In this document: positions 1 through 64,000 of the stretch, piece by piece
Layout: each line of letters begins with the position of its first letter
How positions within the stretch are numbered: the stretch's first letter is position 1
Source of the DNA: Vicinamibacteria bacterium
Lineage (GTDB): Bacteria; Acidobacteriota; Vicinamibacteria; Vicinamibacterales; JAENWD01
DNA: 64,000 bases
Direction: 5' to 3'
Assembly (NCBI GenBank): GCA_963837165.1
Contig: CAWIMD010000002.1
Span: 1,031,029-1,095,028 of the forward strand
Translations under genes and position numbers: made by a program
The notes under the pieces: generated by a model
Database searches by the model: none
Seen by the model: the letters and a program-made list of their open reading frames with translations, nothing else
What the model was told of the DNA's origin: nothing

Positions 1-1
1 C

Positions 2-322
2 GCGGCGGCGGTCGTCCCGGTGTCCGGCGGCCGCTGGCACCCGCTGTGCGCGATGTACCGCGCGAGCGGAGCCGACTCCCTGGCCGCGGCGCTGGATCGC
101 GGCGAGCGCACCGTGCGCGCCGCCGTCGCCGCCCTGGGCCCGCGCCTGCTGGCCGAGTCCGAGCTCGCGCCGTTCGATCCGCTCGGATACCTGTTCGCGA
201 ATCTCAACACGCCGGATGATCTGGCGCGCTGGGGCGCCACGATTCCGGACGCCTCCGCCGCGGAACACGGTCGCGGCGGGAATCGGTACTGCACCGATCG
301 GGTCGAGTCAAACCACGAGACG
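2..322 (+). CDS. MobA-like molybdenum cofactor guanylyltransferase, C-terminal fragment (5' end outside window)
   Basis: Frame of ORF 20..2317 reads ...WHPLCAMYRAS...LFANLNTPDDLARW, a typical MobA C-terminus. There is no in-frame stop before the argS ATG, so the true end is unresolved. Confidence 0.5.
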
Positions 323-2317
323 ATGATCCTTCCCGTTCACGATCACCTGCGCACGCGGCTCTCGGCGCTGCTGTCGGAGCGCTATGGCCTCGCGCCCGCC
401 GATCAGCCGGCGATTGCGATCGACTACCCGCCGAACCGCGCCCTGGGAGACCTGGCCCTCCCCGTCGCGTTCGAGCTGGCCCGCCGGCTCCGGAAGGCGC
501 CAAAGGTCATCGCCCGGGAACTGGCCGAGAGCTTCGGCGCGGTGGACGGCGTCGCAGGGGTGGAGGCGACGCCGACCGGCTATCTGAACTGCTTCCTGGA
601 TCGCCCCGCGTTCCTGCTCGAACGCGTCGACGGGCGGCTGCCCGCCGCGCGCGCGGCCGCCGATGCGGGCAAGACCATTGTCGAGCACACGGCCATCAAC
701 CCGAACAAGGCGGCTCACATCGGACACCTCCGCAACGCGGCGCTCGGCGACACGCTGGTGCGCGTCCTGCGCTTCCGGGGGGTGCCCGTCGAGGTGCAGA
801 ATTACATCGACGACACCGGTGTCCAGGTCGCCGACGTCGTCGTCGGCTTCCGGACGCTCGAGGGGAAGGACCTCGACACGGTCCGTCGTCTGGCCGCCGA
901 GCCGCGCTTCGACGTTTACTGCTGGGACCTCTACGCGAAGGTCACCGAGTGGTACGAGGAGGACAAGGCGCGGCTCGAGGTGCGTCTCCAGGCCCTGCAC
1001 GAGATCGAGCACGGCGACAACACGACCGCGGAGATGGGCGCGGTGGTGGCCGACGCGATCGTCCGGCGGCATCTGGTGACCATGGGCCGGCTGGGCATCG
1101 GTTACGACCTGCTCACGTGGGAGGGCGACATCCTCCGTCTCAAGTTCTGGGCGCGCGCCTTCGAGATCCTGAAGCGCGCCGGCACCGTGTACTTCCAGAC
1201 CGAGGGCCGCCTGAAGGGCTGCTGGGTCATGGCCATCGACGAGGCGGGCTCCGAGGGCGCGACGCCGGCGGGCGACGACGACGAGGAGCGCGAGAAGGTC
1301 ATCGTGCGGTCGAACGGCACGGTCACCTACGTCGGCAAGGACATCGCCTATCAGTTCTGGAAGTTCGGCCTGCTCGGCCTCGACTTCCGCTATCGCCCCT
1401 TCGTCCGCCGCGACGACGGGCCGACACTGTGGGCGACGACGACGGGCGAGGACACCGCCGGACACCCGACATTCGGCGGGGCGTCCACCACCTACAACGT
1501 GATCGACGTGCGGCAGTCGTACCTGCAGAAACTCCTCAAGCAGGCCCTGGCGGCCATGGGGCACACCGCAGAGGCCGAGCGGTCCGTGCATTTCTCGTAC
1601 GAGATGGTCGCCCTCTCCCACCAGACGGCGCGAGAACTGGGCTACGAGACGACCGACGAGGACAGCCGCAAGCCGTTCGTCGAGGTCTCTGGCCGGAAAG
1701 GCCTCGGCGTCAAGGCCGACGACCTGATCGACCTGCTCGAGCGGACGGCGTCGAGTGAGGTCGCCAGGCGGAATCCCGACCTCGACGCGGAGGCGATCGC
1801 GCGGATCGGCAGCCAGATTGCCGTGGCGGCCGTGCGCTACTTCATGATCAAGTACTCGCGCGGCAAGGTCATCGCGTTCGACATCGGGGAGGCGCTGAGC
1901 TTCGAGGGCGAGAGCGGCCCGTATCTGCAGTACGCGGTCGTGCGCGCGAACAACATCTTCTCGAAGCTGAAGGAGCGGCTGGGCCTGGACGAGGCCGCCG
2001 TGCTCGCGGCGGCCGCCTCGGCGCCTGCCGACGCCCTGAGCGGCGCCGAGGGCGACGACATGTGGGGCCTGGTGCTCGAGGCGGCGCGCCTCGACGAGAT
2101 CGTCGAGCAGGTGGTACGCTCCCTCGAGTTCTCGGTGCTGGCCAAGCACGCGTTTGGCCTCGCGCAGGCGTTCAATGGCTTCTACCACCGGGCGTCGATC
2201 CTGAACGAGGAGCGCGACGACGTCCGCACCTGGCGCGCGGCGGCCGTCGCGTATGTGCGCCTGCAGCTGACGCGCGCCCTGGACCTGATGGGCATCGCCG
2301 TGCCCGTCCGCATGTAA
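323..2317 (+). CDS. argS: Arginine--tRNA ligase
   Basis: ATG at 323. N-terminal Arg-tRNA synthetase domain, class I HIGH-type motif (NPNKAAHIGHLRNAALGD) and C-terminal anticodon-binding domain. TAA at 2315-2317. Confidence 0.9.
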   Translation: MILPVHDHLRTRLSALLSERYGLAPADQPAIAIDYPPNRALGDLALPVAFELARRLRKAPKVIARELAESFGAVDGVAGVEATPTGYLNCFLDRPAFLLERVDGRLPAARAAADAGKTIVEHTAINPNKAAHIGHLRNAALGDTLVRVLRFRGVPVEVQNYIDDTGVQVADVVVGFRTLEGKDLDTVRRLAAEPRFDVYCWDLYAKVTEWYEEDKARLEVRLQALHEIEHGDNTTAEMGAVVADAIVRRHLVTMGRLGIGYDLLTWEGDILRLKFWARAFEILKRAGTVYFQTEGRLKGCWVMAIDEAGSEGATPAGDDDEEREKVIVRSNGTVTYVGKDIAYQFWKFGLLGLDFRYRPFVRRDDGPTLWATTTGEDTAGHPTFGGASTTYNVIDVRQSYLQKLLKQALAAMGHTAEAERSVHFSYEMVALSHQTARELGYETTDEDSRKPFVEVSGRKGLGVKADDLIDLLERTASSEVARRNPDLDAEAIARIGSQIAVAAVRYFMIKYSRGKVIAFDIGEALSFEGESGPYLQYAVVRANNIFSKLKERLGLDEAAVLAAAASAPADALSGAEGDDMWGLVLEAARLDEIVEQVVRSLEFSVLAKHAFGLAQAFNGFYHRASILNEERDDVRTWRAAAVAYVRLQLTRALDLMGIAVPVRM

Positions 2318-2322
2318 CCGCC

Positions 2323-3021
2323 ATGAGACGCATCGGCATCACCCCCTGTCGCTCCGTCGCCGATTACGTGACCGCCGTACGGGACGCCGGCGCCCGGGCC
2401 ATCGTCCTCGACCTGACACTGCCGGCGCCGGATCTGCTCACGCCGATCGACGGGCTGGTGCTGACCGGCGGCGGCGATGTCGACCCGTCCTACTACGGCG
2501 AGTCGACGCACCCCACCTATCACGCCGCCGAGTCTGGCCGCGACGCGGCGGAGCTCGCGCTGGCGCGCGCCGCGATCGCGGCACGCCTGCCGCTGCTCGC
2601 GATCTGCCGCGGCGTCCAGGTGCTGAACGTCGCCGCCGGCGGGTCCCTCGTGCAGGACATCCCCAGCCAGGTACCCGCGGCCCTCGACCACCAGGTGAAG
2701 AACCCGACCACCGCCATCGCGCACGACGTGCGCATCGAGCCGGGGACAGTGACGGCGCGGCTGCTGGCCGGCCGCTCTCGCGACGGGCGGCTTCCCGTCA
2801 ACAGCCGGCACCACCAGGCGGTGGCGCGCACCGCTCCCGGGTTCCGGGTCACCGCAACGGCTGCCGACGGGGTCATCGAGGCGATCGAGGCGCCGGAACA
2901 GCCCTTCTGCGTGGGCGTGCAATGGCACCCCGAGAACTTTCACGAGACGGGCGAGTTCCGTGGGCTGTTCGAGGGACTGGTCGCGGCCGCCACGCGGGAG
3001 CGCGAGGCCTGGCCCGGCTAG
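2323..3021 (+). CDS. Class I glutamine amidotransferase / gamma-glutamyl-GABA hydrolase-like (peptidase C26)
   Basis: ATG 2323, 5 nt after the argS stop. Motifs LVLTGGGDVDP, LLAICRGVQVLN (nucleophile Cys), NSRHHQAV and VQWHPE. Confidence 0.8.
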   Translation: MRRIGITPCRSVADYVTAVRDAGARAIVLDLTLPAPDLLTPIDGLVLTGGGDVDPSYYGESTHPTYHAAESGRDAAELALARAAIAARLPLLAICRGVQVLNVAAGGSLVQDIPSQVPAALDHQVKNPTTAIAHDVRIEPGTVTARLLAGRSRDGRLPVNSRHHQAVARTAPGFRVTATAADGVIEAIEAPEQPFCVGVQWHPENFHETGEFRGLFEGLVAAATREREAWPG

Positions 3022-4154
3022 CGCAGCAGCTGCCCCATGGCGCCACCGGCGTAGCCGGTCATCTCCAGGTAGCCGCGGCCCGCAATCGGGCGGCCGGCGC
3101 GCGTGCCCTTCACGTCGATGGCGCCCTCCCAGTACGTGACGCCCGTTCGCTGACCGATCAGCTCCTGCGCGTCAACGACCGGCGTGACCGACAAATCCAG
3201 CTGCTCGCCCGGCGCCCGTACCTGCCATTCGACCGGATAGGTGCCGCCGCTGCCCGGCGACGTCCAGCGCCGTCCCGGCGTGAGGGTGAAGTCACCGGCG
3301 GCGAGGTGGCGCGGCGCTCCTGACGAGGACACCAGCGTGCCGCTCGACTGCGGGGCCGCCGTGCCATCCTTCCCCCGCAGCTCGAACATCATCACGTCGG
3401 TGCCATCCGCGAGCTGGAGGGAGAACCAGTCCCATCCCTGCTGTGTCGGCTCGAGGAACGTGGTCCCGAACTCGTGGTCCATCCAGCTGAGGCCGCGGAC
3501 CCGGTAGCGTTCGCCGTCCAGGGTGATCGCCCCTTCGGTGGGCATCCGGGTGAGCGAGTAGTACTCCGATGCGTTGCCCGCCGTCGCGCCCTTCTGGCTG
3601 TATCCGTGGTCGCCATGGAGCACCGCGGGCCGATCCTCGGAAAGGGCCAGGTCGATGACGAAGTGCGGATCGCGCGCCTGCAGCCGGTGCGTGCCGTACT
3701 CGAGCCGGACCTCCCAGTCCTCGTTCCACACCCGGTAATCGAACATCGACGCGCCGGCCGTTCCGACGCCGGCGCGGTTCACGCGCTCGGCGAACAGGTG
3801 CCGCCGGTTCTCGACATCGGTGACGGCCACGTGGGCCACGTACAGGTCGCGCACGGCAAACGTGGACGGGTTCTTCGGAGCACGGTCCACGCCGACCCGG
3901 AAGAACGTCACCTGGTAGCCGAACCGCCGCCCCGTGTCCGTGTCCACATTGCCGGTGTAGTACCACCACTCGAGCTTGTAGGCCGGGTGGCTCACGTGGT
4001 CACGTGGCACCGACAACGGATAGTCGCGGGACGCCTGCTTCCAGTCCTGCCCGGTCGGGCCGGCGGCGCCGGGCGAGCCCGCCGCAGTCAGCAGCGCCAG
4101 CGCGGCCACGGCCCACCCCATCGACCGCGGCATCCGGTGTTGCATCGCCGTCAC
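3018..4154 (-). CDS. AttH/CrtC-like (hydroxyneurosporene-synthase-like lipocalin fold) secreted protein
   Basis: Signal peptide followed by HPAYKLEWWYYTGNV...GYQVTFFR, typical of the CrtC/AttH family. GTG 4154 overlaps the permease stop (GTGA). Downstream starts are possible. Confidence 0.7.
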   Translation of the reverse strand: MTAMQHRMPRSMGWAVAALALLTAAGSPGAAGPTGQDWKQASRDYPLSVPRDHVSHPAYKLEWWYYTGNVDTDTGRRFGYQVTFFRVGVDRAPKNPSTFAVRDLYVAHVAVTDVENRRHLFAERVNRAGVGTAGASMFDYRVWNEDWEVRLEYGTHRLQARDPHFVIDLALSEDRPAVLHGDHGYSQKGATAGNASEYYSLTRMPTEGAITLDGERYRVRGLSWMDHEFGTTFLEPTQQGWDWFSLQLADGTDVMMFELRGKDGTAAPQSSGTLVSSSGAPRHLAAGDFTLTPGRRWTSPGSGGTYPVEWQVRAPGEQLDLSVTPVVDAQELIGQRTGVTYWEGAIDVKGTRAGRPIAGRGYLEMTGYAGGAMGQLLR

Positions 4155-6727
4155 TCCCCGGCCGGGAATCCGCCCGTCTCGAGCCGCGCAATCAGCCGCG
4201 CGGGAACCGCGCCCGCCAGCATCGTCGTGACCAGCAGCAGCGCCGCGGCCTGCACGAGAAAGGCTATCGGCACGTGGAACTGGATCGTCCAGCCGAAGCT
4301 CTGGACGTTGATCACGTAGATGAGGATCAGCGACAGGACCAGGCCGGCGGCGAGCCCCAGCGCCTGCCCGGCGAGGCCGAGCAGCCCCGACTCGATGACG
4401 ATCATCCTGCGCATCTGCGCGGGCCCGGCGCCGACGAGCCGCAGCAGGATCAGCTCGTCGCGGCGCTCGATCACCAGCGTGAGCAGCGTGGCCGTGATCC
4501 CGAGCAGCGCCACGATGATTGCGATGGCCTCGAGCCCGTAGGTGATGGCAAACGTGGCATCGAAGATGCGGAGGACCTCGGCACGCAGCGAGGCGTTCGT
4601 GTGGATGAACACACGGTGGGTCGGGCCGAGCTCGGCGAGCAGCCGGTCGCGGACACGTCCGGAGTCACGCCCGGGCCGCAGATAAACGCTCAGGCTCGTG
4701 GGACGCAGATCCCCGAAGTACCGGGTGAACGTGGACCGGTCCATCGCGACGATGCCGCGGTCGGTCGAGTAGTCGAAGTAAACGGCGGCCACGCGGAACG
4801 AGCGCACGCCGGAGGGCGTCGGGATCGAGATGCGCTGGCCGACCCCTGCATGAAAGCGCAGCGCGAAGCTCTCGGACACCACCACGGCGTCCCGGCCGAC
4901 GGCGTGCCGCATGGCCTCGCGGGCGTCGGCCGGGGCCTTGAAGACAAGCGTGCCGTGCGCGAGCAGCACCGGGAAGTCGCCGGCGCCGAGGACGATCAGG
5001 CGGTCCTCGTAGGGCAGGGTGAGACTCCGGAATCGACCCACTGATTCGACGTCCGGATCGCGCGCGATCGCCTGCTCCAGCGAGGCGGAGATGGTGGGCT
5101 GCTCGTCGAGGTTCGAGCGGCGCCCGGTCGCCACGAACAGATCCGCCTGGAGCGTCTGCGACACCCAGTAGATCACCGTCTCCCGGAAGCTGCCGATCAG
5201 GATGGCGACCGCCACGAGCATGCCGAGGCTGACCGACAGCGCGGCCACCGAAACGGACAGCCGCGGGATGGCGCCGGCGAGGTTGGACACCGCCAGCCGC
5301 GCCTCGACGCCGAGCAGCCGGCCTGCCGGCGACGACAGGCGCCCGAGCAGGAAGAGCACGGTCGGCGACAGCAGCGCGATGCCGAAGACGACGAGCAGCG
5401 CGGCGCCGAAGCCGGCGACCGGGAGGCCGTGAATCGGTCCGGCCGTCGATGCCCAGGCGGCGGCCGCCAGGCACCCGCCGGCCGCGACCAGCCCCGCCGG
5501 ACGCGGACGCTGCCGGGCCGCGACGCGGCTGGCCTGCCGGATGGCGTCGAGGGGGCTCACGCCCGCCGCCTCGAGTGCTGGCGCGGCCGCCGCGGCCAGC
5601 GAGAGCGGGATTCCTATCGCGAAGGCTCCCAGCACCTGCCACCATCCGAGCGCGGGCGTTCCTGCCGCCTCGGCCACGTACAACGTCGTCACCGTGGCCG
5701 AGGTCAGGCCGACCACGCCTCGCGCGATCCCCCAGCCGAACCCCACGCCGAGAGCGCATCCCGCGAGCGCCAACGTGAAAGCCTCGGCGAGGAAGAGGAG
5801 GAGCACCGTGCGCCGTCGGGTGCCCAGGGCCCGAAGCATCCCAATCTCCGCGCGTCGCGAGATGACGGAGGTGGCGACCGTGTTGTAGACCAGGAACAGC
5901 CCGACCAGGAGCGCCACCGACGAGAGCGCCGCCAGGTTGAACTGGAAGGCGGCGAGCATCTTCTCGACCTGCGCACCACGCCGGGCGGGCCGCTGCACCT
6001 GCAGCCCCGGTGGCAGCCGGCCGGCGATGTCCCGTTCGGCCTGGTCCAGCCTGGAGGGCTCGTCCAGCCGCACGTCCACGCGATCCACGCGGCCGAGCCG
6101 ATCGAAGGCGAGCTGCGCGGCCGCCAGGTCCATGAGCACGAAGTTGCCATCGAGCACCTTCGCGGGCCCCTCGTCGGCGAGCCGCGCACGGATCTCGAAG
6201 CGCTCCACGCGGTCGCCAATCGCCAGTTCCAGCACACTGCCCGTGGACAGACCGTGGCGCCTGGCGAAGACCTCAGGAACGACGATCGCGTGCGGGTCCA
6301 CGAGCAGGCCGAGCAGCGACTGCGCGGACGGCCGGCGGTCCCGTACGCCGTCAGTGATCCGGTACTCGCGGATTGGCTGATCGACCAGGACGTCCACGCC
6401 GAGCACCCGGACCGCCTCGCGATCCGTCGGGCCGAAGAGCGCCAGGGCATCCCCTTCGATCACCGGGCTGACGCGTCCCCAGCGGCGGAGCCATCCGAGC
6501 GTGGCCAGCGCGGTCTCGCTGACGCCGACGCCGGGACCGACCACTTCGAGCGACGTCTTCCCCGCCACGGCGTCCAGCGCCGCCCGGAACCCGCCGAGGG
6601 CGCTGCTGTTGGCGAGCTGCACCGCGAGCACCACGCCCACGCCGAGGGCAATCCCGACGACGGTGAGTCCGGTGCGCAGCGGTTCCTGACGGAGCCGCCG
6701 CAGGATGAACCACCTAAAGAGCGCCAT
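4151..6727 (-). CDS. ABC transporter permease with two FtsX-type modules (YbbP/MacB-like)
   Basis: 858-aa ORF containing two 4-TM FtsX-like modules, each preceded by a large extracytoplasmic domain. ATG 6727 overlaps the ATPase gene end. Confidence 0.85.
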   Translation of the reverse strand: MALFRWFILRRLRQEPLRTGLTVVGIALGVGVVLAVQLANSSALGGFRAALDAVAGKTSLEVVGPGVGVSETALATLGWLRRWGRVSPVIEGDALALFGPTDREAVRVLGVDVLVDQPIREYRITDGVRDRRPSAQSLLGLLVDPHAIVVPEVFARRHGLSTGSVLELAIGDRVERFEIRARLADEGPAKVLDGNFVLMDLAAAQLAFDRLGRVDRVDVRLDEPSRLDQAERDIAGRLPPGLQVQRPARRGAQVEKMLAAFQFNLAALSSVALLVGLFLVYNTVATSVISRRAEIGMLRALGTRRRTVLLLFLAEAFTLALAGCALGVGFGWGIARGVVGLTSATVTTLYVAEAAGTPALGWWQVLGAFAIGIPLSLAAAAAPALEAAGVSPLDAIRQASRVAARQRPRPAGLVAAGGCLAAAAWASTAGPIHGLPVAGFGAALLVVFGIALLSPTVLFLLGRLSSPAGRLLGVEARLAVSNLAGAIPRLSVSVAALSVSLGMLVAVAILIGSFRETVIYWVSQTLQADLFVATGRRSNLDEQPTISASLEQAIARDPDVESVGRFRSLTLPYEDRLIVLGAGDFPVLLAHGTLVFKAPADAREAMRHAVGRDAVVVSESFALRFHAGVGQRISIPTPSGVRSFRVAAVYFDYSTDRGIVAMDRSTFTRYFGDLRPTSLSVYLRPGRDSGRVRDRLLAELGPTHRVFIHTNASLRAEVLRIFDATFAITYGLEAIAIIVALLGITATLLTLVIERRDELILLRLVGAGPAQMRRMIVIESGLLGLAGQALGLAAGLVLSLILIYVINVQSFGWTIQFHVPIAFLVQAAALLLVTTMLAGAVPARLIARLETGGFPAGE

Positions 6728-7430
6728 CAGGCTCCCGGGGGACCCGGCGCGCCTCGACGCGCTCGACGCGGCCGTCTCTGAGCGACACCACCCGATCGGC
6801 GGCCGCGGCCACGTCGGCCGCGTGGGTGGCGAGCAGCAAGGTCACCCCGGAATCCCGGTTCAGCTCGCCCAGCAGCGCCAGCACCTGACTGCCGTTCTCC
6901 GAATCGAGGTTGCCCGTGGGCTCGTCGGCGATGACGAGCGCCGGGCGGTGCGCCAGCGCGCGCGCGATCGTACCGCGCTGCTGCTCTCCGCCGGAGAGCT
7001 GTGACGGGTAGTGCGACATCCGCTGGTCGAGCCCGACACGTCCGGCAAGGGCACGCGCCGCGTCGAACGAGGCGCGGTCCCCACCCCCGCCGAGCAGCAG
7101 CGGCAGGGCGATGTTCTCCAACAGCGTGAGCGTGGGAAGCAGGTTGAAGGACTGGAAGACGAACCCGATCCTGGTGCGGCGGAGCCGCGTCAGCGCTTCC
7201 TCGTCCAGGCTGGCGAGATCGACGCCTTCGAGCTGCAGGCGCCCTGACGACGGCCGGTCCATGCCGCCGCAGAGGTGCAGCAGCGTGGACTTCCCGCAGC
7301 CGGACGGTCCGACGACCGCCACGAACTCGCCGGGGGCAAGCTCCAGGCTGATGTCGGCCACCGCATCGACGGTGGACTGGCCGGTCTGGTAGGTGCGGCG
7401 GAGGTGCTGGGCGACGAGGAGGCGGTTCAA
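6714..7430 (-). CDS. ABC transporter ATP-binding protein (YbbA/LolD-like)
   Basis: Walker [11 protein letters not shown]-loop, signature LSGGEQQR and Walker [10 protein letters not shown] chose TTG 7430 as the start; the longer ORF 6714..7880 is non-homologous read-through. Confidence 0.88.
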
Positions 7431-7438
7431 TGGCCGGG

Positions 7439-7840
7439 CTACCGTGCGGCTTCCAGCACCTCCCGGATGCGGGAGACGAGCACGGTCGGCGTGAACGGCT
7501 TCTGGAGAAAGGCGACGCCGGCGTTGACCACGCCACGGCGGACCATCGGGTGGTCGGTATACCCCGACATGTACAACACCTTCACGGCCGGGCGTCGCGC
7601 CAGCAGCGCCTCGGCCAGCTCCGGGCCGCCCATGCGCGGCATCACCACGTCGCTGAGCAGCAGATCCACGGTGCCCTCGTGCCGATCGGCCACACGAAGC
7701 GCTTCTTCGCCGTTGGCGGCCTCGAGCACCGTGTAGCCGTACTTCTCGAGGACTTCCCGGGTCAGGCTGCGGACGCCGTCCTCGTCCTCGGCGACGAGAA
7801 TCGTCTCCGACCCGCGCAGTGAGAGTGTCGTGGAGCTCAT
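7439..7840 (-). CDS. Single-domain response regulator (CheY-like receiver)
   Basis: ATG 7840. ILVAEDEDGVR...DLLLSDVVMP...LYMSGY...KPF receiver pattern with no output domain. It lies 8 nt upstream of the ABC ATPase start. Confidence 0.85.
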   Translation of the reverse strand: MSSTTLSLRGSETILVAEDEDGVRSLTREVLEKYGYTVLEAANGEEALRVADRHEGTVDLLLSDVVMPRMGGPELAEALLARRPAVKVLYMSGYTDHPMVRRGVVNAGVAFLQKPFTPTVLVSRIREVLEAAR

Positions 7841-7901
7841 CTGACGTCCGGCTGGCGCCCCAACATATACGCGCCTGCAACCGGCCGTCAATCCTGCCCG
7901 G

Positions 7902-9170
7902 CTACGGACGCGTGGCAACGAGCAGCGTCTCCACGTGCGAGGTTGCGGGAAACAGGTCGAGAAGCTCGACGGGCCCGAGCGCGAAACCGGCGTCGAGCAG
8001 GTGCCGGGCGTCGCGCGCGAGGGTCGCGACGTCGCATGAGAGATAGACGATGCGCGGTGCCCCCGAGCCGGCGAGCCGGACGGCGGCCTCGCGCGACAGC
8101 CCCGTCCGCGGCGGATCCACGAGCACGGTGGCATGGTCGAGCTTCGGATGCCGATCGAGGTAGTGCTCCACGGGCTGGGCGTGGACGGTCACCGCGTCGA
8201 TCCCGGCGGCATTGCGCTCGAGGTCGCCAGCCCCTTCCGCATCGGCCTCCACGGCCTCCACCGGCCCCCGGCCCGCGGCCGCGTGGCAGAGCCCGAACAG
8301 GCCGCAGCCGGCGTACAGATCCACGAGCGGGCCGTCGCCCACCCGGGCCAGGACGCGATCGACCAGCGTGCCAAGGAGGTGCCGGTTGCCCTGGAAGAAC
8401 GTCCGCGGGCCGCGCCCCAGCCGTACGCGGCTCCCGTCGGGCGCCTGGACGGTGTCGTGGATCGTGAGCTCGCCGCCGCTGGCCAGTACTCGTCCTCCAC
8501 GGCTCACGGCGGCTCCGGTCAGGCCCGCGACGCGCAGCAGCGCCTCCCACGGGCCTCTGGCGCGCCCGTCGGGATCGAGCTCGAGGACCACCGCCCGCTC
8601 GTCACCGGACACGTTCTCGGCGAGCTCCAGCGCCATGGCGCCCTCGACGGCATCGGCGCGCATGCTCTCCGACAGGCGGTCGATGACGAGACAGGTGTCG
8701 TCGAGGAGCTGCCCGGTGCCAGCCGGGTCGCACAGCATGTGGGTTCCCTCGCGGTAGAAGCCCAGTCGCGTCCCGCGCGCATGCAGGCGGGCGCGCATCC
8801 GGTACCCGCGCTCGGCGGAGGCGTGCACCGCCACCGGGGGCTCGATCGGGTGGCGGGCGATGCGCGCGAATGCGTCCGCCACGATCGCCTGCTTCAGCAG
8901 CAGCTGCCGCGCGTACTCGATGTGCGCGTAGTCGCTGCCACCGCAGGCCGGGTCGGCCCCCCCGGCGCGGCGGTCCGGCGAGGGCTCCTCCACCAGCTCG
9001 ACGCGCGCGAAGAGGACGCCGCCGCGCCGCTGCTCCACGCGAGCCCGCACGCGCTCGCCCGGAATGGCGCCGGCGACGAGGATCACCTGGCCGTCGTGCC
9101 GTGCGAGCATGCGGCCGCCGGCAGCGGGCTTCTCGATGGTGAGCGACAGCAGATCACCGGGACCGGCCAT
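7902..9170 (-). CDS. TRAM-domain RNA (uracil-5)-methyltransferase, RumA/RlmD/TrmA family
   Basis: N-terminal TRAM-like segment (GERVRARVEQRRGG). SAM-MTase motifs DLYAGCGLFG, VLVDPPRTG and YLSCD. Confidence 0.75.
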   Translation of the reverse strand: MAGPGDLLSLTIEKPAAGGRMLARHDGQVILVAGAIPGERVRARVEQRRGGVLFARVELVEEPSPDRRAGGADPACGGSDYAHIEYARQLLLKQAIVADAFARIARHPIEPPVAVHASAERGYRMRARLHARGTRLGFYREGTHMLCDPAGTGQLLDDTCLVIDRLSESMRADAVEGAMALELAENVSGDERAVVLELDPDGRARGPWEALLRVAGLTGAAVSRGGRVLASGGELTIHDTVQAPDGSRVRLGRGPRTFFQGNRHLLGTLVDRVLARVGDGPLVDLYAGCGLFGLCHAAAGRGPVEAVEADAEGAGDLERNAAGIDAVTVHAQPVEHYLDRHPKLDHATVLVDPPRTGLSREAAVRLAGSGAPRIVYLSCDVATLARDARHLLDAGFALGPVELLDLFPATSHVETLLVATRP

Positions 9171-9173
9171 GGT

Positions 9174-9872
9174 CTAGTGCTCGTGGCCCGCGCTCAGGTC
9201 CGGGAGGCGCAGCTTCTGCCGCAGCGCGCGATCGACCGCGGCCTCGACCGACTGATGCCAGGCGTCGGCCGCCATGCGCTCGCGAAACGGGGCGAGATCC
9301 GCGGCGGCCTGTCGGCGCAGCTCGCCCGACGACTCGGCGTCGAGCACGCCCCGTGCGGCGGCCATCAACGAGGCGTCGATCCGGGCCAGTTGTTCCAGGA
9401 GGGCCTGTCGTGCCTCCCCGCGGGCCGTGCGCGCCGCGGGCACGAGCGCGTCCAGCGCACGAACGGCATCATCCAGCGTGGCCGGCGGGAGCACGGTGCC
9501 CTCACCAGCCCGGAGCGACGTCAGGCGCGCGATTGCGCGCTCGATGCCTGCCGCGAGCGAGGGATGGCGGCGCCCCGACGCGCCCTCGTCGTCCCGATCG
9601 GCGAACACGCCCACCGCGCGGCGCCACGCATCGAACGCGTCCAGCACGTCGGCGTCGCAATGATCGATGTGCACCGGTCGTCGTCTCGGGCCGCGCGCGT
9701 AGTAGCGCTCGAAGTGCCGGTCGATCCCCTGAAAGGCGACCTTCACCGGGATCCCCTGCTCGGCCCAGCCGCGGACGCGATCGAACGAGGGCCCGACGAT
9801 GCGGATGAGGTGCCCGTCGTTCTTGCGGGTGAGATAGGCCTCGATCTCACGGCAGTACGCGTCGGGCGTCAC
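9174..9872 (-). CDS. Hypothetical protein, no family recognised
   Basis: GTG 9872 overlaps the birA stop (GTGA). Coding-like composition and translationally coupled position. No motif recognised. Confidence 0.45.
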   Translation of the reverse strand: MTPDAYCREIEAYLTRKNDGHLIRIVGPSFDRVRGWAEQGIPVKVAFQGIDRHFERYYARGPRRRPVHIDHCDADVLDAFDAWRRAVGVFADRDDEGASGRRHPSLAAGIERAIARLTSLRAGEGTVLPPATLDDAVRALDALVPAARTARGEARQALLEQLARIDASLMAAARGVLDAESSGELRRQAAADLAPFRERMAADAWHQSVEAAVDRALRQKLRLPDLSAGHEH

Positions 9873-10717
9873 AGCCAGGTCACCTCGCCGGCGATGACGC
9901 GCTCGGCACCCGACCCCGCCCGCACGAGCAGGGCGCCCTCGCCGTCGATGCCGGCCGTGACACCGCGCCGCGCGCCGTCTGCCGTCGCCCACTCGACGCT
10001 CGCGCCCGACACCCCGACGGCGAGCGCACTCCACCGGCCCACCACCGCCGCGCCGCCCCCGGTCCGCAGTCGGACCAGCCACGTGGCGAGGCGCTGGAGG
10101 ATCGCCGCGAGCACCGGACCACGCTCGACCTCGCGTCCGAGCTCGTCCTCGAGAGACGTGGCCCGTGCGCTGATCTCGGGCGGGAACGCCGCCCGCCGCA
10201 CGTTGATGCCGATGCCCACGACCACGTGCGTCAGGCGGGCACCGTCGGAGTGGCCCTCGGCGAGGATTCCGCCCAGCTTGCGCGCGCCCGGCACCATCCC
10301 CGCCGGAGCGACCACGAGGTCGTTGGGCCACTTGATCGAGACCGGGAGGCCAGAGGCGGCGTGCAGTCCCTCCGCGACGGCCACGCCGGCGGCAAGCGTC
10401 AGCCAGCGGGGCCAGTCGGCGCCCGCTTCCGTCCCCGGCCCGGTGCCGACGATGGCGGACAGGTAGAGCCCGGCTCCCGGGGGCGAGTGCCAGACGTGCC
10501 CGCCGCGGCCCCGGCCGGCCGTCTGCTGATCGGCGATGACCAGCGTGCCGTCCCCGAACCCCTGGTCCGCCAGTCGGGCCGCCAAATCGTTGGTCGAGGA
10601 CGCGATTGGGTAGAAGAAGGGCCGCCAGGCGATGCCCGCGGGAAGGGCATCTCCGCAGTGAGCGATTGGCGTGTCGAGATCGGTCGGGAGCGGCGCCGGG
10701 CGATCGATATCGCTCAC
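9869..10717 (-). CDS. birA: Biotin--[acetyl-CoA-carboxylase] ligase (no N-terminal HTH)
   Basis: GRGRGGHVWHSPPG biotin-ligase motif. GTG 10717 overlaps the nadC stop (GTGA). Confidence 0.8.
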   Translation of the reverse strand: MSDIDRPAPLPTDLDTPIAHCGDALPAGIAWRPFFYPIASSTNDLAARLADQGFGDGTLVIADQQTAGRGRGGHVWHSPPGAGLYLSAIVGTGPGTEAGADWPRWLTLAAGVAVAEGLHAASGLPVSIKWPNDLVVAPAGMVPGARKLGGILAEGHSDGARLTHVVVGIGINVRRAAFPPEISARATSLEDELGREVERGPVLAAILQRLATWLVRLRTGGGAAVVGRWSALAVGVSGASVEWATADGARRGVTAGIDGEGALLVRAGSGAERVIAGEVTWL

Positions 10718-11601
10718 GGGCGCACTCTGTCGCCTGCGGGGCCCGCCGGCGCGAGCTCCAGTTCCAGCGAGATGTCGGCGGCCGCGGACGAGTGCGTCAG
10801 GGCGCCCACCGACACCGAGTGGGCCCCGGTCTCGGCCAGCTCGGGGATGCGCTCGAGCGTCACGCCGCCGGAGATCTCGGTACGGGCCCGCGCACCAATC
10901 CGCCGCACGGCGTCGCGAATGTCCGCGGTGGACAGGTTGTCGAGCAGCACGATGTCGGCGCCGGCATCGGCGGCCTCGACCGCCTCGGCCACCGATTGCG
11001 CCTCGGCTTCGATTCTCAGGTCCGGGCGCGCGGCGCGCGCCGCCGCGATCGCCGGCCCGACACCGCCGGCCAGCCGCGCGTGGTTGTCCTTGATCAGGAC
11101 GAGGTCGTACAGCCCGGCGCGATGGTTCGTGCCGCCGCCCATGCGCACCGCGTACTTCTCGAGCGCGCGCAGCGTCGGTGTCGTCTTCCGGGTGTCGAGG
11201 ATCGTGAGGCGGCCGTTGGACGCGTCGACGTAGCGGCGGGTGGCCGTCGCGATGCCCGAGAGCCGCTGCAGCAGGTTCAACGCCGTGCGCTCGGCCGTGA
11301 GGAGTGCGGCTGCGGGCCCCTCCAGCTCGGCGAGCACCGTCCCGGCCCCCACGGCGTCGCCGTCCCGTGAGCGGCGCGTCACGCACAGCCCGTCCGGCCC
11401 GGCGAGGATCTCGAAGGTCCGGACCGCCGCGTCCAGTCCCGCCACCACCAGCGGCGCCTTCGCGAGCAGCACGCCGCGGGCGCGGGCGCCCGCCGGGATC
11501 GTGAGCTCGGTGGTGACGTCGCCCGACCCGATGTCCTCGGCCAGGGCACGGCGGATCAGCGTGTCGATCGAGGCGAGGTCCAGGTGTGCCGGATCGGGCA
11601 T
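10714..11601 (-). CDS. nadC: Nicotinate-nucleotide diphosphorylase (carboxylating)
   Basis: QPRTase motifs (LLAERTALNLLQRLSGIAT, LDTRKTTP, IKDNH). ATG 11601 shares 1 nt with the valS stop. Confidence 0.9.
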   Translation of the reverse strand: MPDPAHLDLASIDTLIRRALAEDIGSGDVTTELTIPAGARARGVLLAKAPLVVAGLDAAVRTFEILAGPDGLCVTRRSRDGDAVGAGTVLAELEGPAAALLTAERTALNLLQRLSGIATATRRYVDASNGRLTILDTRKTTPTLRALEKYAVRMGGGTNHRAGLYDLVLIKDNHARLAGGVGPAIAAARAARPDLRIEAEAQSVAEAVEAADAGADIVLLDNLSTADIRDAVRRIGARARTEISGGVTLERIPELAETGAHSVSVGALTHSSAAADISLELELAPAGPAGDRVRP

Positions 11602-14201
11602 CACGCCGGGCCGCCCGCGGGCGGTTCGGCCGCGGCCAGCCGGACGTCCACGGCGAAGGCCTCCCCTTCCTCGAGGACGAGGTCGCGCACGAAGCCGGAC
11701 GACACGAGGTCGGCTTCCGCCGTCCTGAGCGCCGCGAGATGGTCCGGCGTATCGCGGACGAGCAGCCGGTCGACCGGTGTGGACAGCTTGCGCTTCGCTT
11801 CGGACTTCGTCTTGCGCACCTCGCCGAGCACGAGCGCCGCCCGCTCGAGCGCGGCCGCGGCCCGGTCGTCGGCCCCGCCGATCCGATCGAGCAGCTCGGA
11901 CGAGGTGGGCCAGGCCGCCCGGTGCACCAATCCCGGCCGCCACCAGGACCACACCTCCTCGGTGACAAAAGGCAGGAATGGTGCGAACAGGCGCAGCAGC
12001 ACCGACAGGCTGGCCAGCAGCGCCGTGTTCGCCGACGCCGCGGGCCCGGCGCCCTGCGCACCGTAGCGCCGCGACTTGACCAGCTCGAGGTAATCGTCGC
12101 AGAAGGACCAGAACCACCGCTCGGTCCGCTCGAGCACGGTGGCGTACTGGCAGTGGTCGAATTCCACCGTCGCCTCGTCCACGAGGCGCGCGAGGCCAGT
12201 GAGCATCGCGCGATCGATGGGCAGCGAGATCGGTCCCCGCGGCTCGGCCTGGGTGAGCGCGAACCGCGACGCGTTCAGCAGCTTCATCGCGAGGCGCCGC
12301 CCGACCTTCATCTGGCCGGGGTCGAACGCGGTGTCGGTGCCCGGGCGGCCGCTGGCCGCCCAGTAGCGCACGCCGTCGCTGCCGTGCTCCTCGAGCAGGC
12401 CCATGGGCGTCACCACGTTGCCCTTGGACTTGGACATCTTCTTGCGGTCCGGGTCGAGGACCCAGCCGGAGATCGTGGTGGTCGTCCAGGGCAGCGAGTG
12501 GTGCTCGAAGTGCGCGCGCGCGACCGTGTAGAAGAGCCACGTACGGATGATCTCGTGGGCCTGCGGCCGCAGGTCCATCGGGAACACGCGCGCGAAGAGA
12601 TCCGGGTCGTCTTCCCACCCGCCGGCAATCTGCGGCGTGAGCGACGAGGTCGCCCACGTGTCCATCACGTCGGGGTCGCCGACGAAGCCGCCCGGCTGGC
12701 CGCGCTGGATCTCGGCGTACCCGTCCGGCACGTCGGTCGAGGGGTCCACGGGCAGGCGTGCCTCGGGCGGCAGGAGCGGCTGACGATGCTGGACCGTGCC
12801 GTCCGCGGCCACCGGGTACCAGACCGGGAACGGCACGCCGAAGAAACGCTGGCGGCTCACGCACCAGTCGCCTGTCAGCCCTTCCACCCAGTTCTGGTAG
12901 CGCGACTGCATGAACGGCGGATGCCAGACGAGCTCGCGTCCCCGCGCGAGCAGTTCGTCGCGGAACTCGATCGTCTTCACGAACCACTGCCGGCTCGTGA
13001 TGATCTCGAGCGGGCGGTCCCCCTTCTCGTAGAACTTCACCGGGTGCGTGATCGGCCGGATGTCGCCGACGAGATCGCCGCTCGCCCTCAGCAGGTCCGC
13101 AATCGCCGCGCGCGCCTTTGCCGGCGGCAGCCCCGCCATCCGGTCGTAGGCGGCCTGCGCCTCGGCTGGCGCGTCGGACGGCCAGCCCTCGGCGCCCCAG
13201 GTCACGGGACGGAGGCGGCCGTCGGGCTGGAGGACCGCCCGGACGGGCAGGCCGAGCTCGCGCCACCACGTCACGTCGGTGACGTCACCGAAGGTGCAGA
13301 TCATGGCCATGCCCGTCCCCTTCTCGGGGTTTGCCAGCGGGTGCGGCCGGATTGGCACGCGCACCCTGAAGAGCGGCGTGATGGCCTCGGTGCCGAACAG
13401 CGGCTGGTACCGCGGGTCGTCCGGGTGCGCCACGAGAGCCACGCACGCTGGCAGCAGCTCCGGGCGCGTGGTATCGATGTCCAGGTGACCGCCGGCGGGC
13501 CTGGCGAACCGCAGCGTGTGGTAGGCGCCGGCCACTTCGCGATCCTCGAGCTCCGCCTGGGCGACGGCCGTGCGGAAGTCCACGTCCCACAGGGTGGGCG
13601 CCTCGAGCTGGTAGGCGATGCCGCGCGCCAGCAGGCGCAGGAACGCGCGCTGCGACACGCGCTGCGACCGCTTGCTCACCGTCGAATACGTCAGGCCCCA
13701 GTCGACCGACAGCCCGAGGTGGCGCCAGAGCTCCTCGAACGCCTTCTCGTCCTCGAGCGTCAGGCGCTCGCAGAGCTCGATGAAATTGGGGCGCGACACC
13801 GAGAGGGCGTGCTTGCCGGGCTTGTCGGGCGGCGTGAACGACGGGTCGTACGGCAGGGAGGGATCGCAGCGGACGCCGAAGTAGTTCTGCACGCGCCGCT
13901 CGGTCGGCAGGCCGTTGTCGTCCCAACCCATCGGGTAGAAGACGGCGCGGCCCCGCATCCGGTGGTAGCGGGCCAGCACGTCGCTGTGGGTGTACGAGAA
14001 GACATGGCCGACGTGCAGCGATCCACTGACGGTCGGCGGAGGGGTGTCGATGGCGTAGACCTCGTCGCGGGTCGCGGTCCGGTCGAACCGGTAGGTCCCC
14101 TCGGACTCCCAGCGCGCCATCCACTTGTGCTCGAGCCCCTCGAGCTGGGGTTTCTCGGGCAGGGCGATGCGCCCCTCTCCGAGCCCGGGGGTGTCCGTCA
14201 T
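11601..14201 (-). CDS. valS: Valine--tRNA ligase
   Basis: ATG 14201. Class I motifs PPTVSGSLHVGHVFSY and KMSKSKGN. Editing and anticodon-binding regions are present. Confidence 0.92.
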   Translation of the reverse strand: MTDTPGLGEGRIALPEKPQLEGLEHKWMARWESEGTYRFDRTATRDEVYAIDTPPPTVSGSLHVGHVFSYTHSDVLARYHRMRGRAVFYPMGWDDNGLPTERRVQNYFGVRCDPSLPYDPSFTPPDKPGKHALSVSRPNFIELCERLTLEDEKAFEELWRHLGLSVDWGLTYSTVSKRSQRVSQRAFLRLLARGIAYQLEAPTLWDVDFRTAVAQAELEDREVAGAYHTLRFARPAGGHLDIDTTRPELLPACVALVAHPDDPRYQPLFGTEAITPLFRVRVPIRPHPLANPEKGTGMAMICTFGDVTDVTWWRELGLPVRAVLQPDGRLRPVTWGAEGWPSDAPAEAQAAYDRMAGLPPAKARAAIADLLRASGDLVGDIRPITHPVKFYEKGDRPLEIITSRQWFVKTIEFRDELLARGRELVWHPPFMQSRYQNWVEGLTGDWCVSRQRFFGVPFPVWYPVAADGTVQHRQPLLPPEARLPVDPSTDVPDGYAEIQRGQPGGFVGDPDVMDTWATSSLTPQIAGGWEDDPDLFARVFPMDLRPQAHEIIRTWLFYTVARAHFEHHSLPWTTTTISGWVLDPDRKKMSKSKGNVVTPMGLLEEHGSDGVRYWAASGRPGTDTAFDPGQMKVGRRLAMKLLNASRFALTQAEPRGPISLPIDRAMLTGLARLVDEATVEFDHCQYATVLERTERWFWSFCDDYLELVKSRRYGAQGAGPAASANTALLASLSVLLRLFAPFLPFVTEEVWSWWRPGLVHRAAWPTSSELLDRIGGADDRAAAALERAALVLGEVRKTKSEAKRKLSTPVDRLLVRDTPDHLAALRTAEADLVSSGFVRDLVLEEGEAFAVDVRLAAAEPPAGGPA

Positions 14202-14283
14202 AACCGTCAATAGTACCTGTAGATCCCGACCCCAATCACGGAGTGGCTTGACCGTACGACGCGCGGCCGCTACTCTCCACCCC

Positions 14284-15244
14284 ATGGCGCACCGGCTTCT
14301 GCTGGCCGACGACAGCATCACCATCCAGAAAGTCATCGAGCTGACCTTCGCGGACGAGGGGATCGAGGTGGTGGCGGTCGGCGACGGCGACCAGGCCATC
14401 GCCCGTCTCGACGCCGAGCGCTTCGACATCGTCCTGGCGGACGCCGACATGCCCGGCAAGGACGGCTTCGAGGTGTCGGCCCACCTGCTGGCGCGCGACG
14501 GCGCCCGCCGCCCGCCGGTCATCCTGCTCACCGGCGCCTTCGAGCCGGTCGACGACGACCACGTTGCGCTGGTCGGCGCCCGCGCCGTCCTCGCGAAGCC
14601 ATTCGAGCCGCAGGTGCTGGTGGCCAGGGTGCGCGAGCTGCTGGCGACTCCCATGCCCCCGGAAGAGCCCGACGAGGAGCCCTCGGCCGCCGACTCGCTC
14701 ATCGCCGCGCCGGCTCCAGCGCCGGGCACCCAGTCCCCGGAGGACTACTTCGAGCGCCTGGACCGCGCGTTCGCCGGCCTCAATGTGCCGCTCGAGCCCT
14801 TCGACTCCGCTCAGGGCAGGCCCGGCGACTCCGCGCAGGGCAGGCCCGGCGACTCCGCTCAGGGCAGGCCCGGCGACTCCGCTCAGGGCAGCCCCCGCGA
14901 ATCCGAGCCGCACGCCACGTCCGGGCACGGCGACACCGGTGCCCGCACCGCCCGCCGCTTCCCCGGGCCCGTCCCCCGCTGCCGACCCTCCGCCGCATGG
15001 CGGCCTGGCTGACACCTTCAGCACCTTGCTTGCCGTCGAGCAGGGCGAGCTGCCGCCCTCGGCGCTCGACCCGCCGTCAACAGCCGCGGATGACGAGCTC
15101 GTGGACCGGATCGCCCGACGCGTCGTCGAGCAGCTCGGCGATGCCGCCGTCCGCGAGCTGGCCACCGACATCGTCTCGAGGACCGCCGAGCGCCTGGTGA
15201 AGGAAGAGATCGAGCGAATCAAGGCGGGGATTGGAGGAAGTTAG
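14284..15244 (+). CDS. Response regulator with a Pro-rich linker and helical C-terminal region; apparent frame break
   Basis: The receiver (LLADDSITIQKV...DIVLADADMPGKDG...KPF) reads in the frame of ATG 14284, which stops at 15012. A protein-like C-terminus (ELVDRIARRVVEQLGDAAVRELATDIVSRTAERLVKEEIERIK) continues in the next frame to TAG 15242-15244. Confidence 0.65.
14803..14898 (+). repeat. 24-bp tandem repeat x4 (GACTCCGCTCAGGGCAGGCCCGGC) inside the response-regulator linker
   Basis: Three near-identical units plus one degenerate unit, read directly from the sequence. They translate as DSAQGRPG x3 in the receiver frame. Confidence 0.9.
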
Positions 15245-15247
15245 CGT

Positions 15248-15273
15248 CAATTCCCAATTCCCAACGCCCAACC
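15248..15273 (-). repeat. Family F heptamer array, left arm (CAATTCC CAATTCC CAACGCC CAACC)
   Basis: Read directly. Inverted relative to 15307-15337. Confidence 0.85.
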
Positions 15274-15291
15274 GCTGCGGAGCGCAGTCGT

Positions 15292-15756
15292 TCAGCTGTC
15301 GGTCCCTTGGGAGTTGGGAGTTGGAGTTTGGGAGTTGATGTCGTCTCGCGCACTCGATTCCGTGCGCCTCCTGACGTTCGCCTCGATGAACCGGACGATG
15401 TCCTGCATCGGAGTGCCGGGCAGGAACACGCCGCCGATTCCCATCGCCTTCAGCTTCGGAATGTCCACGTCGGGGATGATCCCTCCGACGACGACGAGGA
15501 CGTCGTCGAGGCTCTGCCCGTGCAGCAGCTCCATCACGCGCGGGCAGATGTGGTTGTGCGCACCTGACAGGATCGAGAGGCCGATCACGTCGGCATCCTC
15601 CTGGAGCGCCGCCGACACGATCTGCTCCGGCGTCTGCCGCAGCCCCGTGTAGATCACCTCCATCCCGGCATCACGGAGCGCCCGCGCGATGACCTTCGCG
15701 CCGCGGTCGTGCCCGTCCAGGCCCGGCTTGGCAATCACCACTCGTATCGTCGGCAT
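15292..15756 (-). CDS. Methylmalonyl-CoA mutase B12-binding subunit
   Basis: [18 protein letters not shown] (DxHxxG cobalamin motif). ATG 15756, with an alternative at 15771. The last ~15 codons are encoded by the family F repeat arm. Confidence 0.85.
15307..15337 (+). repeat. Family F heptamer array, right arm (TTGGGAG x4, one unit degenerate)
   Basis: Read directly. Lies inside the 3' end of the B12-binding subunit ORF. Confidence 0.85.
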
Positions 15757-15767
15757 CTCAAATCTCT

Positions 15768-15823
15768 TCAATCGTCAATCGTCAATCGTCAATCGTCAAT
15801 CGTCAATCGTCAATGGTCAATGC
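15768..15823 (+). repeat. Family A heptamer array (TCAATCG x6 plus 2 degenerate units)
   Basis: Read directly. Fills the spacer between the two MCM subunit genes. Confidence 0.95.
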
Positions 15824-15826
15824 CCA

Positions 15827-17455
15827 TTAGATGATCGCCTGCTCCTCCCACTCGCCCCAGACGTCGCGTAGAGCGTCGCACATCTCGCCCAGCGTCGCAT
15901 ACGCGCGGACTGCGTCGAGAATGGGGGGCATCAGGTTGCCGGATCCGCGTGCCGTGTCGCGGATCGACGCCAGGGCGCGCCGGACGGCCTCCACGTCGCG
16001 CCGCGCGCGGGTATCCGCGAGCCGCGCGAGCTGGTGCCCGGCCGCGGCCTCGTCGATGTAGAGGGTCTCGACCGGCGTTTCGTCGCCGGTCACGTGCGCG
16101 TTCACGCCGACGATGATCTGCTCGCGGCTTTCGACCGCCTGCTGGAACCGATACGCGCTCTCCGCGATCTCCCGCTGCGGAAAGCCCTGCTCGACGGCGG
16201 CGACCATCCCGCCCATCGCGTCGATGCGATCGAAGTACGCGAGCGCCTCCCGCTCGAGATCCGAGGTCAGCCGCTCCACGAAATACGACCCGCCGAGCGG
16301 GTCGGCGACATTCACCACCCCGCTCTCGTGCGCGATGATCTGCTGCGTCCGGAGCGCCAGCGTGGCGGCGTCGGCCGTCGGCAGGGCCAGCGCCTCGTCC
16401 AGCGAGTTCGTGTGCAGCGAATTGGTCCCGCCGAGCACGGCGCTCAGCGCCTGGAGGGCGGTACGGACGACGTTGTTGTAGGGCTGCTGCGCGGTGAGCG
16501 ACACGCCCGCGGTCTGCGAGTGGAAGCGCAGGGTCCACGAGCGCTCGGACCGTGCGTGGAAGCGGTCGCGCATCACCCGCGCCCAGATGCGGCGCGCGGC
16601 GCGGTACTTCGCGATCTCCTCGAAGAAGTCCGAATGGGCGTTGAAGAAGAACGAGATCCGCGGGGCGAACTCGTCCACGTCGAGCCCCGCGTCGATGCCG
16701 GCCTGCACGTACTCGATGCCGTCGCGCAGCGTGAACGCCAGCTCCTGCGCGGCCGTCGACCCGGCCTCGCGGATGTGGTACCCGCTCACCGAGATCGTGT
16801 TCCAGCGCGGCACCTCGCGCGTGCAGAAGGCAAACACGTCCGTGATGAGCCGCATCGACGGCCGCGGCGGGTAGATGTACTCCTTCTGGGCGATGAACTC
16901 CTTCAGGATGTCGTTCTGGATCGTCCCCGACAGCGATGCCCACGAGGCCCCCTGCCGCTCGGCGACCACGAGGTACATCCCGAAGATCATCGCCGCGGGC
17001 GAGTTGATCGTCATCGACGTCGTGATGTCCGCGAGCGGGATGTCGGCAAAGAGCGTCTCCATGTCGGCGAGCGAGACCACCGACACGCCGCACTTCCCCA
17101 CCTCGCCGAGCGAGAGCGGGTGGTCCGGGTCGCGGCCCATCAGCGTCGGCAGGTCGAAGGCGACGCTCAGACCGGTGCCGCCCGCCTCGAGCAGCTGCCG
17201 GTAGCGCTCGTTCGTGGATTCCGGCGTCCCGAACCCGGCAAACTGGCGCATCGTCCAGAGCTTGCCCCGGTAGCCGCTGCGGTGGATGCCGCGCGTGTAC
17301 GGAAACGCGCCCGGATCGCCGAGGTCGCGGTCGTAGTCGAGCGCCGCCACGTCGCCGGGCCCGTAGACCCGCTCCACCGGACGCAGCGAGATGGTCCGGA
17401 ACGGCCCGGTGCGTTCGCCGGTGCCTGTGATGATTTGATGAGCGGGTGTTGTCAT
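15827..17455 (-). CDS. Methylmalonyl-CoA mutase large (catalytic) subunit
   Basis: ATG 17455. FPYTRGI, RQFAGFG and [10 protein letters not shown] motifs. The upstream part of ORF 15827..17815 is read-through. Confidence 0.9.
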
Positions 17456-17505
17456 CCTCGACCAGTATACGTGAGGGGATTGGCGGAGTGATTCGCAGCC
17501 AAATC

Positions 17506-17519
17506 GCCTGATATCAGGC
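17506..17519. promoter_or_regulatory. Perfect 14-bp palindrome GCCTGATATCAGGC in a divergent promoter region
   Basis: Read directly. Lies between the MCM start (17455, minus strand) and the gdhA start (17670, plus strand). Confidence 0.4.
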
Positions 17520-17669
17520 ACTTGAGACGCGTCCTGACGTCCTTGACGACGTCCTCGCGCGGCGCTACGCTCAATCGTTTGGCCGGGGCGTCCGGATGCG
17601 CCCGCCGGCCTCATCTTACCCGGGCAGTGCCCGGACAGCCCCGCCCCTGCGGGACGTTGGAGACGGCGC

Positions 17670-18920
17670 ATGTCGGTCCACGAGACGATCTTCGGCGCGA
17701 TGCTGCAGGAGTTCGACAGCGCCGCGCGCATCCTGAAGCTCGAGCCCGGGATCTGGCGGATCCTCACGCAGCCCAAGCGGCAGATCACGGTCTCGTGCCC
17801 CGTGCAGATGGACAACGGCGAGATCGAGGTCTTTACCGGCTACCGCGTCCAGTACAACATCAGCCTCGGCCCGGCCAAGGGCGGCATCCGCTACCACCCC
17901 GACGTCACGCTGGACGAGGTGACGGCGCTGGCCGCCTGGATGACGTGGAAGTGCGCCGTGGCGCAGATCCCCTTCGGCGGCGGCAAGGGCGGCGTCGTCT
18001 GCGACCCGACGCGGATGTCGCGCCGCGAGATCGAGGCGCTGACGCGCCGGTACATCGCCGAGATCATCGACGCCATCGGGCCCGACAAGGACGTGCCCGC
18101 GCCGGACGTCAACACGAACGAGCAGGTGATGGCGTGGGTGATGGACACCTACTCCATGCACATCGGCCACACCGAGACGGCCATCGTCACCGGGAAGCCG
18201 GTCGTGCTGGGCGGATCGCTGGGCCGGCGCGAGGCCACCGGACGCGGCGTGATGATCTGCACGCGCGAGGCGGCCAGGCACATGGAGATCGACCTGCGCG
18301 GCGCCACCGTGGCGGTGCAGGGCTTCGGCAACGTCGGGTCGGTCTCGGCGGACCTGCTGTCGCGCCTGTCGGCCAGGATCGTGGCCGTGACGGACTGGAA
18401 GGGCGGCGTGCGGAACGACGGCGGCCTGGACGTGCAGCGCCTGATCGAGTGGACGAAAGAGCATCAGACCGTCGACGGGTTCCCGGACGGCGACCCGCTC
18501 ACGAACGAGGAGATCTTCCAGCAGGAAGTGGACTTCCTGATTCCCGCGGCGCTCGAGAACCAGATCACGGCCGACAATGCGCGGGACGTCAAGGCCAGGG
18601 CCATCATCGAGGGCGCCAACGGGCCCACGACGCCCGAGGCCCACGAGATGCTGCACGCGCAGGGCGTGTTCGTCGTGCCCGACATCCTCGCCAACAGCGG
18701 CGGCGTGACGGGCTCGTACTTCGAGTGGGTCCAGAACCGCCACGGCTACTACTGGAGCGAGGCCGAGGTGAACCGCCTGCTCGAGGAGAAGATGGTCGAG
18801 GCCTTCAACGCCGTGCTGCGGATGGCGTTGAGGCACAAGACCGACATGCGCACGGCGGCCTACATCGTCGCCATCGATCGCGTGGCCACCGTCACGAGGC
18901 TGCGCGGGATGTATGCGTAG
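17670..18920 (+). CDS. gdhA: NAD(P)-specific glutamate dehydrogenase
   Basis: KGGIRYHP and PFGGGKGG motifs, with a Rossmann GFGNVG motif. Confidence 0.92.
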
Positions 18921-18931
18921 GGAGGTTGATA

Positions 18932-19040
18932 GGGGATCTGGGGGGCTGGGGATCTGGGGATCTGGGGGGCTGGGGATCTGGGGATCTGGGGGCTGGGGGC
19001 TGGGGATCTGACGATCTGGGGGTTGGGGGATCTGGGATCG
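18932..19040 (+). repeat. Family B octamer array (GGGGATCT / GGGGGGCT, about 14 units)
   Basis: Read directly. Starts 11 nt after the gdhA TAG. Confidence 0.95.
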
Positions 19041-19051
19041 TTCGCGCTCGT

Positions 19052-19074
19052 GTAGCGCAGGCCTTCAGGCCTGC
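19052..19074 (+). repeat. REP-like element a: GTAG-C-[GCAGGCC TTCA GGCCTGC]
   Basis: Perfect 7-bp stem, TTCA loop and a 5' GTAG. Confidence 0.8.
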
Positions 19075-19093
19075 CAACGGGCGCGCGGGCAGC

Positions 19094-19131
19094 CTGGGGG
19101 CTGCGGATCTGGGATCTGGGAGGTCTGGGGG
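19094..19131 (+). repeat. Family B array, degenerate (about 5 units)
   Basis: Reads GGGGGCT GCGGATCT GGGATCT GGGAGGTCT GGGGG. Ends 11 nt before the cupin ATG. Confidence 0.8.
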
Positions 19132-19142
19132 AGCATCGACAC

Positions 19143-19514
19143 ATGCAGAAGGTGAGCCTGGCCGACAGCTTCGCCCGCATCCACGAGCACTGGCGTCCGA
19201 TGTCGGTCGCGGAGCTGAACGGACAGGAGGTACGGCTCGTCAAGTTCCGCGGCGAGTTTCCCTGGCATCACCACGAGCACGAGGACGAGCTCTTCCTCGG
19301 CGTCCGCGGGCAATTCCGCCTCGAGTTCCGGGACCGCACCGTGGAGATCGGCCCGGGCGAGCTTCTCGTCGTGCCGCGCGGCACCGAGCATCGTCCCGTG
19401 GCCGACGAAGAAGTGGAAGTCCTGCTCTTCGAGCCGGCCGCCACGCGGAACACAGGGAACGTGGTGGACGAGTCCTTCACCGCGCCGCGGCAGAAACTGG
19501 AACCCCGAGGCTGA
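19143..19514 (+). CDS. Cupin domain protein
   Basis: HHHEHEDELFLGVRG...VVPRGTEHRP two-motif cupin signature. Confidence 0.75.
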   Translation: MQKVSLADSFARIHEHWRPMSVAELNGQEVRLVKFRGEFPWHHHEHEDELFLGVRGQFRLEFRDRTVEIGPGELLVVPRGTEHRPVADEEVEVLLFEPAATRNTGNVVDESFTAPRQKLEPRG

Positions 19515-19518
19515 CGGC

Positions 19519-20508
19519 TCAGGGCACCGCGGAGGACCTGCAGGTCGGGCGTTCGCCGAGCGGACCCAGCATGCTCAGCTCGGGAGCGTACGTGAGCAAC
19601 AGTGCGATGGAATCGCGCCAGTTGGCGAGGGCCCTCGCGGATTCCTGGGGGTCGATGCCCGAGGCCGGCAGCAGGTGGTCTCCGCCCGTCCGCAGAAGCT
19701 GGATCGCGCGTCCGTAATCGGACACCGCCGCCTCATTGCGCTGCTGCAGTTCTTCCACGATGCCCCGCAGGCGAAATGCGAACGCGCTGCTGGGGTGCAC
19801 GCGCAGCAGATGCTCGATCACCGGCAGCGCCTCGTCGCACCGCAGTTGCGACACGAGGTCGATCGCTTGCCGGCGCAGGTATTCCGCCCGCTCGCGCTGC
19901 GTCTGCGGCTCCAGGATCACGATCGGAAGGCACTCGCGGGTCGTTCCGCGCTGCGGCGCGTCTGGGAACGTCGTGACCGACAAACCGTAGCAGACGCGGT
20001 GTGCCCCGCGCGGCAGCCTGGCCACGGCGCGTCCGAAATCGACCCGCACGCGCACCTCGGCGCCGACGTCCATCTCGATGGCGTCATTCAGCATCGCCGC
20101 GCCGGAGGCATCCGTCACCGTGACCGGTGCCGGCAGTGCCAGGCGCTGCCCGCCATCCTCCAGCCACACGTTGACCCAGCGCCCCTGGGCCAGAGCTGGG
20201 CCAGACCCGGCCCGTTCCACCGCACCGAGTACCTCGATCCACGCCGGGTCGTCCCGAAACAGCGGGCACCCCTTCGCCGTGCCGTCAGCCAGGTAGAGCG
20301 GCGAGCACCCGCCCCACGTGAGGGCGCCCAGCTCCAATTGCGGCAGTCGTAGCTGTCCCGGGTAGAATTCGACGGAGCTGGCGGTACTGACGCGCAAACC
20401 CCACTCCTCGGGGGACGCGGATGAGGCTGGCTGCGCCCCGGCGGGGCGGGGGATCACCCCACCGAGCGAGACGACCAGCAGCAGTCGACAGGCCCAGCGC
20501 ACGCCCAC
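19519..20508 (-). CDS. Hypothetical secreted protein with a TPR-like helical C-terminus
   Basis: N-terminal signal peptide. No family motif recognised. Convergent with the cupin gene, with a 4-nt gap. Confidence 0.45.
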   Translation of the reverse strand: MGVRWACRLLLVVSLGGVIPRPAGAQPASSASPEEWGLRVSTASSVEFYPGQLRLPQLELGALTWGGCSPLYLADGTAKGCPLFRDDPAWIEVLGAVERAGSGPALAQGRWVNVWLEDGGQRLALPAPVTVTDASGAAMLNDAIEMDVGAEVRVRVDFGRAVARLPRGAHRVCYGLSVTTFPDAPQRGTTRECLPIVILEPQTQRERAEYLRRQAIDLVSQLRCDEALPVIEHLLRVHPSSAFAFRLRGIVEELQQRNEAAVSDYGRAIQLLRTGGDHLLPASGIDPQESARALANWRDSIALLLTYAPELSMLGPLGERPTCRSSAVP

Positions 20509-20620
20509 GGGAGATGCAAGAAGGCAGCCCGGCGTTCCGCGTCAGGAGCGCCCATCTCCCTCGCAGGACTGCATCTGGGGCAGACGAATCCGCGTCTCAG
20601 CTCACGAAAACGGTTGCCCG

Positions 20621-20665
20621 GAACCGTGGACATGTGAACCCGTGAACCCGAGAACCCGTGAACCT
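20621..20665 (-). repeat. Family E array (GGTTCACG/GGTTCTCG, about 5 units, read on the minus strand)
   Basis: The minus strand reads TAG ACG AGGTTCACGGGTTCTCGGGTTCACGGGTTCAC..., directly after the sulfite reductase stop. Confidence 0.9.
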
Positions 20666-20668
20666 CGT

Positions 20669-22515
20669 CTACACGCTGCACTCCCCGTCCAGGATCTCCG
20701 GCGTGTACGTGGTCGTCTCGCCCAGGTCGATGAAGTCCTCGGGCGTTGCGGTCTCCTCGGTCAGCGGCTCGAGATCGTGCAGCGTCGCTTTCACGTCGTC
20801 CAGGCCGACGCGCTGGAAGAATGCCGTCGGCACTTCGCCGTCGTGCCGCTTGTCCATGATACAGGCCAATCAGCCGCTCCAGTGCGATCGGATCCCGGCG
20901 CGCCGGGATCTTGGCGGCGAGACGGCCGAACGTGACGCCATCTGCCGTGGCGCCGCCGCCGACCATCACGAAATACTGCGGCACCGCGCGGCCGCCGACC
21001 TTCCGGATGCTGCCCTGGAATCCGACGCCCGCCACATGATGCTGCCCGCAGCCGTTCGGGCATCCGCTCATCTTGACGACGAGGCCCGGCGCCGCGGCCG
21101 CCAGGTCGGGACGCGCCTCGAGCGCGTCGTGGAGCGATCGGCCGAGCCCGCGCGACTGGGTCACCGCCAGGCGGCAGGATTCGGCGCCCGGGCAGCTCGT
21201 CACGTTGGTCGGCAGCCCCGACTCGGCGCGTCCGAGCCCCGCGGCGGCCAGACGTTCGTAGACGGCCTCGACCCGCTTGATGGGAATCCAGCGCAGCACG
21301 AGATCCTGATCGATGGTGACGCGCGCCGTGCCGTCGCCAAACGACTGCGCGACCAGGGCAATCGCGCGGAACTGCTCGGCGGTCAGGTCGCCCAGCGGCA
21401 ACGTCACGGTCACGGCCGCATGGCCCGCCTGCTTCTGCGGACGCACGTTGCGCCGCTGCCATGCCGCGAAATCCGCGTCGACGACGGTCAGCGCCGGCCG
21501 GCGCTCCGGGTGAATCCCGGGCCCGGTCGTCGCCTGACCGAGCACGCGGGCGGCAATCTCCGCGACTGAGGGCGGCGCGGGCCGCTGCCAGTCCGGCGCG
21601 GCCTCCTGCGGCGGGTGCTGGGGATCGAACGGCAGTGCGGGTACGCCTTCGGCCCGCACCTCCTCGAGCTCGCGGCGGTACTCCGCCTCGAACCGGTCCC
21701 ACCCGATCGCCTTGATCAGGAACTTCATCCGGTTCCGCTGCTTGTGCTTGTAGTCGCCGAGCCGGTGGAACACACGAAGCACGGCCTCGGCCGACGCCAG
21801 CATCTCCTCCACGGGCAGGAACGCGTGCAGCTCGCCCGCGCCGCGACACATGGTCGCGGTGCCGCCGCCCGCGATGACGCGGAACCCGCGGACCGAACGG
21901 CCGTCGACGTCCCGTACGCGTCCCTGCCACCCGATGTCGTGGATGGCCGTGAGCGCGTGATCCTCCGCGCATCCCTCGAACGCGATCTTGAACTTGCGCG
22001 GCAGCGAGCCGCTCAGCCGGTGCCGCAGGAAGTAGCGCGTCAGCGCCTCGCTGTACGGCGTCACGTCGAACGCCTCGTCGGCGGCGATGCCGGCCCAGGG
22101 GCACGCGGTGATGTTGCGCACCGAGTTGCCGCACGCCTCTCGCGTCGTCAGGCCGTCCTCGGCCAGCCGTCGCATCGCGGGCTCCACGTCGTGAAGCTTC
22201 ACGAAGTGCATCTGGATGTTCTGGCGCGTGGTGATGTGCGACCAGCCGCGCGAGTACTGCTCCGAGACCTCGGCCAGCGCCTCCATCTGGCGCGCCGTCA
22301 CGAGCCCCTGCGGGATCTTGATGCGCAGCATCTGCGCGTCCTCGGCCTGGCGCTGCCCGTACGTGCCGCGCACGAGCCGGAAGGCCCGCCACTGGTCCGG
22401 GGCTGATCTCGCCGCGCTCGAACTTCCCGAGCGTATCGGCGAACTCGTCGATGTCGGCTTCGCTGGCAAACGACAGCCTGGCGCGGCCGAGCGTCGTCAC
22501 GTCCGTGGTGGCCAT
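20669..22515 (-). pseudogene. Ferredoxin-type sulfite reductase (siroheme/4Fe-4S) interrupted by two 1-nt frame breaks (or assembly indels)
   Basis: The N-terminus MATTDV...FERGEISP (frame of ORF 20791..22515) continues as DQWRAFRLVRGTYGQRQ in the frame of ORF 20454..22469. The break is near 22397-22403. The C-terminus ...IALERLIGLY continues as MDKRHDGEVPTAFFQRV...GECSV in ORF 20669..20869, with the break near 20855-20868. Cluster motifs CPGAESCR and SGCPNGCGQH are present. Confidence 0.8.
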
Positions 22516-22521
22516 GGCAAA

Positions 22522-23298
22522 TTACCCCCGTCCCTCGAATTCCTGTTGGTCGCCGTCGGACACGACCTCGATGACGCCCCCGATGAGCGACGCGAGTGCC
22601 GACGACGGCGCCGATGACGATCGTGCCGGCCAGCTCGCCGTCCACGGGCGCCGCCGCCAGCTCGTCGAGCCGTCCCGACCAGGCGCGGGCGCCCGGATGA
22701 CCGGCGCCGAGCACCACGGCGACAGGCGTCGATGCCGTCCATCCGGCCTGCAGCAGTCGCGCGGCAATCGCAGCCCGCGTGGCCAGCCCCATCATGACCA
22801 CCACGGTGGCGGCCTGCGGCGTCATGCCCGTCCAGCACCGGCTGCCACGCCGTCGTCCGCGTGACCCGACACGATGACGACGGCGGTGGAGAGCGCCACG
22901 ATGGGTGACCGGGATCGCCGAGCAGCGCCGGTGCGGCCAGCGACGCGCTGACGCCCGGGCACGACCTCCACGCTGATCCCAGCCGCTTTCAACGCGAGGG
23001 CCTCTTCCCCGCCGCGCCCGAACAGAAACGGATCCCCGCCCTTCAGGCGCACGACACGCCGGCCGCGCGAGGCCGCGCGAATCATCAGCCGGTTGATCGC
23101 GTCCTGGGTCATCGCGTGCCGCCCGCGCCGCTTGCCGACGTAGAACCGGCGCGCCCGCTTCGCAATCCCGACCACGGCATCCGACACGAGCGCGTCGTAC
23201 AGCACCAGGTCGGCCCGGCGCAGCAGCGCGACCGCGCGCCGCGTCAGCAGCCCGGGGTCTCCCGGTCCCGCACCGACGAGCGCGACCCGTGCGCTCAT
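22522..23298 (-). pseudogene. cobA: Uroporphyrinogen-III C-methyltransferase with at least 5 frame breaks
   Basis: ATG 23298. VALVGAGPGDPGLLT and LKGGDPFLFGRGGEE read in one frame. VSASLAAPALLG, AIPVTHRGAL and STAVVIVSGH then read in three successive frames (22888-22953). The C-terminal TVVVMMGLATRAAIAARL...GTIVIGAVV and the tail to 22522 are in further frames. Confidence 0.75.
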
Positions 23299-23876
23299 GC
23301 GGTCACCTCCTCGGTGCGCGCCGCATACAGCCCGTTGATCGCGGCCAGCAGCAGCGGGCGCCGCTCGTGCATGGGCACGCCGTCGGCACGCCACGTGCGG
23401 CGCAATCGCTCGGCCAGTTGCCTCCACTGGTCGAGGTCGTCCGGCAGCAGCGCCTCGAGGCCCTGCCGCACCAGGCCGGCCAGCGCCGGCGCACGGCCAT
23501 CGGTGGAGATGGCCACGACGACGCCGCTCTTCCGGACGACGCCGCCCAGGTAGGCCGACGCGTTTGCGGGATCGTCCACGGCATTGACGAACAGCCGCCG
23601 CTTCGCCGCTTCCCCGGCTACCTGCCGGTTGACGTCCGGCGACGCCGCCGCCACCACGAACCAGGCCTCGTCGAGATCCGCGGGCACGAACCCCCGTCGC
23701 TCGATCCGGACGCCGGCGTCGACGATCTCGCGCACGACGTCGGGCGCGACGACGACGACCTCGGCGTGCGCGGCGAGCAGCGCGCCAATCTTGGAGGCGG
23801 CCACCGGCCCACCGCCGACGACGGTCACGCGGCGGCCGTCCAGCTTCAGAAATGCCGGGAACAGATCGGTGGCCAT
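23295..23876 (-). CDS. Precorrin-2 dehydrogenase / sirohydrochlorin ferrochelatase (siroheme synthase N-terminal domain type)
   Basis: RVTVVGGGPVAASK Rossmann motif and FVNAVDDP. ATG 23876 shares 1 nt with the sat/cysC stop. The stop overlaps the cobA ATG. Confidence 0.8.
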   Translation of the reverse strand: MATDLFPAFLKLDGRRVTVVGGGPVAASKIGALLAAHAEVVVVAPDVVREIVDAGVRIERRGFVPADLDEAWFVVAAASPDVNRQVAGEAAKRRLFVNAVDDPANASAYLGGVVRKSGVVVAISTDGRAPALAGLVRQGLEALLPDDLDQWRQLAERLRRTWRADGVPMHERRPLLLAAINGLYAARTEEVTA

Positions 23877-25684
23877 CAGCGTCCCAGGGCGGCAACCGAC
23901 GCGCCGCTCGCGGCGAGCGGTGACGCGTCCACCAGGCCGCGGCTGGCGAGCGCCGCGACGATCCGGTCCAGGCTCTCTTCGACCGACTCGCGATCGGTCC
24001 GCACGACCACGTCCGGCCGGTCCGGCGGCTCGTACGGATCCGACACGCCGGTGAAGTTCGCCAGCTCGCCGGCCAGGGCCTTCTTGTAGAGCCCCTTCAC
24101 GTCGCGGGCCGCGAGGGCGTCGATGGCCGCGTCCGCGTGCACCTCCACGAAGGGCACGCCGTCACGATCGGCAGCGGCCCGGATCTCGTCGCGCGTGGCC
24201 GCGTAGGGCGAGATGGCGGCGCCAATCGCCACCGCACCGTTTCGCGCCAGCAGCCGCGCGACGAACCCGATGCGCCGGATGTTCGTGTCGCGATCCTCCT
24301 TCGAGAAGCCCAGCCCCTTCGACAGGTGGGTCCGCACCTCGTCGCCGTCGAGAATCTCGACGGGACGCGACGAGCCGAGCCGCGACCGCAGGGCCTCGGC
24401 CAGGGTGCTCTTGCCCGCGCCGGACAGGCCGGTGAACCACACGATGTACCCGCCGCGGGCGTTCCGTGGCGCGGGTGGGGCCGACGGCGCGGAGCCGGTC
24501 GCAGGGGCCGCTGCCGGCTGCTCGCCGGCAGTCCCGACGTAGTGCGCGCGCAGGATCTCGGCGACCTCCGGCCGCGTGAACTCCGGCGGCAGGTGTCCTC
24601 CGGCGCGGAGGATCTCACGCACTCTGGTGCCCGACAGCTCGAGACGGCTCGCGGCGTCGTGCGGGCAGCTCTTCGTCGACGCCAGCGTGCCGCAGGCCCG
24701 GCAAAAGAAGGTCGGATCGAGCTTCAGCGGCGCGACGCCGAGCTCCTCCGCTGTGAACTGATCGAAAATCCGCTGCGCCGCCAGCGGCTCGTAGTATTTC
24801 CCGACGCCGGCGTGGTCGCGCCCGACGATGAGGTGGGTGATGCCGTAGTTCTTGCGCACGAGCGCGTGGAAGAGCGCCTCGCGCGGGCCGGCGTAGCGCA
24901 TGGCGGCCGGGAAGGCGGCAAGCAGCGTGCGGTCGCGCGGGTAGTACCGCTCGAGCAGGGCCTGGTAGGCCTGAAACCGCACCGCGGCAGGCACGTCGTC
25001 CTGCTTCGTCTCGCCGACGAGCGGGTGAATGACGAGGCCGTCGGTGACCTCGAGCGCGACCTTGGTCAGGTGCTCGTGTGCGCGGTGGATCGGGTTGCGT
25101 GTCTGGAAGCCGGCGACCGTGCGCCAGCCCAGCGCCTCGATCCTCGCGCGGAGCTCGCGCGGCGACAGGCGATAGGCGGCAAACGGCCGATCCTCGCCGA
25201 GCGGCAGGACCTTCACCGGACCGCCCACCAGCCGGGTCGGCCGCGCCAGCAGATAGGCGACCCCGGGATGCGCGGGGTCGTCAGTGCCGTACACGGCACG
25301 CGCCTCGGCCTTCGGGTCTCGCGTGAACACGTCGGTGACCGAGATCACGCCCCACCGGCGGCCCTCGCCGTCGACGAGCGCGCGCTCGTCGCCCGGTGTC
25401 ACAGATTCGCGTTCGTCCACGGCCAGCGTGAACGGCAGCGGCCAGACCGTTCCGTCGGCCAGGCGCATCCGCGTGAGCACCGAGGCATAGTCGGCCTCGC
25501 CAAGAAAGCCGGTCAGCGGGCTCGCGGCGCCGGTTGCGATGAGCTCCAGATCGGCCTGCTCGCGCGCGTCGAGATGGAAGACCGGCAGCGTCGCCGCCAG
25601 CGCGTCGAGGGCGGGCGCCTCGGCGGCAGGAACGATGCGGTCCACCAGCGTGCCGCCATGGGGTCGTACGGTCGAGACGCTCAC
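23876..25684 (-). CDS. Bifunctional sulfate adenylyltransferase / adenylylsulfate kinase
   Basis: ATP sulfurylase motifs [13 protein letters not shown] and GRDHAG. C-terminal APS kinase P-loop [12 protein letters not shown] 25684 overlaps the cysH stop (GTGA). Confidence 0.9.
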
Positions 25685-26397
25685 ACTCGCTCTCCTTGTT
25701 CGTGAAGGGTCACGGGCGGCAGGTGCAGCCCGCACTCGCGCTTCTCGTGGCCGCGCCAGCGGCCGGCTCTCGGGTCCTCGCCCTCGGCCACGCGCGTCGT
25801 GCACGGCCAGCAGCCGATGCTGGGGTACCCGTCGTCATGGAGTGGATTGTACGGAATTGCGTTGGCGCGAAGGAACCGCCAGACGTCGCCGCTGGTCCAG
25901 CGGACCAGCGGATTCACCTTCAGCAGGTCGTGCTTCCGGCTCCACTCGACCACCGGTGCGGTCGCGCGTTCGGCCGTCTGGTCGCGCCGGATGGCCGTGA
26001 TCCACGCGTCGGCGCCCTCGAGCGCCCGTCCGAGCGGCTCCACCTTCCTCAGCCCGCAGCAGCGATCGGGGTCGCGCGACCAGAGCGCCGCGCCGTGCAC
26101 GGCGGCCTGCGCGTCCACGGTCTGTCGGGGGCGCACCGCTTCGATGGCGATGCCGTAGCGGTCTTCGAGCCGCCGCGAGAGCGCGTACGTCTCGTCGAAC
26201 AGCAGACCCGTGTCGAGCGTGAAGACGTGAATCGGCAGCCGCGCCGACGCGATGAAATGGACGAGCACGCAGCCCTCGGCGCCAAATCCGGTGCCGAACA
26301 CGACGCGCCCGTGCTCACGCGCCGCCCACGCCAGGATGCGCTCGGCCGGCCACCCCTCCATGCCCGCGGCGAGCTCGCGAATCCCGTCGCGGCTCAC
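25681..26397 (-). CDS. cysH: Phosphoadenosine/adenosine phosphosulfate reductase (Fe-S type Cys pairs)
   Basis: [10 protein letters not shown] and SIGCWPCT motifs. GTG 26397 overlaps the TauE stop (GTGA). Confidence 0.9.
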
Positions 26398-27146
26398 CGC
26401 TGCCCTCCGGCCAGCTGCAGGCCCACCGCGACCAGCGTGGCGGCCAGGCATCCGCGCAGCACGCGCTGCGGCATGACCGTCGCCAGGTTGGCCCCGACGA
26501 TCACGCCGGGAACGGCGCCGACGAGCACGTTTGCCGTGAGCGCGAGATCCACGCGGCCGGCCATGTAGTGGCCCAGGCCGGCGACCAGCGAGAGGATCAG
26601 CGCGTGCAGCAGGTCGGTGCCGACCATCGTCGACGCGCCCAGCGGGAACCAGAGCACGAGGGCCGCCATGAGCAGCGACCCGCTGCCGACGCTGGTCATG
26701 GCCAGCAACAGGCCGATCGCGAAGCCGATTCCGGCAGTCGCGGCGCGACTCGGCATCGGCGGGACCGGCCTGACAGGCCGTACGAGGTGAAACACCGTCA
26801 CGACGCCGACCACGATGAGGGTGGCGCCAAGCGCCTGCCGGAGCAGGTGGTCGATGGCGTCTTGCGGAATCAGCGATAACAGGAAGAGCCCCAGGACGAC
26901 GCCCGGCACCGATCCGGCCGCCAGGCGGCGTACCACCGTCCAGTCCACGGCGCCGCGGGCCACGTAGAAGCCGCCCCCGACCATCTTCACGACGGCCGCG
27001 ATGAGCACGTCGGAGCCCACGGCCACGCGCGCAGGCACGCCGAGCACGAGCACGAGCGCCGGCGTCAGGAGCGACGCGCCGCCCGTCGAGGTCAGCCCCA
27101 CGACGAGGCCGACGAACGAGCCGAGGATTGCCGTGGTCAGATCCAC
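26394..27146 (-). CDS. Sulfite exporter TauE/SafE family membrane protein
   Basis: Multi-TM protein with paired TauE-like halves (GLTSTGGASLL..., MTSVGSGSLL...). GTG 27146 is preceded by GAGGAGG. The ORF track start at 27221 is an alternative. Confidence 0.78.
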   Translation of the reverse strand: MDLTTAILGSFVGLVVGLTSTGGASLLTPALVLVLGVPARVAVGSDVLIAAVVKMVGGGFYVARGAVDWTVVRRLAAGSVPGVVLGLFLLSLIPQDAIDHLLRQALGATLIVVGVVTVFHLVRPVRPVPPMPSRAATAGIGFAIGLLLAMTSVGSGSLLMAALVLWFPLGASTMVGTDLLHALILSLVAGLGHYMAGRVDLALTANVLVGAVPGVIVGANLATVMPQRVLRGCLAATLVAVGLQLAGGQR

Positions 27147-27249
27147 GGGGCCTCCTCGGGACGGGCACGCGAGAGGTTCGGGCGGTGCGGCGACGACATC
27201 GGCAATCTCCAGACAGACCATCGGGGCCGCACCGGAATGGGGCGGCCCG

Positions 27250-27288
27250 GAAACGGAAAAGGCCCGGAAGGTTCAAGCCTCCCGGGCC
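27250..27288 (-). terminator. Intrinsic-terminator-like hairpin plus U-tract in the leader of the sulfate-assimilation operon
   Basis: The minus strand reads GGCCCGGGAGG-CTTGAA-CCTTCCGGGCC (10 of 11 bp) followed by TTTTCCGTTT. It lies about 100 nt upstream of the TauE start. Confidence 0.5.
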
Positions 27289-27426
27289 TTCAGGTCGTCT
27301 GCGTGTGCCGGTGTGTCAGCGTGTGGCTGTCCGGCGCGGGCGAAGACCTGCGGCGCGGGGGCCCTTCCGGGCCTCGCGACAACAACAACAGGTCATGCGC
27401 ATCCGCGTGGTCATGGAATCTGGCGT

Positions 27427-27449
27427 GTAGCGCGGCCCTTCAGGGCCGC
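27427..27449 (+). repeat. REP-like element b: GTAG-C-[GCGGCCC TTCA GGGCCGC]
   Basis: Perfect 7-bp stem, TTCA loop and a 5' GTAG. Same architecture as 19052-19074 but with a different stem sequence. Confidence 0.8.
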
Positions 27450-27585
27450 AAAATTCCCCACCAGTAGACGACGGGACGGGGCCGGCTGTCAACCACGGCC
27501 GTGGGGCATGACGGTAATGCGTGGAACAGATGGGAGCCGGGGAATGGGGCGGCGGCTCGCTCGCGATGAGCGGCGGGTCCGTGGT

Positions 27586-28614
27586 ATGAGAGGAACACGG
27601 TGCCCCGCCAGCCATATCGGAGTCCCCGTGCTTCAGCATCTTGCACGCGCGGTCATTGGCGCGAGTGTCATTGGACTGCCCGTCTCCGTGGTGTGCCAGC
27701 AGCCGGTGTTTCGCGGCACGGGCGATGCCGTTCGCGTCTTCGTCACGGTCACGGACCACGACGGCCGGCTCGTCACCACGCTCAGCCGCGATGACTTCGA
27801 GGTCCGCGACGAGGGCAAGCCGCAGCCACTCACGATCTTCGACAACAGGGCTCAGCCGATCCGTCTGATCGTCCTGCTCGACGTCTCGGGGAGCATGGCA
27901 GGCAATCTGCCCCTGCTCCGCGCGGCGGCTGGGCAGCTCGTCGCGCGGCTGGATCCGCTCGATCGCGCGCGCATCGGCAGCTTCGGGCGTGCGGTCACGA
28001 TCGGCCCGGCGTTCACGCGCGACGCCGACGAGCTCGAGCGCGCGCTGCCCGAGACGATCGAGCCCGACGCGCCGACGCCGCTCTGGCGCGCCGTGGACGA
28101 GGCCCTGAAGGCCTTCGACGCCGCCGACCCGGCACGGCGGGTCATTCTGGTGCTGAGTGACGGCAAGGATAGCGGTCCCGTCAGCTTCCGCCAGCGGTGG
28201 GTGAGCCCGGCCGAGATCATCGACAGCGCGCGAAACGCCGATGTGATGATCTACGGCATCGGCATGCGCAGCCGTCCGCTCGAGCCGCGCATGCCGGGGA
28301 TCGGCGCGGCCGGCCTGCAGGCGATGCTGACCGCCGACCTCCCCGATCCGGGCCTGGCGCGCGTGGCGGAGGAGAGCGGCGGCGGATACCTCGAAATCCG
28401 TTTCGGGCAGGATCTGGGCGCCGCCTTCAGTGCGGTGGTCGAGGAGCTGCACGGCCAGTATCTGCTGGGATTCGCGCCGCCGAGACGCGACGGCAAGGTG
28501 CACAAGATCGAGGTGCGCGTGGCCCGTCGCGGAGCCAAGCCGCGCGCGAGGAAGACCTACACCGCGCCCTCGGACAAGGCTGAACCAAGAACGCCGGACT
28601 CCCGATTCCCCTAG
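27586..28614 (+). CDS. VWA domain protein (acidobacterial VWFA-related type)
   Basis: FRGTGDAVRVFVTVTD...FEVRDEGKPQ N-terminal module. MIDAS motif LLDVSGSM. ATG 27586, with an alternative GTG at 27628. Confidence 0.72.
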   Translation: MRGTRCPASHIGVPVLQHLARAVIGASVIGLPVSVVCQQPVFRGTGDAVRVFVTVTDHDGRLVTTLSRDDFEVRDEGKPQPLTIFDNRAQPIRLIVLLDVSGSMAGNLPLLRAAAGQLVARLDPLDRARIGSFGRAVTIGPAFTRDADELERALPETIEPDAPTPLWRAVDEALKAFDAADPARRVILVLSDGKDSGPVSFRQRWVSPAEIIDSARNADVMIYGIGMRSRPLEPRMPGIGAAGLQAMLTADLPDPGLARVAEESGGGYLEIRFGQDLGAAFSAVVEELHGQYLLGFAPPRRDGKVHKIEVRVARRGAKPRARKTYTAPSDKAEPRTPDSRFP

Positions 28615-28639
28615 GCCGACGAGGGTTGACCGGCGGCGT

Positions 28640-29086
28640 CTACGCTTCGATCACGGCCAGTGACTCGGCGGAGGCGCCAAGCACCGCCGCAACCGGAATC
28701 GTCCGGTCGAACGTCGCCAGGCAGCCCTGCCTCGACGTGGCGAGCCCGAGCAGGTAGATATCGGTCACCTGGCGGTGTCCTGCCAGGAACTGCGGCGCGA
28801 ACAGCCGCTCGTCGGCGAGCGACGCGGCGGCAGGCCAGAACTCGTGGTGACCGCTGGCGCAGAACTTCCGCAGCGCTCCCATCAGCACGACGGGCCGCCG
28901 ATCCGTCAGACCGTACGCCGGGTTCGAGAGCACGCGCACGAAGCCGTTCTCCGTGACCGGACACGTGGCCCAGCCGGCCGACCGTGCGTCAGCGAACCAG
29001 TCGTGCGCCAGCTCGTGATGGACGTGGTCCGGGTCGAACAGCGCCACGAGGACGTTCACGTCGAGCAACGCGACGCGGCCGCCCAC
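28640..29086 (-). CDS. vapC: PIN-domain toxin, VapC family
   Basis: LLDVNVLVALFDPDH... with conserved acidic residues of the PIN fold. GTG 29086, 4 nt after the antitoxin stop. Confidence 0.78.
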   Translation of the reverse strand: MGGRVALLDVNVLVALFDPDHVHHELAHDWFADARSAGWATCPVTENGFVRVLSNPAYGLTDRRPVVLMGALRKFCASGHHEFWPAAASLADERLFAPQFLAGHRQVTDIYLLGLATSRQGCLATFDRTIPVAAVLGASAESLAVIEA

Positions 29087-29090
29087 CCGG

Positions 29091-29324
29091 TCACTCCTCG
29101 GCGTCGCGCAGCGCGTTGACCAGCTTCATGGTGGATCGCCGGCCGCCTGCCGGGCGCCGCGGCAGCAGCGGCACACCGTTCCGCGTCCGACCCGCCCGTG
29201 TCGGAGTGGCCAGGCCCTGCCGGGCCAGGTCCGACAGCACCTGGCCGGCGGTCAGGCCGCGAGCCGCCGCGAGCTCCTTGGCGGCCTGCAGGACGTCGTC
29301 GGCGATGTCGAGCGTGGTGCGCAT
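29091..29324 (-). CDS. Type II antitoxin, VapB-like
   Basis: 77-aa ORF MRTTLDIADDVLQAAKELAA..., immediately upstream of the PIN gene. ATG 29324. Confidence 0.65.
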   Translation of the reverse strand: MRTTLDIADDVLQAAKELAAARGLTAGQVLSDLARQGLATPTRAGRTRNGVPLLPRRPAGGRRSTMKLVNALRDAEE

Positions 29325-29333
29325 GTGCGCCGA

Positions 29334-29358
29334 ATCATCACGCATCACGCATCTGATG
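29334..29358. promoter_or_regulatory. Candidate vapBC operator: direct heptamers CATCACG CATCACG within the inverted CATCA...TGATG
   Basis: Read directly. Lies 10-34 nt upstream of the antitoxin ATG. Confidence 0.35.
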
Positions 29359-29425
29359 TCAACGCCTGCGGCAAGGGCCTCGACGCCCGGCTCGTCCGGC
29401 CCTACCATCGATCCAGCAGGGCACC

Positions 29426-30808
29426 ATGCTCTCCCGCCGCCGATTTCTGGCCACGCTGGCCGCGTCGCTGACCGCAGGCCGCGGCGCGCTCCATGCCGGT
29501 CCGCGCTCCCCGGCGTGGCACACGCCCGTTCCCGAGGCGGGCTGGGGGTACGGACAGGCGTTCGGCCTGGCCGTACGCCAGAACCGCCGCCTCCCCGAGG
29601 GGCTGCCACCCTCGCTGCCGAGAGCGGTCCCGCGGCTGCCGCCGCTGGACGCCGCGCAGACCGGCCGGCTCCTGCGCGCCCGGTTCCCCGATCTGAAACA
29701 GCGATTCCTGTTCGAGTACTACCCGTGGTACGGCAACAACCCCTGGCGGCACTGGAACCAGTGGGACCGCGTCCCTCCGTACGACCTGGCGGTGACGTCC
29801 GTGCCGGCTCTCGGCCCGTACGATTCCCGCGACCCCGCCGTCGTCGAACGGCACGCCCGCTGGATCGCGGAGGCCGGCGTCGGGGGCGTGAACATCAGCT
29901 GGTGGGGCCGTGGGAGCTGGGAAGACCTCGCGACGCCGCTCGTGATGGACGTCATGCGCGATCACGGCCTCAAGGTGGCGTTCCACCTCGAGCCGTACAA
30001 CGATTCGCGCACCGAAAACTACGCCGGCGACATCCAGTACCTGCTGCGTGAGTACGGCGACAAGCGGCGGTGGGACTGCTTCCTGCTCCTGCGGGACGCC
30101 GGCGGCAGGGAAGTGCCGGTCTTCAAGTCGTTCGCGACCCTGCTGCCACAGACCTCGACCGACTGTCACGGCGTCACGTCCCGTGTGGCGCTCTGGCGTC
30201 CCGACGGAACGTGGCGCCGTCAGACGGACACGGTACGCGACACGTTCCGAGGCGACTTCGACCGGATCTACCTGCTCGCCGACTCCGGCGCGCTGGACCA
30301 CGTCCAGGTCTGCGGCTTCGACGGCATCGCGATGTACGACAGCTTTCTCAGACCGACGCGGTGGCCGGATCTGGCAAAGGCCTGCCGCGACTTCCACCTC
30401 GTGTACTCGTTCAACATCAACTCGGGATTCGACGGCATCGCCCAGCGCAACGTGCCGGCGGACTCCTGTTATCGGCCGACCCCGTTCGAGCCGCCGGCCA
30501 ACCTCGATTTCACCGATCCGGACCAGCGGGAGCTGGCGCGCCGGCTGTCGGAACACCGCATGGAGGAATCGTTCCGGGCCACGCTGATCGTGCAGACCGA
30601 CCCGGCGCTGACCGACACCGGCGACGGCTTCTTCCTCGTCTACATCAACTCGTTCAACGAGTGGCACGAGGGCACGGCGATGGAGCCGGCGCGCGATCAC
30701 GCGGCGCTGCTGCCGCAGGAGTCGCCGTACGGCTACCACAACGCCGCCCAGGGCAACTACCGGCTGGCGTACCTCACCGAACGGCTGGGCGAACTGCTCG
30801 CCGGTTAA
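29426..30808 (+). CDS. Glycoside hydrolase family 99-like (endo-alpha-mannosidase-like), Tat signal
   Basis: Twin-arginine signal MLSRRRFLATL. Motifs FEYYPWYG, ISWWGRG and NSFNEWHEGT resemble GH99. Confidence 0.62.
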   Translation: MLSRRRFLATLAASLTAGRGALHAGPRSPAWHTPVPEAGWGYGQAFGLAVRQNRRLPEGLPPSLPRAVPRLPPLDAAQTGRLLRARFPDLKQRFLFEYYPWYGNNPWRHWNQWDRVPPYDLAVTSVPALGPYDSRDPAVVERHARWIAEAGVGGVNISWWGRGSWEDLATPLVMDVMRDHGLKVAFHLEPYNDSRTENYAGDIQYLLREYGDKRRWDCFLLLRDAGGREVPVFKSFATLLPQTSTDCHGVTSRVALWRPDGTWRRQTDTVRDTFRGDFDRIYLLADSGALDHVQVCGFDGIAMYDSFLRPTRWPDLAKACRDFHLVYSFNINSGFDGIAQRNVPADSCYRPTPFEPPANLDFTDPDQRELARRLSEHRMEESFRATLIVQTDPALTDTGDGFFLVYINSFNEWHEGTAMEPARDHAALLPQESPYGYHNAAQGNYRLAYLTERLGELLAG

Positions 30809-30925
30809 TCCCCAGCCCCCCAGATCCCCAGATCCCCAGCCCCCCAGATCCCCAGATCCCCAGATCCCCAGATCCCCAGATCCCCAGATCCCCAGATCCC
30901 CAGATCCCCAGATCCCCAGATCCCC
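30809..30925 (-). repeat. Family B octamer array (12 x AGATCCCC plus 2 x AGCCCCCC on the plus strand; GGGGATCT on the minus strand)
   Basis: Read directly. Spans the entire spacer between the GH99 TAA (30806-30808) and the amidohydrolase TAG (30925-30927). Confidence 0.97.
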
Positions 30926-32241
30926 TAGTTCGTTCCGACGTCCTTCCCCCCGCGCTTGTAGATGACCCCGCCCTTCATGACGAACGCGGGGTGCTCGAGG
31001 ATGGCGATGTTCGCGAGGGGATCCCCGTCCACCGCGACCAGGTCGGCGAAGCGGCCGGCCTGCACCGAGCCCACGCGATCGCTCCAGCCGAGCAGGTCCG
31101 CCGCCCAGGTCGTCGCCGCCTCGATGGCCTCGGTCGGCGTCATGCCCCACTCGACCATCTTGGCGAACTGCTTGCCGTTGTCGCCGTGCGGGTAGACGCC
31201 GGCGTCGGTGCCGTAGGCCATCTTCACGCCCGCCTTCCACGCCTTCCGGAAGTTCTCGCGCTGCGTCCGTCCGACCCTGCGCTCCTTCTCGAGGATCTTG
31301 TCGGGGTACCCGCGCTTCTTGTACTCCGTCATGATGTAGTCGTCGTTGTAGATGTCCATCACGAGGTAGGTGCCGTGCTCCTTCGCGAGCCGGATGCCCT
31401 CGTCATCGATGAAGGAGGCGTGCTCGACCGAATCGACGCCGGCCTTGATGGCGCGCTTGATGCCTTCGGCGCCGTGGGCGTGGGCCGCCACCCTGCGGCC
31501 CCACATATGGGCTTCCTCGACGAGCGCGTCGAGCTCTTCCTGCGAGTACTGCGGCGCGCCTTCCGAGTCCTCCTCCGACAGCACGCCCGCCGTGGCGAGC
31601 ACCTTGATCACGTCGGCGCCCTGCTTGATGTTCGTGCGCACGAGCTTGCGGATCTCGTCCACACCGTCGGCGATGCCGCTGAACGTCTTGAACATCACGT
31701 ACGGCGAGTAGCCGTTCAGGTCGCCGTGGCCGCCGGTCGCGCTGATCGCGAACCCCGAGACACGCATTCGCGGCCCGGGAATGTCGCCGCGCTCGATCGC
31801 GTTTCTGAGCGCGATGTCCACGTACTCGCCGGCACCCACGTTCCGGATCGTGGTGAAACCGGCCTCGAGCGTCCGCCGCGCGTAAAGGTGCGCCAGGATC
31901 GCGCTGTCGATCGGGCTGCGCTTGAAGAGGTCTTCGTAGAAGTTGTCGCCGGGCTGCCCGGTGACGTGCGTGTGGCAGTCGATGAAGCCCGGCAGCAGCG
32001 TGGCGCCGCCCAGGTCGATCACCTCCGCACCCGCCGGAACGGCCAGCCCGGAGCCCACGGCCGCAATCCGATCGTTTTCGACGATCACGACCGCATTCGC
32101 GGCCGGCGCGCCGCCCGAGCCGTCGAGCAGCCGCGCCGCCTTCACCGCGATCACGTGCGGCGCGGGGGCCTGTCCGTGGCCGACCGCCACCGCCCACAGC
32201 ACCGCCACCGCAATTACACATGCCCGACGCCACATCTGCAT
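30925..32241 (-). CDS. Amidohydrolase family metallo-hydrolase, secreted
   Basis: GFIDCHTHV metal-binding motif and a signal peptide after MQMWRRACV (ATG 32241). The ORF track start at 32268 lies in repeat I. Confidence 0.8.
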   Translation of the reverse strand: MQMWRRACVIAVAVLWAVAVGHGQAPAPHVIAVKAARLLDGSGGAPAANAVVIVENDRIAAVGSGLAVPAGAEVIDLGGATLLPGFIDCHTHVTGQPGDNFYEDLFKRSPIDSAILAHLYARRTLEAGFTTIRNVGAGEYVDIALRNAIERGDIPGPRMRVSGFAISATGGHGDLNGYSPYVMFKTFSGIADGVDEIRKLVRTNIKQGADVIKVLATAGVLSEEDSEGAPQYSQEELDALVEEAHMWGRRVAAHAHGAEGIKRAIKAGVDSVEHASFIDDEGIRLAKEHGTYLVMDIYNDDYIMTEYKKRGYPDKILEKERRVGRTQRENFRKAWKAGVKMAYGTDAGVYPHGDNGKQFAKMVEWGMTPTEAIEAATTWAADLLGWSDRVGSVQAGRFADLVAVDGDPLANIAILEHPAFVMKGGVIYKRGGKDVGTN

Positions 32242-32260
32242 GGATGGTCCCTGTAAGTTG

Positions 32261-32288
32261 TCAGTCATCAGTCTTCAGTTGTCAGTCC
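32261..32288 (+). repeat. Family I heptamer array (TCAGTCN x4)
   Basis: Reads TCAGTCA TCAGTCT TCAGTTG TCAGTCC. Confidence 0.8.
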
Positions 32289-32320
32289 CCAGCCTCGAGC
32301 TTCGACGTCGCGTCTTCGGT

Positions 32321-32360
32321 AGAACCGAGAACCGTGAACCGTGAACCGAGAACCGAGAAT
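32321..32360 (-). repeat. Family E heptamer array (GGTTCTC/GGTTCAC, about 5 units, read on the minus strand)
   Basis: The minus strand reads TAG ATTCTCGGTTCTCGGTTCACGGTTCACGGTTCTCGGTTCT, directly after the stop at 32361-32363. Confidence 0.9.
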
Positions 32361-33962
32361 CTACCGGTTCCGATAAACGACCGCCCGCCACACCTCCACT
32401 CGAGTGCCCGTGGAGTGCGGGTTGGCCGCGCCCGCCGTCACGATCTTCACGGTGTGCATGCCGGGCTTCAGCCCGTAGACGTGCCAGAGCGCGTCATCGT
32501 GGGTGCGCTCGGGGATCCAGCTGTCGATGGGCCTGGCGGCCTTGCCGTCGAGCAGGACGTCCGCGCGGCCCCCCTGCTGCGACAAGCCGCCCAGCAGCGT
32601 CGCCGCTGTGCCGGTGAACGTGAACGTGACCTCCGCGCCGGCGGCATCCGTCGAGAACCCGACCCCCCGTGCGCCGTCCCTCCCCGGACCGATCGGTTCC
32701 CAGCCGCGCCCCCACTGCCAGGCGGGCCGATCGGCGGGCACGACCTCGGTGGGCACGCCCATGTCCCACTGTTCGAGCGCCGGCGGCTTCGCGGTCTGCG
32801 CCGGGATGACGAGCGCGTCCTGCTCGACCCGGCCGCCCGCCAGTCGCACGACCTGCTCGGCCCGCTTCATCGTGGACGAGACGATGTCGTCGAAGGAGTA
32901 GTCGGTGTAGGAGAACTTCTTCCCGGCGAGCGCGGGGATGCCGGCCTTCCACTGGTCCGGGATCCGGTCGTAGCCCAGCATGACGCCCAGGATGCCTGCC
33001 GCGCTCGACGGGTTGCAGTCCGAGTCCTGGCCGGATCGGGTCGCGACGTCCAGCGTCCGGTCGAAGTCTCCGCCCCCGTACAGCAGGCCGAGGGCCACGT
33101 ATCCCCCGTTCAGCTTCGCGTCGATGTTGAAGGGCTCGAGCGACCCGTCCGGGCACGCGTCGTTCCTGTCCCACGTGTCCTCGAGCAGCTGCCACGTCGC
33201 CTTCCAGTCGTCGGGGTGTGCGTCGTGCCAGGCCAGCACGTCGCGGATCACCGCCGCGTACTGGCTGCCCGTCGGCAACGCGGCCAGGCCCGCCTCGACC
33301 ACCCGGTGCGGGTCGGTCTCGAAGAAGGCCGCGGCGTACATGCCGGTGATGAAGAGGCCGCCGTACAGACCGTCGCCGGAGTTCATCACGCGTCCGACGC
33401 GCAGGCAGTAGTCACGCGCCGCCCGGGGAAGCCCTGGCGTCATCAGGCCGATGAAGTCCGACTCGATCTGGAAGTCGATGTCGTTGGCGTGCGGGTTGTA
33501 CCCCGGCTCGCCGGACCGCGGCGCCTCGATCCCCAGGTTCAGCAGCCGTCGGGCGCCGGCGTTGGCGTGCCAGAGGTTGTACTGGGACGTTCGGAACGCC
33601 TCGCCGTACTGCGCCGTCGTGGCATCGAGGCCGAGGCGGTCCATCACGGCCGCGAACGTCATCTCGACGTAGAGATCGTCCTGGTCGATGGCGTTGCCGA
33701 CGTGATCGGGCTGCCACCTCGGCAGCGGGCCTTCGATGATCCGGCCGTTGGAGTGGAACTCGGTCGGGGCGCCGAACGAGACGCCGATCATCTGTCCGGC
33801 CCAGCCGCCGCGCACCCGGTCCTCGAACTCGGCTCTCGACAGCCGCCGCTCGGTCCCCGCGGCGCGCCCGGCCGGGCCCGACGTGAGCACGAGTCCCAGG
33901 GTCAGGACCGCCAGCGCGACCGGCCGGAAACAGCGTGACATGCGGTGAGTTTGTACCCGCAC
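32361..33962 (-). CDS. ADP-ribosylglycohydrolase family protein, secreted, with a C-terminal beta-sandwich extension
   Basis: GGWAGQMIGVSFG...DDLYVEM...SGQDSDCNPSSAAGILG motifs of the ARH/DraG fold. Signal peptide present. Confidence 0.78.
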   Translation of the reverse strand: MRVQTHRMSRCFRPVALAVLTLGLVLTSGPAGRAAGTERRLSRAEFEDRVRGGWAGQMIGVSFGAPTEFHSNGRIIEGPLPRWQPDHVGNAIDQDDLYVEMTFAAVMDRLGLDATTAQYGEAFRTSQYNLWHANAGARRLLNLGIEAPRSGEPGYNPHANDIDFQIESDFIGLMTPGLPRAARDYCLRVGRVMNSGDGLYGGLFITGMYAAAFFETDPHRVVEAGLAALPTGSQYAAVIRDVLAWHDAHPDDWKATWQLLEDTWDRNDACPDGSLEPFNIDAKLNGGYVALGLLYGGGDFDRTLDVATRSGQDSDCNPSSAAGILGVMLGYDRIPDQWKAGIPALAGKKFSYTDYSFDDIVSSTMKRAEQVVRLAGGRVEQDALVIPAQTAKPPALEQWDMGVPTEVVPADRPAWQWGRGWEPIGPGRDGARGVGFSTDAAGAEVTFTFTGTAATLLGGLSQQGGRADVLLDGKAARPIDSWIPERTHDDALWHVYGLKPGMHTVKIVTAGAANPHSTGTRVEVWRAVVYRNR

Positions 33963-34042
33963 GCTGGCCGAGAGTCAAACCCTCGAGTTTCTGCCGCCGC
34001 TGTGGCAGACCTCCAGAATCGCCGTTTCACGAACACGTGACA

Positions 34043-34056
34043 TTCCGGGCCCGGAA
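34043..34056. promoter_or_regulatory. Perfect 14-bp palindrome TTCCGGGCCCGGAA
   Basis: Read directly. Lies in the divergent region between the ARH gene and the LacI-family gene. Confidence 0.35.
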
Positions 34057-34083
34057 ATGAGTGGAACCCACTGACTGACAGCG

Positions 34084-34097
34084 GGAAACGCGTTACA
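34084..34097. promoter_or_regulatory. Candidate LacI-family operator GGAAACG|CGTTACA
   Basis: Imperfect palindrome resembling the TGNAANCGNTTNCA class. Lies just upstream of the regulator ORF. Confidence 0.35.
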
Positions 34098-34102
34098 GGG
34101 AA

Positions 34103-35224
34103 TTGACCGCGGTACAAGTAACCGATTACGATCTGGGCGCCGTGACGGACGAGTTCCGCAACTTCGGCGCCCCGACGCCCGGGCGCCCACGCGAGGTGGC
34201 CAGCGCTCCCACGATTCGGCAGGTGGCCGCCATGGCGGGCGTGTCCACGGCCACGGTCTCTCGAGTGCTGGCGCGGTCCGGCCGGGTGAGCCCCGATCTC
34301 GAAGCCCGCGTCCGGAGCGCCGCAAAGTCGCTCAACTACCAGCCCAATCGCGCCGCGCGCACCCTGCGCGCGCGCCAGGGCTCGACGGTCGGCGTCCTCA
34401 TTCCCGACATCCAGAACCTGTTCTTCACCGCCATCGTGCGCGGCATCGACGACGAGGTGCAGAAGCACGGGTACACGGTGCTGCTGGCCAACTCCGACGG
34501 CTCGCTCGAGCGCGAGCGCGTCTACCTCGATACGTTCCGCGCGGAAGGCGCGGCGGGCCTGCTGGTGATCCCCTCGCAGAACGACGAGCGCATCTACCGC
34601 GAGTTCCTGCAGACCGGCGTGCCGCTGGTGGTGCTCGATCGCACGGTGCACCTGCCCAACGTCGACCTCGTGTCGGTCACCAACAGCGAAGGATCCGCGC
34701 AGGCGGTCACGCACCTCGCCTCCCTCGGTCACCGGCGCATTGCGATGGTGGCGGGCCTGGAGTCGCACAACGTCGGGCGCGAACGGCGGGTCGGTTTCCT
34801 GGTGGGCCTCGAGTCGGCCGGAGTTCCCCTCGACCCGGCCCTGATCCGCGATGGTGGCTTCGAGCGCGAGCGTGCCCGTGTCGCCACGCACGAACTGCTC
34901 GGGCTGCCGGATCCCCCGACGGCAATCTTCAGCGCGAACAACACCATGTCGCTCGGCGTCCTGCAGGCGATCCACGAACGCGGCCTGCGGTCGCCGGAGG
35001 ACGTGTCGGTCGTGGGCTTCGACGACATGCCCTGGCAGGTGGCCACACAGCCGCCGCTCACGTGCATCTCGCAGCCGACCTACGACATCGGCGCGACGGC
35101 GGCACGGCTCCTGATCGCGCGCATCGGCGACCCCGACCGGCCCGTCCGGCGCGTGGTGCTCGAGACCGCCCTCGTCGTGCGCGGGTCGTCCGGGCCGCCG
35201 CCCCGCCGGAGCTCGGCCGCATGA
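34103..35224 (+). CDS. LacI family transcriptional regulator
   Basis: HTH TIRQVAAMAGVSTATVSRVL plus a periplasmic-binding-protein-like effector domain. The start is uncertain (TTG 34103 or GTG 34196). Confidence 0.85.
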   Translation: MTAVQVTDYDLGAVTDEFRNFGAPTPGRPREVASAPTIRQVAAMAGVSTATVSRVLARSGRVSPDLEARVRSAAKSLNYQPNRAARTLRARQGSTVGVLIPDIQNLFFTAIVRGIDDEVQKHGYTVLLANSDGSLERERVYLDTFRAEGAAGLLVIPSQNDERIYREFLQTGVPLVVLDRTVHLPNVDLVSVTNSEGSAQAVTHLASLGHRRIAMVAGLESHNVGRERRVGFLVGLESAGVPLDPALIRDGGFERERARVATHELLGLPDPPTAIFSANNTMSLGVLQAIHERGLRSPEDVSVVGFDDMPWQVATQPPLTCISQPTYDIGATAARLLIARIGDPDRPVRRVVLETALVVRGSSGPPPRRSSAA

Positions 35225-36309
35225 GGCACATCTCCCGCCGGGCCGCCCTCGTCGTCATCACGCTGTCGCTGCTGAGCGCGTGTTCCAGCGGCCGTCCCGA
35301 TCGTCCCGTGGTCGCGCTGGTCATGAAGTCGCTCGCCAACGAGTTCTTCAAGACGATGGAGGATGGGGCCAGGGCGCACCAGGCCGCCCATGCGGCGGAC
35401 TACGAGCTGGTGGCGACGGGCATCAAGGACGAGCAGGACGTCGCGCGCCAGATTGCAATCGTCGAGCAGATGATCGCGCGGGGCGTGGATGCCATCGTCC
35501 TCGCCCCGGCCGATTCGAAGGCCCTGGTCGGGGTGGTCAAGAAGGCGCTCGACGCCGGCATCGTCGTCGTGAACATCGACAACCGGCTCGACCGCGACGC
35601 GATGGTCGAGCGCGGCATCTCGGTCCCCTTCGTGGGCCCCGACAACCGGAAGGGCGCCCACGCGGTGGGCGCGTACGTGGCGAAGCGCCTGAAGCCCGGC
35701 GATCCGGTGGCCATCATCGAGGGCGCTCCCAACGCGTTCAACGGCGAACAGCGCCGCCTCGGGTTCGGCGAGGCCGCACGCGAGGCCGGTCTCGTCGTGG
35801 TCCGATCGCAGACGGCCTACTGGGAAACCGCGCGGGCCCACCAGGTGGTGACCGCCCTCATCAGTGAACGTCCTGACGTGAAGGCCATCCTCTGTGCGAA
35901 CGACAACATGGCTCTCGGCGCAGTGGCGGCGCTCAAGGCGGCGGGCAGGAGCGGTCAGGTGCTGGTCGCCGGCTTCGACAACATCTCCGCCGTGCACGAC
36001 CTCGTCCAGAGCGGCGGCGTGGTCGCCACCGCCGACCAGCACGGCGATCGGCTCGCCGTGTACGGCATCGAGTACGCGCTGGCCGGCCTGCAGGCACGGG
36101 GCACCACCCGCCCCGATCGTGAGACGCCCGTCGACCTGATCACGCCGCAGAACACAAAGGACACAAAGGACACAAAGGACACAAAGGACACAAGGAAAAG
36201 GACACGAAGGACACGAAGGACACGAAGGACACGAAGACCCAGAACCCATAAACCCACAACCCCACAAGCCCACAAACCCACAAGCCCCACAAACCCACAA
36301 ACCCATTAA
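35221..36309 (+). CDS. Sugar ABC transporter substrate-binding lipoprotein (ribose-binding type)
   Basis: ATG 35221 overlaps the LacI stop (ATGA). Lipobox LLSACSS and an RbsB-like fold. The last ~55 codons (NTKDTKDTKD...TRRTRRTRR...KPTSPTNPQTH) are read-through of repeat arrays C1 and H. Confidence 0.82.
   Translation: MRHISRRAALVVITLSLLSACSSGRPDRPVVALVMKSLANEFFKTMEDGARAHQAAHAADYELVATGIKDEQDVARQIAIVEQMIARGVDAIVLAPADSKALVGVVKKALDAGIVVVNIDNRLDRDAMVERGISVPFVGPDNRKGAHAVGAYVAKRLKPGDPVAIIEGAPNAFNGEQRRLGFGEAAREAGLVVVRSQTAYWETARAHQVVTALISERPDVKAILCANDNMALGAVAALKAAGRSGQVLVAGFDNISAVHDLVQSGGVVATADQHGDRLAVYGIEYALAGLQARGTTRPDRETPVDLITPQNTKDTKDTKDTKDTRKRTRRTRRTRRTRRPRTHKPTTPQAHKPTSPTNPQTH
36152..36237 (+). 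repeat. Family C nonamer array (ACACAAAGG x4, degenerate junction, ACACGAAGG x4)
   Basis: Read directly. Confidence 0.95.
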
Positions 36310-36336
36310 CCAACAAACCCATACCCTCCCAGACCC
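36238..36336 (+). repeat. Family H array (CCCACAAN-type, about 11 units of 7-9 nt)
   Basis: Reads CCCAGAA CCCATAAA CCCACAAC CCCACAAG CCCACAAA CCCACAAG CCCCACAAA CCCACAAA CCCATTAAC ... Confidence 0.9.
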
Positions 36337-36340
36337 AGCG

Positions 36341-37291
36341 ATGCGAAGGAGAATCGCGACCGAGAGTGCCGGTCTCGTCGGCGTGCTCGTGCTGCTTGCC
36401 GCGGCCTTCGGCGTGCTCACCAGCCACTTCCTCTCCTGGACGACCGCGCGCGCGCTTGCGAATGAGGCGCCGGATCTTCTGCTGGTCGCGACCGGGATGA
36501 CGCTCGTCATCCTGACCGGAGGCATCGACCTCTCCGTGGGCTCGCTCCTGGCGCTGTCGGGCGCCGTGTTCGGGCAGCTGATTGCGCGGAGCGGAGCCGC
36601 GCTGCCCCTGGCGGTGGCTGGGGCAATTGTCACCGGCGCGGGCTGCGGCTGGCTGAACGGCTGGATCACCGTGCGCTGGCGGTTGCCGTCGTTTCTCGTG
36701 ACGCTTGCGATGCTCGAAATGGCGCGCGGCGCGGCCTACCTGGTGACCTCCTCGCAGACGGTGTACCTCGGCGCGCGCGTCGACGTCGTATCGGCGCCGC
36801 TCGTCGCCGGCCTCGGGCCGCCGGTGCTGGTGGCAGTGGCGGTCGTGGCGCTCGGCCAGTGGACGCTCGACCGGCTCGTGTTCGGGCGACAGGTCTTCGC
36901 GGTGGGCACCAACGAGGAATCGGCGAGGCTGGCGGGCATCTCGCCGGGCCGTATCCGCATTGCCGTGTTCACGCTGTCGGGCCTGCTGGCCGGTGCGGCG
37001 GCAGTCGTGCAGGCCGGGCGGCTCGCGGCGGCCGATCCGAACGCGGGCATGGGGTTCGAGCTCGAGGCGATCGCCGCCGTGGTCATCGGCGGGACGAGCC
37101 TGACGGGCGGCCGCGGCTCGGTCGTCGCATCCGCGCTGGGGGCGCTGGTCATCCTGGTCCTCGGAGCCGGCCTCGCGCAGATGGGAGTCGGGGAGCCGAC
37201 CCGGCGCCTGGTGACGGGCGCGGTGATCGTGTCGGCGGCTGTTACGGACTATTACCGGGGAGGATGGGGGCACAGGAGGATGGGAGGATAG
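36341..37291 (+). CDS. Sugar ABC transporter permease (RbsC type)
   Basis: 10-TM BPD-type permease (LTGGIDLSVGS, AVGTNEESARLAGI). The stop TAG 37289-37291 lies inside repeat D1. Confidence 0.85.
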   Translation: MRRRIATESAGLVGVLVLLAAAFGVLTSHFLSWTTARALANEAPDLLLVATGMTLVILTGGIDLSVGSLLALSGAVFGQLIARSGAALPLAVAGAIVTGAGCGWLNGWITVRWRLPSFLVTLAMLEMARGAAYLVTSSQTVYLGARVDVVSAPLVAGLGPPVLVAVAVVALGQWTLDRLVFGRQVFAVGTNEESARLAGISPGRIRIAVFTLSGLLAGAAAVVQAGRLAAADPNAGMGFELEAIAAVVIGGTSLTGGRGSVVASALGALVILVLGAGLAQMGVGEPTRRLVTGAVIVSAAVTDYYRGGWGHRRMGG

Positions 37292-37325
37292 GAGGATAGG
37301 AGGATGGGAGGATAGGAGGATGGGG
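37260..37325 (+). repeat. Family D octamer array (GAGGATGG / GAGGATAG, 8 units)
   Basis: Read directly. Contains the rbsC-type stop and the ribokinase ATG. Confidence 0.95.
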
Positions 37326-38252
37326 CCCGCCATCGTTGTCGTCGGCAGCCTGAACGCGGATCTGTGCGTGCGGGTCCCGCGTTTCCCCACGCCCGGTGAG
37401 ACGATCGCCGGGCACGGCTTCACGGTCGTCCCTGGCGGCAAGGGCGCGAACCAGGCCTGCGCTGCGGGACGACTCGGCGGCCGCGTGGCAATGGCCGGGC
37501 AGGTCGGCGGCGACGCGCAGGGCCGGATGCTGCGCGACTCGCTCCGGCGTGCGCACGTGGACGTGAGCCTGGTGTCGGTGGACGGCGACGAGCCAACCGG
37601 CGTGGCGGTGATCACGGTGGATGCGTGGGGCGAGAACGAGATCGTGCTGGCCCCGGGCGCCAACGCCACGTTCACGGCCGGGCGCCTCGAGGGGGCCGAA
37701 GCCGTGATCCGCGGCGCGCGGGTCGTGCTCCTGCAGCTCGAGATCCCCATGGACACGGTGCTCCGGGCCGCGGCGACGGCGCGCGCGGCCGGCGTGAGGG
37801 TCGTCCTCGACCCCGCCCCCGCCGTCCCGGTCTCCGACGAACTGCTGGGGCTGGCCGATATCGTGACCCCCAATGAGGGCGAGCTGGCGCGCCTGGTCGG
37901 CGCCGCAGCGCACGAGCATCTGCCGGAACCGGCGATCGACGCGCAGGCCCGTGCGCTCCTGGCCCGAGGCTGCGCCATCGTGATCGTGAAGATGGGCGCC
38001 CGCGGCGCCCGTCTCGTGACGGCAGACGACGCCCGGACGTGGCCGTCGTTCCCAGTCACGGCGGTGGACACGACCGCGGCCGGAGATGCCTTCAACGGCG
38101 CGCTCGCCGTCGCGCTCGCTGACGAGCGCGCCCTCGGCGACGCCATGCGGTTCGCGACCGCCGCAGGCGCGCTGTCGGTGACGCGCCACGGCGCCCAGCC
38201 TTCGATGCCAGCCAGAGCGGACGTCGAACGTCTCCTCGCCACCGCGCGGTAG
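37320..38252 (+). CDS. rbsK: Ribokinase
   Basis: VVGSLNADL, GGKGANQA and DTTAAGDAFNGAL motifs. Confidence 0.9.
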   Translation: MGPAIVVVGSLNADLCVRVPRFPTPGETIAGHGFTVVPGGKGANQACAAGRLGGRVAMAGQVGGDAQGRMLRDSLRRAHVDVSLVSVDGDEPTGVAVITVDAWGENEIVLAPGANATFTAGRLEGAEAVIRGARVVLLQLEIPMDTVLRAAATARAAGVRVVLDPAPAVPVSDELLGLADIVTPNEGELARLVGAAAHEHLPEPAIDAQARALLARGCAIVIVKMGARGARLVTADDARTWPSFPVTAVDTTAAGDAFNGALAVALADERALGDAMRFATAAGALSVTRHGAQPSMPARADVERLLATAR

Positions 38253-38256
38253 GCGT

Positions 38257-38300
38257 TCAATCGTCAATCGTCAATCGTCAATCATCAATCAATTACAATC
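38257..38300 (+). repeat. Family A heptamer array (TCAATCG x3, TCAATCA x2, degenerate tail)
   Basis: Read directly. Lies between the ribokinase TAG and the oxidoreductase ATG. Confidence 0.92.
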
Positions 38301-38305
38301 CCGGC

Positions 38306-39403
38306 ATGCCTGTTCGCGTCGCCCTGATCGGCACCGGCAAGGTCGCCCTCGCCAACCATCTTCCCGGCGTGCAGCTGGCGCGGGACGCCAGGCTCACGGC
38401 CCTCTGCGACCCGAACGAGGACGCCCTCGCCGAGGCCGTGCGCGTGAGCGGCGTGACCCGCACGTGGACCGATCCGCTGACCCTGCTCCGCGAGGCCGAG
38501 GTGGACGCCGTCATCATCGCCACGCCGAACCGCGTGCACCGCGACGTCGCGGTGGCCGCGGCCGAGAGCGGCCGCCACGTGCTCTGCGAGAAGCCGCTCG
38601 CGCTCAGCGTCGAGCAGGCGGAGGACATGCTGGCCGCCGCCGAGCACGCGCGCGTGCGGCACATGACGGCCTTCACGTACCGGTTCGTGCCCGCCATGCA
38701 GTACATGCGGCACCTCGTGCGCAGCGGTGCCGTCGGCCAGCCGTGGCACTTCCGCGCGCAGCGCTTCCAGGACTGGGGACGCCGGGCGCTCGGCTGGCGC
38801 CAGCGGCTCTCCGAGGCGGGGTCGGGTGAGGTGGGTGACATGCTCTCGCACCGGCTCGACTTCGCGCACTATCTGGTCGGCCCGATCGCCCGCGTGATGG
38901 CGCTCACGACACGGGTGTGGGAGACGCGGCTGGACGAGGTCGGCCACGAGCAGCCGGCCGACACCGAGGACTGGGTGGGCTGCCTCGCCGAGTTCGCCTC
39001 GGGGGTCACCGGCGTGCTCGAGAGCGTCAAGACCGCGGCCGGGTACGCCGGCGGCGTCACGAGCCGCGACTGGTGCGAAGTGAACGGCAGCGACGGCGCG
39101 GTCGTCTACGACCTGTCGCATCCGCTGCGCGTGCTCGTTGCGCGAAAGGGCGGCACCTACGAGCCGGTGGACGTTCCGACGGAGTTCCGCAAGATCGCGG
39201 GGTCGCCGCGGGATCCGGACGCCGACCCGTGGCAGGCCTTCCGCTACGACCAGGACTACGAGTTCGTCGATGCCATTCACGCCGGCCGGCCGTGCGCGCC
39301 CTCGTTTCTGGACGGCCTGCGCGTGCAGGAAGTGATGGCGGCCATCCTGCAGTCGGCGCGGGAGCACCGCGCGATCGCGATCGAGGGGCATGGGCGAGTC
39401 TGA
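38306..39403 (+). CDS. Gfo/Idh/MocA family oxidoreductase
   Basis: N-terminal Rossmann motif VALIGTGKVA and an EKP motif (HVLCEKPLA). Confidence 0.85.
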   Translation: MPVRVALIGTGKVALANHLPGVQLARDARLTALCDPNEDALAEAVRVSGVTRTWTDPLTLLREAEVDAVIIATPNRVHRDVAVAAAESGRHVLCEKPLALSVEQAEDMLAAAEHARVRHMTAFTYRFVPAMQYMRHLVRSGAVGQPWHFRAQRFQDWGRRALGWRQRLSEAGSGEVGDMLSHRLDFAHYLVGPIARVMALTTRVWETRLDEVGHEQPADTEDWVGCLAEFASGVTGVLESVKTAAGYAGGVTSRDWCEVNGSDGAVVYDLSHPLRVLVARKGGTYEPVDVPTEFRKIAGSPRDPDADPWQAFRYDQDYEFVDAIHAGRPCAPSFLDGLRVQEVMAAILQSAREHRAIAIEGHGRV

Positions 39404-40970
39404 AACGGGCGTGATCTCGCCGACTCCGCGCGCCGCGCCCTGGCCCGGCTCCCACCGCATGCCGCGCTGGGACGTCGGCGAGCTGCCGGCGGCGCCCGTC
39501 TTCAGCTGGCGCACCGCCGCAGCCATGGTCGGACCTGGCCTGATCCTGGCGGGCTCGTCGATCGGCGGCGGCGAGTGGCTGCTCGGACCGGCCGTGGCCG
39601 CGCAGTACGGCGGCGCGCTCCTGTGGGTCGCCACGCTCAGCATCCTGAGCCAGGTCGTCTACAACATCGAGGCGAGCCGGTACGCCCTCTACACGGGCGA
39701 GCCGATCATGACCGGCAAGTTCCGCACGCTGCCGGGGCCGGGGGCGTGGCTGCTCGTCTACCTCCTGCTCGACCTCGGCGCACTGCTCCCCTACCAGATC
39801 GGCAGCGTGGCGACGCCCGTGCTCGCGATCTGGATGGGCCGCCTGCCGCAGCCCGGCGCGGTGGCCGGGCAGGCCGACCTGCTGCGGTGGCTCTCGTGTG
39901 GGCTGCTCGTGCTGGCGCTGCTGCCGCTGGCATTCGGCGGCAAGGTCTACCACTCGCTGCGCGCCATCATGACGGTGAAGATTGCCGTCGTGTTCGGGTT
40001 CCTGCTCTTTCTCGCCTTCGGATTCTCGACGCTGGCCACGTGGCAGGACATCGGCGTCGGCCTGCTGCGGTTCGGTGAGCTGCCCCTCGGCCAGGGCCAC
40101 ACGGAGAACCTGTTCGGCGCGCTCTGGCACGGCCGTCCCCTGCCGCGGCCCGACCGCGCGTCGCTGATGCTGATGACGGCGTTCGCCGCCATTGCCGGTG
40201 TCGGCGGGCTGGCCCAGACCAGCATCAGCAACTACACACGCGACCAGGGCTGGGGCATGGGATCGCAGGTCGGGGCCATTCCGAGCTTCGTCGGGGGCCG
40301 CGCCATCGAGCTGTCTCACGTCGGCAAGGTGTTCGAGCCGGGTCCCGCCGCTCGCGCCCGCTGGAGCGGCTGGGTGAGGCAGGTCCTGCGGGATCAGTGG
40401 TTCGTGTGGCTTCCCGCCTCCTTCATCGGTCTCGCCCTGCCCGCCATGCTGTCGGTGCAGTTCCTGCCCCGGGGCACCGTGGCCGATACCTGGGTGCTGG
40501 CGGGGCTGACCGCCGGCGGCGTGCGCGATCACCTCGGGGGACTGCTGGGCCTCGCCTGCTGGTACATGGTGCTCGTCTGCGGGATCCTGGTGATCGTGCC
40601 GAACAGCACGTCGGCCGCCGACGCGTTCATCCGGCGCTGGGTCGAGCTCTCGTGGACGGGCATCCCGGCGGTCAGGCGCTGGAACACACACGCGATCCGC
40701 ACGCTCTACTTCAGCGTGCTCGCCGGCTACCTCGCCGTGGGCGTCTTCTTCCTCTCCGTCGCGCGCCCGCTCGGGCTCATCGTCCTCTACGGCAACCTCG
40801 GCAACTTCGCGCTCGGCATCAGCTGCTGGCACGTGCTGTACGTGAATCTGACGCTGCTGCCGCCCGAAGTGCAGCCCGGGTGGGCCGCCCGGATTGGCCT
40901 CGCCCTCGGCGGCGCCTACTTCCTCGGGCTGGCGCTGCTCACGGCCGCCGTCGCGCTCGGGGCGGGGTAG
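39390..40970 (+). CDS. Nramp-related membrane transporter (non-canonical; DPGN motif not seen)
   Basis: About 11-12 TM segments. GPGLILAGSSIGGGEWLLGP resembles the Nramp TM1 region. The start overlaps the oxidoreductase end by 14 nt. Confidence 0.55.
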   Translation: MGESETGVISPTPRAAPWPGSHRMPRWDVGELPAAPVFSWRTAAAMVGPGLILAGSSIGGGEWLLGPAVAAQYGGALLWVATLSILSQVVYNIEASRYALYTGEPIMTGKFRTLPGPGAWLLVYLLLDLGALLPYQIGSVATPVLAIWMGRLPQPGAVAGQADLLRWLSCGLLVLALLPLAFGGKVYHSLRAIMTVKIAVVFGFLLFLAFGFSTLATWQDIGVGLLRFGELPLGQGHTENLFGALWHGRPLPRPDRASLMLMTAFAAIAGVGGLAQTSISNYTRDQGWGMGSQVGAIPSFVGGRAIELSHVGKVFEPGPAARARWSGWVRQVLRDQWFVWLPASFIGLALPAMLSVQFLPRGTVADTWVLAGLTAGGVRDHLGGLLGLACWYMVLVCGILVIVPNSTSAADAFIRRWVELSWTGIPAVRRWNTHAIRTLYFSVLAGYLAVGVFFLSVARPLGLIVLYGNLGNFALGISCWHVLYVNLTLLPPEVQPGWAARIGLALGGAYFLGLALLTAAVALGAG

Positions 40971-40974
40971 GCGA

Positions 40975-41017
40975 GGTTCACGGGTTCACGGTTCACGGTT
41001 CTCGGTTCTCGGTTCGG
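40975..41017 (+). repeat. Family E array (GGTTCACG/GTTCACG/GTTCTCG, 6 units)
   Basis: Reads TAG GCG AGGTTCACGGGTTCACGGTTCACGGTTCTCGGTTCTCGGTTCGG, directly after the transporter stop. Confidence 0.92.
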
Positions 41018-41352
41018 AAGCGCGCGACGATGTCGTCCGTGGCCTGGCGCAGGAGGCCCAGATCGCTGGCCACGGCGACGAAGGTGAAGCCCATTTCAAA
41101 GAAGGCCTTCGCGTCGGCCTCGACGGTCGCGAGGATGCCGATCGGGGTGCCCGCCTTCAGGGCGCGGGCACCGAGCTGCTCGATGGCCGCCCGCACCTCC
41201 GGGTGTCGGTTGTTGCCCAGGTGCCCCAGCGCCGGCCAGGTCGGACGGACCGATGAAGCCACCGTCCACACCCTCGACGGCCGCGATCTCCTCCATCTCT
41301 GCTTCCGGCCTTCGGCTATCGCGCGCTTGAACGTGTCGATCGGCAGCTCCAT
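40993..41352 (-). pseudogene. HpcH/HpaI aldolase remnant (internal deletion plus frameshift)
   Basis: The N-terminal 18 aa MELPIDTFKRAIAEGRKQ join directly (about 41296-41299) to EEIAAVEGVDGGFIGPSDLAG in another frame. The sequence then returns (about 41230-41238) to ALGHLGNNRHPEVRAAIEQLGARALKAGTPIGILATVEADAKAFFEMGFTFVAVASD. Roughly 145 central codons are missing. Confidence 0.72.
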
Positions 41353-41355
41353 CAG

Positions 41356-41439
41356 CCCCTATCCTCCCATCCTCCCATCCTCCCATCCTCCCATCCTCCC
41401 ATCCTCCCATCCTCCTATCCTCCTATCCTCCCATCCTCC
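41356..41439 (-). repeat. Family D octamer array (TCCCATCC/TCCTATCC on the plus strand, about 10 units)
   Basis: Read directly. The minus strand reads GGAGGATGG... ending 4 nt before the remnant ATG. Confidence 0.95.
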
Positions 41440-41455
41440 GCTGTATGATTCCCCG

Positions 41456-42118
41456 ATGATGATCTCACGCCAGCTCGCCCGATTCGTGCCCGCGGCCGGA
41501 CTCGGCCTGATCCTCGCGACGATGATGTCCGCCGTACCGGCAGCCGCACCAGCCGACGGCTGGGTGTCGCTCTTCGACGGCAAGACGCTGGACGGCTGGA
41601 AGGCCAGCGACGAGCCAGGCACCTTCCGCGTCGAGGACGGCGCCATCGTCGTCAATGGGCCGCGGTCGCACCTGTTCTACGTCGGGCCCGTCAACAACCA
41701 CGTGTTCACGAACTTCGAGTGGAAGGCCGACGTGATGACGTTTCCGGGGTCGAACTCGGGAATGTACGTCGACACCGAGTACCAGGAGACCGGCTGGCCC
41801 TCGAAGGGCTACGAAGTCCAGGTCAACAACTCGCACACCGATCCGATCCGGACGGGAAGCCTCTACGGAATCGTCAACGTGCTCGAGCGGTTCGTGCCGG
41901 ACAACGAGTGGTTCACGCAGGACATCACCGTCCAGGGCAAGCGCGTCGTGGTGAAGATCAACGACCGGGTCGTGGTGGACTACACGGAGCCCGACAACCC
42001 GCTGCGGGGCGCCGATCAGGCCAACCGCCGCATCGCCCCCGGCACCTTCGCCCTGCAGGGGCACGACCCGAACAGCAAGGTCCTCTACAAGAACATCATG
42101 GTTCGGACTCTGCCGTAG
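41456..42118 (+). CDS. DUF1080 (3-keto-disaccharide hydrolase-like) secreted protein
   Basis: WVSLFDGKTLDGWK...ALQGHDPNSKVLYKNI is characteristic of DUF1080. Signal peptide present. Confidence 0.8.
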   Translation: MMISRQLARFVPAAGLGLILATMMSAVPAAAPADGWVSLFDGKTLDGWKASDEPGTFRVEDGAIVVNGPRSHLFYVGPVNNHVFTNFEWKADVMTFPGSNSGMYVDTEYQETGWPSKGYEVQVNNSHTDPIRTGSLYGIVNVLERFVPDNEWFTQDITVQGKRVVVKINDRVVVDYTEPDNPLRGADQANRRIAPGTFALQGHDPNSKVLYKNIMVRTLP

Positions 42119-42121
42119 CGA

Positions 42122-42164
42122 GGTTCACGGTTCCCGGTTCACGGTTCCCGGTTCTCGGTTCTCG
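42122..42164 (+). repeat. Family E heptamer array (GGTTCAC GGTTCCC GGTTCAC GGTTCCC GGTTCTC GGTTCTC)
   Basis: Reads TAG CG AGGTTCAC..., directly after the DUF1080 stop. Confidence 0.95.
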
Positions 42165-42165
42165 T

Positions 42166-42189
42166 GGCCGAACTGAAGTTCGGCCCTAC
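42166..42189 (-). repeat. REP-like element c: [GGCCGAAC TGAA GTTCGGCC]-CTAC (GTAG on the minus strand)
   Basis: Perfect 8-bp stem. The minus strand reads GTAG-GGCCGAAC-TTCA-GTTCGGCC. Confidence 0.85.
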
Positions 42190-42218
42190 GTACGGTCCAG
42201 CGACCTGACCCCTGGCCA

Positions 42219-42246
42219 TGATCCCTGATCCCTGATCTCTGACCCA
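42219..42246 (-). repeat. Family G heptamer array (TGATCCC x2 plus 2 degenerate units; GGGATCA on the minus strand)
   Basis: Read directly. Ends 2 nt before the NIPSNAP stop codon. Confidence 0.8.
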
Positions 42247-42248
42247 CA

Positions 42249-42677
42249 CTAGCGAAGCGGCGAATAGTCCGTCGGCGACAGGAACACCGAGTCCACTTTC
42301 TCGACGAGCTTGCCGTCCTTCTCCGAGTCCGTCTTGACGGCAATCCACTCGGGATCCTTGCCGAAGGCCTCCCAGTCGGCCTTGCGCGCCTCGAGGCTGG
42401 GATACGCCAGGATGTAGACGAGGTTGTTCTCGGCCGCGGCGCCCGTCGTGCCGTCGATCGGCACCCAGTAACCGATCACGTCCATCCCGTGCTTCTTGAA
42501 GATGGCCGTCGTGTGGTCGCGGAAGCGCGCGTGGAGCGCCTCGAGCTTCCCGGGCGCGGCGTGATACGTCCTGAGCTCGAACACGCGCCCGCCCGGCGCG
42601 GTGGACGGCGGCGCCTGCGCCGCAGCGGCAGCTGCCATCCCGAACACCATCAGCAACGCCAATCCCATTCCGCGCAT
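42249..42677 (-). CDS. NIPSNAP family protein with signal peptide
   Basis: RVFELRTYHAAPGKLEALHARF...VYILAYPSLEARKADWEAF. ATG 42677 was chosen. The ORF track start at 42716 (MFFVFFVF) is translation of repeat C2. Confidence 0.7.
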   Translation of the reverse strand: MRGMGLALLMVFGMAAAAAAQAPPSTAPGGRVFELRTYHAAPGKLEALHARFRDHTTAIFKKHGMDVIGYWVPIDGTTGAAAENNLVYILAYPSLEARKADWEAFGKDPEWIAVKTDSEKDGKLVEKVDSVFLSPTDYSPLR

Positions 42678-42692
42678 CAGTTGCCTCCCCGG

Positions 42693-42738
42693 GAACACAA
42701 AGAACACAAAGAACACAAAGGCACAAAGAACACAAAGG
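42693..42738 (+). repeat. Family C variant nonamer array (GAACACAAA x4 plus GGCACAAA)
   Basis: Read directly. Lies between the GH2 stop (42741) and the NIPSNAP start. Confidence 0.9.
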
Positions 42739-42740
42739 CG

Positions 42741-45519
42741 CTATCTCAACTCCGTCCTGGGGTGGCACCGATCGCTCCCGACGTAATCGATCAGCCCGTT
42801 GACCAGCCTGGTGGTGAACGGATCCTTGCCATACGCGCCGGTGTCGAACGTCGAGATCACGACCGTGCCCTTGCCGAGCGTGAACTGCGCCGTGACGGCG
42901 TGGTTGTCGTTCAGCCAGCCGTAGAACTCGCCCGCCAGGACGTCGCCCGCCCGCCAGGCCGATTCGGGCACGCCCGCCAGCAGCCAGCGCGGCGTGGCGG
43001 CCGCCGCTTCGCCGCCGGTGATCGGGCCCACCGCCACCGCCGCGAACGGCGGGCTCTGCGGATTGACCCACGGGAAGTTGCTCACCCAGTTCCCGTCCAG
43101 CTCGTTGCGTCGCGCCACCGCGGAGAGGGTCGGCGTGGCGGCGAACGTGAACAGGACGCCGCGCGGCACGATCAGGGCCCGGCCGCCCGCCTCCACGAAC
43201 CGGCGGACCTCCGCGTCGAGCGTCGCGCTCACGACCGTCGTGCCTGGTGTCAGCCCGCCGGCCTTCCACGGCAGCATCGTCAGCGCGCCGTGCGGATCGT
43301 GAAGGGTCACCCGCGCCGGCGTCGCCGCCGCTCGCGGGTAGACAAAGAGGTCCTGGACGTTCCTCGCCATCACACCGCCGTCCCTGCCGTGCAGCTCGAG
43401 GCCAATGCGAAGCCGTGTGGGCACGGCCACGTCGGGCAGGTCGAGCATGACGTCTGCCAGATGCGCGAGGCCGGCCCGCGGCGCGGCGGCGGTCACGGGC
43501 AGCTCGCCATGACGCTCGCCCGCCGTCCATCGGAGCACGCCCCCGGACGGATCGGCCGCACTGTATCGGGACAGGTCCACCGACAGCGTCACGCGCTCTC
43601 CCCCGAGCGCGCTCGCCCGGTCCACCGCCGGTAGCAGCACGTCGTCCTGCTGCAGGTCCGACAGGAGCTCGCCGTAAATCTTGGGCTTTCGCCACATGTT
43701 CATGAGCCCGTTGGCTTCCCAGTTGATGTCGGTGAACTCCGTGATGACGTAGCCGCGGATGGACGCGTGCCGGCGAATCGTCTCGATCTCGTGTTTGAGG
43801 CTCTGGAACTGCCGCCACTGGGCCGCGTGCGCGAGCGCGCGATAGTCGGTGAAGAGCCGGTCGAAGCCGAACGCCGTGAATCGATCGAAGAGGCCCGCCG
43901 GACGCGTGATCGCCCGGCCGTCGAAGTCGCGGGGGAACCACCAGGGCAGCTCGTCGGGCAGGTCCGGCAGGCCCCAGTTGCCGAATTCCGACACGACCAG
44001 CGGCTCGTTCCCGGTCCGTCGTGCATCGCCGTGGGGACTGAAGGACCACGCCGGGCGCGATGCGAAATCGGCCACCCAGCGGTCCCAGCGGTCGGCGTTG
44101 TCGGGAATGGAGTAGGACCTGGTGGAAGTCGTCGATGTCGGTCGCGACGTGAAAGTTGTCGCAGCAGGCGCTGTTGTCCACGATGAGCCGCCCCAGCGGG
44201 GCGGTCCGCACCCTGGCCGCCTCGAACCACTCCGCCAGTCCGGCCCGCTCGTCGGCCTTCGTCATGTCGATGCCCCAGGCCTCGTTGATGAGGCTCTGGA
44301 TGACGATGGCCGGATGGTTCCAGTCGCGCGCGACCATCGCGTCGAAGATCGTCCGCCCTCGCGCCACGGAGGCCGTCGTCCAGTCGTCCCAGCTCGGCAC
44401 CTCGTACCAGACGAGCATGCCGGTTTCGTCGGCGGCCTCGAGGTACGTCGGATCGCACACCTTGATGTGGCAGCGAAGCAGGTTCAGCCCGAGGGCCCGC
44501 CCCTTCTTCATCTCGTCCACCACGTAGGCCTTGTCGGGGGTGCTGTAGATCGACTGCGGGTAGAAATCCTGATCGAGCGCCGCCCGCATGTAGAACGGCT
44601 CGCCGTTCAGGAGGAACTGCCCGTCGCGCGTCGTGAACTCCCGAAACCCGAACCGGGCGGTGACGTGGTCGGCCACGGGGCCATCCAGTGACACCGCGGC
44701 CGTGTACAGCTCGGGCGTCGCGGGCGACCACAGACGCGGATTCGACACGTTGGCCCAGACGTCCGCGTGGCCGGGCTTGGCCACGGGCACCGCCGGGACC
44801 GTCGCGACGGCCCGACCATCCGGCCCGACCAACGTCACGTGAAGAGCGGCCGGCCGGCCTGGCGCCGTGCCGGAGATGACGACCTCGAGTGAGACGGCAC
44901 CGGAGTTCTTCGGCGTCACGCGCACCGACTCGACGTACATCGCCGGCCGGACGTCCAGCCAGACCGGCTGCCAGAGCCCCGCGTTCTCGATGTACCAGTT
45001 CTGCTTGCCGCGGGGCAGCTGTTCATACGGCATGTCCGGGAAGCGCGGCGTGCCGCCGGGCGGCGTCGGCGGCGGATCGACGACGCGCACGAGCAGGTCG
45101 TTCGGGCCCGGCTTCGCGTGTTCCGTCACGTCGAGGGTGAACGGCGTGTAGGCGCCCTCATGGGTGCCGGCGCGCTGGCCGTTGACGAAGACCTCGGCGG
45201 CGTAGTCCACGGCGCCGAAGCGCAGGAGGACGTGCCGGGACCGCCCCGAGGCCGGCGCCGTGAAGGTGGCCCGATACCACGCCACGCCGAAGTAGTCGCG
45301 CAGGTCGTCGAACTGCGCGTTCCAGGAACGGCCGTCCTTGGCGGCACGCCAGCCGTCCGGGGGCAGCGTCGACGCCGTCAGGGTCCCGGCCGGATCGGTC
45401 AGGAGCGTCCAGCCGCTGATGCGCACGGGCTCGGCGCCGGCGGTCGCAGCCGCCAACAGCGCCAGCGCGGCGCTCGCCGCCCACACCAGGACCCGCTGTT
45501 CGACCCCTACACTCCGCAC
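42741..45519 (-). CDS. Glycoside hydrolase family 2-like, secreted; one frame break
   Basis: The N-terminal sugar-binding, Ig and TIM regions (VAWYR..., LRCHIKVCDPTYLEAADETGMLVWYEVPSW) read in ORF 42139..45519 up to DIDDFHQ. YSIPDNADRWDRWVADFASRP... then continues in ORF 42741..44075. The break is near 44112-44120. Confidence 0.78.
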
Positions 45520-45577
45520 GAGAGATTCTCCCTGAATTCGCGGTCAGTGTGCCATCGCGCCCGCGGGCACATATCCC

Positions 45578-47936
45578 TCACGGCGCCGCACGCGTCTGCT
45601 TCTGCACGATGCGGACCCTGATGGGCGTGGAGGTGTGCTCCGAGCTGGTGCCGCCGTTGGTCTCGACACGCGCCGTGACGTAGATCGTCTGCTCGACCGG
45701 CGTCGCGTTCTCGTCGGCGACGATCCAGAACGACCGGCTGTCCTGCTCCTCGGTGATGAGGATCCCGTTCAGCCCGATGTCGGGCACGGCGGCATGGAAC
45801 GGCAGGTTGTTCACCGACAGCGGCACGCGGCCCCTGAACCCGTTGGCACGCGTGATGGTCGCGGTGACCTTCGCGCGCCCGCCCGGCTCCAGCTCCACGA
45901 CGTCCGGCGTCACCGAGGCGACGCGAACGTCGGGCGGCGTGCCGACCGAGACGACGCTGACCGGGCTATCGGGCCGAGCCGTATGCGCGAGGACACGGGC
46001 GCCGCTCGTCGCATGCCCGGTCACCGCGAGCGGCACGATGGTATCGGCAGGTGCGGCGGCATCGGCCGTGAGCGTCACCGTGACGGCGTCCTCGCCGGCG
46101 AGAATGCGGCCCCGGGTCGCCGTCAGCCCGGCCGGGAGCCCGTCGAGCGACACGTCGATCGGGCCGTCGAACCGGTCCGCGCGCCACGCGGACACGGTCA
46201 CCGGCACCGTGCCGCCGCGCGGCAGGTTCGGGTTGGAGGGTGAGACGAAGAGCCGGTAGTCGGGCGACGGCGGCGCGATGGTCAGGCGATACGCGCGATT
46301 GGGACCACTCGTCCCGCGCGCGTCCGTCAGCCTGACGTAGTACGTCCCTGCGGCCGGGGCGGTGAACGTCAAGTACGAGTCCTGCCCGTACATCGGCCCG
46401 CCATCGTCGTTGCGGTACGTGAGGTCGAAGACCGGCAGCCCGTTCGGCGGGACCTCCGAGCCGGGCGGCAGCACCTCGACCTTGTACACCGGCCGCAGCA
46501 GCGCATGGCCCTCCGCCGTGGTGTCCTCGAAGCTCAGTCGCTGGCCGCGGAAGTCCACGAAGAAGGTGTCCTCGTCGGGTCCCTTCGGCAGCTGCTTGAC
46601 GCGAAGCAGCTCCCGGTCGACGTAGACGTAGTCGCCGCGGTGCAGCTCGTTCCACGCGAGCAGCCGGATGCCGTTGCCGGTGGAGCCGTGGTTCCTGGAG
46701 ATCGACGGTCGTTTCCCAGACCGGCCGTAGACGCGCCCGGGGCACGGGCCGGCCCTGCGCGTCCAGCACCTCGAGCACCGAGTCGAGCGACGAGCCGAGG
46801 CGTGCCGCCGCCACCTGGATGACGAGCCGCTCGCCCTTGCGCGCGGTCAGGCGGAAGAGGTCCGCGTCGGGCACGCCGCCGGCCTTCGTCAGGTGCCCGT
46901 TGACCGTCACGGGGACCGTCACGGCCTGGGCGATTTCGAGCCGGTCGTTGTCCTCGCGCTCCACGCGCTCCGGATAGCTGCCGAGAGCCACTTCCACCCG
47001 GTTGATCGGCTGCGTGACGCCCGGCACGCGCACCACCGCACGGTCGAGGCCAGGCTCGGGCGAGCCGGCGGTCGCGGTCGAGGCGCCATCGAGGTTGGCG
47101 CCCTCGATCTGGAGCGCCGCGCGGCCGCCCCGCGGGAGTCCCAGCGGAAATACGCTCGTGAGGACGGGCACCTCGCCGATCGTCACGCGGTAGATGTGGT
47201 GCCACCCACCGGCGGCATTCGCGTCGCCCACGCGGACGATCACCGGGCCATCGGCCGGCGGACGGTACACGAGCAGCGAGTCGCGGCCGCCCTTGAAATC
47301 GTCGTCTCGCGCGAGGGTTCGTCCCTCGGGAGACAGGAGGACGACGGTCGTATCCGCATCCGATCCGATGGCTGCCGCCACCGTGCGCACGACCAGGTCG
47401 CGACCCGCGCGGGCCTCGACGCGGTACAGGTCCACGTCGCCGCTCTTCGCGAGCTGGCCGTTGACCGTCGCGGGCGTCGCGATCGTGGTGGCCGACGCGG
47501 GCTCGTCGTTCGGCTCCTGCTCGACCAGCTCGCGTTCGATTCCGACCCACAGCGCCACGAAGTTGCTGGTCCCGAGCGGCGTGTGCAGGCGGAATCCCTG
47601 GCGCCCCGGTCTGACAGCGGCACCGGCCGTGACCGTCAGCCTGACGCGCGCCTTCTCGGCCTTGTCCTGGATGACGGCGCCGGTCTCGCCTGGCATCCGC
47701 GTGCGGATGTCGGGGCCCAGGTCCTCGAAGCCGTCGATGCTCGCGGTGAGGCTCTCGTCGGAGAAGAGCACCTTGTCGGCGCCCGCCAGGTTGGCGCCTT
47801 CGACGGTGAAGGTCGCCGTCGTGGCCCGCTGGATGCCGTACGGCGCGATCGAGAACACGACGGGCGGCCGCGTCTGCGCACCGGCCGCCAGCGGGATCAT
47901 CACCAGCCCCGCAGCGGCCGCAAATCCTCTGGTCAT
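45578..47936 (-). CDS. Large secreted protein with repeated pre-peptidase-C-terminal (PPC)/Ig-like modules; one frame break
   Basis: Repeated EQEPNDEPASA...VNGQL...DVDLYRV and EREDNDRLEIA...VNGHL...DADLFRL modules. The frame changes near 46690-46705 (WETTVD | SRNHGSTGNGIRLLAWNEL). Confidence 0.6.
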
Positions 47937-49318
47937 CGTCGTGCCACCTCGCGCCTGCCCTCCGTGGAACGCGGGCCGGCAATCAGATCGGCGAGGCGCC
48001 GGCCCGAGGCCGTCTCGAACAGCGTCACGGTGCCGTCGTACCGGCCTACGGCCAGCGTGCGGCCGTCGGGGCTGAACGCCAGTCCCTGCGACCAGTCGCT
48101 CTGCGGCGGGAGGGTCCTGACGGGCGCGCCGGTCGCCACGTTCCAGATCGTGATCTCCCGGTTGCTCGACGAGCTCGCCATCCGCGTGCCGTCTGCCGTG
48201 TACACGATCCGCAGGATGGCCCCCGTGTGCGCCAGGGTATTGCGGACGCGTGTGGCCGCCGATTCGCCGATCGTCCAGACCCTGAGGCGCTTGTCGTTGC
48301 CGCCCGCCGCCAGCTCACGGGTGCCGGGCCGGAAGGCCAGCGTCATCACGGCATCGGTGGGATCGGTGATCGTGTAGAGGCGCACGCCCTTTGCGACGTC
48401 CCAGATCTTCACCGAGCGATCGGCGGCCGCGGAGGCGAGCAGCGTGTTGTCCGGGCTGAAGGCCACGGCGAACACCGCTTCGGTATGCTCCTTCAGCACC
48501 CCGGTCAGCTTGCCCGTCGCGGTGTCCCACACCCGGATGATCCGGTCGTACCCGCACGAGGCCAGCCGCCGGCCGTCGGGGCTGAACGCCACGTGGTAGA
48601 CGTAGTCGCGGTGCCCGCTCAGCGTGAACGTGACGGCGCCGGTCGCGGCGTCGATCAACACCAGCTCGCCGAAGGCTCCCGGCGTGCCGCCCCCGGCGGC
48701 GATCTGCGTCCCGCCGGGACTCCAGGCCACCGCGCGCACCTGATCGGACAGGCCGCCCACGCGCGCCCGGACGCCGCCGCGCAGGTCGAGCAGGCGGACC
48801 TCGCGATACCCTGCCACTGCCAGCTCGGTTCCGTCCGGGCGAAAGGCAATCGAGGGAACCTCCGGGAGCACGGCGGCCTGCTGCTCCACGGGCGCCACCT
48901 TCTCGTCGAGCGAGGCGTGCCGCGGCGGCGAATACGTCGCGCCGGCCGCAATCCACGCCCGCAGCACCGCGATGTCCTCGGGCCGGAGATCGCTCTTGGG
49001 CGGCATCTTCGGCTTGGCACGCCCCTCGAGCTGCCTGATCATCGGGCTGTCGTCCGCCTGCCCGGGCACCACCGGCGGCCCGTCGTCGCCGCCCCGCATG
49101 ATGTCCTCGTAGGTTTCGAGGATGAGGCCCGCCTCGTTCTTCGCGGCGTTGTGGCAGCGGAGGCAGTTGGCCTCGAAGATCGGCGCGACGTCGCGGCCGA
49201 AGTCGGGCGCGGCCGTCGCGGCGGGTGCCGCCGTCGAGGGCGGCTGCGCCCGGGGCCCGCCCAGTGCGAGCAGCACGACGGACAGGGCCGCGCTCGCGGC
49301 GAAGGACGGCGGAGTCAT
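47933..49318 (-). CDS. Planctomycete-type cytochrome c (PSCyt1) domain plus WD40 repeat protein
   Basis: CLRCH heme motif in ...VAPIFEANCLRCHNAAKNEAGL.... Multiple WD40 blades (SGHRDYVYHVAFSPDGRRLAS..., RVWD, KIWD). Confidence 0.8.
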   Translation of the reverse strand: MTPPSFAASAALSVVLLALGGPRAQPPSTAAPAATAAPDFGRDVAPIFEANCLRCHNAAKNEAGLILETYEDIMRGGDDGPPVVPGQADDSPMIRQLEGRAKPKMPPKSDLRPEDIAVLRAWIAAGATYSPPRHASLDEKVAPVEQQAAVLPEVPSIAFRPDGTELAVAGYREVRLLDLRGGVRARVGGLSDQVRAVAWSPGGTQIAAGGGTPGAFGELVLIDAATGAVTFTLSGHRDYVYHVAFSPDGRRLASCGYDRIIRVWDTATGKLTGVLKEHTEAVFAVAFSPDNTLLASAAADRSVKIWDVAKGVRLYTITDPTDAVMTLAFRPGTRELAAGGNDKRLRVWTIGESAATRVRNTLAHTGAILRIVYTADGTRMASSSSNREITIWNVATGAPVRTLPPQSDWSQGLAFSPDGRTLAVGRYDGTVTLFETASGRRLADLIAGPRSTEGRREVARR

Positions 49319-51612
49319 CAGTGGTTGAAGAGGAACTCGCGCGACGTGAGGACCGCCCAGGCCAGGTCCTCGAGGCGCGCACGGCGGGCCGCCGGGGCCT
49401 GCGAGGCGCCCGGCCGCGTCAGCGCCCGCAGAAGGGACTCGCGCTCGGCGGGGGCCGGCAGCCGGCTCAGCGCCGAGAGATACAGCTGGTCGAGCACGTC
49501 GCCGTCGCTCTTCCCAGCCGCGACCATCCCCGCGATGACGCCGCCGTCCGCCCGGAGCTTGCCGTTCAGGGTGTCTCCGTTGATCTCGTGCAGCGCCTGG
49601 GGCAGCGTCGCGTCCTGCATGCGTTCGGCGGCGGACGTCACGATCCGGTCCGGGCGGCCGAAGACCGTCAGGAAGTACGAGTCGATCTTCGTGTCGGGCA
49701 GCTCGAGCGCCCGCGTGCCGCTCGGGAAGCCGCTGAACGCTTCCGGGACTCCGGTGACCTCCGAATAGGCGTCGAGGATGACTTCGGCCGGGAGGCGACG
49801 AATCAGGTAGTGCGAGTAGAACCGATCGTCTCTGTCATTGGCCGGCGTGGTCGCCGCCGAGCGCTGGTAGGCCGCCGAGGTCATGATGTCGCGGATCAGC
49901 GCCTTGACGTCGTAGCCGCGCTCGACGAACCGGGCGGACACCGCGCGGAACAGTGGCTCGTTCGACGAGGGATTCGTGTAGCGCAGGTCGTCCACGGGGT
50001 GCACGAGCCCCCGGCCGAAGAAGTTCGCCCACACGCGGTTCACGATGGCCCGCGCGAAGAGGGTGTTGTCGGGGCTCGTCGTCCAGCGTGCCAGGTACTC
50101 GCGACGGTCCTCGCGCGCATGGGCGGACATGGGCGTGCCGTCCAGCGGCCGCGGCGCGAGCGCCATGCCGAGCCGTGGGTGCAGGATGTCGCCGTCGGGC
50201 GTGGAGAACACCGTGGCGGTGTCGGCCTTGCCGGAGGGCGATTGATCCTCCTTGAACGAGACCCGGGCGAACAGGTTCGCGAAGGCGTAATAGTCCACCT
50301 GCGTCCACTTCTCGAGCGGGTGGTTGTGGCAGCGGGCGCAGGTCAGCGTCAGGCCGAGAAACGCCTGCGTGTAGTTCTCGGCCAGGTCGCCCGGGCTGCG
50401 GTGGATCAGGTAGTAGTTGGCGGCGCCGTTCTCGTCGGTGCGACCCGTCGCCGTGGCGATGGCGTAGACGAACCGGTCCCACGGCATGTTGGCCTTCACC
50501 GCGGCGCGGATCCAGCCGTAGAAATCGCGCACGTTGTTCTGGCCGAGCGCGCGGCTCGACACGAGCAGCAGGTCCGACCACTTGTACGCCCAGTAGTCCA
50601 CGAACTCGTCCCGCTCGAGGAGGCGGTCCACCAGCCTGGCGCGCCTGTCGGGCGATGGATCCGCGAGGAAGGCCTCGACCTCGGCTCGCGTCGGGAGGAT
50701 GCCCGCGGCGTCGAGATAGGCCCGGCGGATGAACGTGCCGTCGCTCGCGAGCGACGACGGCTCGATGTGGAGCTGCCGCAGCTTGTCGAGGACGAGATCG
50801 TCGATCGCTCCGAACCGCGGGGCGTTCGCGTAGGAGGCGTCGGTCACCGCACCCGGAAACGGCGCGCGCACGCGTGCAAGCGCGACGCCGGTCAGGAAAC
50901 TGGCGCCGATCGCGGTCTCGCCCGCCGCCTTGATCGTGACGGCGCCGTCGTCTTCCACGTGCGCCACCGTCTCGTCGCCGGATCCGAACCGCGTCCACCG
51001 GGTCACATCGGCCCGTGTGCCGTCCGTGAAGCGGGCCGTGACGCGCAGGGCCAGGTGGTCGCCCACGGCAAGCGTGTCGTCTCCCGGCGTGACCTCGAGG
51101 CTGGCCAGCGCGGGGTCGTGATCCGTCGGTGCGGGCAGCCCCGAGGCAATCCAGCCCGAGAGGATCTGGTATTCCGGCGAGCCCACCGAGAAGCGGTGCC
51201 CGCCGGTGTGCGGCACCGTCTCGGTCGGCTTGAGCAGGATCAGGCTCTTGGCCGGCTCCATCTTGTTCACCCGGCGGCCTCCGGCCTGCCGCGTGATGGT
51301 GTCGTAGTCGGCCGGCGGGTCGTAGCCGCGCAGGGTGAGTGCAAAGCCGTTCTTGCCCGCCGCCGCGCCGTGGCACGCGCCGGAGTTGCAGCCCGCCTTG
51401 GTCAGCACGGGGATGACCTGGTTGCGGAACGAGATGGGCCGGACCATGCTCAGCGGGGCCGCCCCGCCGGGCATGGCTGGGGCCGTGACGTGCGACGAGG
51501 CAGGCCTCATCGCCGCCAGGCCGGAGGACGGCTGCGCGAAGAGGGATGGGCCGCCGAGCAGGAGGCAGGCGACGCCGAGCAGCGCCGATGCCCGCCAATC
51601 GTCAGTCGTCAT
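49318..51612 (-). CDS. DUF1549/DUF1553 (PSCyt2/PSD1) domain protein with a Big_2-like insert
   Basis: VLTKAGCNSGACHG, DEFVDYWAYKWSDLL, CARCHNHPLEKWTQ and a DUF1553-type C-terminus. ATG 51612 lies inside repeat A3. Confidence 0.85.
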   Translation of the reverse strand: MTTDDWRASALLGVACLLLGGPSLFAQPSSGLAAMRPASSHVTAPAMPGGAAPLSMVRPISFRNQVIPVLTKAGCNSGACHGAAAGKNGFALTLRGYDPPADYDTITRQAGGRRVNKMEPAKSLILLKPTETVPHTGGHRFSVGSPEYQILSGWIASGLPAPTDHDPALASLEVTPGDDTLAVGDHLALRVTARFTDGTRADVTRWTRFGSGDETVAHVEDDGAVTIKAAGETAIGASFLTGVALARVRAPFPGAVTDASYANAPRFGAIDDLVLDKLRQLHIEPSSLASDGTFIRRAYLDAAGILPTRAEVEAFLADPSPDRRARLVDRLLERDEFVDYWAYKWSDLLLVSSRALGQNNVRDFYGWIRAAVKANMPWDRFVYAIATATGRTDENGAANYYLIHRSPGDLAENYTQAFLGLTLTCARCHNHPLEKWTQVDYYAFANLFARVSFKEDQSPSGKADTATVFSTPDGDILHPRLGMALAPRPLDGTPMSAHAREDRREYLARWTTSPDNTLFARAIVNRVWANFFGRGLVHPVDDLRYTNPSSNEPLFRAVSARFVERGYDVKALIRDIMTSAAYQRSAATTPANDRDDRFYSHYLIRRLPAEVILDAYSEVTGVPEAFSGFPSGTRALELPDTKIDSYFLTVFGRPDRIVTSAAERMQDATLPQALHEINGDTLNGKLRADGGVIAGMVAAGKSDGDVLDQLYLSALSRLPAPAERESLLRALTRPGASQAPAARRARLEDLAWAVLTSREFLFNH

Positions 51613-51665
51613 TCAATCGTCAATCGTCAATCAATCGTCAATCGTCAATCATCAATCGTCAATCA
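51596..51665 (+). repeat. Family A heptamer array (TCAATCG and TCAGTCG/TCATTCA/TCAATCA variants, about 10 units)
   Basis: Read directly. Includes the DUF1501 stop codon (51663-51665) and the DUF1553 start codon (51610-51612). Confidence 0.95.
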
Positions 51666-53042
51666 GAAGAGCTCCCGCACTGCCTCGACGCCGCGGTCCA
51701 CGATGGGAATGGGCCGGCCCTGCAGGCCCGGCAGCTCCTTTTCGAGATCGATGCCGAGACCGTAGAGGATCGTCGCCGCGACCGAGGCCGCCGGGATCGG
51801 CCGGTCCCTCGGGTATGCCCCCATCTCGTCGGAGGCGCCAATCACCTGGCCACCCTTGACGCCGCCACCCGCCATCGAGACCGTCCAGCACTGCGGCCAG
51901 TGATCGCGGCCGCCGGCGGGGTTGATCTTCGGGGTGCGCCCGAACTCGCCCATCGCCACGACCATCGTGCTGTCCAGCATGCCGCGCTCCGTGAGGTCCT
52001 CGAGCAGCGAGGCGTAGGCGTTGTCGAACATCGGGCCGAGCAGGTCGCGATACGCCGAGATGGGGCTGAACGGCGCCGAGCCGTGGATATCCCACGTGAT
52101 CTCGTTGAACACCGTCTCGAACATGTTCACGGTGACGAATCGCACGCCGGCCTCGATCAGCCGACGCGCAAGCAGGCAGCTCATCCCGAACCGGTTCCGC
52201 CCGTACCGCGCCTTGACCGCATCCGGCTCCTGCGACAGGTCGAACGCCGCGCGCGCGTTCGACGAGGAGATCAGGGTGTACGCCTGGTTGAACGACGAGT
52301 TCAGGAGCCGCGCGTCCGGACTCGCCTCGAATCCCTTCACCGCCGAGTCCACCAGGTCGCGGAGACTGCGACGCTGGTCGGCGCGGATCGTCGTGAGATA
52401 GTCGGGCGGCAGCAGGTCGGGCACCTGGAAGTGCGGATCGGCCGGGTCGGCGCCCAGCACGAACGGGTCGTAGGCCTTGCCGAGGAAGCCGGCCGTCTGC
52501 CCGTGCGGCATGTTGCCGCCGGTGTTCCCGATCGGGTGCGGCAGCAGGACGTGCGGCGGGATGTCGCCTTTCGGCCCTTTCAGGTACCCCAGGATCGACC
52601 CGACGTGCGGCGACTCGGTCCCGGCCTGGAACAGCCGCCCCGTCTGCATCACCTGGTGCCCGGCGTCGTGCACGGCGACGCCCGCGTAGTGCACCGACCG
52701 CAGCAGCGCGAACTTGTCGGCGTGCGTGGCCATCCGCGGAAAGTTCTCGCTGATCTGGATCCCCGGGACGTTCGTCTTGATCGCCTTGTACGGGCCTCGA
52801 ATCTCCGACGGGGCGTCGGGCTTCATGTCCCAGGTGTCGAGCTGGCTGGGCGCGCCGACCAGGAAGAGGCAGATGCAGTTGACGTCCCTGTCGGTCCGCA
52901 CGGCCCCGGCGGCCTCGAGCGCCGCCAGGTCCGACAGCGTCAGGCCGAGGCCCGCCAGGCCGAGCGCCCCGGCGTGCAGGAAGTCGCGCCGCGTCAGCCC
53001 GTCACAGAAGTGCACCGCCTTGTGAGCGTCGAGCTTGATCAT
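51663..53042 (-). CDS. DUF1501 domain protein (sulfatase/alkaline-phosphatase-like), Tat signal
   Basis: ATG 53042 (MIKLDAH...TRRDFLHAGALGLAG). FLVGAPSQLDTWDMKP and GGRDHW motifs. The upstream part of ORF 51663..53204 (SCPSCPSCP) is repeat translation. Confidence 0.9.
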   Translation of the reverse strand: MIKLDAHKAVHFCDGLTRRDFLHAGALGLAGLGLTLSDLAALEAAGAVRTDRDVNCICLFLVGAPSQLDTWDMKPDAPSEIRGPYKAIKTNVPGIQISENFPRMATHADKFALLRSVHYAGVAVHDAGHQVMQTGRLFQAGTESPHVGSILGYLKGPKGDIPPHVLLPHPIGNTGGNMPHGQTAGFLGKAYDPFVLGADPADPHFQVPDLLPPDYLTTIRADQRRSLRDLVDSAVKGFEASPDARLLNSSFNQAYTLISSSNARAAFDLSQEPDAVKARYGRNRFGMSCLLARRLIEAGVRFVTVNMFETVFNEITWDIHGSAPFSPISAYRDLLGPMFDNAYASLLEDLTERGMLDSTMVVAMGEFGRTPKINPAGGRDHWPQCWTVSMAGGGVKGGQVIGASDEMGAYPRDRPIPAASVAATILYGLGIDLEKELPGLQGRPIPIVDRGVEAVRELF

Positions 53043-53095
53043 CGGGCCCCCGGATGGGCCCCATGATACGCGCCAGGGCGCGCGAGGACCAGACC

Positions 53096-53183
53096 GGAAC
53101 ACGAAGACGGAACACGAAGGGCACGAAGGGCACGAAGGGCACGAAGGACACGAAGGGCACGAAGGGCACGAAGGGCACGAAGG
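53096..53183 (+). repeat. Family C nonamer array (GCACGAAGG/ACACGAAGG, about 10 units)
   Basis: Read directly. Confidence 0.95.
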
Positions 53184-53203
53184 CAGGAACTTCAGTTCGG
53201 CCA
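53184..53203 (+). repeat. Truncated REP-like element d (CAGGAAC TTCA GTTCGGCC)
   Basis: The right arm and loop are identical to element c in the opposite orientation. The left arm is replaced where it abuts array C3. Confidence 0.55.
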
Positions 53204-53214
53204 TCCGCGACCGG

Positions 53215-53523
53215 CTACGGAGCGGCCGACAGCACCTCGTAGTGCGTCACGAACGGCTCCCGCTCCAGCAGGAACTCGTCATCGTCCGGATAGTACCTGG
53301 CGCGATTGTAGTCGTCGCCGGCGAAGCGCCGGATGGCCTCGACCGACTCCCACAGGGTCGTGAGCACGAAGTGGGCGACGTCGCCTTCGAGGCGGCGGAA
53401 CACCATCACGCCGCGATTGCCGGGGGTCGCCGCGTATTCGGCGAGCCCGGTCCCGAGCAGGTACGCGTGGTACGAATCGGCCTTCGATGCGGGCACTCGG
53501 CCGTGCCAGATGCGAGCGATCAT
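53215..53523 (-). CDS. Antibiotic-biosynthesis-monooxygenase (ABM/Dabb)-like small protein
   Basis: MIARIWHGRV...FVLTTLWESVEAIRRFAGDD...HYEV pattern. ATG 53523. Confidence 0.62.
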   Translation of the reverse strand: MIARIWHGRVPASKADSYHAYLLGTGLAEYAATPGNRGVMVFRRLEGDVAHFVLTTLWESVEAIRRFAGDDYNRARYYPDDDEFLLEREPFVTHYEVLSAAP

Positions 53524-53549
53524 GCCGCCCAGTGTACCTGGGCGGCATG
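53521..53549 (-). promoter_or_regulatory. Perfect 12-bp hairpin CATGCCGCCCAG-TGTAC-CTGGGCGGCATG enclosing the ABM start codon
   Basis: Read directly. Lies between the cupredoxin stop (53556) and the ABM ATG (53521-53523). Confidence 0.6.
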
Positions 53550-53555
53550 CGGCCG

Positions 53556-53978
53556 TCAGCAATAGAGGCCTGTGCAGGGCGGCGTCGCGCCGCTGGTGTC
53601 GTTCACCGCGCCGATCATCGTCGGGTGGATCGAGCAGTGATAGTTCGTGCCGCCGGCGGGCAGCTGAATGGCGGCACTCGATGCGCCCGGCGCGATGTTG
53701 CCCGTGTCCCACGAGCCGTCATTGGCCACGATTCGGTGGGTGACCCCATCGGTGTTGGCCCAGGCCATCATCCGGTCGGCCGTCAGCGACGAAGGATTGG
53801 GGTTGAACGATCGGTTTCCCGCCTGACCGACGATGTTGACGGTGCCGGCTGTGGGTGTGGGTGTCGGCGTGGGAGTCGGCGAAGGACTCGGGCCCGGGCT
53901 GGAACTGCCGCCCCCGCAGCTGGCGGCGACGAACGCGAAGATGACGGCTGCAGAACGAACGAGCGATACCGCGCGCAT
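53556..53978 (-). CDS. Cupredoxin (amicyanin-like type 1 copper) lipoprotein
   Basis: Lipobox FVAASCGG and a Pro/Thr linker. Ligand pattern ...THRI... and C-S-I-H-P-T-M (Cys-x2-His-x2-Met, as in amicyanin). Confidence 0.62.
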   Translation of the reverse strand: MRAVSLVRSAAVIFAFVAASCGGGSSSPGPSPSPTPTPTPTPTAGTVNIVGQAGNRSFNPNPSSLTADRMMAWANTDGVTHRIVANDGSWDTGNIAPGASSAAIQLPAGGTNYHCSIHPTMIGAVNDTSGATPPCTGLYC

Positions 53979-54135
53979 CCAGACCTCCTCTGGTTGATGA
54001 CGCGGCGAACAGGAGCACGAACCATACCAGGGCTCGTTCACGGCAAAGAGCCCCGAATCTCCGTAGCGGGCGCGGGCCGGGTTACCTCGCCCGTAAGAGC
54101 TTTCGGACCGCGTCGCGGCGCGCCAGGTCAGAGGC

Positions 54136-54948
54136 CTAGGCGTCGACGCCGCCGCTGGCGAGCCAGCCGCCGTCGATCACGATCGTCTGGCCCGTGATGT
54201 ACGCGCCGGCGTCGGAGGCCAGCAGGACGGCGGCGCCGGCGAGGTCGGCCGGAAGGCCGGGACGCCCCATCGGAATGACGCGGACCGCGCTGTCGTAGAG
54301 CCGGTCGTCCGAGAACACGGCGTCGGTCATCCGCGTCCAGAACCGCCCGGGCGCAATGCCGTTCACCGTGACCTGATCGCGGGCCCACTCGAGCGCGAGC
54401 GATTTGACCATCTGTCGCAGCCCGCCTTTCGACATCGCGTACACGCTGACGTTGGGGATCGCGACCTCGGCGGCAATCGAGCCGATCGTGAGGATTCGCC
54501 CCCAGCGGTTCGCGCGCATCACGGCGCCGGCGGCCTGCGAGAGAAAGAACGCCGCCTCGAGATTGATGCGCATCACGGCCGCGAAGTCCTCTCGCGTGAA
54601 CGAGGCGGCCGGCTTGCGGACGTTGACGCCGGCGCCGTTGACGAGGATGTCGAGACCGCCCAGCGCGTCGATCGTGCGGCCCACGAGCCGCTCCGGCGCA
54701 TCGGGAGCGCCGATGTCGGCGGCAATCGCGACCGCGCGGCGTCCCCGCGCGCGTACCGCCTCGGCCGCGCCCTCCACCTCGTCGGCGCCCCTGGCGGTGA
54801 TCGCGACGTTCGCGCCATGCTCGGCCAGCGCGAGCGCGATCGCCAGGCCGAGGCCGCGGCTGCCTCCGGTGACGAGCGCGACGCGCCCGTCCAGCCGGAA
54901 GGACGGCATGCGGAAGTCGGAATCCTGCGGGCGCTGCCGGGTGGGCAT
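54136..54948 (-). CDS. SDR family oxidoreductase
   Basis: TGGSRGLG cofactor motif and YAMSK catalytic motif. Alternative ATG at 54909. Confidence 0.85.
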   Translation of the reverse strand: MPTRQRPQDSDFRMPSFRLDGRVALVTGGSRGLGLAIALALAEHGANVAITARGADEVEGAAEAVRARGRRAVAIAADIGAPDAPERLVGRTIDALGGLDILVNGAGVNVRKPAASFTREDFAAVMRINLEAAFFLSQAAGAVMRANRWGRILTIGSIAAEVAIPNVSVYAMSKGGLRQMVKSLALEWARDQVTVNGIAPGRFWTRMTDAVFSDDRLYDSAVRVIPMGRPGLPADLAGAAVLLASDAGAYITGQTIVIDGGWLASGGVDA

Positions 54949-54969
54949 CAGGGGCCGCGACTGCGGCGA

Positions 54970-56256
54970 CTATCCGGCGCTTGGGACTTCTTCGAGCAGA
55001 TCCGTCGCCTGATCGAAGTTCCCGGATTCGTCGAAGCGCCACTCCGTCGGCTGCACGAGCACCTCGACGCCGGGGCGGTCGGCAATTGCCGGCAGGCACG
55101 CCTCGGAGAGCACCACGCGGTCGAGGGCGAGCGTGTTCCGGATGCGCACGATGCGCGGCGCCTCCGCGTTCGCAGCCGCCACACGCAGCGCGGCCTTGAT
55201 GCACTCGGCGTCGGTCCTGAAGTTGATCGGGATCCGGGCGGTGGCCGGCGTCATCGCCGATACGGCGTTCGTGTACGTGGCCACCGGGTCCATCTGCTCC
55301 ACGAGCCGCGTGGAGGCGAGGTCGGCCAGGCCCAGGCCGACGGCGTTGCCGTGGCTCTCCGGCGTGAGGCGCCGCAGGTAGATCGCCCGCACGACCGCCG
55401 TGCAGCTCGTCATCGGCCGCAGGTCCACGCCGCGCCCGACGATGTTGGTGTCCATGCCGGTGCCGCTGATGTTCTTGCCGATCTCGTCGATGACGAGGAC
55501 GTCCACGTCGGGCACGGGCAGCGCCGGCATCCAGCGCCGCGCCAGGCGGAGCAGCTCCGGCTCGCGCGCCCGGATCTCGCCGCCTCGCAGCAGCTCGATC
55601 CTGGCGAGGTGGTGCGCCCCGTCCTCGAGGAGCGCCACGCCGTACACGTGCGGCAGCCGCGCCAGCACGACGTCGGACACCTCGCCAATGACCCGCTCGT
55701 GCCCCAGCGTCGCCGCGGCCCAGTGGCAGCCGAATGCGCCCTCGGCCTTGCCGAGACCGATGGCGGACATCTTCGCGAGCCCGCTGCCCACGGTGAGGCT
55801 GTCGAAGTCCGTGTGCGGCTTCACGCGGTTCATCAGCACCACGGCGTCGGCTCCGAGCGCCACCGACGACGTCAACACCGGGACGCCGGACGTCGTCGTG
55901 CCAATCGCCGTGGCGTCCATCGACGCCTCGATGGCCGCCCCGACCCGCTCCTCGGTCACGCCGTACGTGGCGAGCAGGGCTCGCTGCCCCTCCGGCGTCG
56001 CGCCGCCATGGCTGCCCATCGCCGGCATCACGAACGGCGACGCGCCGCGCGCGCGCAGCCATGACACGACCGTGGCCGCGAGTTCCCCAATCCGGTCGAT
56101 CCCCCGGCTGCCGACCGCGACCGCGACCCTCCGGCCGCTCCAGGGCTCGCGGCCCCAGGTCTGGCCGAGTTGCTCGGCGAGCACGGCGGCGGGCGTGGCG
56201 AGCGCATGCCGCTCGACCGGCGGGGCAACGAGCACCTGGCGTGGAAGCGTCATCAT
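54970..56256 (-). CDS. LarA-like / DUF2088-type protein (tentative)
   Basis: PAMGSHGGATPEGQ and KPHTDF segments resemble lactate-racemase-like nickel-pincer-dependent enzymes. The family assignment comes from memory of these motifs only. Confidence 0.45.
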   Translation of the reverse strand: MMTLPRQVLVAPPVERHALATPAAVLAEQLGQTWGREPWSGRRVAVAVGSRGIDRIGELAATVVSWLRARGASPFVMPAMGSHGGATPEGQRALLATYGVTEERVGAAIEASMDATAIGTTTSGVPVLTSSVALGADAVVLMNRVKPHTDFDSLTVGSGLAKMSAIGLGKAEGAFGCHWAAATLGHERVIGEVSDVVLARLPHVYGVALLEDGAHHLARIELLRGGEIRAREPELLRLARRWMPALPVPDVDVLVIDEIGKNISGTGMDTNIVGRGVDLRPMTSCTAVVRAIYLRRLTPESHGNAVGLGLADLASTRLVEQMDPVATYTNAVSAMTPATARIPINFRTDAECIKAALRVAAANAEAPRIVRIRNTLALDRVVLSEACLPAIADRPGVEVLVQPTEWRFDESGNFDQATDLLEEVPSAG

Positions 56257-57314
56257 GGTCGTGGCCGCAGCTGAAGGACTTCAATCGGGTCTGGTCCGGC
56301 CCTGGTGGAAATTTCCAGCACTGGACGCCAGTCTGTCAACGAGAACTTCACCACGGTGTCGGCGCCCTGGGCGGAGGCGTAGCCGTAGCCGCTGCGCTCG
56401 TCCACGGTCAGTCCCTCGGCGCCGGCGCCCACCGTGAGTCGCCCCACCTCGCGGCGGGTGGACGTGTCGAGCACCGCCAGCTCCCCGCTCCGCATGAGGG
56501 TGACCAGCAGGTACCGGTCGTCCGCGGTGAGCTTCACCCGGGCCGGACTTCCAGCCAGGTCGATCGTCCCGGCCACCGTCAGCCCGGGGCAATCGACGAG
56601 CGCGACCGTATTCGCGTCGCGGGTGGCCACGTAGAGGAGCTGGCCGCGACGCGTCAGGGCCAGGCCCATGGGCACACCGCCGACGTGCACGCTGCGAACC
56701 TCGCCCGGCGCCCGACGGTCGATGCGCGAGACGGTCCCCGAGCCGGCGTTGGCGGTGTACAGGTAGCGCTCGTCGCCGCTGACCACCACCATGTGCGGGA
56801 GCTGCTGATCGATCAGGTGCTCGTCGGCAACCTGCCGGTGCTCGGCGTCCACCTCGAGCACCGCCGCGGGGTGATCCACCGTCACATACGCCCGCCCGGA
56901 CAGCCCGAGCGCGATGCCGTGCGGCCGGCGAAACCGTCCCAGGTCCACGACGCCGGCGCGGCGGCCCGCGGCGACATCCACGATGGTGACGGTGTGCCCT
57001 CCCTCGGCGGGGTCGGTGAAGCTGTCCACGCCGTAGTCGGTGACGTAGGCGTACCGGTCGCCCTCGGACAACACCATCTCGTGCGGCCGGTGTCCCACCT
57101 CGACGTTCCAGTACGGTGTGCCGGAGATCGAGTCGTACAGCCCCAGGGCGTCGGCCTTCTTCTGGAGGATGAGGACGAGCGGGTCGGATCCGCTGCCGGA
57201 CGACGCCGCGGTGCTGCAGAGCGCGGCGACCGCGACCAGCGCGGCCAGGAACCGTCGCCTGTGCGTACGCACGATCTCACGGTCACCGGCCATGCGGGCA
57301 TCCTGTCCCATCAT
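56253..57314 (-). CDS. YncE-like beta-propeller repeat protein, Tat signal
   Basis: RRRFLAALVAVAAL signal. Repeated ...YVT/YTAN/YVATR...G.V..ID... blades. The stop overlaps the next gene's ATG (ATGA). Confidence 0.62.
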   Translation of the reverse strand: MMGQDARMAGDREIVRTHRRRFLAALVAVAALCSTAASSGSGSDPLVLILQKKADALGLYDSISGTPYWNVEVGHRPHEMVLSEGDRYAYVTDYGVDSFTDPAEGGHTVTIVDVAAGRRAGVVDLGRFRRPHGIALGLSGRAYVTVDHPAAVLEVDAEHRQVADEHLIDQQLPHMVVVSGDERYLYTANAGSGTVSRIDRRAPGEVRSVHVGGVPMGLALTRRGQLLYVATRDANTVALVDCPGLTVAGTIDLAGSPARVKLTADDRYLLVTLMRSGELAVLDTSTRREVGRLTVGAGAEGLTVDERSGYGYASAQGADTVVKFSLTDWRPVLEISTRAGPDPIEVLQLRPRP

Positions 57315-57332
57315 GAGGGAGTTGCTGCTTTC

Positions 57333-58826
57333 TCAGTGCTCAGCCCAGTCCAGGGCACGACTTACCGCCTTCTTCCAGCCCCGGTACAGCCGCGTCCGCT
57401 GCTCGTCGCCCATGACCGGCGTGAAGGTGCGGTCCACCGCCCAGTTCCGGGTGACATCGCCCGGATCGTTCCAGTAGCCGACCGCCAGCCCCGCCAGGTA
57501 CGCCGCTCCCAGCGCGGTGGTTTCGGCCACGATCGGACGCCTTACGGGGACGCCCAGCAGGTCCGCCTGGAACTGCAGCATGGCGTTGTTGGCCGCGGCG
57601 CCGCCGTCCACCTTGAGGCTCGAGAGCGTCAGTCCCGCTTCCTGCTGCATCAGGTCCAGCACGTCGCGCGTCTGATAGGCCATCGAGTCCACCGTCGCCC
57701 TGGCAATGTGGCCGATGATGGTGTCGCGGGTCAGGCCGATGATGAGGCCGCGGGCGTAGGGATCCCAGTAAGGAGCGCCGAGGCCGACGAAGGCCGGCAC
57801 GAGGTACACGCCGCCCGCGTCGTCCACCGTGGCGGCGAGGCGCTCGACTTCGGCCGAGCTCTGGATGGCCTTCAGCCCGTCGCGCACCCACTGGACGGCG
57901 GCGCCGGCCACGAAGACCGCGCCCTCGAGGCAGTAGGTGGTCTCGCCGTTCAGGCGCCACGCGACCGTGGTCAGCAGGCCGTGCTTGGAGGGCACGGCTT
58001 TCGGGCCGGTGTTCAGGAGGAGGAAGCAACCCGTGCCGTAGGTGTTCTTCGCCGAGCCCGGCTCGAAGCAGGCCTGGCCGAACAGCGCCGCCTGCTGGTC
58101 GCCGGCGGCGCCCGTGATCGGCACGGCGGCCCCGAGCAGCGACGCCTCGGTTTCGCCGAACCACTCGCTGTTGGATCGCACCTCCGGCAGCATCGCGCGC
58201 GGCACGCCGAGGATCTCGAGCAGCGTATCGTCCCACTCCATCGTGTGGATGTTGAAGAGGAGCGTGCGCGCCGCGTTGCTCACGTCGGTCACGTGACGCT
58301 TGCCGCCCGTGAGACGCCAGATCAGGAACGAGTCCACGGTGCCGAACAGCACGTCGCCGCGCTCGGCGCGTGCGCGGAGCCCGGGCACCGAGTCGAGCAG
58401 GAACTTCAGCTTGGTCCCCGAGAAGTACGGGTCGAGCACCAGGCCGGTCCGCGAGCGGAACATCTCCTCGAGGCCGTCGGCCTTGAGCTCTTCGCAGATG
58501 CGCGCGGTGATCCGGCTCTGCCAGACGATGGCGTTGGCGACGGGCTTGCCGGTCTCGCGATCCCAGACGATCGTGGTCTCGCGCTGGTTCGTCACGCCGA
58601 TCGCGCAGATCTGCGTCGCCGAGAGCCCCGCGCGGGCCAGGGCCTCACGCGCGGTCGCGATCTGCGAGCTCCAGATCGCCTCCGGGTCGTGCTCGACGTG
58701 CCCGGGCGCGGGGTAGATCTGCGGGAACTCCCGCTGAGCGGACGACACGAGCTGTCCGTCCTTCCGGAACACGATGGCCCGGCTGGACGTGGTGCCCTGG
58801 TCCAGCGCCAGGATGAACTGACTCAT
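57333..58826 (-). CDS. glpK: Glycerol kinase
   Basis: [21 protein letters not shown] and [10 protein letters not shown] motifs. ATG 58826 overlaps the glpF stop. Confidence 0.93.
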
Positions 58827-59602
58827 CGCGCCTGCTCCATCAACGGGTGCCGGTGGCCGACGAACCAATCGTAGACGAACCCGCCCGCGGGCCCACCGAT
58901 CAGCGGGCCGACGATCGGCACCCACCACCACGAGTGGCCGGCTGTGAACACGCCGCTCCCCCATCCTGCCAGGAACGTGAACAGCCGGGGTCCGAAGTCG
59001 CGCGCCGGGTTGATGGCGTACCCGGCGTTGAGGCCGAACGTGGTGCCGATGAGCAGCACCAGCAGGCCGACGATCACCGGGCCGATATGGGGAGGCGGCG
59101 CCAGGTTCTTCTTGTCGCTGATCGCGAAGACCACGCCGACGAGCAGCGCCGTGCCGACAATCTGGTCGATCAGGCCGCCCGTCGTCGACAGCCACGGCTG
59201 CGGGTAGGTGGCGAAGATCCCGGCGGTCGCCATGGTCCCGGTGATCTGGCGCGTGCCCCCGTCGAAGTGCACGAACGCGTCGTGATAGGTGAGGAGGACC
59301 AGCGCCGAGGCGACGAAGGCGCCGGCGGTCTGCGCGAGCACGTACGGGCCCACCTTGGACCACGGGAAGCCGCGGAGCGCCGCGGCCGCAACCGTGACGG
59401 CCGGGTTCAGGTGCCCGCCCGACACGCCGCCGGCCACGTACACGCCCATCATCACGGCCAGTCCCCACCCGATGTTGATCGAGAGGTACTGGCCGGTCGT
59501 GCCGCCGCCGAGGGTGACCTGCGCGACGACGCCCGCGCCGAACACGATCAGGATGAAGGTGCCGAGGAACTCGGCCCAGGCTTCACGAGTGGTGGTGGAC
59601 AC
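58823..59602 (-). CDS. glpF: Aquaglyceroporin (MIP family)
   Basis: Two NPA boxes (HLNPAVT and [10 protein letters not shown]). Confidence 0.9.
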
Positions 59603-59635
59603 GCGTCTTGTGCCTCCGGACAGGCTGCCGTGTGA

Positions 59636-60226
59636 TCAGGGATTGAGCGACTCGGCGCGCCAGCCCTCGCCCGCCCGGACGTAGAGCATCCGCTCGTGCA
59701 GCCGGGACTCGCGCGCATGCCAGAACTCGATGCGCTCGGGGACGAGCCGGTACCCGCCCCAGTGCGGCGGACGCGGCACCGGCGCGCCGGCATATCGCGC
59801 CTCGGTCTCGGTGTAGCGGGCCTCGAGCTCGGCGCGCGAGGCGATCGGCGCGCTCTGCTCCGAGGCCCAGGCCGCCAGCTGGCTGCCGCGGGGGCGGCCG
59901 GCAAAGTAGGCGTCGGACTCCTCGGCGGAGACCTGCGTCACCGGACCCTCGACGCGTACCTGCTCGTCGATCCACGGCCAGTAGCCGCAGAGCGCCGCCC
60001 GCGGGTTCGCGGCCAGGTCCTGTCCCTTCCTGGATCGGTAGTTGGTGAAGAAGACGAAGCCGCGCGCGTCGATGCCCCGCAGGAGGACCACCCGCGCGGA
60101 CGGCTGGCCGCCGGCCGAACAGGTGGCCAGCGTGACGGCAACCGGCTCGAACGGCGCGTCGCGGCTCGCCCTCGCGAACAGCTCCTGAAAGAGCGCAATC
60201 GGGTCCGACACGGGCACGAAGGCCAA
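59636..60226 (-). CDS. pdxH: Pyridoxamine 5'-phosphate oxidase
   Basis: RVVLLRG...FFTNYRSRKG...IEFWH...RLHERMLY motifs. TTG 60226 start, uncertain. Confidence 0.86.
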   Translation of the reverse strand: MAFVPVSDPIALFQELFARASRDAPFEPVAVTLATCSAGGQPSARVVLLRGIDARGFVFFTNYRSRKGQDLAANPRAALCGYWPWIDEQVRVEGPVTQVSAEESDAYFAGRPRGSQLAAWASEQSAPIASRAELEARYTETEARYAGAPVPRPPHWGGYRLVPERIEFWHARESRLHERMLYVRAGEGWRAESLNP

Positions 60227-60230
60227 GGGT

Positions 60231-60267
60231 ACACGAAGGACACGAAGGGCACAAAGGTGCCCGAAGG
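60231..60267 (+). repeat. Family C nonamer array (ACACGAAGG x2, GCACAAAGG, TGCCCGAAGG)
   Basis: Read directly. Contains the hairpin GGGCAC-AAAG-GTGCCC (60247-60262). Confidence 0.85.
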
Positions 60268-60268
60268 G

Positions 60269-60784
60269 TCAGGAAGCCGACGTCTGCTCCCCCGACGTCT
60301 CCCGCTGGCGCTGGCGGGCCAGCATGACGAGCAGCGCCGCCGGGTAGGTGGCGGCGCCGAGGAGGATGGCCCCGATCGTCGGGCCCAGCAGGAAGGGCAG
60401 CAGCCACGGCCGCACCAGGGCGAACAGATGGTCCCAGAATCCCCACGACAGCAGCGACAGGCTGAACAGCGTCCCGAACTCGCCGCGCAGGTCCACCGGC
60501 AGCGGCACGCCGAGCAGCGCGCCCGCGATCGCCGTGGTCGCCGTGTACCACGGCACCATGATCCACGGCAGGTTCGTGCAGAGTCCGGCCAGGACCAGCA
60601 GCTTGTTCAGGCGCAGGGCGAATGCGACGGCGAAGGCGGCGACGTACTGGATGCCGAAAAATGGCGAGAAGCCGGCCGTGATGCCCCAGGCGTACGCCGC
60701 TGCCAGCCGCGGCGGCGTGTCGTCGAGTCGCAGCACCTTGTCCGCCCAGCGGTACAGCGTGCCAAGCGTCGCTTCAAAAGCCAC
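60269..60784 (-). CDS. DUF2062 domain membrane protein
   Basis: PPRLAAAYAWGITAGFSPFFGIQ... pattern with 3-4 TM segments. Confidence 0.68.
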   Translation of the reverse strand: MAFEATLGTLYRWADKVLRLDDTPPRLAAAYAWGITAGFSPFFGIQYVAAFAVAFALRLNKLLVLAGLCTNLPWIMVPWYTATTAIAGALLGVPLPVDLRGEFGTLFSLSLLSWGFWDHLFALVRPWLLPFLLGPTIGAILLGAATYPAALLVMLARQRQRETSGEQTSAS

Positions 60785-60877
60785 GGATCAAGTATGCCAA
60801 ATTGCCTGGCCACGTGGCCCCGGTTCTTGAGAGGGGCGCGCGCGGACGACTCACGGCTGCCCAGTGCCGGCGGCGCG

Positions 60878-63067
60878 TCAGCTCGTCACCCGGAAGCCCA
60901 CGAGCTGCTTGGCTTCGCCGCCCTGCCCTTTCGCCTTCAGCTCGAGCACGTACTCGCCGGGAGCGAGGTTCGCCAGCGGCACCTGCAGGGTGACCTGGCC
61001 GCCGGCCGGCGGCACGGGAACGGGGAGCGTCTCCATCGCATCCCCGGCACGGTTCAGCAGCCGCGCCGTCACGTCCGGAATCTCGGTGCCGGGCCCGTAG
61101 GCCTGCACGCGGACGACCAGCCGCTCGGTCCGGCGGAAGTCCCGCGCGATCGCGGGCACGGCCCGCGGGTCGGCGGCCAGCTTGTCCGCCTCCGGCTGGG
61201 TGCGCGCGCGGAACACTGCCGGCGTGCTCAGCCCCACGTCCGGGGACGATAGGTCGGGCACGGTGAGCTCGCGGGCATCGCTGTCGAGCGTGGCGTTGCT
61301 GTCGTCCTCCACCTGCACCTTCATCTGGACGCGGCCGGGGGGCACCTCGAAGGTCACGACCCGCGGCTTTGCCGGCGAGTCGCTGGACGCCCCGGTGCCC
61401 GCGGCCGGCGCCGGTCCCGAAATCGGGATCATGCCATCGTCAGCCGAGGAACCGCTCTGCGGGCTGTGCCCGCGGTAGTACGGGGCACCATCGGTGCCGA
61501 TGACGGTGAGCGTGACGTGCGACGGGTCCGCATGGCGCCTGTCGCCCGGCGTCAGCGGCTTCGGCTCCCAGACATAGGTGATTCGCGTCTTGCCGTTGGT
61601 GCCGCGCGACATCCCCATCCAGGACCGGATGTAGTCGCCCCTGTTCTGGAGGACGATCGACCCGAGCGCCTGATCGACGTCTTTGGGCCGATCGGGCTTG
61701 GAGGGCGCCGTCGCGCGCTTCAGGTCCTCGGGCGTGAAGTCGAGCCAGCCCTTGCGGGCGCGCACCTCCACGCCGGGCCGCTTCACCTTGACCTTGATCT
61801 CGTGGAACTTGCCGTCGGCCTTCGCCTGGTTGGAATTGTAGCCGAGCAGGTAGTACGCGCTCTGGTCGCGCACAATCTGCTTCAGGCCGGGCATCAGGTC
61901 GTTGCTGTTCACGATGGCGCGGCCGTCGGTGTTGTCGGCCAGGATCCGGATCGAGTCCATGGTGTTCCGCAGCTGCACCGCGTCGGTGGTGAGGCTGATG
62001 CCGGCAGCCCCCTCGTCGATGTCCGAGTCGAACGCGGCCAGGCCGCGGGGGTCCACCGCGTAAATCGAGACGTTGTACCGGTTGGCGAGATCGTAGATGT
62101 CCTTGAGACGGCCGATCATCTCCGCCTGGTCGAAGAAGCGCTCGCGGTCGGCGTTGGTGCCGTCGCCGGCGAACGGGTCGGCCGTGATCTCCGTCCCGGG
62201 CTGCTGGGCGTTCGTGCGGCGCATCTGCGGCGGCAGATAGTTCGTGTAGCCCTCGCTCACGAGGATGAGCGCCTTGCGGCCCTCGCGCAGCCCGCCGAGC
62301 TTGATGATCAGGCCCTTGATCGCCGAGAGCGACACGTCGTTCCTGATGTCCTCGATCGTCGTCGTCGGGTAGCTGGCGTACTGCTCCTCGTACATGTTCT
62401 GCGGCGTGTAGTTGTACTTCCGTCCGTCGAACTGCTCGAGGGCCTTGGCCAGCGCCTCGTGATTCCGGCTCATCACGACCGAGTCGGTGGGCATCAGCGG
62501 GTACATGATGCTGACCATGTCCTGCGGCGCCAGCTGCGTGAGGACGAACCGCGACAGGTACTGGCGGGCGAACATCGAGTTGCCGCGCCGCACGTGGTAG
62601 TCGTCCAGGAAGAACGCGAAGAGCCGGACGTCCGGCCGCTGCGCCTCCGTTTCCTCGTCGTAGGTCGACCGGATCTGCCGCGCGGGGGTCGTCTCGGTGA
62701 GCGCGTCGATCTTGAACAGCTTGAACGACTCCACGGTCTGGGGCTTGCCGTCCTCCCAGACCTGGAAGTCCTCCGGCTTGAGATCCATGACCGGGTTGCC
62801 CTTGTGGTCGGTCACGATCACGTCCACGCGGACGAAGTTGATCCCGGCCTTGAAGGTCGGCTGCTGATCCTGCTCCGCCTGCGCCTGGTCGCCGGCCGGG
62901 GGGGCCGCGGGCTTCTGGCCAGCGGCCGCCGGCGGCGGCGTCTTGGGGGCGGCAGTCTGCGCGCCCTGAGCGCCGGCACGATGCGCGGCGAGCGGCGCCG
63001 GCGCCAGCCCCAGGAGAGAGGCGAGCGAGAGGGTGAGCGCGAGGCGCGGGTAGCCCATGGTCGACAT
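60878..63067 (-). CDS. Large VWA domain protein (acidobacterial VWFA-related type)
   Basis: Signal peptide. TFKAGINFVRVDVIVTDHKGNPV...FQVWEDGKPQ N-terminal module, as in 27586..28614. VWA core followed by Ig-like C-terminal repeats. Confidence 0.75.
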   Translation of the reverse strand: MSTMGYPRLALTLSLASLLGLAPAPLAAHRAGAQGAQTAAPKTPPPAAAGQKPAAPPAGDQAQAEQDQQPTFKAGINFVRVDVIVTDHKGNPVMDLKPEDFQVWEDGKPQTVESFKLFKIDALTETTPARQIRSTYDEETEAQRPDVRLFAFFLDDYHVRRGNSMFARQYLSRFVLTQLAPQDMVSIMYPLMPTDSVVMSRNHEALAKALEQFDGRKYNYTPQNMYEEQYASYPTTTIEDIRNDVSLSAIKGLIIKLGGLREGRKALILVSEGYTNYLPPQMRRTNAQQPGTEITADPFAGDGTNADRERFFDQAEMIGRLKDIYDLANRYNVSIYAVDPRGLAAFDSDIDEGAAGISLTTDAVQLRNTMDSIRILADNTDGRAIVNSNDLMPGLKQIVRDQSAYYLLGYNSNQAKADGKFHEIKVKVKRPGVEVRARKGWLDFTPEDLKRATAPSKPDRPKDVDQALGSIVLQNRGDYIRSWMGMSRGTNGKTRITYVWEPKPLTPGDRRHADPSHVTLTVIGTDGAPYYRGHSPQSGSSADDGMIPISGPAPAAGTGASSDSPAKPRVVTFEVPPGRVQMKVQVEDDSNATLDSDARELTVPDLSSPDVGLSTPAVFRARTQPEADKLAADPRAVPAIARDFRRTERLVVRVQAYGPGTEIPDVTARLLNRAGDAMETLPVPVPPAGGQVTLQVPLANLAPGEYVLELKAKGQGGEAKQLVGFRVTS

Positions 63068-63161
63068 CCGTGACGGAAGATGCGCGCAGGTCCTCAGGTA
63101 CTTGGACGCCGCGCCGAGCGCTGAGGTCGGGCGGCGCCCGGGGGCAGGCGCCGTATACCTG

Positions 63162-64000
63162 ATGATACTATCCGGGGAGGTTGCCCGTCAGGAGCCGTCT
63201 GCCGTGACTCACCCGGTGATCTCGCCCGCTGCACCGCCACTCACCCGCCTCAGCGAGGACGAACGGCTGTTCTACGACTCGGTGCTGGAGTTCGCGCGCC
63301 GGGAAATCGGCCCGCACGTGCGGGACATGGACGAGCGGGCGGCCTTCGCGCCGGAGTTGCTGCCCAAGCTCTTCGATCTGGGGGTGATGGGCGTCGAGGT
63401 GCCCGAACGGCTCGGCGGCGGCGGGGCGACGTTCTTCCATTCCGTGCTCGCGGTCGAGGCGCTGGCCCGGGTGGACGCGTCGGCTGCCGTGCTCGTGGAC
63501 GTGCAGAACACGCTCGTGATCAACGCCCTCCTCCGCTGGGGCACCGACGAGCAGAAGGACCGCCTCCTGAAGCCGCTGGCCGCCGACACCGTCGGGGCGT
63601 ACGCTCTGTCGGAGGCCGGATCCGGCAGCGACGCGTTCGCGCTCGAGACCCGCGCCGTGGAAGACGGCGACGCGTTCGCGCTCACGGGCCGCAAGCTGTG
63701 GATCACGAACGCGAAGGAGGCCGGCCTGTTCATCGTCTTCGGCACGGTGGATCCGGCGGCCGGCTACAAGGGCATCACCGCATTCCTCGTGGACCGCAAC
63801 TCGCCGGGGTTCAGCGTCGGACGCAAGGAAGACAAGCTCGGCATCCGCGCCAGCAGCACCTGCGAGCTCCTGCTCGAGGGCTGCCGGGTGCCGCGCAGCC
63901 ACGTGCTCGGCGCCGTCGGCAAAGGCTACAAGGTCGCGATCGAAACCCTCAACGAGGGCCGGATCGGCATCGGCGCCCAGATGGTCGGCATCGCGCAGGG
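63162..64000 (+). CDS. Acyl-CoA dehydrogenase, 3' end outside window
   Basis: Not in the ORF track because it has no stop. My own translation from 63162 (or GTG 63204) gives ...LSEDERLFYDSVLEFARREIGP...GAYALSEAGSGSDAFAL...LWITNAKEAG...GIRASSTCEL..., which are classic ACAD motifs. Confidence 0.85.
   Translation, partial: MILSGEVARQEPSAVTHPVISPAAPPLTRLSEDERLFYDSVLEFARREIGPHVRDMDERAAFAPELLPKLFDLGVMGVEVPERLGGGGATFFHSVLAVEALARVDASAAVLVDVQNTLVINALLRWGTDEQKDRLLKPLAADTVGAYALSEAGSGSDAFALETRAVEDGDAFALTGRKLWITNAKEAGLFIVFGTVDPAAGYKGITAFLVDRNSPGFSVGRKEDKLGIRASSTCELLLEGCRVPRSHVLGAVGKGYKVAIETLNEGRIGIGAQMVGIAQ

Follow-up and report, generated by a model that had tools for sequence, protein, structure and literature searches.

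Hypervariable tandem arrays of short words in the gene spacers of a Vicinamibacteria genome

A 64,000-nt stretch of DNA (the window) from a soil acidobacterium of the class Vicinamibacteria (Acidobacteriota; genome 70% GC) carries 21 tandem arrays that behave like hypervariable minisatellites, with rapid gain and loss of whole units, and such spacer arrays persist over long evolutionary distances while their words drift. In bacterial genomics, minisatellites of this kind are called long simple sequence repeats (SSRs). We estimate a probability of about one half that the arrays are self-perpetuating slippage satellites with 7–10-nt units, present lineage-wide and confined to dispensable spacers.

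Inventory and placement of the arrays

Each of the 21 loci listed in the initial annotation was recovered by Tandem Repeats Finder and read in context. The assignments to families A–I are correct and the arrays sum to 1,196 nt, matching the ~1.2 kb given there; the range of 4–15 copies proved slightly generous, with weaker cases at 60231 (3.0 units), at 15248 (~2.4–3.5 units, degenerate) and at 19094, which is degenerate. When hits were filtered strictly (period 6–10, three or more copies, score of 40 or more), 18 arrays remained in the window, whereas 30 dinucleotide-preserving shuffles averaged 0.03. A separately assembled sister strain in ENA (L001, L017, L087), 99.3–99.6% identical to the window, has 18 of the 19 arrays of the compared stretch at the same places, which excludes an assembly artefact. 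These results support the earlier description of a multi-family, dispersed intergenic system resembling cyanobacterial STRRs in a GC-rich genome, and its "Acidobacteria-like" host is confirmed as Vicinamibacteria. The arrays are as follows, in window coordinates.

15248–15272, family F inverted: CAATTCC x2 plus degenerate units; begins 3 nt past the TAG stop of a response-regulator-like gene (14283–15244, + strand).
15307–15337, family F: TTGGGAG x4.4; inside the methylmalonyl-CoA mutase small-subunit gene (15292–15756, − strand), in its final ~15 codons, past the B12-binding domain.
15768–15821, family A: TCAATCG x7.7 (operon sense CGATTGA); fills the mutase large/small-subunit spacer, 5 nt after the stop and 11 nt before the start.
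18932–19036, family B: GGGGATCT/GGGGGGCT x13; begins 11 nt past the stop of the glutamate dehydrogenase gene; canonical G4 motif; G-rich when read in sense.
19094–19125, family B, degenerate: GGGATCT-like, ~4 units; ends 17 nt ahead of a cupin gene start (19143).
20621–20664, family E octamer: GTGAACCC x4–5 (sense GGGTTCAC); begins 4 nt past the sulfite reductase stop (TAG, ~20669, − strand).
30808–30925, family B inverted: ATCCCCAG x14.8; the entire stop-to-stop spacer of convergent GH99 and amidohydrolase genes.
32261–32287, family I: TCAGTCN x3.9 (sense NGACTGA); ~19 nt upstream of the amidohydrolase start (− strand).
32321–32359, family E: AGAACCG/TGAACCG x5.6 (sense GGTTCTC/GGTTCAC); begins 1 nt past an ADP-ribosylglycohydrolase stop (− strand).
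36152–36236, family C: ACACAAAGG x5, then ACACGAAGG x4; translated as the C-terminal tail of a sugar-binding-protein ORF, beyond the Pfam domain.
36238–36336, family H: CCCACAAN x10–12; includes the TAA stop of that ORF (36307–36309) and extends to the permease start; canonical G4 motif on the − strand.
37258–37324, family D: GGGAGGAT/AGGAGGAT x8.4; from the permease stop (TAG, 37289–37291) to the PfkB kinase start (37320); sense strand with Shine-Dalgarno-like GGAGG.
38257–38290, family A: TCAATCG x4.9; PfkB/GFO-oxidoreductase spacer, 4 nt after the stop and 15 nt before the start.
40975–41015, family E: GGTTCAC/GGTTCTC x5.7; begins 4 nt past the TAG stop of a 503–526-aa gene and runs into the 3' end of a convergent HpcH-like ORF.
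41356–41439, family D inverted: ATCCTCCC x10; the sole array in a divergent spacer, reading GGGAGGAT in sense immediately upstream of the HpcH-like ORF start (41352, − strand).
42122–42161, family E: GGTTCAC/GGTTCCC x5.7; begins 3 nt past the TAG stop of a 3-keto-disaccharide hydrolase gene, followed by a REP-like hairpin.
42204–42242, family G: CCTGATC x5.7 (sense GATCAGG); begins 6 nt past a NIPSNAP gene stop (− strand).
42693–42739, family C variant: GAACACAAA x5.1; fills the 63-nt spacer from the stop of gene 42741–43703 to the NIPSNAP start (42677), both − strand.
51596–51664, family A: TCAATCG x10; spans the DUF1501 TGA stop plus the ATG and first codons of the PSCyt2/PSD1 gene (− strand).
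53095–53183, family C: CACGAAGGG x8–9; spacer between gene 53215–53523 and the DUF1501 gene start, adjoining a REP-like hairpin.
60231–60257, family C: ACACGAAGG x3.0; DUF2062/pyridoxamine-phosphate oxidase spacer, − strand genes.

Most arrays start 0–11 nt past a stop codon and end ~11–19 nt ahead of a start codon (exceptions to the latter are 37258, 51596, 53095 and 20621), and some extend into gene termini outside domains. Counting spacers of at least 20 nt, arrays are found in 11 of the 20 between co-directional genes, 4 of the 5 between convergent genes and 1 of the 7 between divergent genes. The sites are thus nearly always dispensable: the gap between a stop and the next ribosome-binding site, the interval between convergent stops, or gene tails outside domains. 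That every array lies in a spacer or gene terminus and interrupts no conserved domain, as first described, is true wherever Pfam boundaries are checkable. The first 15 kb is array-free, as reported, and has just one or two spacers of at least 20 nt because its genes abut or overlap one another. Families A, B, C and D show no consistent orientation relative to transcription. Within arrays, degenerate units border the homogeneous runs, a pattern that slippage predicts.

The nearness to stop codons and the occupancy of convergent spacers would also suit elements of transcript ends, with arrays doing the work of intrinsic terminators or 3' stabilisers, above all at long hairpins formed by inverted arrays, in a genome presumed to lack hairpin-plus-U-tract terminators. 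The arrays at 15248 and 15307 form the left and right arms of one long hairpin between convergent genes (15240–15345, −54.1 kcal/mol, z = −6.7), planctomycete loci L004, L005 and L008 carry arrays as inverted pairs with hairpin geometry, and the 30–45 kb stretch has one canonical terminator against 4.4 expected from shuffles, with none at an array. Most window arrays are single, however; the structure of the words as a group is about that of letter-permuted words (mean percentile 0.53), several arrays lie within conserved operons where termination is not expected (mutase large/small, permease/kinase), and separate REP-like GTAG hairpins of the same spacers are better candidates, leaving this explanation unlikely.

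Strain-level variation and persistence in relatives

Comparing the window with its sister strain over 51.6 kb, we found that 8 of the 12 indels of at least 3 nt fall in 7–9-nt arrays (2.3% of the sequence; P ~4e-11), and that one further indel falls in a 24-nt array. At orthologous spacers the arrays are hypervariable, with altered copy number in 8 of ~19 at ~0.5% divergence. Length changes are mostly of whole units (−14, +24, +7, +9): the sister strain has two units fewer at 15768 and 14 nt fewer at 36152, has gained 46 nt at 18932, 24 nt (3 units) at 30808, 4 nt at 36238 and one unit each at 51596 and 53095, and has lost most of the 20621 array (39 of 44 nt), while the 32261 array is the same in both. 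A second strain pair (L085/L086, 99.0% identity) shows the same pattern.

Such mutability, together with the overlap of some arrays with start or stop codons (51596, 37258, 36238), recalls contingency loci, in which unit gain or loss would turn flanking genes on or off. Phase-variation SSRs of host-adapted pathogens likewise gain and lose units by slippage, but their units are of 1–5 nt and lie within ORFs or promoters, switching surface or virulence genes on and off, whereas the genes flanking the window arrays are of the housekeeping kind (B12-dependent mutase, glutamate dehydrogenase, sulfite reductase, sugar kinase) and the arrays lie outside their functional parts. Since the arrays avoid folded domains, frame changes would affect short tails only, and we found no array between identifiable −35 and −10 elements. 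Phase variation is therefore disfavoured here and very improbable, as it is disfavoured for the repeats of Xanthomonas and Nostoc (PMC4692102).

Across ~250 kb of Vicinamibacteria sequence, the conservation envisaged for close relatives was found in part: position is often conserved, but the word is kept only between near-identical strains, and at greater distance it drifts, by point mutation and then homogenisation, or is replaced. The mutase large/small spacer was compared between the window and L083–L086 and L088, whose methylmalonyl-CoA mutases are 81–86% identical. An array is present at all six loci, which represent five independent lineages because L085/L086 are a strain pair, and the words form a one-step series (CGATTGA, CGAATGA, CGAACGA/CGAGCGA, GGACGAG), plus GAGAACTC. 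Downstream of glutamate dehydrogenase, GGGGATCT in the window corresponds to related GGTTGATCR arrays in L084 and L088. The word of the PfkB/GFO spacer differs between three lineages: TCAATCG (window), GGTTCACA (L002, L007) and CTCCTGAT (L003). In L002 and L003 the permease/PfkB spacer (37258) is occupied by arrays of GAACCTGT and GAACCTGAA, and CCAACCTGAC arrays replace the 32321 array. At the spacer of the 40975 array, a CCTTCGCG array stands in L003 and L012 and none in L002, and the 36152 array is missing in L002 and L003, where the flanking gene pair overlaps. The family G word (GGGATCR) occurs in L088 at a spacer other than that of 42204. Unrelated words in one spacer across related genomes imply that no gene needs a particular word. 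Strict neutrality is also hard to reconcile with occupation of the mutase spacer in five independent lineages despite very high length-mutation rates, because an unbiased random walk should often hit zero units.

Words shared between unlinked loci and distant genomes

Word pairs with at most one mismatch number 15 within a genome (1.0 expected) and 18 between non-orthologous spacers of different genomes (1.4 expected), far above chance, bearing out the earlier argument that recurrence at unlinked loci speaks against purely local slippage. Same-family arrays at unlinked loci have a common variant-unit order: 46 nt of the 18932 array are 100% complementary to 30808–30853, and 50 nt of the 37258 array are 98% complementary to 41390–41439, variant-unit order included in both. 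Recurrence and common order together call for something beyond purely local slippage.

The words also extend to distant sequences. In IMG/VR, TCAATCG x3 occurs in 36 contigs and GGTTCAC x3 in 21 (both 33–67% GC), 7–36 times more commonly than four composition-matched control words (1–3 contigs); TAACTGA x3 occurs at at least 80 loci (107 stretches), and STRR1 x3, in 5 contigs, is rarer than the window words. The CACAAAGAA nonamer of the 42693 array is found at two loci of the Pirellulales locus L004 and the planctomycete locus L005 carries TCTCCGTG x3. The words CACAAAGAA and TCTCCGTG, and others of CTCCTGA type, are found in planctomycete loci and in Geobacter, whose CTCCTGAT- and CCCTGAT-type words recur in L003 and the window (PMC2700814). 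Slippage alone leaves unexplained these planctomycete and Geobacter occurrences, the IMG/VR excess, and the same few words at non-orthologous spacers in different genomes.

A doubtful but appreciable possibility is that the arrays are word-specific cis elements, with the tandem copies of each word serving as a platform to which a protein acting in trans would bind, on DNA or on single-stranded RNA (candidates being cold-shock-domain proteins, ribosomal protein S1, a CsrA-like protein or IHF/HU-type nucleoid proteins). Through such binding the arrays would adjust translation, the stability of mRNA or the architecture of nearby DNA. Taken without rotation, the complement of family C, TTCTTTGTG, may resemble a heptamer that we take to be the preferred cold-shock-protein binding motif, and the limited vocabulary, its enrichment across phyla and in viral contigs over control words, and the retention of mutase-spacer arrays in all relatives point the same way. 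The same words are putative regulator sites in Geobacter (PMC2700814), family I resembles TAACTGA and lies just upstream of a start codon (cf. PMC4679880), and protein binding has been proposed for TAACTGA in Beggiatoa (PMC4679880) and for the paired tandem sites of Geobacter (PMC2700814). Unrelated words at one spacer, orientation flips within families A–D, unstable copy number and extension into coding termini argue against such elements, and no candidate binding-protein gene adjoins the arrays in the window.

G-quadruplex periodicity, first put forward as a unifying feature, does not hold up as one: the canonical motif (G3+N1–7 x4) is present in just 4 of 21 arrays, and families A and I and most of E and C have no G3 run. 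It is accordingly quite unlikely that a G-quadruplex or i-motif of G3–4N4–6 arrays modulates transcription, termination or replication, even though |G4Hunter| reaches 1.3–2.1 for families B, D and H, and very similar GGGNATC and GGGGAYT heptamer arrays with the same placement bias form quadruplexes in vitro (PMC4692102). A G3/C3 run occurs in 11 of 21 words (5–6 of 9 families), near chance (22–45%), orthologous spacers alternate between G-rich and non-G-rich words, and four units are not preferred.

Known systems and a proposed origin

STRRs are not the only comparable system, as had been supposed: the feature is already known in cyanobacteria, Xanthomonas, Beggiatoa and Geobacter, and the arrays are apparently new for the Vicinamibacteria group. 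STRR words include CCCCAGT, TTGGTCA and CAACAGT. The STRR heptamers of heterocystous cyanobacteria (Mazel et al. 1990, as cited in PMC4692102) likewise form several families at many unlinked, mainly intergenic loci, but in another phylum and with other words, whereas here units are of 7, 8 or 9 nt (10 nt in relatives) in a 70% GC genome. The quadruplex-forming repeats of Xanthomonas and Nostoc (GGGAATC, GGGGA(C/T)T; Rehm et al. 2015, PMC4692102), near-relatives of families B (GGGGATCT) and G (GGGATCA), are also intergenic, mainly between co-oriented ORFs and at most 50 bp from ORF ends, rare between divergent ORFs, and present in the same spacers of related species with extensive length and sequence variation, next to genes of ordinary metabolism and with no function found. 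They differ in having one dominant G-rich word per genome and a preference for four units; the window has at least nine families, most not G4-capable, and 3–15 units without a four-unit peak.

TAACTGA direct repeats of marine Beggiatoaceae, some Cyanobacteria and Bacteroidetes (MacGregor 2015, PMC4679880) are tandem heptamers in spacers, often a few nt upstream of starts and in distant phyla, and lie 1–2 mismatches from family I. That system has a single word, 2–6 copies and a consistent position upstream of starts, in contrast to the many words, mostly abutting stop codons and inconsistently oriented, of the window. In Geobacter metallireducens (Aklujkar et al. 2009, PMC2700814), multicopy elements of 3–5 tandem 7–9-nt words (GGACCGG, TCTCCGTS[Y], MTYCTGA) occupy tens of loci, often as opposite-strand pairs and including the intercistronic proB/proA spacer; they were read as sites of unidentified IHF/HU-type global regulators, with 3–5 copies fixed per site and strain-level variability not reported. 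The arrays share with long SSRs generally (5–11-nt units; Mrazek, Guo and Shah 2007; Huang and Mrazek 2014, PMC4060949), as summarised in PMC4692102, a heptamer excess and intergenic bias. Those statistical surveys associate long SSRs with large, GC-rich, free-living, non-pathogen genomes, in which heptamer and long SSRs are over-represented, and propose an origin by polymerase slippage. In the literature consulted, with Mrazek et al. 2007 represented by its account in PMC4692102, we found no description of such arrays in Vicinamibacteria, nor of orthologous-spacer persistence or shared vocabularies of long SSRs.

As slippage satellites, the arrays would owe their origin and upkeep to replication slippage or unequal exchange biased towards net expansion, and would be trimmed by purifying selection at promoters, ribosome-binding sites and folded protein domains, while ectopic gene conversion or template switching between arrays may maintain the small common vocabulary. 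Any effects on expression, such as those of the spacing between cistrons, the additional Shine-Dalgarno-like units of family D, hairpins at adjoining inverted arrays or the G4 potential of family B, would then be by-products and not word-specific functions.

Census and placement of the arrays

All 21 head-to-tail arrays listed in the initial annotation, named here by start coordinate, were recovered with Tandem Repeats Finder (TRF) and read individually with their flanks, and their assignment to nine families, A to I, proved correct. Together they span 1,196 nt, with units of 7, 8 or 9 nt (CGATTGA, GGTTCAC and CCTTCGTGT among the words) that agree within arrays at 76–97% matches; the 4–15 copies originally given describe most arrays, whereas those at 15248, 19094 and 60231 are weaker, with ~2.4–4 degenerate units. 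Under a strict filter (period 6–10, at least 3 copies, TRF score of at least 40), 18 arrays remain in the window, far above chance, as 30 dinucleotide-preserving shuffles gave 0.03 on average. Their GC content is 56%, compared to ~70% for the window (range 68–74%), and their density of 2.8–3.3 per 10 kb compares with 0.5–2.3 in relatives. Between 7.7 and 59.3 kb, 18 of 19 arrays occur at the same positions in an independent ENA metagenome assembly of a sister strain (contigs L001, L017 and L087, 99.3–99.6% identical), showing that they are not assembly artefacts; array 20621 is largely deleted there.

The host had been guessed to be Acidobacteria-like, rightly so, since the nearest proteins come from Vicinamibacteria. 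A 503-aa window protein has its closest genomic relatives in Vicinamibacteria metagenome-assembled genomes (MAGs; 74–75% identity), and the methylmalonyl-CoA mutase large subunit, with no relative above 86% identity among 5.8 billion proteins, has named matches in Vicinamibacterales. Planctomycete homologues of the 503-aa protein (~50% identical; Pirellulales and Planctomycetaceae), together with a planctomycete-type gene trio at window 47933–53042 (PSCyt1-WD40, PSCyt2/PSD1, DUF1501), point to gene pools common to these soil lineages, which also have some array words in common.

With a gene map built from a codon-usage caller, Pfam and gene calls on sister-strain contigs, spacers of at least 20 nt were scored for arrays. 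These are present in 11 of 20 co-directional spacers, in 4 of 5 convergent ones and in 1 of 7 divergent ones, the divergent depletion being a trend only (Fisher P = 0.08). An array typically starts 0–11 nt past the upstream stop codon and mostly ends ~11–19 nt ahead of the downstream start, thereby leaving room for a ribosome-binding site. Several extend into gene ends, outside Pfam domains:

15307: inside the tail of the mutase small subunit
36152 and 36238: ~60-codon tail of a sugar-binding protein
37258: covers the permease stop
51596: covers both stop and start of the neighbouring genes

The claimed placement in spacers or gene termini, with conserved domains spared, holds wherever Pfam boundaries were checked, and the first 15 kb is array-free as stated, since it has almost no spacers. 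Contingency (phase-variation) loci, in which unit changes inside an ORF or core promoter switch a surface or virulence gene on or off, are disfavoured: the arrays spare the Pfam domains, and their neighbours are genes of housekeeping metabolism. An exact-protein look-up of the PfkB kinase gave no match, probably because its start codon lies within an array and is called differently. We also observed a 119-aa HpcH/HpaI-aldolase-like ORF (window 40993–41352, minus strand), bounded by arrays 40975 and 41356, which matches profile positions 157–220 only and looks truncated compared to the orthologous region in two MAG loci (L002, L003); this segment is locally rearranged.

Variation between strains and among relatives

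In an alignment of the window with the sister strain over 51.6 kb, 8 of the 12 indels of at least 3 nt fall inside 7–9-nt arrays, although these account for just 2.3% of the aligned length (P about 4e-11), and a ninth lies within a 24-nt coding repeat; 1-nt differences were disregarded, because the ENA assembly is rich in single-base, gene-breaking indels.

Array length in the sister strain relative to the window
15768: −14 nt (2 units)
18932: +46 nt
20621: −39 nt
30808: +24 nt (3 units)
36152: −14 nt
36238: +4 nt
51596: +7 nt (1 unit)
53095: +9 nt (1 unit)

Eleven arrays have the same length in both strains and 8 of about 19 differ, so that about 40% of arrays are altered in length where ~0.5% of bases have changed. 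A second near-identical pair of loci (L085 and L086, 99.0%) shows a one-unit array difference together with REP-like hairpin insertions. With copy number differing between close strains, mostly by whole units, the arrays are hypervariable minisatellites, and this is direct strain-level evidence that their mutation rate exceeds that of point substitution by orders of magnitude.

The coding repeat, CGACTCCGCTCAGGGCAGGCCCGG ×4.3 (window 14802–14905), lies in frame within a response-regulator-like gene (14283–15244, plus strand). In contig L017 of the sister strain it has gained ~2 units (+47 nt) relative to the window, indicating that a coding minisatellite varies alongside the intergenic arrays. 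Substitutions relative to the same contig reach 69 per kb at 20–21 kb and 88 per kb at 22–23 kb, with 17 per kb between and 1–11 per kb elsewhere; this jump hints at recombination tracts in the vicinity of the sulfite reductase gene.

Three MAG loci of Vicinamibacteria (L002, L003, L007) show synteny with window 30.9–49.3 kb; an orthologous spacer often bears an array in every one of them, made of different words.

Words in orthologous spacers
Permease–PfkB: window GGGAGGAT ×8; L002 GAACCTGT ×15; L003 GAACCTGAA ×4
PfkB–GFO: window TCAATCG ×5; L002 GGTTCACA ×6 (also L007); L003 CTCCTGAT ×6
Amidohydrolase–ADP-ribosylglycohydrolase: window TCAGTCN and AGAACCG; L002 CCAACCTGAC ×8; L003 CCAACCTGAC ×2.5
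3' of the 503-aa gene: window GGTTCAC ×6; L002 none; L003 CCTTCGCG ×5

The double array 36152/36238 is an insertion in the window, the genes overlapping at this point in L002 and L003, and the orthologous spacers show no word-to-gene correspondence. A metagenome scan for further orthologous loci yielded only 8 contigs, mostly short.

A further comparison comes from the mutase operon, for which five relatives have a large subunit about 82–85% identical to that of the window. The spacer between the large and small subunit genes carries an array in all six loci.

Arrays in the mutase spacer
Window: CGATTGA ×7.7
L083: CGAATGA ×6.9
L084: GAGAACTC ×2.5, then CGAATGA/CGAACGA/CGAGCGA ×16.7
L085 and L086: GAGAACTC ×4.5 and ×5.6
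L088: GGACGAG ×6.7

The words can be ordered in a chain, each one step from the next, indicating that the array locus is old and that its word drifts by mutation plus homogenisation. Likewise, in the dehydrogenase 3' spacer, the window has GGGGATCT ×13, and L084 and L088 have GGTTGATCR ×9–12.

The response-regulator gene with its promoter (window 14201–15292) is inverted compared to the five mutase relatives (~12100–13200 in each), in which mutase small subunit, regulator and IleRS are co-directional, and the hairpin of family F (TTGGGAG) with its inverted copy sits at the convergent junction newly formed in the window by this inversion. In two MAG loci, the arrays on either side of PfkB are complementary to each other (GAACCYGT upstream, GGTTCACA downstream), an arrangement absent from the window and L003; if co-transcribed, the two arrays could pair over at least 40 nt, looping out the whole ORF. 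REP-like hairpins (GTAG followed by a GC-rich stem that bears a loop of TTCA or CTTCAG, e.g. CCGTACGTAGGGCCGAACTTCAGTTCGGCC) occur in array spacers and are conserved across Vicinamibacteria loci, including L083, L085, L086, L088, L002 and L007; L085 and L086 are polymorphic for the insertion of one 51-nt copy.

L002 7738–7852 and 8780–8830: arrays bracketing PfkB
L007 7777–7824 and 8755–8798: arrays bracketing PfkB
Window 19055–19075: REP-like hairpin
Window 42163–42192: REP-like hairpin
Window 53184–53205: REP-like hairpin

A 23S_rRNA_IVP-family gene (L083 13103–13611), which the other relatives lack, sits between two sets of three tandem ~25-nt repeats, GGAACTGACGnnGnCGGGTCCTC, placed in inverted orientation, and looks like a small inserted cassette.

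Recurrence of words within and beyond the genome

Word pairs were counted within one mismatch after rotation and strand normalisation, with expectations from letter-shuffled words (300 trials). We found 15 pairs within genomes against 1.0 expected (maximum 5), and 18 between genomes against 1.4 (maximum 7), several of the latter at non-orthologous spacers; the recurrence of words at unlinked loci noted initially is thus far above expectation. Unlinked arrays of one family also have the order of variant units in common, positions 18932–18977 and 30808–30853 being 100% complementary over 46 nt and 37275–37324 and 41390–41439 98% complementary over 50 nt. No common flanks were seen around same-family arrays when the window arrays were read in context, which argues against a mobile element carrying them, and the same unit order without common flanks supports copying or conversion between arrays.

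Some words recur in other phyla. The family C word, as CACAAAGAA/CACAAAGGA, occurs at two loci of a Pirellulales sequence, and a Planctomycetaceae sequence contains TCTCCGTG ×3, a word reported in Geobacter metallireducens as the paired tandem sites 'TCTCCGTS[Y]'; 'MTYCTGA' of the same paper matches the CTCCTGAT/CCCTGAT words of L003 and the window (PMC2700814). Exact three-unit arrays of two window words, two published words and four composition-matched controls were then counted in 2.9 million IMG/VR contigs.

IMG/VR contigs or stretches with exact three-unit arrays
TAACTGA: 107
TCAATCG: 36
GGTTCAC: 21
STRR1 CCCCAGT: 5
Four composition-matched controls: 1–3 each

These counts are inflated, as some matching contigs are related to each other, and the window words are still 7- to 36-fold above the controls, which at four words are a small sample. 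Matches span 33–67% GC, and half of the TCAATCG and GGTTCAC arrays lie 'inside ORFs' by naive ORF calling, a stop-free word itself creating such ORFs. Individual viral-collection contigs are densely populated, with 9, 12 and 18 arrays of 7–8 nt in ~14 kb of L022, L044 and L054, respectively; L044 carries AAGAACYC, one mismatch from the window's GAGAACCC units, at eight loci, and two contigs of GC 0.65–0.67 (L052, L073) carry CGATTGA and CCTTCGTG arrays, as in the window.

Taken together, these matches give a hint of a cross-taxon vocabulary. In its strong form, which we hold improbable, a small set of short tandem words (TAACTGA, TCAATCG/CGAATGA, GGTTCAC/GAACCYGT, CACRAAGRA, TCTCCGTG, CTCCTGA(T) and GGGGATCT/GGGATCR) would be kept in spacers across unrelated phyla (Acidobacteriota, Planctomycetota, Desulfobacterota, Cyanobacteria, Beggiatoaceae, Bacteroidetes) and viral contigs, recognised by a conserved cellular reader (candidates being a single-strand-binding cold-shock, S1 or CsrA-type protein, or a nucleoid protein) or by a dedicated repeat-generating or copying activity.

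Known repeat classes, functional readings and meaning

In CRISPR loci, 24–48-nt repeats alternate with unique spacers that are about as long, and this assignment was rejected because the present units are 7–9 nt long and head-to-tail, without spacers. REP/BIME elements are imperfect palindromes, with GTAG ahead in RAYT-associated REPs; the arrays are not palindromic, the REP-like GTAG hairpins that adjoin some of them being separate. Like the cyanobacterial STRRs, the arrays are built of tandem units and comprise a number of separate families scattered across the genome, here nine at 21 loci; unlike them, the units are not only 7 nt long, and the nearest genomes are Vicinamibacteria MAGs rather than the (heterocystous) cyanobacteria to which STRRs are reportedly confined. 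The STRR consensus words are reportedly CCCCAGT, TTGGTCA and CAACAGT, none of which is matched by a window word.

In behaviour, the arrays are almost exactly like the GGGNATC repeats of Xanthomonas and Nostoc, which lie in spacers near ORF ends, enriched in co-oriented and depleted in divergent spacers, recur in the same spacers of related species with length and sequence variation, have ordinary metabolic neighbours, and for which no function was found (Rehm 2015, PMC4692102). The same placement bias is seen in the window, with divergent depletion only a trend; however, the G-rich unit with four or more G3 tracts and short loops is not general (4 of 21 arrays), and copies range over 3–15 without a mode at four, the preferred number in GGGNATC repeats. 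By sequence and taxon, and with the G4-defining features failing, the arrays fall outside both the STRR and the GGGNATC families. The TAACTGA leader repeats (MacGregor 2015) are one sense word a few nt before starts, which only family I resembles, most window arrays abutting stop codons in varying orientation. Long SSRs of large GC-rich free-living genomes (5–11-nt units), attributed to Mrazek et al. 2007 in PMC4692102, share the head-to-tail units of this size class far above chance and the spacer bias, and the GC content of 68–74% and a source contig of 1.71 Mb alone fit such genomes. The arrays are a real feature and belong to this long-SSR class. Literature searches found no prior description of Vicinamibacteria repeats or of these specific words.

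The G-quadruplex periodicity put forward as a common feature did not survive: canonical G3+N1-7 ×4 motifs are restricted to 4 of 21 arrays, the 11 of 21 words with a G3 or C3 run are near chance frequency (22–45% expected), and |G4Hunter| exceeds 1.2 in no families other than B, D and H. The idea that words were selected for lack of RNA or DNA structure was also rejected: overall they are neither less nor more structured than letter-permuted words (mean percentile 0.53), GATC-containing words being more structured than their permutations. No intrinsic terminator, as hairpin plus U tract, was found at any array in 30–45 kb; the only hairpin-forming set is family F with its inverted copy, which folds at −54 kcal/mol (z = −6.7) between convergent genes without a U tract. 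The window has a single instance of this inverted-pair architecture (15248/15307), which resembles the 'paired sites on opposite strands' of Geobacter metallireducens. Planctomycete arrays are mostly close inverted pairs, with hairpin arms built of tandem 7–9-nt units:

L004 7252–7360: inverted array pair
L005 17028–17110: inverted array pair
L008 4891–5000: inverted array pair

Inspected array by array, sense strands show no consistent C>G bias of the Rho-utilisation kind, and in each of families A, B, C and D some arrays run with transcription and others against it; an always-sense placement of family E past stop codons (GGTTCAC in 6 of 8 cases) is not significant. A marginal excess of TAG stops beside arrays (12/19 versus 10/31, P = 0.04) was dismissed, being explained by the use of TGA in overlapping ATGA/GTGA junctions without a spacer. 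A known RNA family or tRNA-derived origin was likewise rejected, as the window yielded neither a tRNA nor an Rfam match that passed the gathering score.

Units are homogeneous in blocks inside arrays, which are confined to dispensable sequence and persist long in spacers while their words drift. Our preferred explanation, with a probability of roughly one half, is that these are self-perpetuating satellites. Slippage or unequal exchange with a net expansion bias would perpetuate them, selection would cut them back wherever they reach promoters, ribosome-binding sites or protein domains, and ectopic conversion may homogenise them between loci; effects on expression, through spacing, extra SD-like units (family D), hairpins or G4 (family B), would be by-products. 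This satellite explanation leaves unaccounted for both the cross-genome and cross-phylum vocabulary and the fact that all relatives examined have an array in the mutase spacer, which gives real room for word-specific trans-acting readers, an unlikely alternative overall in our analysis. Such readers have been proposed for TAACTGA (PMC4679880) and for the Geobacter tandem sites (PMC2700814).

Spacer arrays built of 7–9-nt words are a familiar feature of cyanobacteria (since 1990) and of other bacteria (since 2007–2015). What is new here is the phylum-level host, Vicinamibacteria, which are abundant in soil, the strain-level evidence of fast mutation, and a natural series in a conserved two-gene operon, in which the mutase spacer array persisted while its word drifted; with the recurrence of words across taxa, this series turns 'neutral slippage versus selected element' into a testable question. 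In practice, the arrays are likely to break short-read assemblies and to mislead gene callers at gene termini, and they are usable as high-resolution strain markers for uncultured soil Acidobacteriota. If the shared-vocabulary proposal were true, the Vicinamibacteria arrays would be a dense, multi-word case of a general, still undescribed cis-element system, not junk satellites.

Follow-up and report, generated by a model that had tools for sequence, protein, structure and literature searches.

GGGNATC-type repeats, described in Xanthomonas and Nostoc, are intergenic, vary in length, and form G-quadruplexes (G4) in vitro, with a function that was left unresolved (Rehm et al., 2015, PMC4692102). 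Their unit is a heptamer, GGGNATC or GGGGA(C/T)T, preferentially present in four copies, and the G-rich strand is by preference either the coding one, at most 50 bp after a stop codon, or the non-coding one upstream of a gene (PMC4692102). According to a proposal cited by the same authors, heptamers would match the footprint of a polymerase (PMC4692102). This class is the closest described analogue of a tandem array that we analyzed downstream of gdhA in a Vicinamibacteria genome, within a stretch of 64,000 nucleotides (hereafter the window). Like GGGNATC repeats, the gdhA array is G-rich, contains GGGGATC, and lies close to a stop codon, and neither is tied to surface or virulence genes. However, its unit is not a heptamer but an octamer, GGGGATCT, alternating with GGGGGGCT, and instead of four units it has 14 here, ~20 in a sister strain, and 14.8 in a twin array elsewhere in the window. 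Moreover, the host belongs to a lineage of Acidobacteriota with over 100 unit types, of which this G-rich one is a single example, and arrays capable of forming G4 do not favour either strand there.

Cyanobacteria harbor heptamer arrays known as STRRs, reportedly described by Mazel et al. in 1990 as several families of intergenic repeats within one genome, with units recurring at many loci and no known function. Similarly, Vicinamibacteria have several mostly 7-nt families that are dispersed between genes and whose units recur. However, the phylum and the units are different, and Vicinamibacteria frequently present inverted pairs of arrays forming long hairpins, which to our knowledge is not a described feature of STRRs.

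TAACTGA heptamers are intergenic in Beggiatoaceae, Cyanobacteria, and Bacteroidetes, and have been proposed to act post-transcriptionally (MacGregor, 2015, PMC4679880). They consist of a single conserved unit, usually in 2-6 copies just upstream of start codons (PMC4679880). The arrays of Vicinamibacteria are likewise abundant, intergenic, close to gene ends, and made of direct repeats, but they comprise many units, are longer, and occur at 5' and 3' gene ends alike. Contingency repeats, as known from Haemophilus and Neisseria, lie inside the reading frames or promoters of surface or otherwise variable genes. The gdhA array resembles them in a copy number that would change by slippage, yet it is situated 3' of a housekeeping dehydrogenase and alters no reading frame. 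The simple sequence repeats of contingency loci have units of 1-5 nt (Rehm et al., 2015, PMC4692102).

The hairpin that splits the gdhA array brings in a further class of elements, the GTAG REPs, which are GC-rich palindromes of 20-40 bp with GTAG at the end of the stem-loop, located mostly downstream of genes, dispersed in the genome, and typically present in more than 100 copies (Di Nocera et al., 2013, PMC3733652). The 2013 survey reported no GTAG REPs in Acidobacteria, only tyrosine transposases flanked by TIRs (PMC3733652). With GTAG REPs, REPINs, and BIMEs (PMC3733652; Nunvar et al., 2010, PMC2817692), the hairpins analyzed here share an unpaired 5' GTAG, a GC stem of 7-9 bp, and a short loop. 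They are also extragenic, downstream of genes, and multicopy like GTAG REPs, and form head-to-head or tail-to-tail dimers in four relatives (L017, L094, L032, and L010). Unlike described GTAG REPs, they keep a TTCA loop and a pyrimidine ahead of GTAG from one species to another, while the stems vary. Vicinamibacteria are abundant and poorly studied soil Acidobacteria. We found nothing relevant in the literature on tandem repeats in Vicinamibacter, Luteitalea, or Acidobacteria, and, as far as the literature can be searched, neither the array class nor GTAG REPs seem to have been described before in Vicinamibacteria.

Anatomy of the gdhA-cupin spacer

The gdhA gene ends with a TAG codon at 18918-18920, and the ATG of the next gene, which codes for a cupin, lies at 19143, leaving a spacer of 222 nt (18921-19142). 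The features of this spacer, and their counterparts elsewhere in the window, are the following:

17670-18920, + strand: gdhA, Glu/Leu/Phe/Val dehydrogenase family (ELFV_dehydrog; PF00208, 1.4e-81; PF02812, 1.1e-59)
18921-18931, + strand: unique 11-nt linker GGAGGTTGATA from the gdhA stop codon to the left array (sequence)
18932-19039, + strand: left octamer array, 14 head-to-tail units GGGGATCT/GGGGGGCT and variants (TRF, sequence)
19040-19094, + strand: 55-nt non-repeat segment splitting the array, compound hairpin (sequence, folding)
19052-19074, + strand: GTAG-tagged REP-type hairpin GTAG-C-GCAGGCC-TTCA-GGCCTGC (sequence, family membership)
19095-19131, + strand: right degenerate array, ~5 units, TGGGGGC TGCGGATC TGGGATC TGGGAGGTC TGGGGG (sequence)
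19127-19133, + strand: GGGGGAG, likely serving the cupin gene as Shine-Dalgarno sequence (sequence)
19143-19514, + strand: Cupin_2 gene, downstream neighbour of the spacer (PF07883, 1.1e-12)
27427-27449, + strand: second GTAG/TTCA-loop hairpin, GTAG-C-GCGGCCC-TTCA-GGGCCGC (hairpin scan)
30808-30925, - strand: twin array, unit GGGGATCT x14.8 (ATCCCCAG on the + strand; TRF, pattern matches)
42166-42189, - strand: third GTAG/TTCA-loop hairpin, GTAG-GGCCGAAC-TTCA-GTTCGGCC (hairpin scan)

A first-pass annotation of this DNA had already reported about 14 left units, a GTAG hairpin at 19052-19074, and about five degenerate right units, all of which we recovered at these positions. The unit count of the left array was parsed by eye, and its units include seven GGGGATCT, two GGGGGGCT, and two GGGGGCT, while GACGATCT, GGGGGTT, GGGGGATCT, and GGGATC occur once each. 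TRF calls this array at 18932-19036, with periods of 8, 16, and 24. Since the 16-mer GGGGATCTGGGGATCT has 20 matches in the window with at most two mismatches, against 0.02 expected, the array is not a product of chance. The right array belongs to the same repeat family and has the same orientation, being detected by TRF at 19105-19121. Differences of one G in unit length could include homopolymer errors, were the assembly based on long reads. In RNA, the repeat unit GGGGATCT reads GGGGAUCU.

The last unit of the right array likely forms the Shine-Dalgarno sequence of the cupin gene, GGGGGAG, 9 nt before the ATG, and this start codon is called identically in the contig of a sister strain (123 aa). 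GGAGGT in the linker resembles the GGGAGGT found distally in the right array, which is followed by GGGGGAG. The array may have developed from a G-rich Shine-Dalgarno region that was present ancestrally, when the junction between gdhA and the cupin gene was short. A scan of positions 18400-19700 returned no sigma-70 promoter, and no Rfam family matched anywhere in the window at gathering score, the array and the hairpin included. A CRISPR was also considered and rejected, as there are no unique spacers between the repeat units.

A family of GTAG-tagged hairpins

The hairpin at 19052-19074 has a perfect 7-bp stem and a 4-nt loop, with GTAG (19052-19055) placed one base before the stem, and it is extragenic, in sense orientation, 132 nt past the gdhA stop codon. 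The central 60 nt around the hairpin fold at -33.9 kcal/mol (z = -3.15), and none of 200 shuffled sequences was as stable. No other copy of the exact hairpin was found in the window with up to three mismatches, and the family to which it belongs emerged only once the stem sequence was allowed to vary. All three TTCA-loop hairpins of the window are GTAG-tagged (19052 and 27427 on the + strand, 42166 on the - strand), and that at 42166-42189 sits between two arrays of unrelated units (GGTTCAC and CCTGATC).

In an assumption-free scan of all perfect hairpins, GTAG often adjoined the 5' side of the stem in Vicinamibacteria, which was not the case in Gemmatimonadota. Counting perfect stems of at least 6 bp that start 0-2 nt after GTAG, we found a hairpin at 58 of 3074 GTAG sites in Vicinamibacteria (1.9%), against 0.7-0.9% at most control tetramers and 0.68% at GTAG in Gemmatimonadota; of the control tetramers, TAGG alone departs from this range, and it overlaps GTAG-G. 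Seventeen of these 58 hairpins have TTCA as their loop. Among TTCA-loop hairpins, GTAG is carried by 16 out of 51 in Vicinamibacteria (860 kb) and by none of 21 in Gemmatimonadota (918 kb). Family members, which were preselected for perfect stems before alignment and of which several rows were mis-registered by MAFFT, have stems of 7-9 bp that are rich in GC and vary in sequence, whereas GTAG, the preceding pyrimidine (often within GTAC or CGT), and the TTCA loop are conserved.

By the defining features of Di Nocera et al., and as far as its sequence allows it to be classified, the hairpin is a GTAG-tagged REP-type element, and its membership in a clade-wide family with GTAG, a GC stem, and a TTCA loop bears out the REP-like nature proposed in the first-pass annotation. 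Three members per 64 kb would correspond to a few hundred copies in a whole genome, as extrapolated from the window and from samples of 10-20 kb in relatives. Inverted doublets, in which a GTAG-hairpin is followed by a hairpin-CTAC, occur 3' of gdhA in four relatives (L017, L019, L032, and L094). We saw no RAYT gene in the DNA examined, and the one REP cluster inspected, in L032, has no transposase-like gene, its neighbours resembling, as read from sequence, HIT-family, IHF/HU-like, and ribosomal protein S1 (rpsA) genes. A scan for intrinsic terminators in 18400-19700 returned none; since the hairpin is followed by CAACGGGC, with no U-tract, a terminator role is unproven.

Hypervariable arrays in the window and across Vicinamibacteria

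The exact gdhA protein (416 aa) is also encoded on the ENA contig ERZ25039539:contig_13815, from a sister strain that shares 98-99% identity with the window along 21.5 kb. There, the gdhA-cupin spacer measures 268 nt, the 46 additional nucleotides (~6 extra units, for a total of ~20) lying at that end of the left array which is nearest to the stop codon, directly after the 11-nt linker. The hairpin is identical, and two substitutions in its 3' flank (19083 and 19090) disrupt the outer stem and leave the inner stem intact. Both the gdhA and the cupin reading frames are intact despite the 46-nt change.

Array length differs in 8 of the 13 arrays compared between the window and this single sister genome, where repeat assembly error is possible for some of the differences: +47 nt at 14900, -14 at 15768, +46 at 18931, -39 at 20616, +24 at 30865 (the twin), -14 at 36193, +4 at 36285, and +1 at 37281. 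All six indels of at least 12 nt fall inside arrays, and most of the remaining ones are single-base. The arrays are hypervariable, and their whole-unit copy differences between close genomes are those of a VNTR. As eight of the thirteen differ in length between nearly identical strains, we take them to be slippage-prone repeats. They could be used as strain-typing markers in metagenomics, and are likely a cause of assembly breaks. A phase-variable contingency locus can be rejected at gdhA, where no part of the array extends beyond the interval from the stop codon to the ribosome-binding site of the cupin gene and neither reading frame is affected.

The window, whose G+C content is ~70%, contains 17 arrays whose period is 7-9 nt and whose copy number is 3.5 or more, nearly all of them intergenic. 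TCAATCG arrays are present at three loci, GGTTCAC/GTGAACC arrays and CACRAAGG-type nonamer arrays at four loci each, and GGGAGGAT arrays at two; further units include AACCCACA, CCTGATC, and TTGGGAG. The layout of two arrays around a central hairpin is also found at 15230-15350, 32255-32365, and 42110-42250. The twin array (30808-30925) lacks a hairpin and takes up all of the DNA from one stop codon to the other between two convergent genes. Exact-protein look-ups for the window genes at 30925-32268 and 29426-30808 gave no match, probably owing to start-call or strain differences.

The gdhA-cupin spacer thus exemplifies a phenomenon that extends across the genome and the clade, which the first-pass annotation had missed. 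Among GTDB genomes, the gdhA product is most similar to those of Vicinamibacteria/Vicinamibacterales MAGs (73-80% aa identity), followed by Gemmatimonadota (~60%). Across 80 loci of Vicinamibacteria (860 kb), TRF detected 159 arrays, or 18.5 per 100 kb, versus 23 arrays in 918 kb of Gemmatimonadota, or 2.5 per 100 kb, which makes such arrays a property of the clade. Their period is 7 in 103 cases, 8 in 23, and 9 in 25, and they comprise 117 distinct canonical units. Tandem spacers account for 80 arrays (background 247), convergent spacers for 39 (background 107), and divergent spacers for 22 (background 110). Within 5 nt of a stop codon, or overlapping it, are 53 out of 76 arrays, consistent with expansion up to the limit of constraint. 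The intergenic landscape of Vicinamibacteria turns out to be dominated by hypervariable arrays of 7-9 nt, array-armed palindromes, and GTAG/TTCA-loop REPs, and it offers a second independent lineage, beyond cyanobacteria and xanthomonads, in which to study the accumulation of heptamer repeats in bacteria.

Many relatives also present stop-adjacent arrays 3' of gdhA, made of unrelated units (for example AGGGTTCA, ACTCGGG, GGTGCCCAG x20, GGTGATTG, GTAGCCTGG, and AGTGGGT), and in others GC-rich hairpins occur or the spacer is missing altogether. Three relatives whose gdhA genes are 92-93% identical (L025, L039, and L107) have an AAATCCC array at the stop codon in common and differ in the other parts of the spacer. 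At gdhA nucleotide identities of 85% or less, the downstream array units differ. The cupin neighbour is absent in all relatives with a full post-gdhA spacer on their contig, and the nearest relative besides the sister strain (86% aa) has a different spacer.

Origin of the spacer and alternative explanations

We consider it likely that the spacer combines two independent kinds of repeat, both common in Vicinamibacteria: an array shaped by slippage and an inserted GTAG REP. A striking sequence would thereby be explained as the overlap of two ordinary repeat classes. The GGGGATCT array would grow and shrink by replication slippage between the gdhA stop codon and the ribosome-binding site of the cupin gene, as a largely neutral filler that expands until it reaches a constrained sequence such as a stop codon, a REP, or a ribosome-binding site. 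MutS-dependent repair handles loops of up to ~4 nt only; loops of 7-9 nt are too large for it, so that the arrays would change length fast. The REP hairpin within the 55-nt segment would have entered an existing array, leaving a long stretch of it on the left and a short one on the right. By analogy with enterobacterial REPs, the hairpin probably serves the gdhA transcript as a stem-loop at its 3' side, ending or protecting the mRNA. Unit composition would account for the high G4 potential, which would neither define nor maintain the array class.

Concerning the order of events, the first-pass annotation had left two options, a REP inserted into the array or a REP seeding it. When 19040-19094 are deleted, GGGATC becomes contiguous with T GGGGGCT and the unit GGGATC|T is recovered in phase, which favours insertion of the REP segment into an existing array over seeding. 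The boundary of the insert is ambiguous by 1-2 nt, the unit being short, and phase continuity is the evidence for this order; on this sequence argument, prior existence of the array is the most plausible scenario. The orthologous comparison that the first-pass annotation had suggested could be carried out, but no intermediate or empty-site state turned up among GTDB (up to 80% aa) or JGI metagenome (up to 86% aa) relatives. As these relatives have other downstream genes and other repeats, they cannot settle which element came first. Seeding is not supported, given that there are arrays without a REP, such as that at 30808-30925, and REPs without arrays, in L017, L094, and L032. The same observations bear on the broader idea that the REP or its transposase made the arrays, through hairpin-seeded slippage or through duplications arising from RAYT-type cleavage and repair. 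Two of the three REPs in the window (19052 and 42166) are indeed flanked by arrays on both sides. However, most arrays have no REP (besides 30808-30925, those at 15768, 36152, 37258, and 41361), the REPs without arrays in these relatives are doublets, the flanking arrays at 42166 have unrelated units, and a RAYT gene was not found in the DNA examined, so that we regard this origin as very improbable. Practically negligible is the chance that artefacts of assembly or sequencing account for the repeat structure or for its variation in length. The names of the sister contigs do suggest a long-read assembly, and one-base differences in G runs, such as GGGGGCT versus GGGGGGCT, are typical of long-read error. 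However, such arrays recur in dozens of assemblies that different studies produced independently, from short reads as well as long reads, and the strain differences are whole unit multiples (14, 24, and 46-47 nt).

The G4 potential that the first-pass annotation had called very strong is real in silico, the G4Hunter score it had suggested as a check being 2.04 for 18932-19040, and 1.58 for 19094-19131. Together with the twin, the left and right arrays are the strongest G4Hunter regions of the window. We counted 19 G-tracts of at least 3 on the + strand of the spacer, of which 14 are of at least 4, somewhat fewer than the more than 15 tracts of four to five G announced previously; 13 G-tracts and two non-overlapping canonical G4 motifs lie in the left array. 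When the G4 energy model of ViennaRNA (RNAfold) is applied to the gdhA 3' UTR RNA, the folding energy passes from -95 to -144 kcal/mol. The G-rich strand is here the sense strand, 11 nt past the stop codon, i.e. in the position favoured by GGGNATC repeats (PMC4692102). These features would suit a selected G4 element in the gdhA 3' UTR or non-template strand, regulating termination, mRNA stability, or cupin translation. However, a canonical G4 motif is present in only 46 of the 159 Vicinamibacteria arrays (29%), and the G-rich strand of G4-capable arrays shows no preference (28 sense and 22 antisense downstream of genes, 22 and 16 upstream). With 117 unit types in addition, no G4-specific role is indicated. 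Moreover, the twin lies between convergent genes, whose two transcripts would differ in being G-rich and C-rich, respectively, the copy number, which far exceeds the four tracts needed, shifts by six units between nearly identical strains, and the non-G arrays TCAATCG and ACACAAAGG occupy equivalent positions. A selected G4 element is therefore quite unlikely. Since arrays and hairpins are ordinary and abundant intergenic fillers in this lineage, the G4 potential is probably a side effect of unit composition, and the gdhA array cautions against taking such potential as function. An alternative that is about as unlikely is that the array class as a whole is functional and under selection, whether as spacers or insulators, as Rho-loading sites or terminators, or as sites for lineage-specific proteins. 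Strong enrichment in one clade speaks for it, as do units that recur within a genome (GGGGATCT x2, TCAATCG x3, GGGAGGAT x2) and across species (GGTTCA-like and AAATCCC-like units). Such recurrence hints at selection or at a spreading mechanism; not being predicted by purely random seeding, it counts against an explanation by neutral slippage. Two arrays sharing one spacer are, moreover, mostly inverted (16, against one direct and seven unrelated pairs), and 8 of the 16 inverted pairs lie between convergent genes, against a background of 23% (one-sided binomial p ~0.017), resembling bidirectional terminator hairpins. The AAATCCC array also persists at ~7% gdhA divergence. However, the 117 units and the lack of a significant strand bias in tandem spacers (sense-strand GC skew 47:31, p = 0.09; purine bias 46:33, p = 0.18) argue against a single binding factor or RNA motif. 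Length is not conserved between nearly identical strains, units in orthologous spacers differ at 85% identity or less, and the arrays of the gdhA locus are direct, not inverted, so that no long hairpin is possible there.

Finally, there is a small chance that Vicinamibacteria harbor an undescribed "satellite" DNA system, actively generated or maintained, whose arrays are the main transcript-end or insulator elements, the gdhA array being a functional member. Inverted pairs of heptamer to nonamer arrays would then form hairpins of up to ~370 nt, kept up for example by template-switch copying between the hairpin arms or by a lineage-specific factor, and at gdhA the G4 or the REP might act as a structural block replacing the inverted partner. 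The clade-wide array landscape, above all its array-armed palindromes, merits a separate study, while slippage and REP insertion would suffice to explain the gdhA locus itself. Outside bacterial genomes, a scan of viral contigs for (GGGGATCT)3 retrieved a 4-copy run in one unrelated high-GC contig.

Arrays at gene ends and gene starts

In the Vicinamibacteria loci, 53 of the 76 arrays that adjoin the 3′ end of a gene lie no more than 5 nt from its stop codon. Several of these arrays overlap the stop codon, by 1-8 nt, and in many genes the first repeat unit includes it.

The window also holds arrays directly upstream of start codons, which are listed here with a further array that differs in a sister strain:

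37258-37324, eight copies of GGGAGGAT, sense, directly upstream of the start codon at 37320 (+)
41361-41439, ten copies of GGGAGGAT, sense, directly upstream of the start codon at 41352 (-)
36152-36336, ten copies of ACACAAAGG followed back to back by ten of AACCCACA
14802-14905, 4.3 copies of CGACTCCGCTCAGGGCAGGCCCGG, 24-nt period

The unit GGGAGGAT is Shine-Dalgarno-like. At 37258-37324, the gene on the 5′ side ends at a TAG within the array (37289-37291) and the next gene takes its ATG from the array too, which also contains mini-ORFs (ATG GGA GGA TAG). The ACACAAAGG and AACCCACA arrays form an A/C-rich leader of 185 nt directly 5′ of the ATG at 36341. Relative to the window, the sister strain (ENA contig ERZ25039539:contig_13815) carries changes of -14 and +4 at 36152-36336, both arrays having changed in length, while its CGACTCCGCTCAGGGCAGGCCCGG array is longer by 47 nt, that is, by two units.

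Inverted array pairs and the tag of REP-like hairpins

Where a spacer contains two arrays, these are inverted copies of one unit in 16 cases, direct copies in one, and unrelated in seven. Examples of inverted pairs are found in the window (15230-15350) and in the fetched loci L003 (18301-18520), L007 (17639-18009), L013 (16849-16949), L017 (14745-14827) and L098 (4254-4382). Such pairs give long hairpins with tandem-repeat arms, the longest (~370 nt, with a 12-mer unit) being in L007. Variant units are placed in mirror image across the two arms, and half of the inverted pairs are flanked by convergent genes.

In the alignment of REP-like hairpins, the four bases 5′ of GTAG are GTAC in five of 24 copies, from different genomes (rows cited for these bases: L011, L012, L015, L111 and window 42190-42193), and CGT-G precedes GTAG in two window copies. 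Conservation may thus extend 5′ of GTAG, to a tag of roughly GTRYGTAG.

Gene neighbourhood, strain differences and a viral match

Most relatives have, just downstream of gdhA, a conserved gene in convergent orientation and not the cupin gene (L010-L012, L016, L017, L019, L020, L026, L031-L034, L038 and others); the gdhA-cupin adjacency therefore seems specific to the window's species. The reverse strand of this convergent gene contains GCGATCAGCTCC.

SNPs between the window and L081, which represent near-identical strains, are heavily clustered at 20214-21189 and 22350-22899, about 150 of 180 differences falling within ~1.5 kb. This clustering suggests recombination tracts whose donor was a more distant relative. 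The clusters span the boundary between a TPR gene and a sulfite-reductase-like gene, and extend beyond it.

Among viral contigs, (GGGGATCT)3 matched only IMG/VR contig L163 (3780-3960), where a run of four copies of AGATCCCC lies upstream of an ORF amid many spaced GTCCCCA/ATCCCCA motifs. This segment probably has no relation to the array and belongs to a regulatory region of a high-GC phage.

Follow-up and report, generated by a model that had tools for sequence, protein, structure and literature searches.

Cyanobacterial short tandemly repeated repetitive (STRR) sequences are heptamers, and REP elements and BIMEs are GTAG-headed imperfect palindromes dispersed after genes. Heptamers have been reported to be the commonest class of long simple repeat in many bacteria, and polymerase slippage has been proposed as their origin (Mrazek 2007, as summarised in PMC4679880). 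The GGGNATC and GGGGA(C/T)T heptamers of Xanthomonas and Nostoc are found on the coding strand, 3′ of stop codons, with no function established (Rehm et al. 2015, PMC4692102). In marine Beggiatoaceae, TAACTGA direct repeats, usually in 2-6 copies, are found a few nt upstream of start codons and were proposed to be the binding site of a single-strand RNA-binding protein from the S1, Csp or CsrA families (MacGregor 2015, PMC4679880).

The arrays described here, family E, belong to the long simple sequence repeats, and the Xanthomonas and Nostoc heptamers are their nearest known counterpart. All the properties of this class (5-11-nt units) were found in them, namely tandem excess, non-coding placement and gain or loss between relatives.

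Family E arrays behind four stop codons

The stretch of DNA analysed (the window, 64 kb) contained about 18 intergenic arrays of 7-9-nt units, in several recurring families. Its source genome has a GC content of 70% and probably represents a Vicinamibacteria-like lineage of Acidobacteriota. Family E, delimited with TRF, consists of RGGTTCNC arrays with 4-6 units each, the unit being 7 or 8 nt long. Its arrays and the stop codons they follow are:

20634..20665, minus strand: array A1, four octamer units (AGGTTCAC GGGTTCTC GGGTTCAC GGGTTCAC), with ACG (20666-20668) between stop and array
20669..20671, minus strand: TAG stop of the sulfite reductase gene, C-terminus ...DGECSV
32320..32360, minus strand: array A2, ATTCTC GGTTCTC GGTTCAC GGTTCAC GGTTCTC GGTTCTA, 0 nt from the ADP-ribosylglycohydrolase stop
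32361..32363, minus strand: TAG stop of the Pfam-supported ADP-ribosylglycohydrolase (ARH) gene (32361..33941)
40968..40970, plus strand: TAG stop of the Nramp-family transporter gene (39390..40970), named from homologues
40974..41017, plus strand: array A3, AGGTTCAC GGGTTCAC GGTTCAC GGTTCTC GGTTCTC GGTTCGG, with GCG (3 nt) between the Nramp stop and the array
42116..42118, plus strand: TAG stop of the Pfam-supported DUF1080 / 3-keto-disaccharide hydrolase gene (41456..42118)
42121..42163, plus strand: array A4, AGGTTCAC GGTTCCC GGTTCAC GGTTCCC GGTTCTC GGTTCTC, with CG (2 nt) between the DUF1080 stop and the array

An earlier sequence-only reading had placed four arrays 0-3 nt 3′ of a TAG, with GGTTC on the sense strand of the gene, and we recovered this arrangement in 4/4 cases. 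The near-identical junction that it saw at three of the four was also recovered: CGAGGTTCAC is present at A1, A3 and A4, and these array junctions are its only three exact occurrences in the 64 kb. The two-unit pattern matched 14 times against 0.59 expected, a count reached by none of 100 shuffles. The gene identities were borne out by Pfam matches (NIR_SIR, ADP_ribosyl_GH and 3keto-disac_hyd, the last equivalent to DUF1080) and, for the 526-aa Nramp protein, by homologues named “Nramp family divalent metal transporter”. The functions of the four genes are unrelated. The sulfite reductase ORF appears to be frameshifted some 200 nt short of its end (roughly 20850-20900), and its true stop is therefore not found in mechanical ORF lists; its orthologue in the relative L122 has the same ending, ...DGECSV-TAG.

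The unit had been described as a heptamer; the period is, however, 8 in A1, and A3 likewise opens with octamer units. The octamer RGGTTCNC is probably ancestral, the heptamers being derived by loss of one G. The claim that the antisense strand supplies TGA in all three frames holds for an idealised (GTGAACC)n but not for the real arrays, each of which has antisense stops in only two frames. One such TGA, in A3 (40993-40995), closes the ORF of a convergent HpcH aldolase remnant (40993..41352, minus strand). None of the four arrays falls within a Pfam-supported gene; each is 3′ of the stop, and the only overlap is that of A3 with the end of a truncated gene remnant. Arrays in the window also extend one ORF, give two genes their stop codons and coincide with assembly indels.

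The family E arrays begin within 0-3 nt of the stop, in spacers that are 130-160 nt long. Stop-anchoring is also seen in the majority of the window's other array families, and this position is therefore not peculiar to family E. Nor are the repeats an assembly artefact, since A2 is the same in an independent assembly of the sister strain L121.

Strand rule and turnover among relatives

Within 22 kb, the minus strand carries A1 and A2 and the plus strand A3 and A4. Array orientation thus tracks the gene and not the chromosome strand; it is gene-linked, not replication-linked. Taken alone, the 4/4 agreement in the window is weak (p = 0.06, one-sided). With relatives included, all eight unambiguous stop-abutting E-like arrays were in sense orientation and none was clearly antisense. 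These are the four in the window, two in L245, one behind a thiolase gene (L169) and one behind a xylose-isomerase-like gene (L244). The probability of 8/8 is about 0.004, or about 0.03 when possibly non-independent arrays are discounted, in a small lineage sample of eight E-like arrays that are not all independent and come partly from metagenome contigs picked for a hairpin element (see below). Gene calls in the relatives were based on third-codon-position GC and not on a trained gene finder.

The same preference extended beyond family E. Among stop-abutting arrays of all families in the window and relatives, the sense strand was G+T-rich in 25 cases against 5 (p=3e-4), or 24 against 5 when counted per unit family. 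Removing both the window and family E left 15 against 5 (p=0.04). The preference spans some 30 unrelated unit families, and no skew was seen in the first 40 nt after array-free stops (G-C -0.003, T-A +0.013, n=248). Stop-abutting arrays in this lineage keep the G+T-rich strand as mRNA sense, and sense-oriented GGTTCNC is one case of this rule. GGTTCNC arrays in other phyla showed no preference (14 vs 18, 19 vs 17 and 10 vs 10 in the two orientations), and in one relative the DUF1080/NIPSNAP spacer held two units facing the opposite way. The sequence-only reading had considered its observations hard to reconcile with neutral slippage. The window count is weak by itself, but slippage lacking a strand constraint is indeed insufficient, because of the 8/8 agreement and the wider 25 vs 5 rule.

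Comparison of orthologous stops revealed rapid turnover. An E array was absent from the ARH stop in L122, L123 and L124 (81, 78 and 71% protein identity), from the sulfite reductase stop in L122 and from the Nramp stop in L246/L247 (91%), L248 (75%) and L249 (74%). Only in L245 (89%) was the Nramp stop followed by a related array, composed of different units (AGGTTCGC GGGTTCTC)x3. An array is thus retained at this stop both there and in the window although the flanking spacers have diverged, which could indicate local selection. Between the window and L121 (98.9% identical), all indels of at least 4 nt fall in arrays: the GGGGATCT array differs by +24 nt, and the ACACAAAGG/AACCCACA block by -14 and +4 nt. 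Copy number thus changed in other array families of this strain pair, while A2 remained constant. Array density varies sharply between relatives. The E arrays are young, and less than about 10-20% of protein divergence is enough for them to turn over.

Slippage, function and copying as explanations

We estimate a probability of roughly 0.55 that family E represents lineage-specific, young, slippage-driven long simple repeats under a strand rule, and not a conserved structured 3′-UTR signal. Arrays would arise, grow, shrink and vanish through slipped-strand mispairing, within the very short spacers 3′ of stops. Since the strand rule tracks gene direction and not the chromosome strand, it should stem from transcription or from the mRNA. 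It may reflect selection on the permitted content of the untranslated 3′ tail, or else a strand asymmetry in array expansion after ribosomes leave the transcript.

The sequence-only reading had instead suggested a 3′-UTR element for termination, RNA stability or protein binding. The fold z-scores of A1-A3 (+0.68, +0.69 and +1.07) predict less structure than in shuffles. No Rfam covariance model matched at gathering score in the whole window, no terminator-like site was detected at any array, and the hairpin 3′ of A4 had no U-tract. An intrinsic (Rho-independent) terminator was rejected, given the lack of a GC-rich hairpin with a U-tract and the weaker-than-shuffled folds of A1-A3. Enabling quadruplexes in ViennaRNA left the structure and energy of A1-A4 unchanged, and took the family B array from -35.8 to -84.4 kcal/mol. 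Family E arrays are not G-quadruplex-forming GGGNATC-type repeats, for A1-A4 lack four or more quadruplex-capable G-tracts; in position they resemble that type, which lies on the coding strand no more than 50 bp 3′ of the stop, since they are 0-3 nt away and in sense.

A rut site is unstructured, C-rich, G-poor RNA. In A1-A4 with short flanks, the sense RNA contains 17/16/24/16 G and 13/15/15/17 C, and G exceeds C in the stop-abutting arrays of the lineage, so a rut site was rejected. The arrays are not CRISPR arrays, which have repeats of at least 20 nt and unique spacers, as their 7-8-nt units are directly adjacent with no spacers. They are not REP elements or BIMEs either, being direct repeats with no self-complementarity. 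As a single copy, the motif was not enriched at array-free stops (GGTTC 8 vs GAACC 12, AGGTTC 0).

A functional 3′-UTR element is a possible but doubtful alternative. The transcribed (GGUUCNC)n tract would act as a single-stranded platform for binding or as a site of processing, its partner being, for instance, an RNA-binding protein or an endoribonuclease. Its action would depend on copy number and strand but not on exact sequence, and would govern how mRNA 3′ ends form, how stable the mRNA is or how the gene is uncoupled from the next one. Arrays predicted to be single-stranded suit such a platform. It would also accommodate the exact anchoring in spacers of this length, the consistent sense orientation in the lineage, a GU-rich-sense rule not seen in ordinary 3′ flanks, and the Nramp-stop array of L245, which persists despite its different units and flanks. 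The DUF1080 and NIPSNAP genes, moreover, each have a sense array, with the hairpin between them. However, the arrays are missing at the orthologous sites of most close relatives, the upstream gene functions have nothing in common and no candidate binding protein was found. The random orientation in other phyla and the lack of enrichment after array-free stops also speak against it. A sequence-specific element is not supported, given the absence of structure, terminator, quadruplex or Rfam match, the opposite-facing units at DUF1080/NIPSNAP in one relative and a stop-anchoring that is not E-specific.

The region behind A4 contains two further features:

42166..42194, minus strand: REP-like element CGTACGTAG-GGCCGAACTTCAGTTCGGCC, GTAG and a hairpin with an 8-bp stem directly after A4, fold z -2
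42204..42242, minus strand: family B-like array (GATCAGG/GGGATCA), 6 nt 3′ of the stop of the convergent NIPSNAP gene

In the DUF1080/NIPSNAP spacer, A4 and the family B-like array give each convergent gene its own sense-oriented array, one on either side of the hairpin. The element at 42166-42194 is a GTAG-headed imperfect palindrome, the form typical of REP elements. It is highly dispersed, and 120 soil-metagenome loci contained at least 136 copies of it. An array was located within 40 nt of 15% of hairpins and of 2.9% of random positions, an enrichment which, being measured against random genomic positions, may reflect only a shared intergenic location.

These observations bear on an unlikely alternative, in which junction and array, sometimes with the hairpin, form a dispersed mobile or recombining module, spread from locus to locus by a REP-associated transposase or through gene conversion between arrays. 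In that case the source copy would have passed on both orientation and junction, with no selection for either. Copying between loci must in any case be assumed, in place of independent slippage, given CGAGGTTCAC at three loci and a near-identical composite in L244. L244 belongs to another genome, and its composite, which follows a gene of unrelated kind, consists of TAG-CG-AGGTTCTC..., an array and the same hairpin; over 86 nt it shares 83.7% identity with window positions 42116-42194. The first unit is AGGTTC in 8/10 lineage arrays, and internal units in the window never are. The confinement of CGAGGTTCAC to array junctions and the wide dispersal of the hairpin, with arrays enriched nearby, are likewise as expected of such a module. 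On the other hand, the hairpin is absent beside A1, A2 and A3, and the arrays have neither terminal inverted repeats nor target-site duplications, with no transposase gene nearby. In 553 kb of hairpin-bearing contigs there were no strict GGTTCNC heptamer arrays and few E-like ones, and copying leaves the strand rule in unrelated array families unexplained. Under slippage with a strand rule, the TAG-(N)CG-AGGTTC junction would be a sign of common descent, through inter-locus copying and little-homogenised edge units, and not a functional motif.

It is improbable that stop-anchored GU-rich arrays, often with the GTAG hairpin, constitute a general modular gene-end signal, sequence-flexible and strand-specific, which sets transcript ends or insulates neighbours and is renewed by slippage and copying in genomes seemingly without classical intrinsic terminators. 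Least probable is chance combined with neutral slippage, in which arrays adjoin stops only because spacers are tiny and the promoter/RBS region of the next gene is off limits, and 4/4 is a small-sample accident: the window p-value, the two orientations of families A (TCAATCG) and C (ACACAAAGG/CACGAAGGG) relative to co-directional genes in the window, the unbiased cross-phyla census and minimal ancestral spacers (10-16 nt between convergent stops, e.g. in L248 and L246) would allow it, but adding relatives gave 8/8, the cross-family rule is significant even without the window and family E, and accident is a very unlikely source of a 10-nt junction common to several loci.

Comparison with known repeat systems

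Scattered bacterial lineages commonly contain long simple repeats with 7-9-nt units, for which there is no accepted function. The window adds an uncultured soil lineage with an array at nearly every non-operonic gene end. It turns the question of why heptamers follow stop codons into a testable one, between selection on untranslated 3′ tails and transcription-linked expansion asymmetry. If the bias is mutational only, the arrays are fast strain markers and a warning for gene callers.

REP elements and BIMEs, like family E, occur after stops, between convergent or tandem genes, and the hairpin beside A4 fits their description; the E arrays differ in being direct repeats with no palindrome or predicted hairpin. 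With TAACTGA (PMC4679880) they share a single heptamer in short tandem sets at many intergenic sites and a fixed relation to genes, although TAACTGA lies upstream of starts and family E is 3′-anchored. Long simple repeats (5-11 nt) and STRR sequences are also head-to-tail 7-9-nt units beyond chance, with many families per genome, a patchy phylogeny, a predominance of heptamers and slippage as the proposed origin. A stop-codon anchor or a strand rule relative to the upstream gene for non-G-rich units, as in family E, is not known to have been reported in those surveys.

The Xanthomonas and Nostoc heptamers (PMC4692102) resemble family E in being tandem 7-nt units that are mostly intergenic and scarce between divergent genes, that vary in length and sequence among close relatives and that flank functionally unrelated genes. 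Window family B (GGGGATCT, GGGATCA), a predicted quadruplex former, resembles this type as well. Unlike these heptamers, family E has no quadruplex-capable G-tract, and with a G-C skew of about 0 its asymmetry is mainly of T over A. It is further distinguished by its position 0-3 nt from TAG, a junction common to several loci and an Acidobacteriota-like host with 70% GC.

Family E arrays and their host genes

The window had a GC content of 70%, and short tandem repeats were unusually abundant in it. With coding matches removed, the intergenic spacers of these 64 kb held about 18 arrays of 7-9-nt units. The array families were TCAATCG, GGGGATCT / GGGATCA, ACACAAAGG / CACGAAGGG, GGGAGGAT and family E (GGTTCNC); a two-unit GGTTCNC pattern had 14 matches, with 0.59 expected. 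The four family E arrays were as follows.

20634-20665, minus strand: A1, octamer array after the sulfite reductase gene
32320-32360, minus strand: A2, family E array after the ARH (ADP-ribosylglycohydrolase) gene
40974-41017, plus strand: A3, array with octamers as its first units, after the Nramp-family transporter gene
42121-42163, plus strand: A4, family E array after the DUF1080 gene

All four began 0-3 nt past a TAG and carried GGTTC in the sense of the ending gene, as the sequence-only reading had stated. The shared junction that it described was also recovered, since CGAGGTTCAC occurred three times in 64 kb, exclusively at the A1, A3 and A4 junctions. Its gene names agreed with the Pfam matches NIR_SIR (sulfite reductase), ADP_ribosyl_GH and 3keto-disac_hyd (DUF1080); the 526-aa Nramp-like protein had no Pfam match, and its homologues are named Nramp family transporters in the sources. 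The GGTTC core of the proposed heptamer unit stood, but A1 and the first A3 units are octamers. The antisense strand, said to supply TGA in all three frames, did so in two frames only in each real array. Named homologues of window proteins (57-61% identity) were from Vicinamibacterales, Blastocatellales and ‘Acidobacteria bacterium’, which makes a Vicinamibacteria-like acidobacteriotal source probable.

TAG was not supported as a special target. Non-overlapping genes of the window commonly end in TAG anyway, and TGA is common in overlapping gene pairs (called ORFs: 23 TAG, 29 TGA and 4 TAA). Stop-anchoring is general to the window arrays and not confined to family E: 13 of the 18 lay within 11 nt of a stop.

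Turnover and orientation among relatives

The repeats are real. A contig from an independent assembly of a sister strain (L121; assembly ERZ25039539) was 98.9% identical to the window over 18.3 kb and had A2 unchanged, and similar arrays were also present in Illumina-based metagenome contigs. All indels of at least 4 nt between the window and L121 fell inside arrays: +24 nt in GGGGATCT (30808-30925, longer in L121), with two further changes, -14 and +4 nt, inside the block of ACACAAAGG/AACCCACA arrays (36152-36321). A 500-nt stretch at 22500-23000 had 75 mismatches and many 1-nt indels relative to the sister strain. Apparent frameshifts were seen in the sulfite reductase C-terminus (~20850-20900) and in the APS kinase, which is in two pieces in L121 (16254-16819). 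These frameshifts and the mismatch stretch have the look of noise from long-read assembly, or of local hypervariability.

Several of the other arrays overlap gene ends or fill spacers. The GGGGATCT arrays (18932-19036 and 30808-30925; 11-15 units) follow stops with a G-rich sense strand, the second occupying the entire 118-nt spacer of two convergent genes. The periplasmic-binding-protein ORF 35221-36309 runs through the ACACAAAGG and AACCCACA arrays and has a repeat-encoded tail of ~45 residues, relatives' proteins being ~315 aa; the tail reflects either a lost stop or an assembly indel. Two GGGAGGAT arrays of 8-10 Shine-Dalgarno-like units lie directly 5′ of start codons. That at 37258-37324 holds the permease stop and extends into the PfkB kinase start, and that at 41361-41439 is between divergent genes. 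TCAATCG arrays (15768-15821, 38257-38290 and 51596-51664) fill spacers that separate co-directional genes. Both orientations occur, the sense strand reading CGATTGA in two of the arrays and TCAATCG in one. The CGATTGA orientation has a TGA in every unit and hence stops in all three frames, and the gene 51663..53042 has its stop inside an array of this family.

Syntenic ARH loci were compared in L122, L123 and L124 (81%, 78% and 71% identity), and none of the three had an E array past the ARH stop. L123 had another small array together with the hairpin (a REP-like, GTAG-headed palindrome that lies beside A4 in the window), and L124 the hairpin alone. The sulfite reductase ORF of the window is apparently frameshifted; its true end, ...DGECSV-TAG, was confirmed by the L122 orthologue, which has the same end and TAG without an array. 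The Nramp loci compared were from L246/L247 (91% identity), L245 (89%), L248 (75%) and L249 (74%). Past the Nramp stop in L246, L247, L248 and L249 there was no array: either the convergent stops were a mere 10-16 nt apart, or the spacer was unrelated. L245 was the sole Nramp relative with an array at the stop, in sense and overlapping TAG, built of different units (AGGTTCGC GGGTTCTC)x3. Its spacer between DUF1080 and the convergent NIPSNAP gene had two units only, opposite in orientation to the window; they are in sense to NIPSNAP and provide the TGA of DUF1080. This comparison of orthologous sites indicates that E arrays are young and turning over, and that the direction in which an array faces at a given gene is not conserved. 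Recent insertion of Nramp and DUF1080 as cassettes with their own arrays was rejected, as the GFO-Nramp and DUF1080-NIPSNAP neighbourhoods of the window are also present in L245. A scan of the genome collection gave no locus related to the window among the matches listed.

Beside A3, an HpcH/HpaI aldolase remnant (40993-41352, minus strand; 119 codons) has a Pfam match confined to the C-terminal third of the profile. Its ORF enters A3 by six codons and takes its TGA end from a GTGAACC unit. L248, L249 and L124 have an intact gene (253-263 aa) at the corresponding position.

Orientation across bacteria was examined by a (GGTTCNC)3 scan in which a single genome represented each species, giving at least 120 loci from many phyla. 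Among the matches listed, arrays abutting a confident stop were sense-only in 14 cases and antisense-only in 18, those between co-directional genes were 19 sense and 17 antisense, and high-GC loci with the stop strictly upstream were 10 and 10. These near-even counts indicate that the GGTTCNC sequence itself has no universal orientation. A sense-strand excess of G over C was nonetheless present in the E-like arrays of other phyla (15 vs. 2 among the matches listed). The same loci included dense mixes of differing heptamer arrays in unrelated phyla, up to 20 in 8 kb (for example in Subsaximicrobium, Bacteroidales and Brevifollis; L014, L040 and L001), indicating that genome-wide heptamer proliferation is widespread and patchy.

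Within the lineage, we used the relatives' loci and, among the matches listed, 120 soil-metagenome contigs picked solely for the hairpin element. E-like arrays abutting a stop were in sense in all eight unambiguous cases (p ~0.004, one-sided; ~0.03 with the Nramp pair and the neighbouring A3/A4 treated as non-independent).

Window: A1-A4
L245: array after the Nramp gene
L245: array after a GH2 gene
L169: TAG-A-(AGGTTCCAG)n, behind a thiolase gene
L244: TAG-CG-(AGGTTCTC...)n, behind a xylose-isomerase-like gene

Strand rule across array families

Arrays of all families with a period of 6-10, whose sole neighbour within 16 nt was an upstream stop, were pooled from the window and from relatives and metagenomes (L122-L249). 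Their sense strand had G>C in 24 vs. 7 and T>A in 23 vs. 6, and was G+T-rich in 25 vs. 5 (p=3e-4), or 24 vs. 5 counted per unit family. Leaving out the window and family E gave 15 vs. 5 (p=0.04). The GGTTC orientation of family E is a particular case of this general, lineage-wide strand rule. Inheritance of local 3′-flank composition was rejected, as the first 40 nt past 248 array-less stops had no such skew. A replication-strand cause was likewise discarded: within 22 kb, arrays occur on both chromosome strands, each in the direction of its own gene. As the rule tracks gene direction on both strands of the window, its source is probably transcription or translation rather than replication. 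A backstop role, with arrays giving stops in all frames, was not upheld (stop triplets 13 vs. 7, the sense-strand excess not significant), and E arrays had zero stop triplets in sense.

The best-supported reading combines slippage, a gene-linked strand constraint and common descent of the junction. Family E would be a set of lineage-specific long simple sequence repeats, which slippage in the minimal spacer past stop codons may create and delete. The strand constraint would retain the G+T-rich strand as mRNA, and the common junction would stem from copying between loci.

The sequence-only reading had proposed a 3′-UTR element. The anchor and the orientation bias behind that proposal are genuine, but there was no evidence for a specific element. 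The E arrays are predicted to be unstructured: RNA folds of A1-A3 with flanks were slightly less stable than shuffles (z +0.68, +0.69 and +1.07), and the A4 region alone was structured (z -2.0), because of the adjacent hairpin GGCCGAACTGAAGTTCGGCC. No quadruplex was predicted on the E arrays; by contrast, the GGGGATCT array gains ~49 kcal/mol (18932-19036, the sole one of its pair folded, -84 vs. -36 kcal/mol). Rfam gave no family in the window, no terminator-like site was found at the E arrays, and a test of the arrays as rut sites was negative too. A 3′-UTR platform for binding or processing, dependent on copy number, is rather unlikely.

Shared junction, REP-like hairpin and known repeats

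The first unit was AGGTTC in 8 of 10 lineage arrays and internal units in the window were never AGGTTC; the arrays of L244 and L245 alternate between AGGTTC and GGGTTC octamers. The ancestral unit may accordingly have been an octamer, RGGTTCNC, whose edge copy escaped homogenisation. Behind an unrelated gene in L244, TAG-CG-AGGTTC is again followed by an array and this hairpin. Over 86 nt the locus shares 83.7% identity with window 42116-42194, a likeness that points to copying between loci. The edge CGAGGTTC, if common to E arrays genome-wide, would support copying; unrelated edges would support independent origin. Sprouting of arrays from a conserved single-copy AGGTTC after stops was rejected, the motif not being enriched there.

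42166-42194, minus-strand sense: REP-like element, (C)GTAG and GGCCGAACTTCAGTTCGGCC, 8-bp stem and 4-nt loop
53183-53202: degenerate copy of the REP-like element

The window hairpin is a GTAG-headed palindrome, a form that we take to be typical of REP elements. It is dispersed in the lineage (L123, L124 and L244) and very common in soil metagenomes, with at least 136 copies in 120 metagenome loci (L125-L244), and its TAG often doubles as the stop of the gene before it (in 3′ flanks, TAGGG 37 vs. 4). Among the matches listed an array lay within 40 nt of 15% of hairpins vs. 2.9% of random positions. Most of these random positions fell in coding DNA, and we therefore drew no mechanistic link from the enrichment. 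Dispersal of the arrays within a REP-like module would fit the L244 locus, but we consider it improbable. Chance as the explanation is very improbable.

Our literature search found no treatment of such repeats in Vicinamibacteria and no description of tandem GGTTCAC / GTGAACC arrays. Family E was compared with several known repeat classes. Closest are the GGGNATC heptamers of Xanthomonas and Nostoc, which are intergenic, sit on the coding strand no more than 50 bp past stops, vary among relatives and have no known function (PMC4692102); unlike them, family E is predicted to be unable to form quadruplexes. Going by the summary in PMC4679880, family E likewise agrees with the long simple sequence repeats that Mrazek et al. 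described, among which heptamers predominate. The TAACTGA repeats of Beggiatoaceae are the mirror case, anchored 5′ where family E is anchored 3′.
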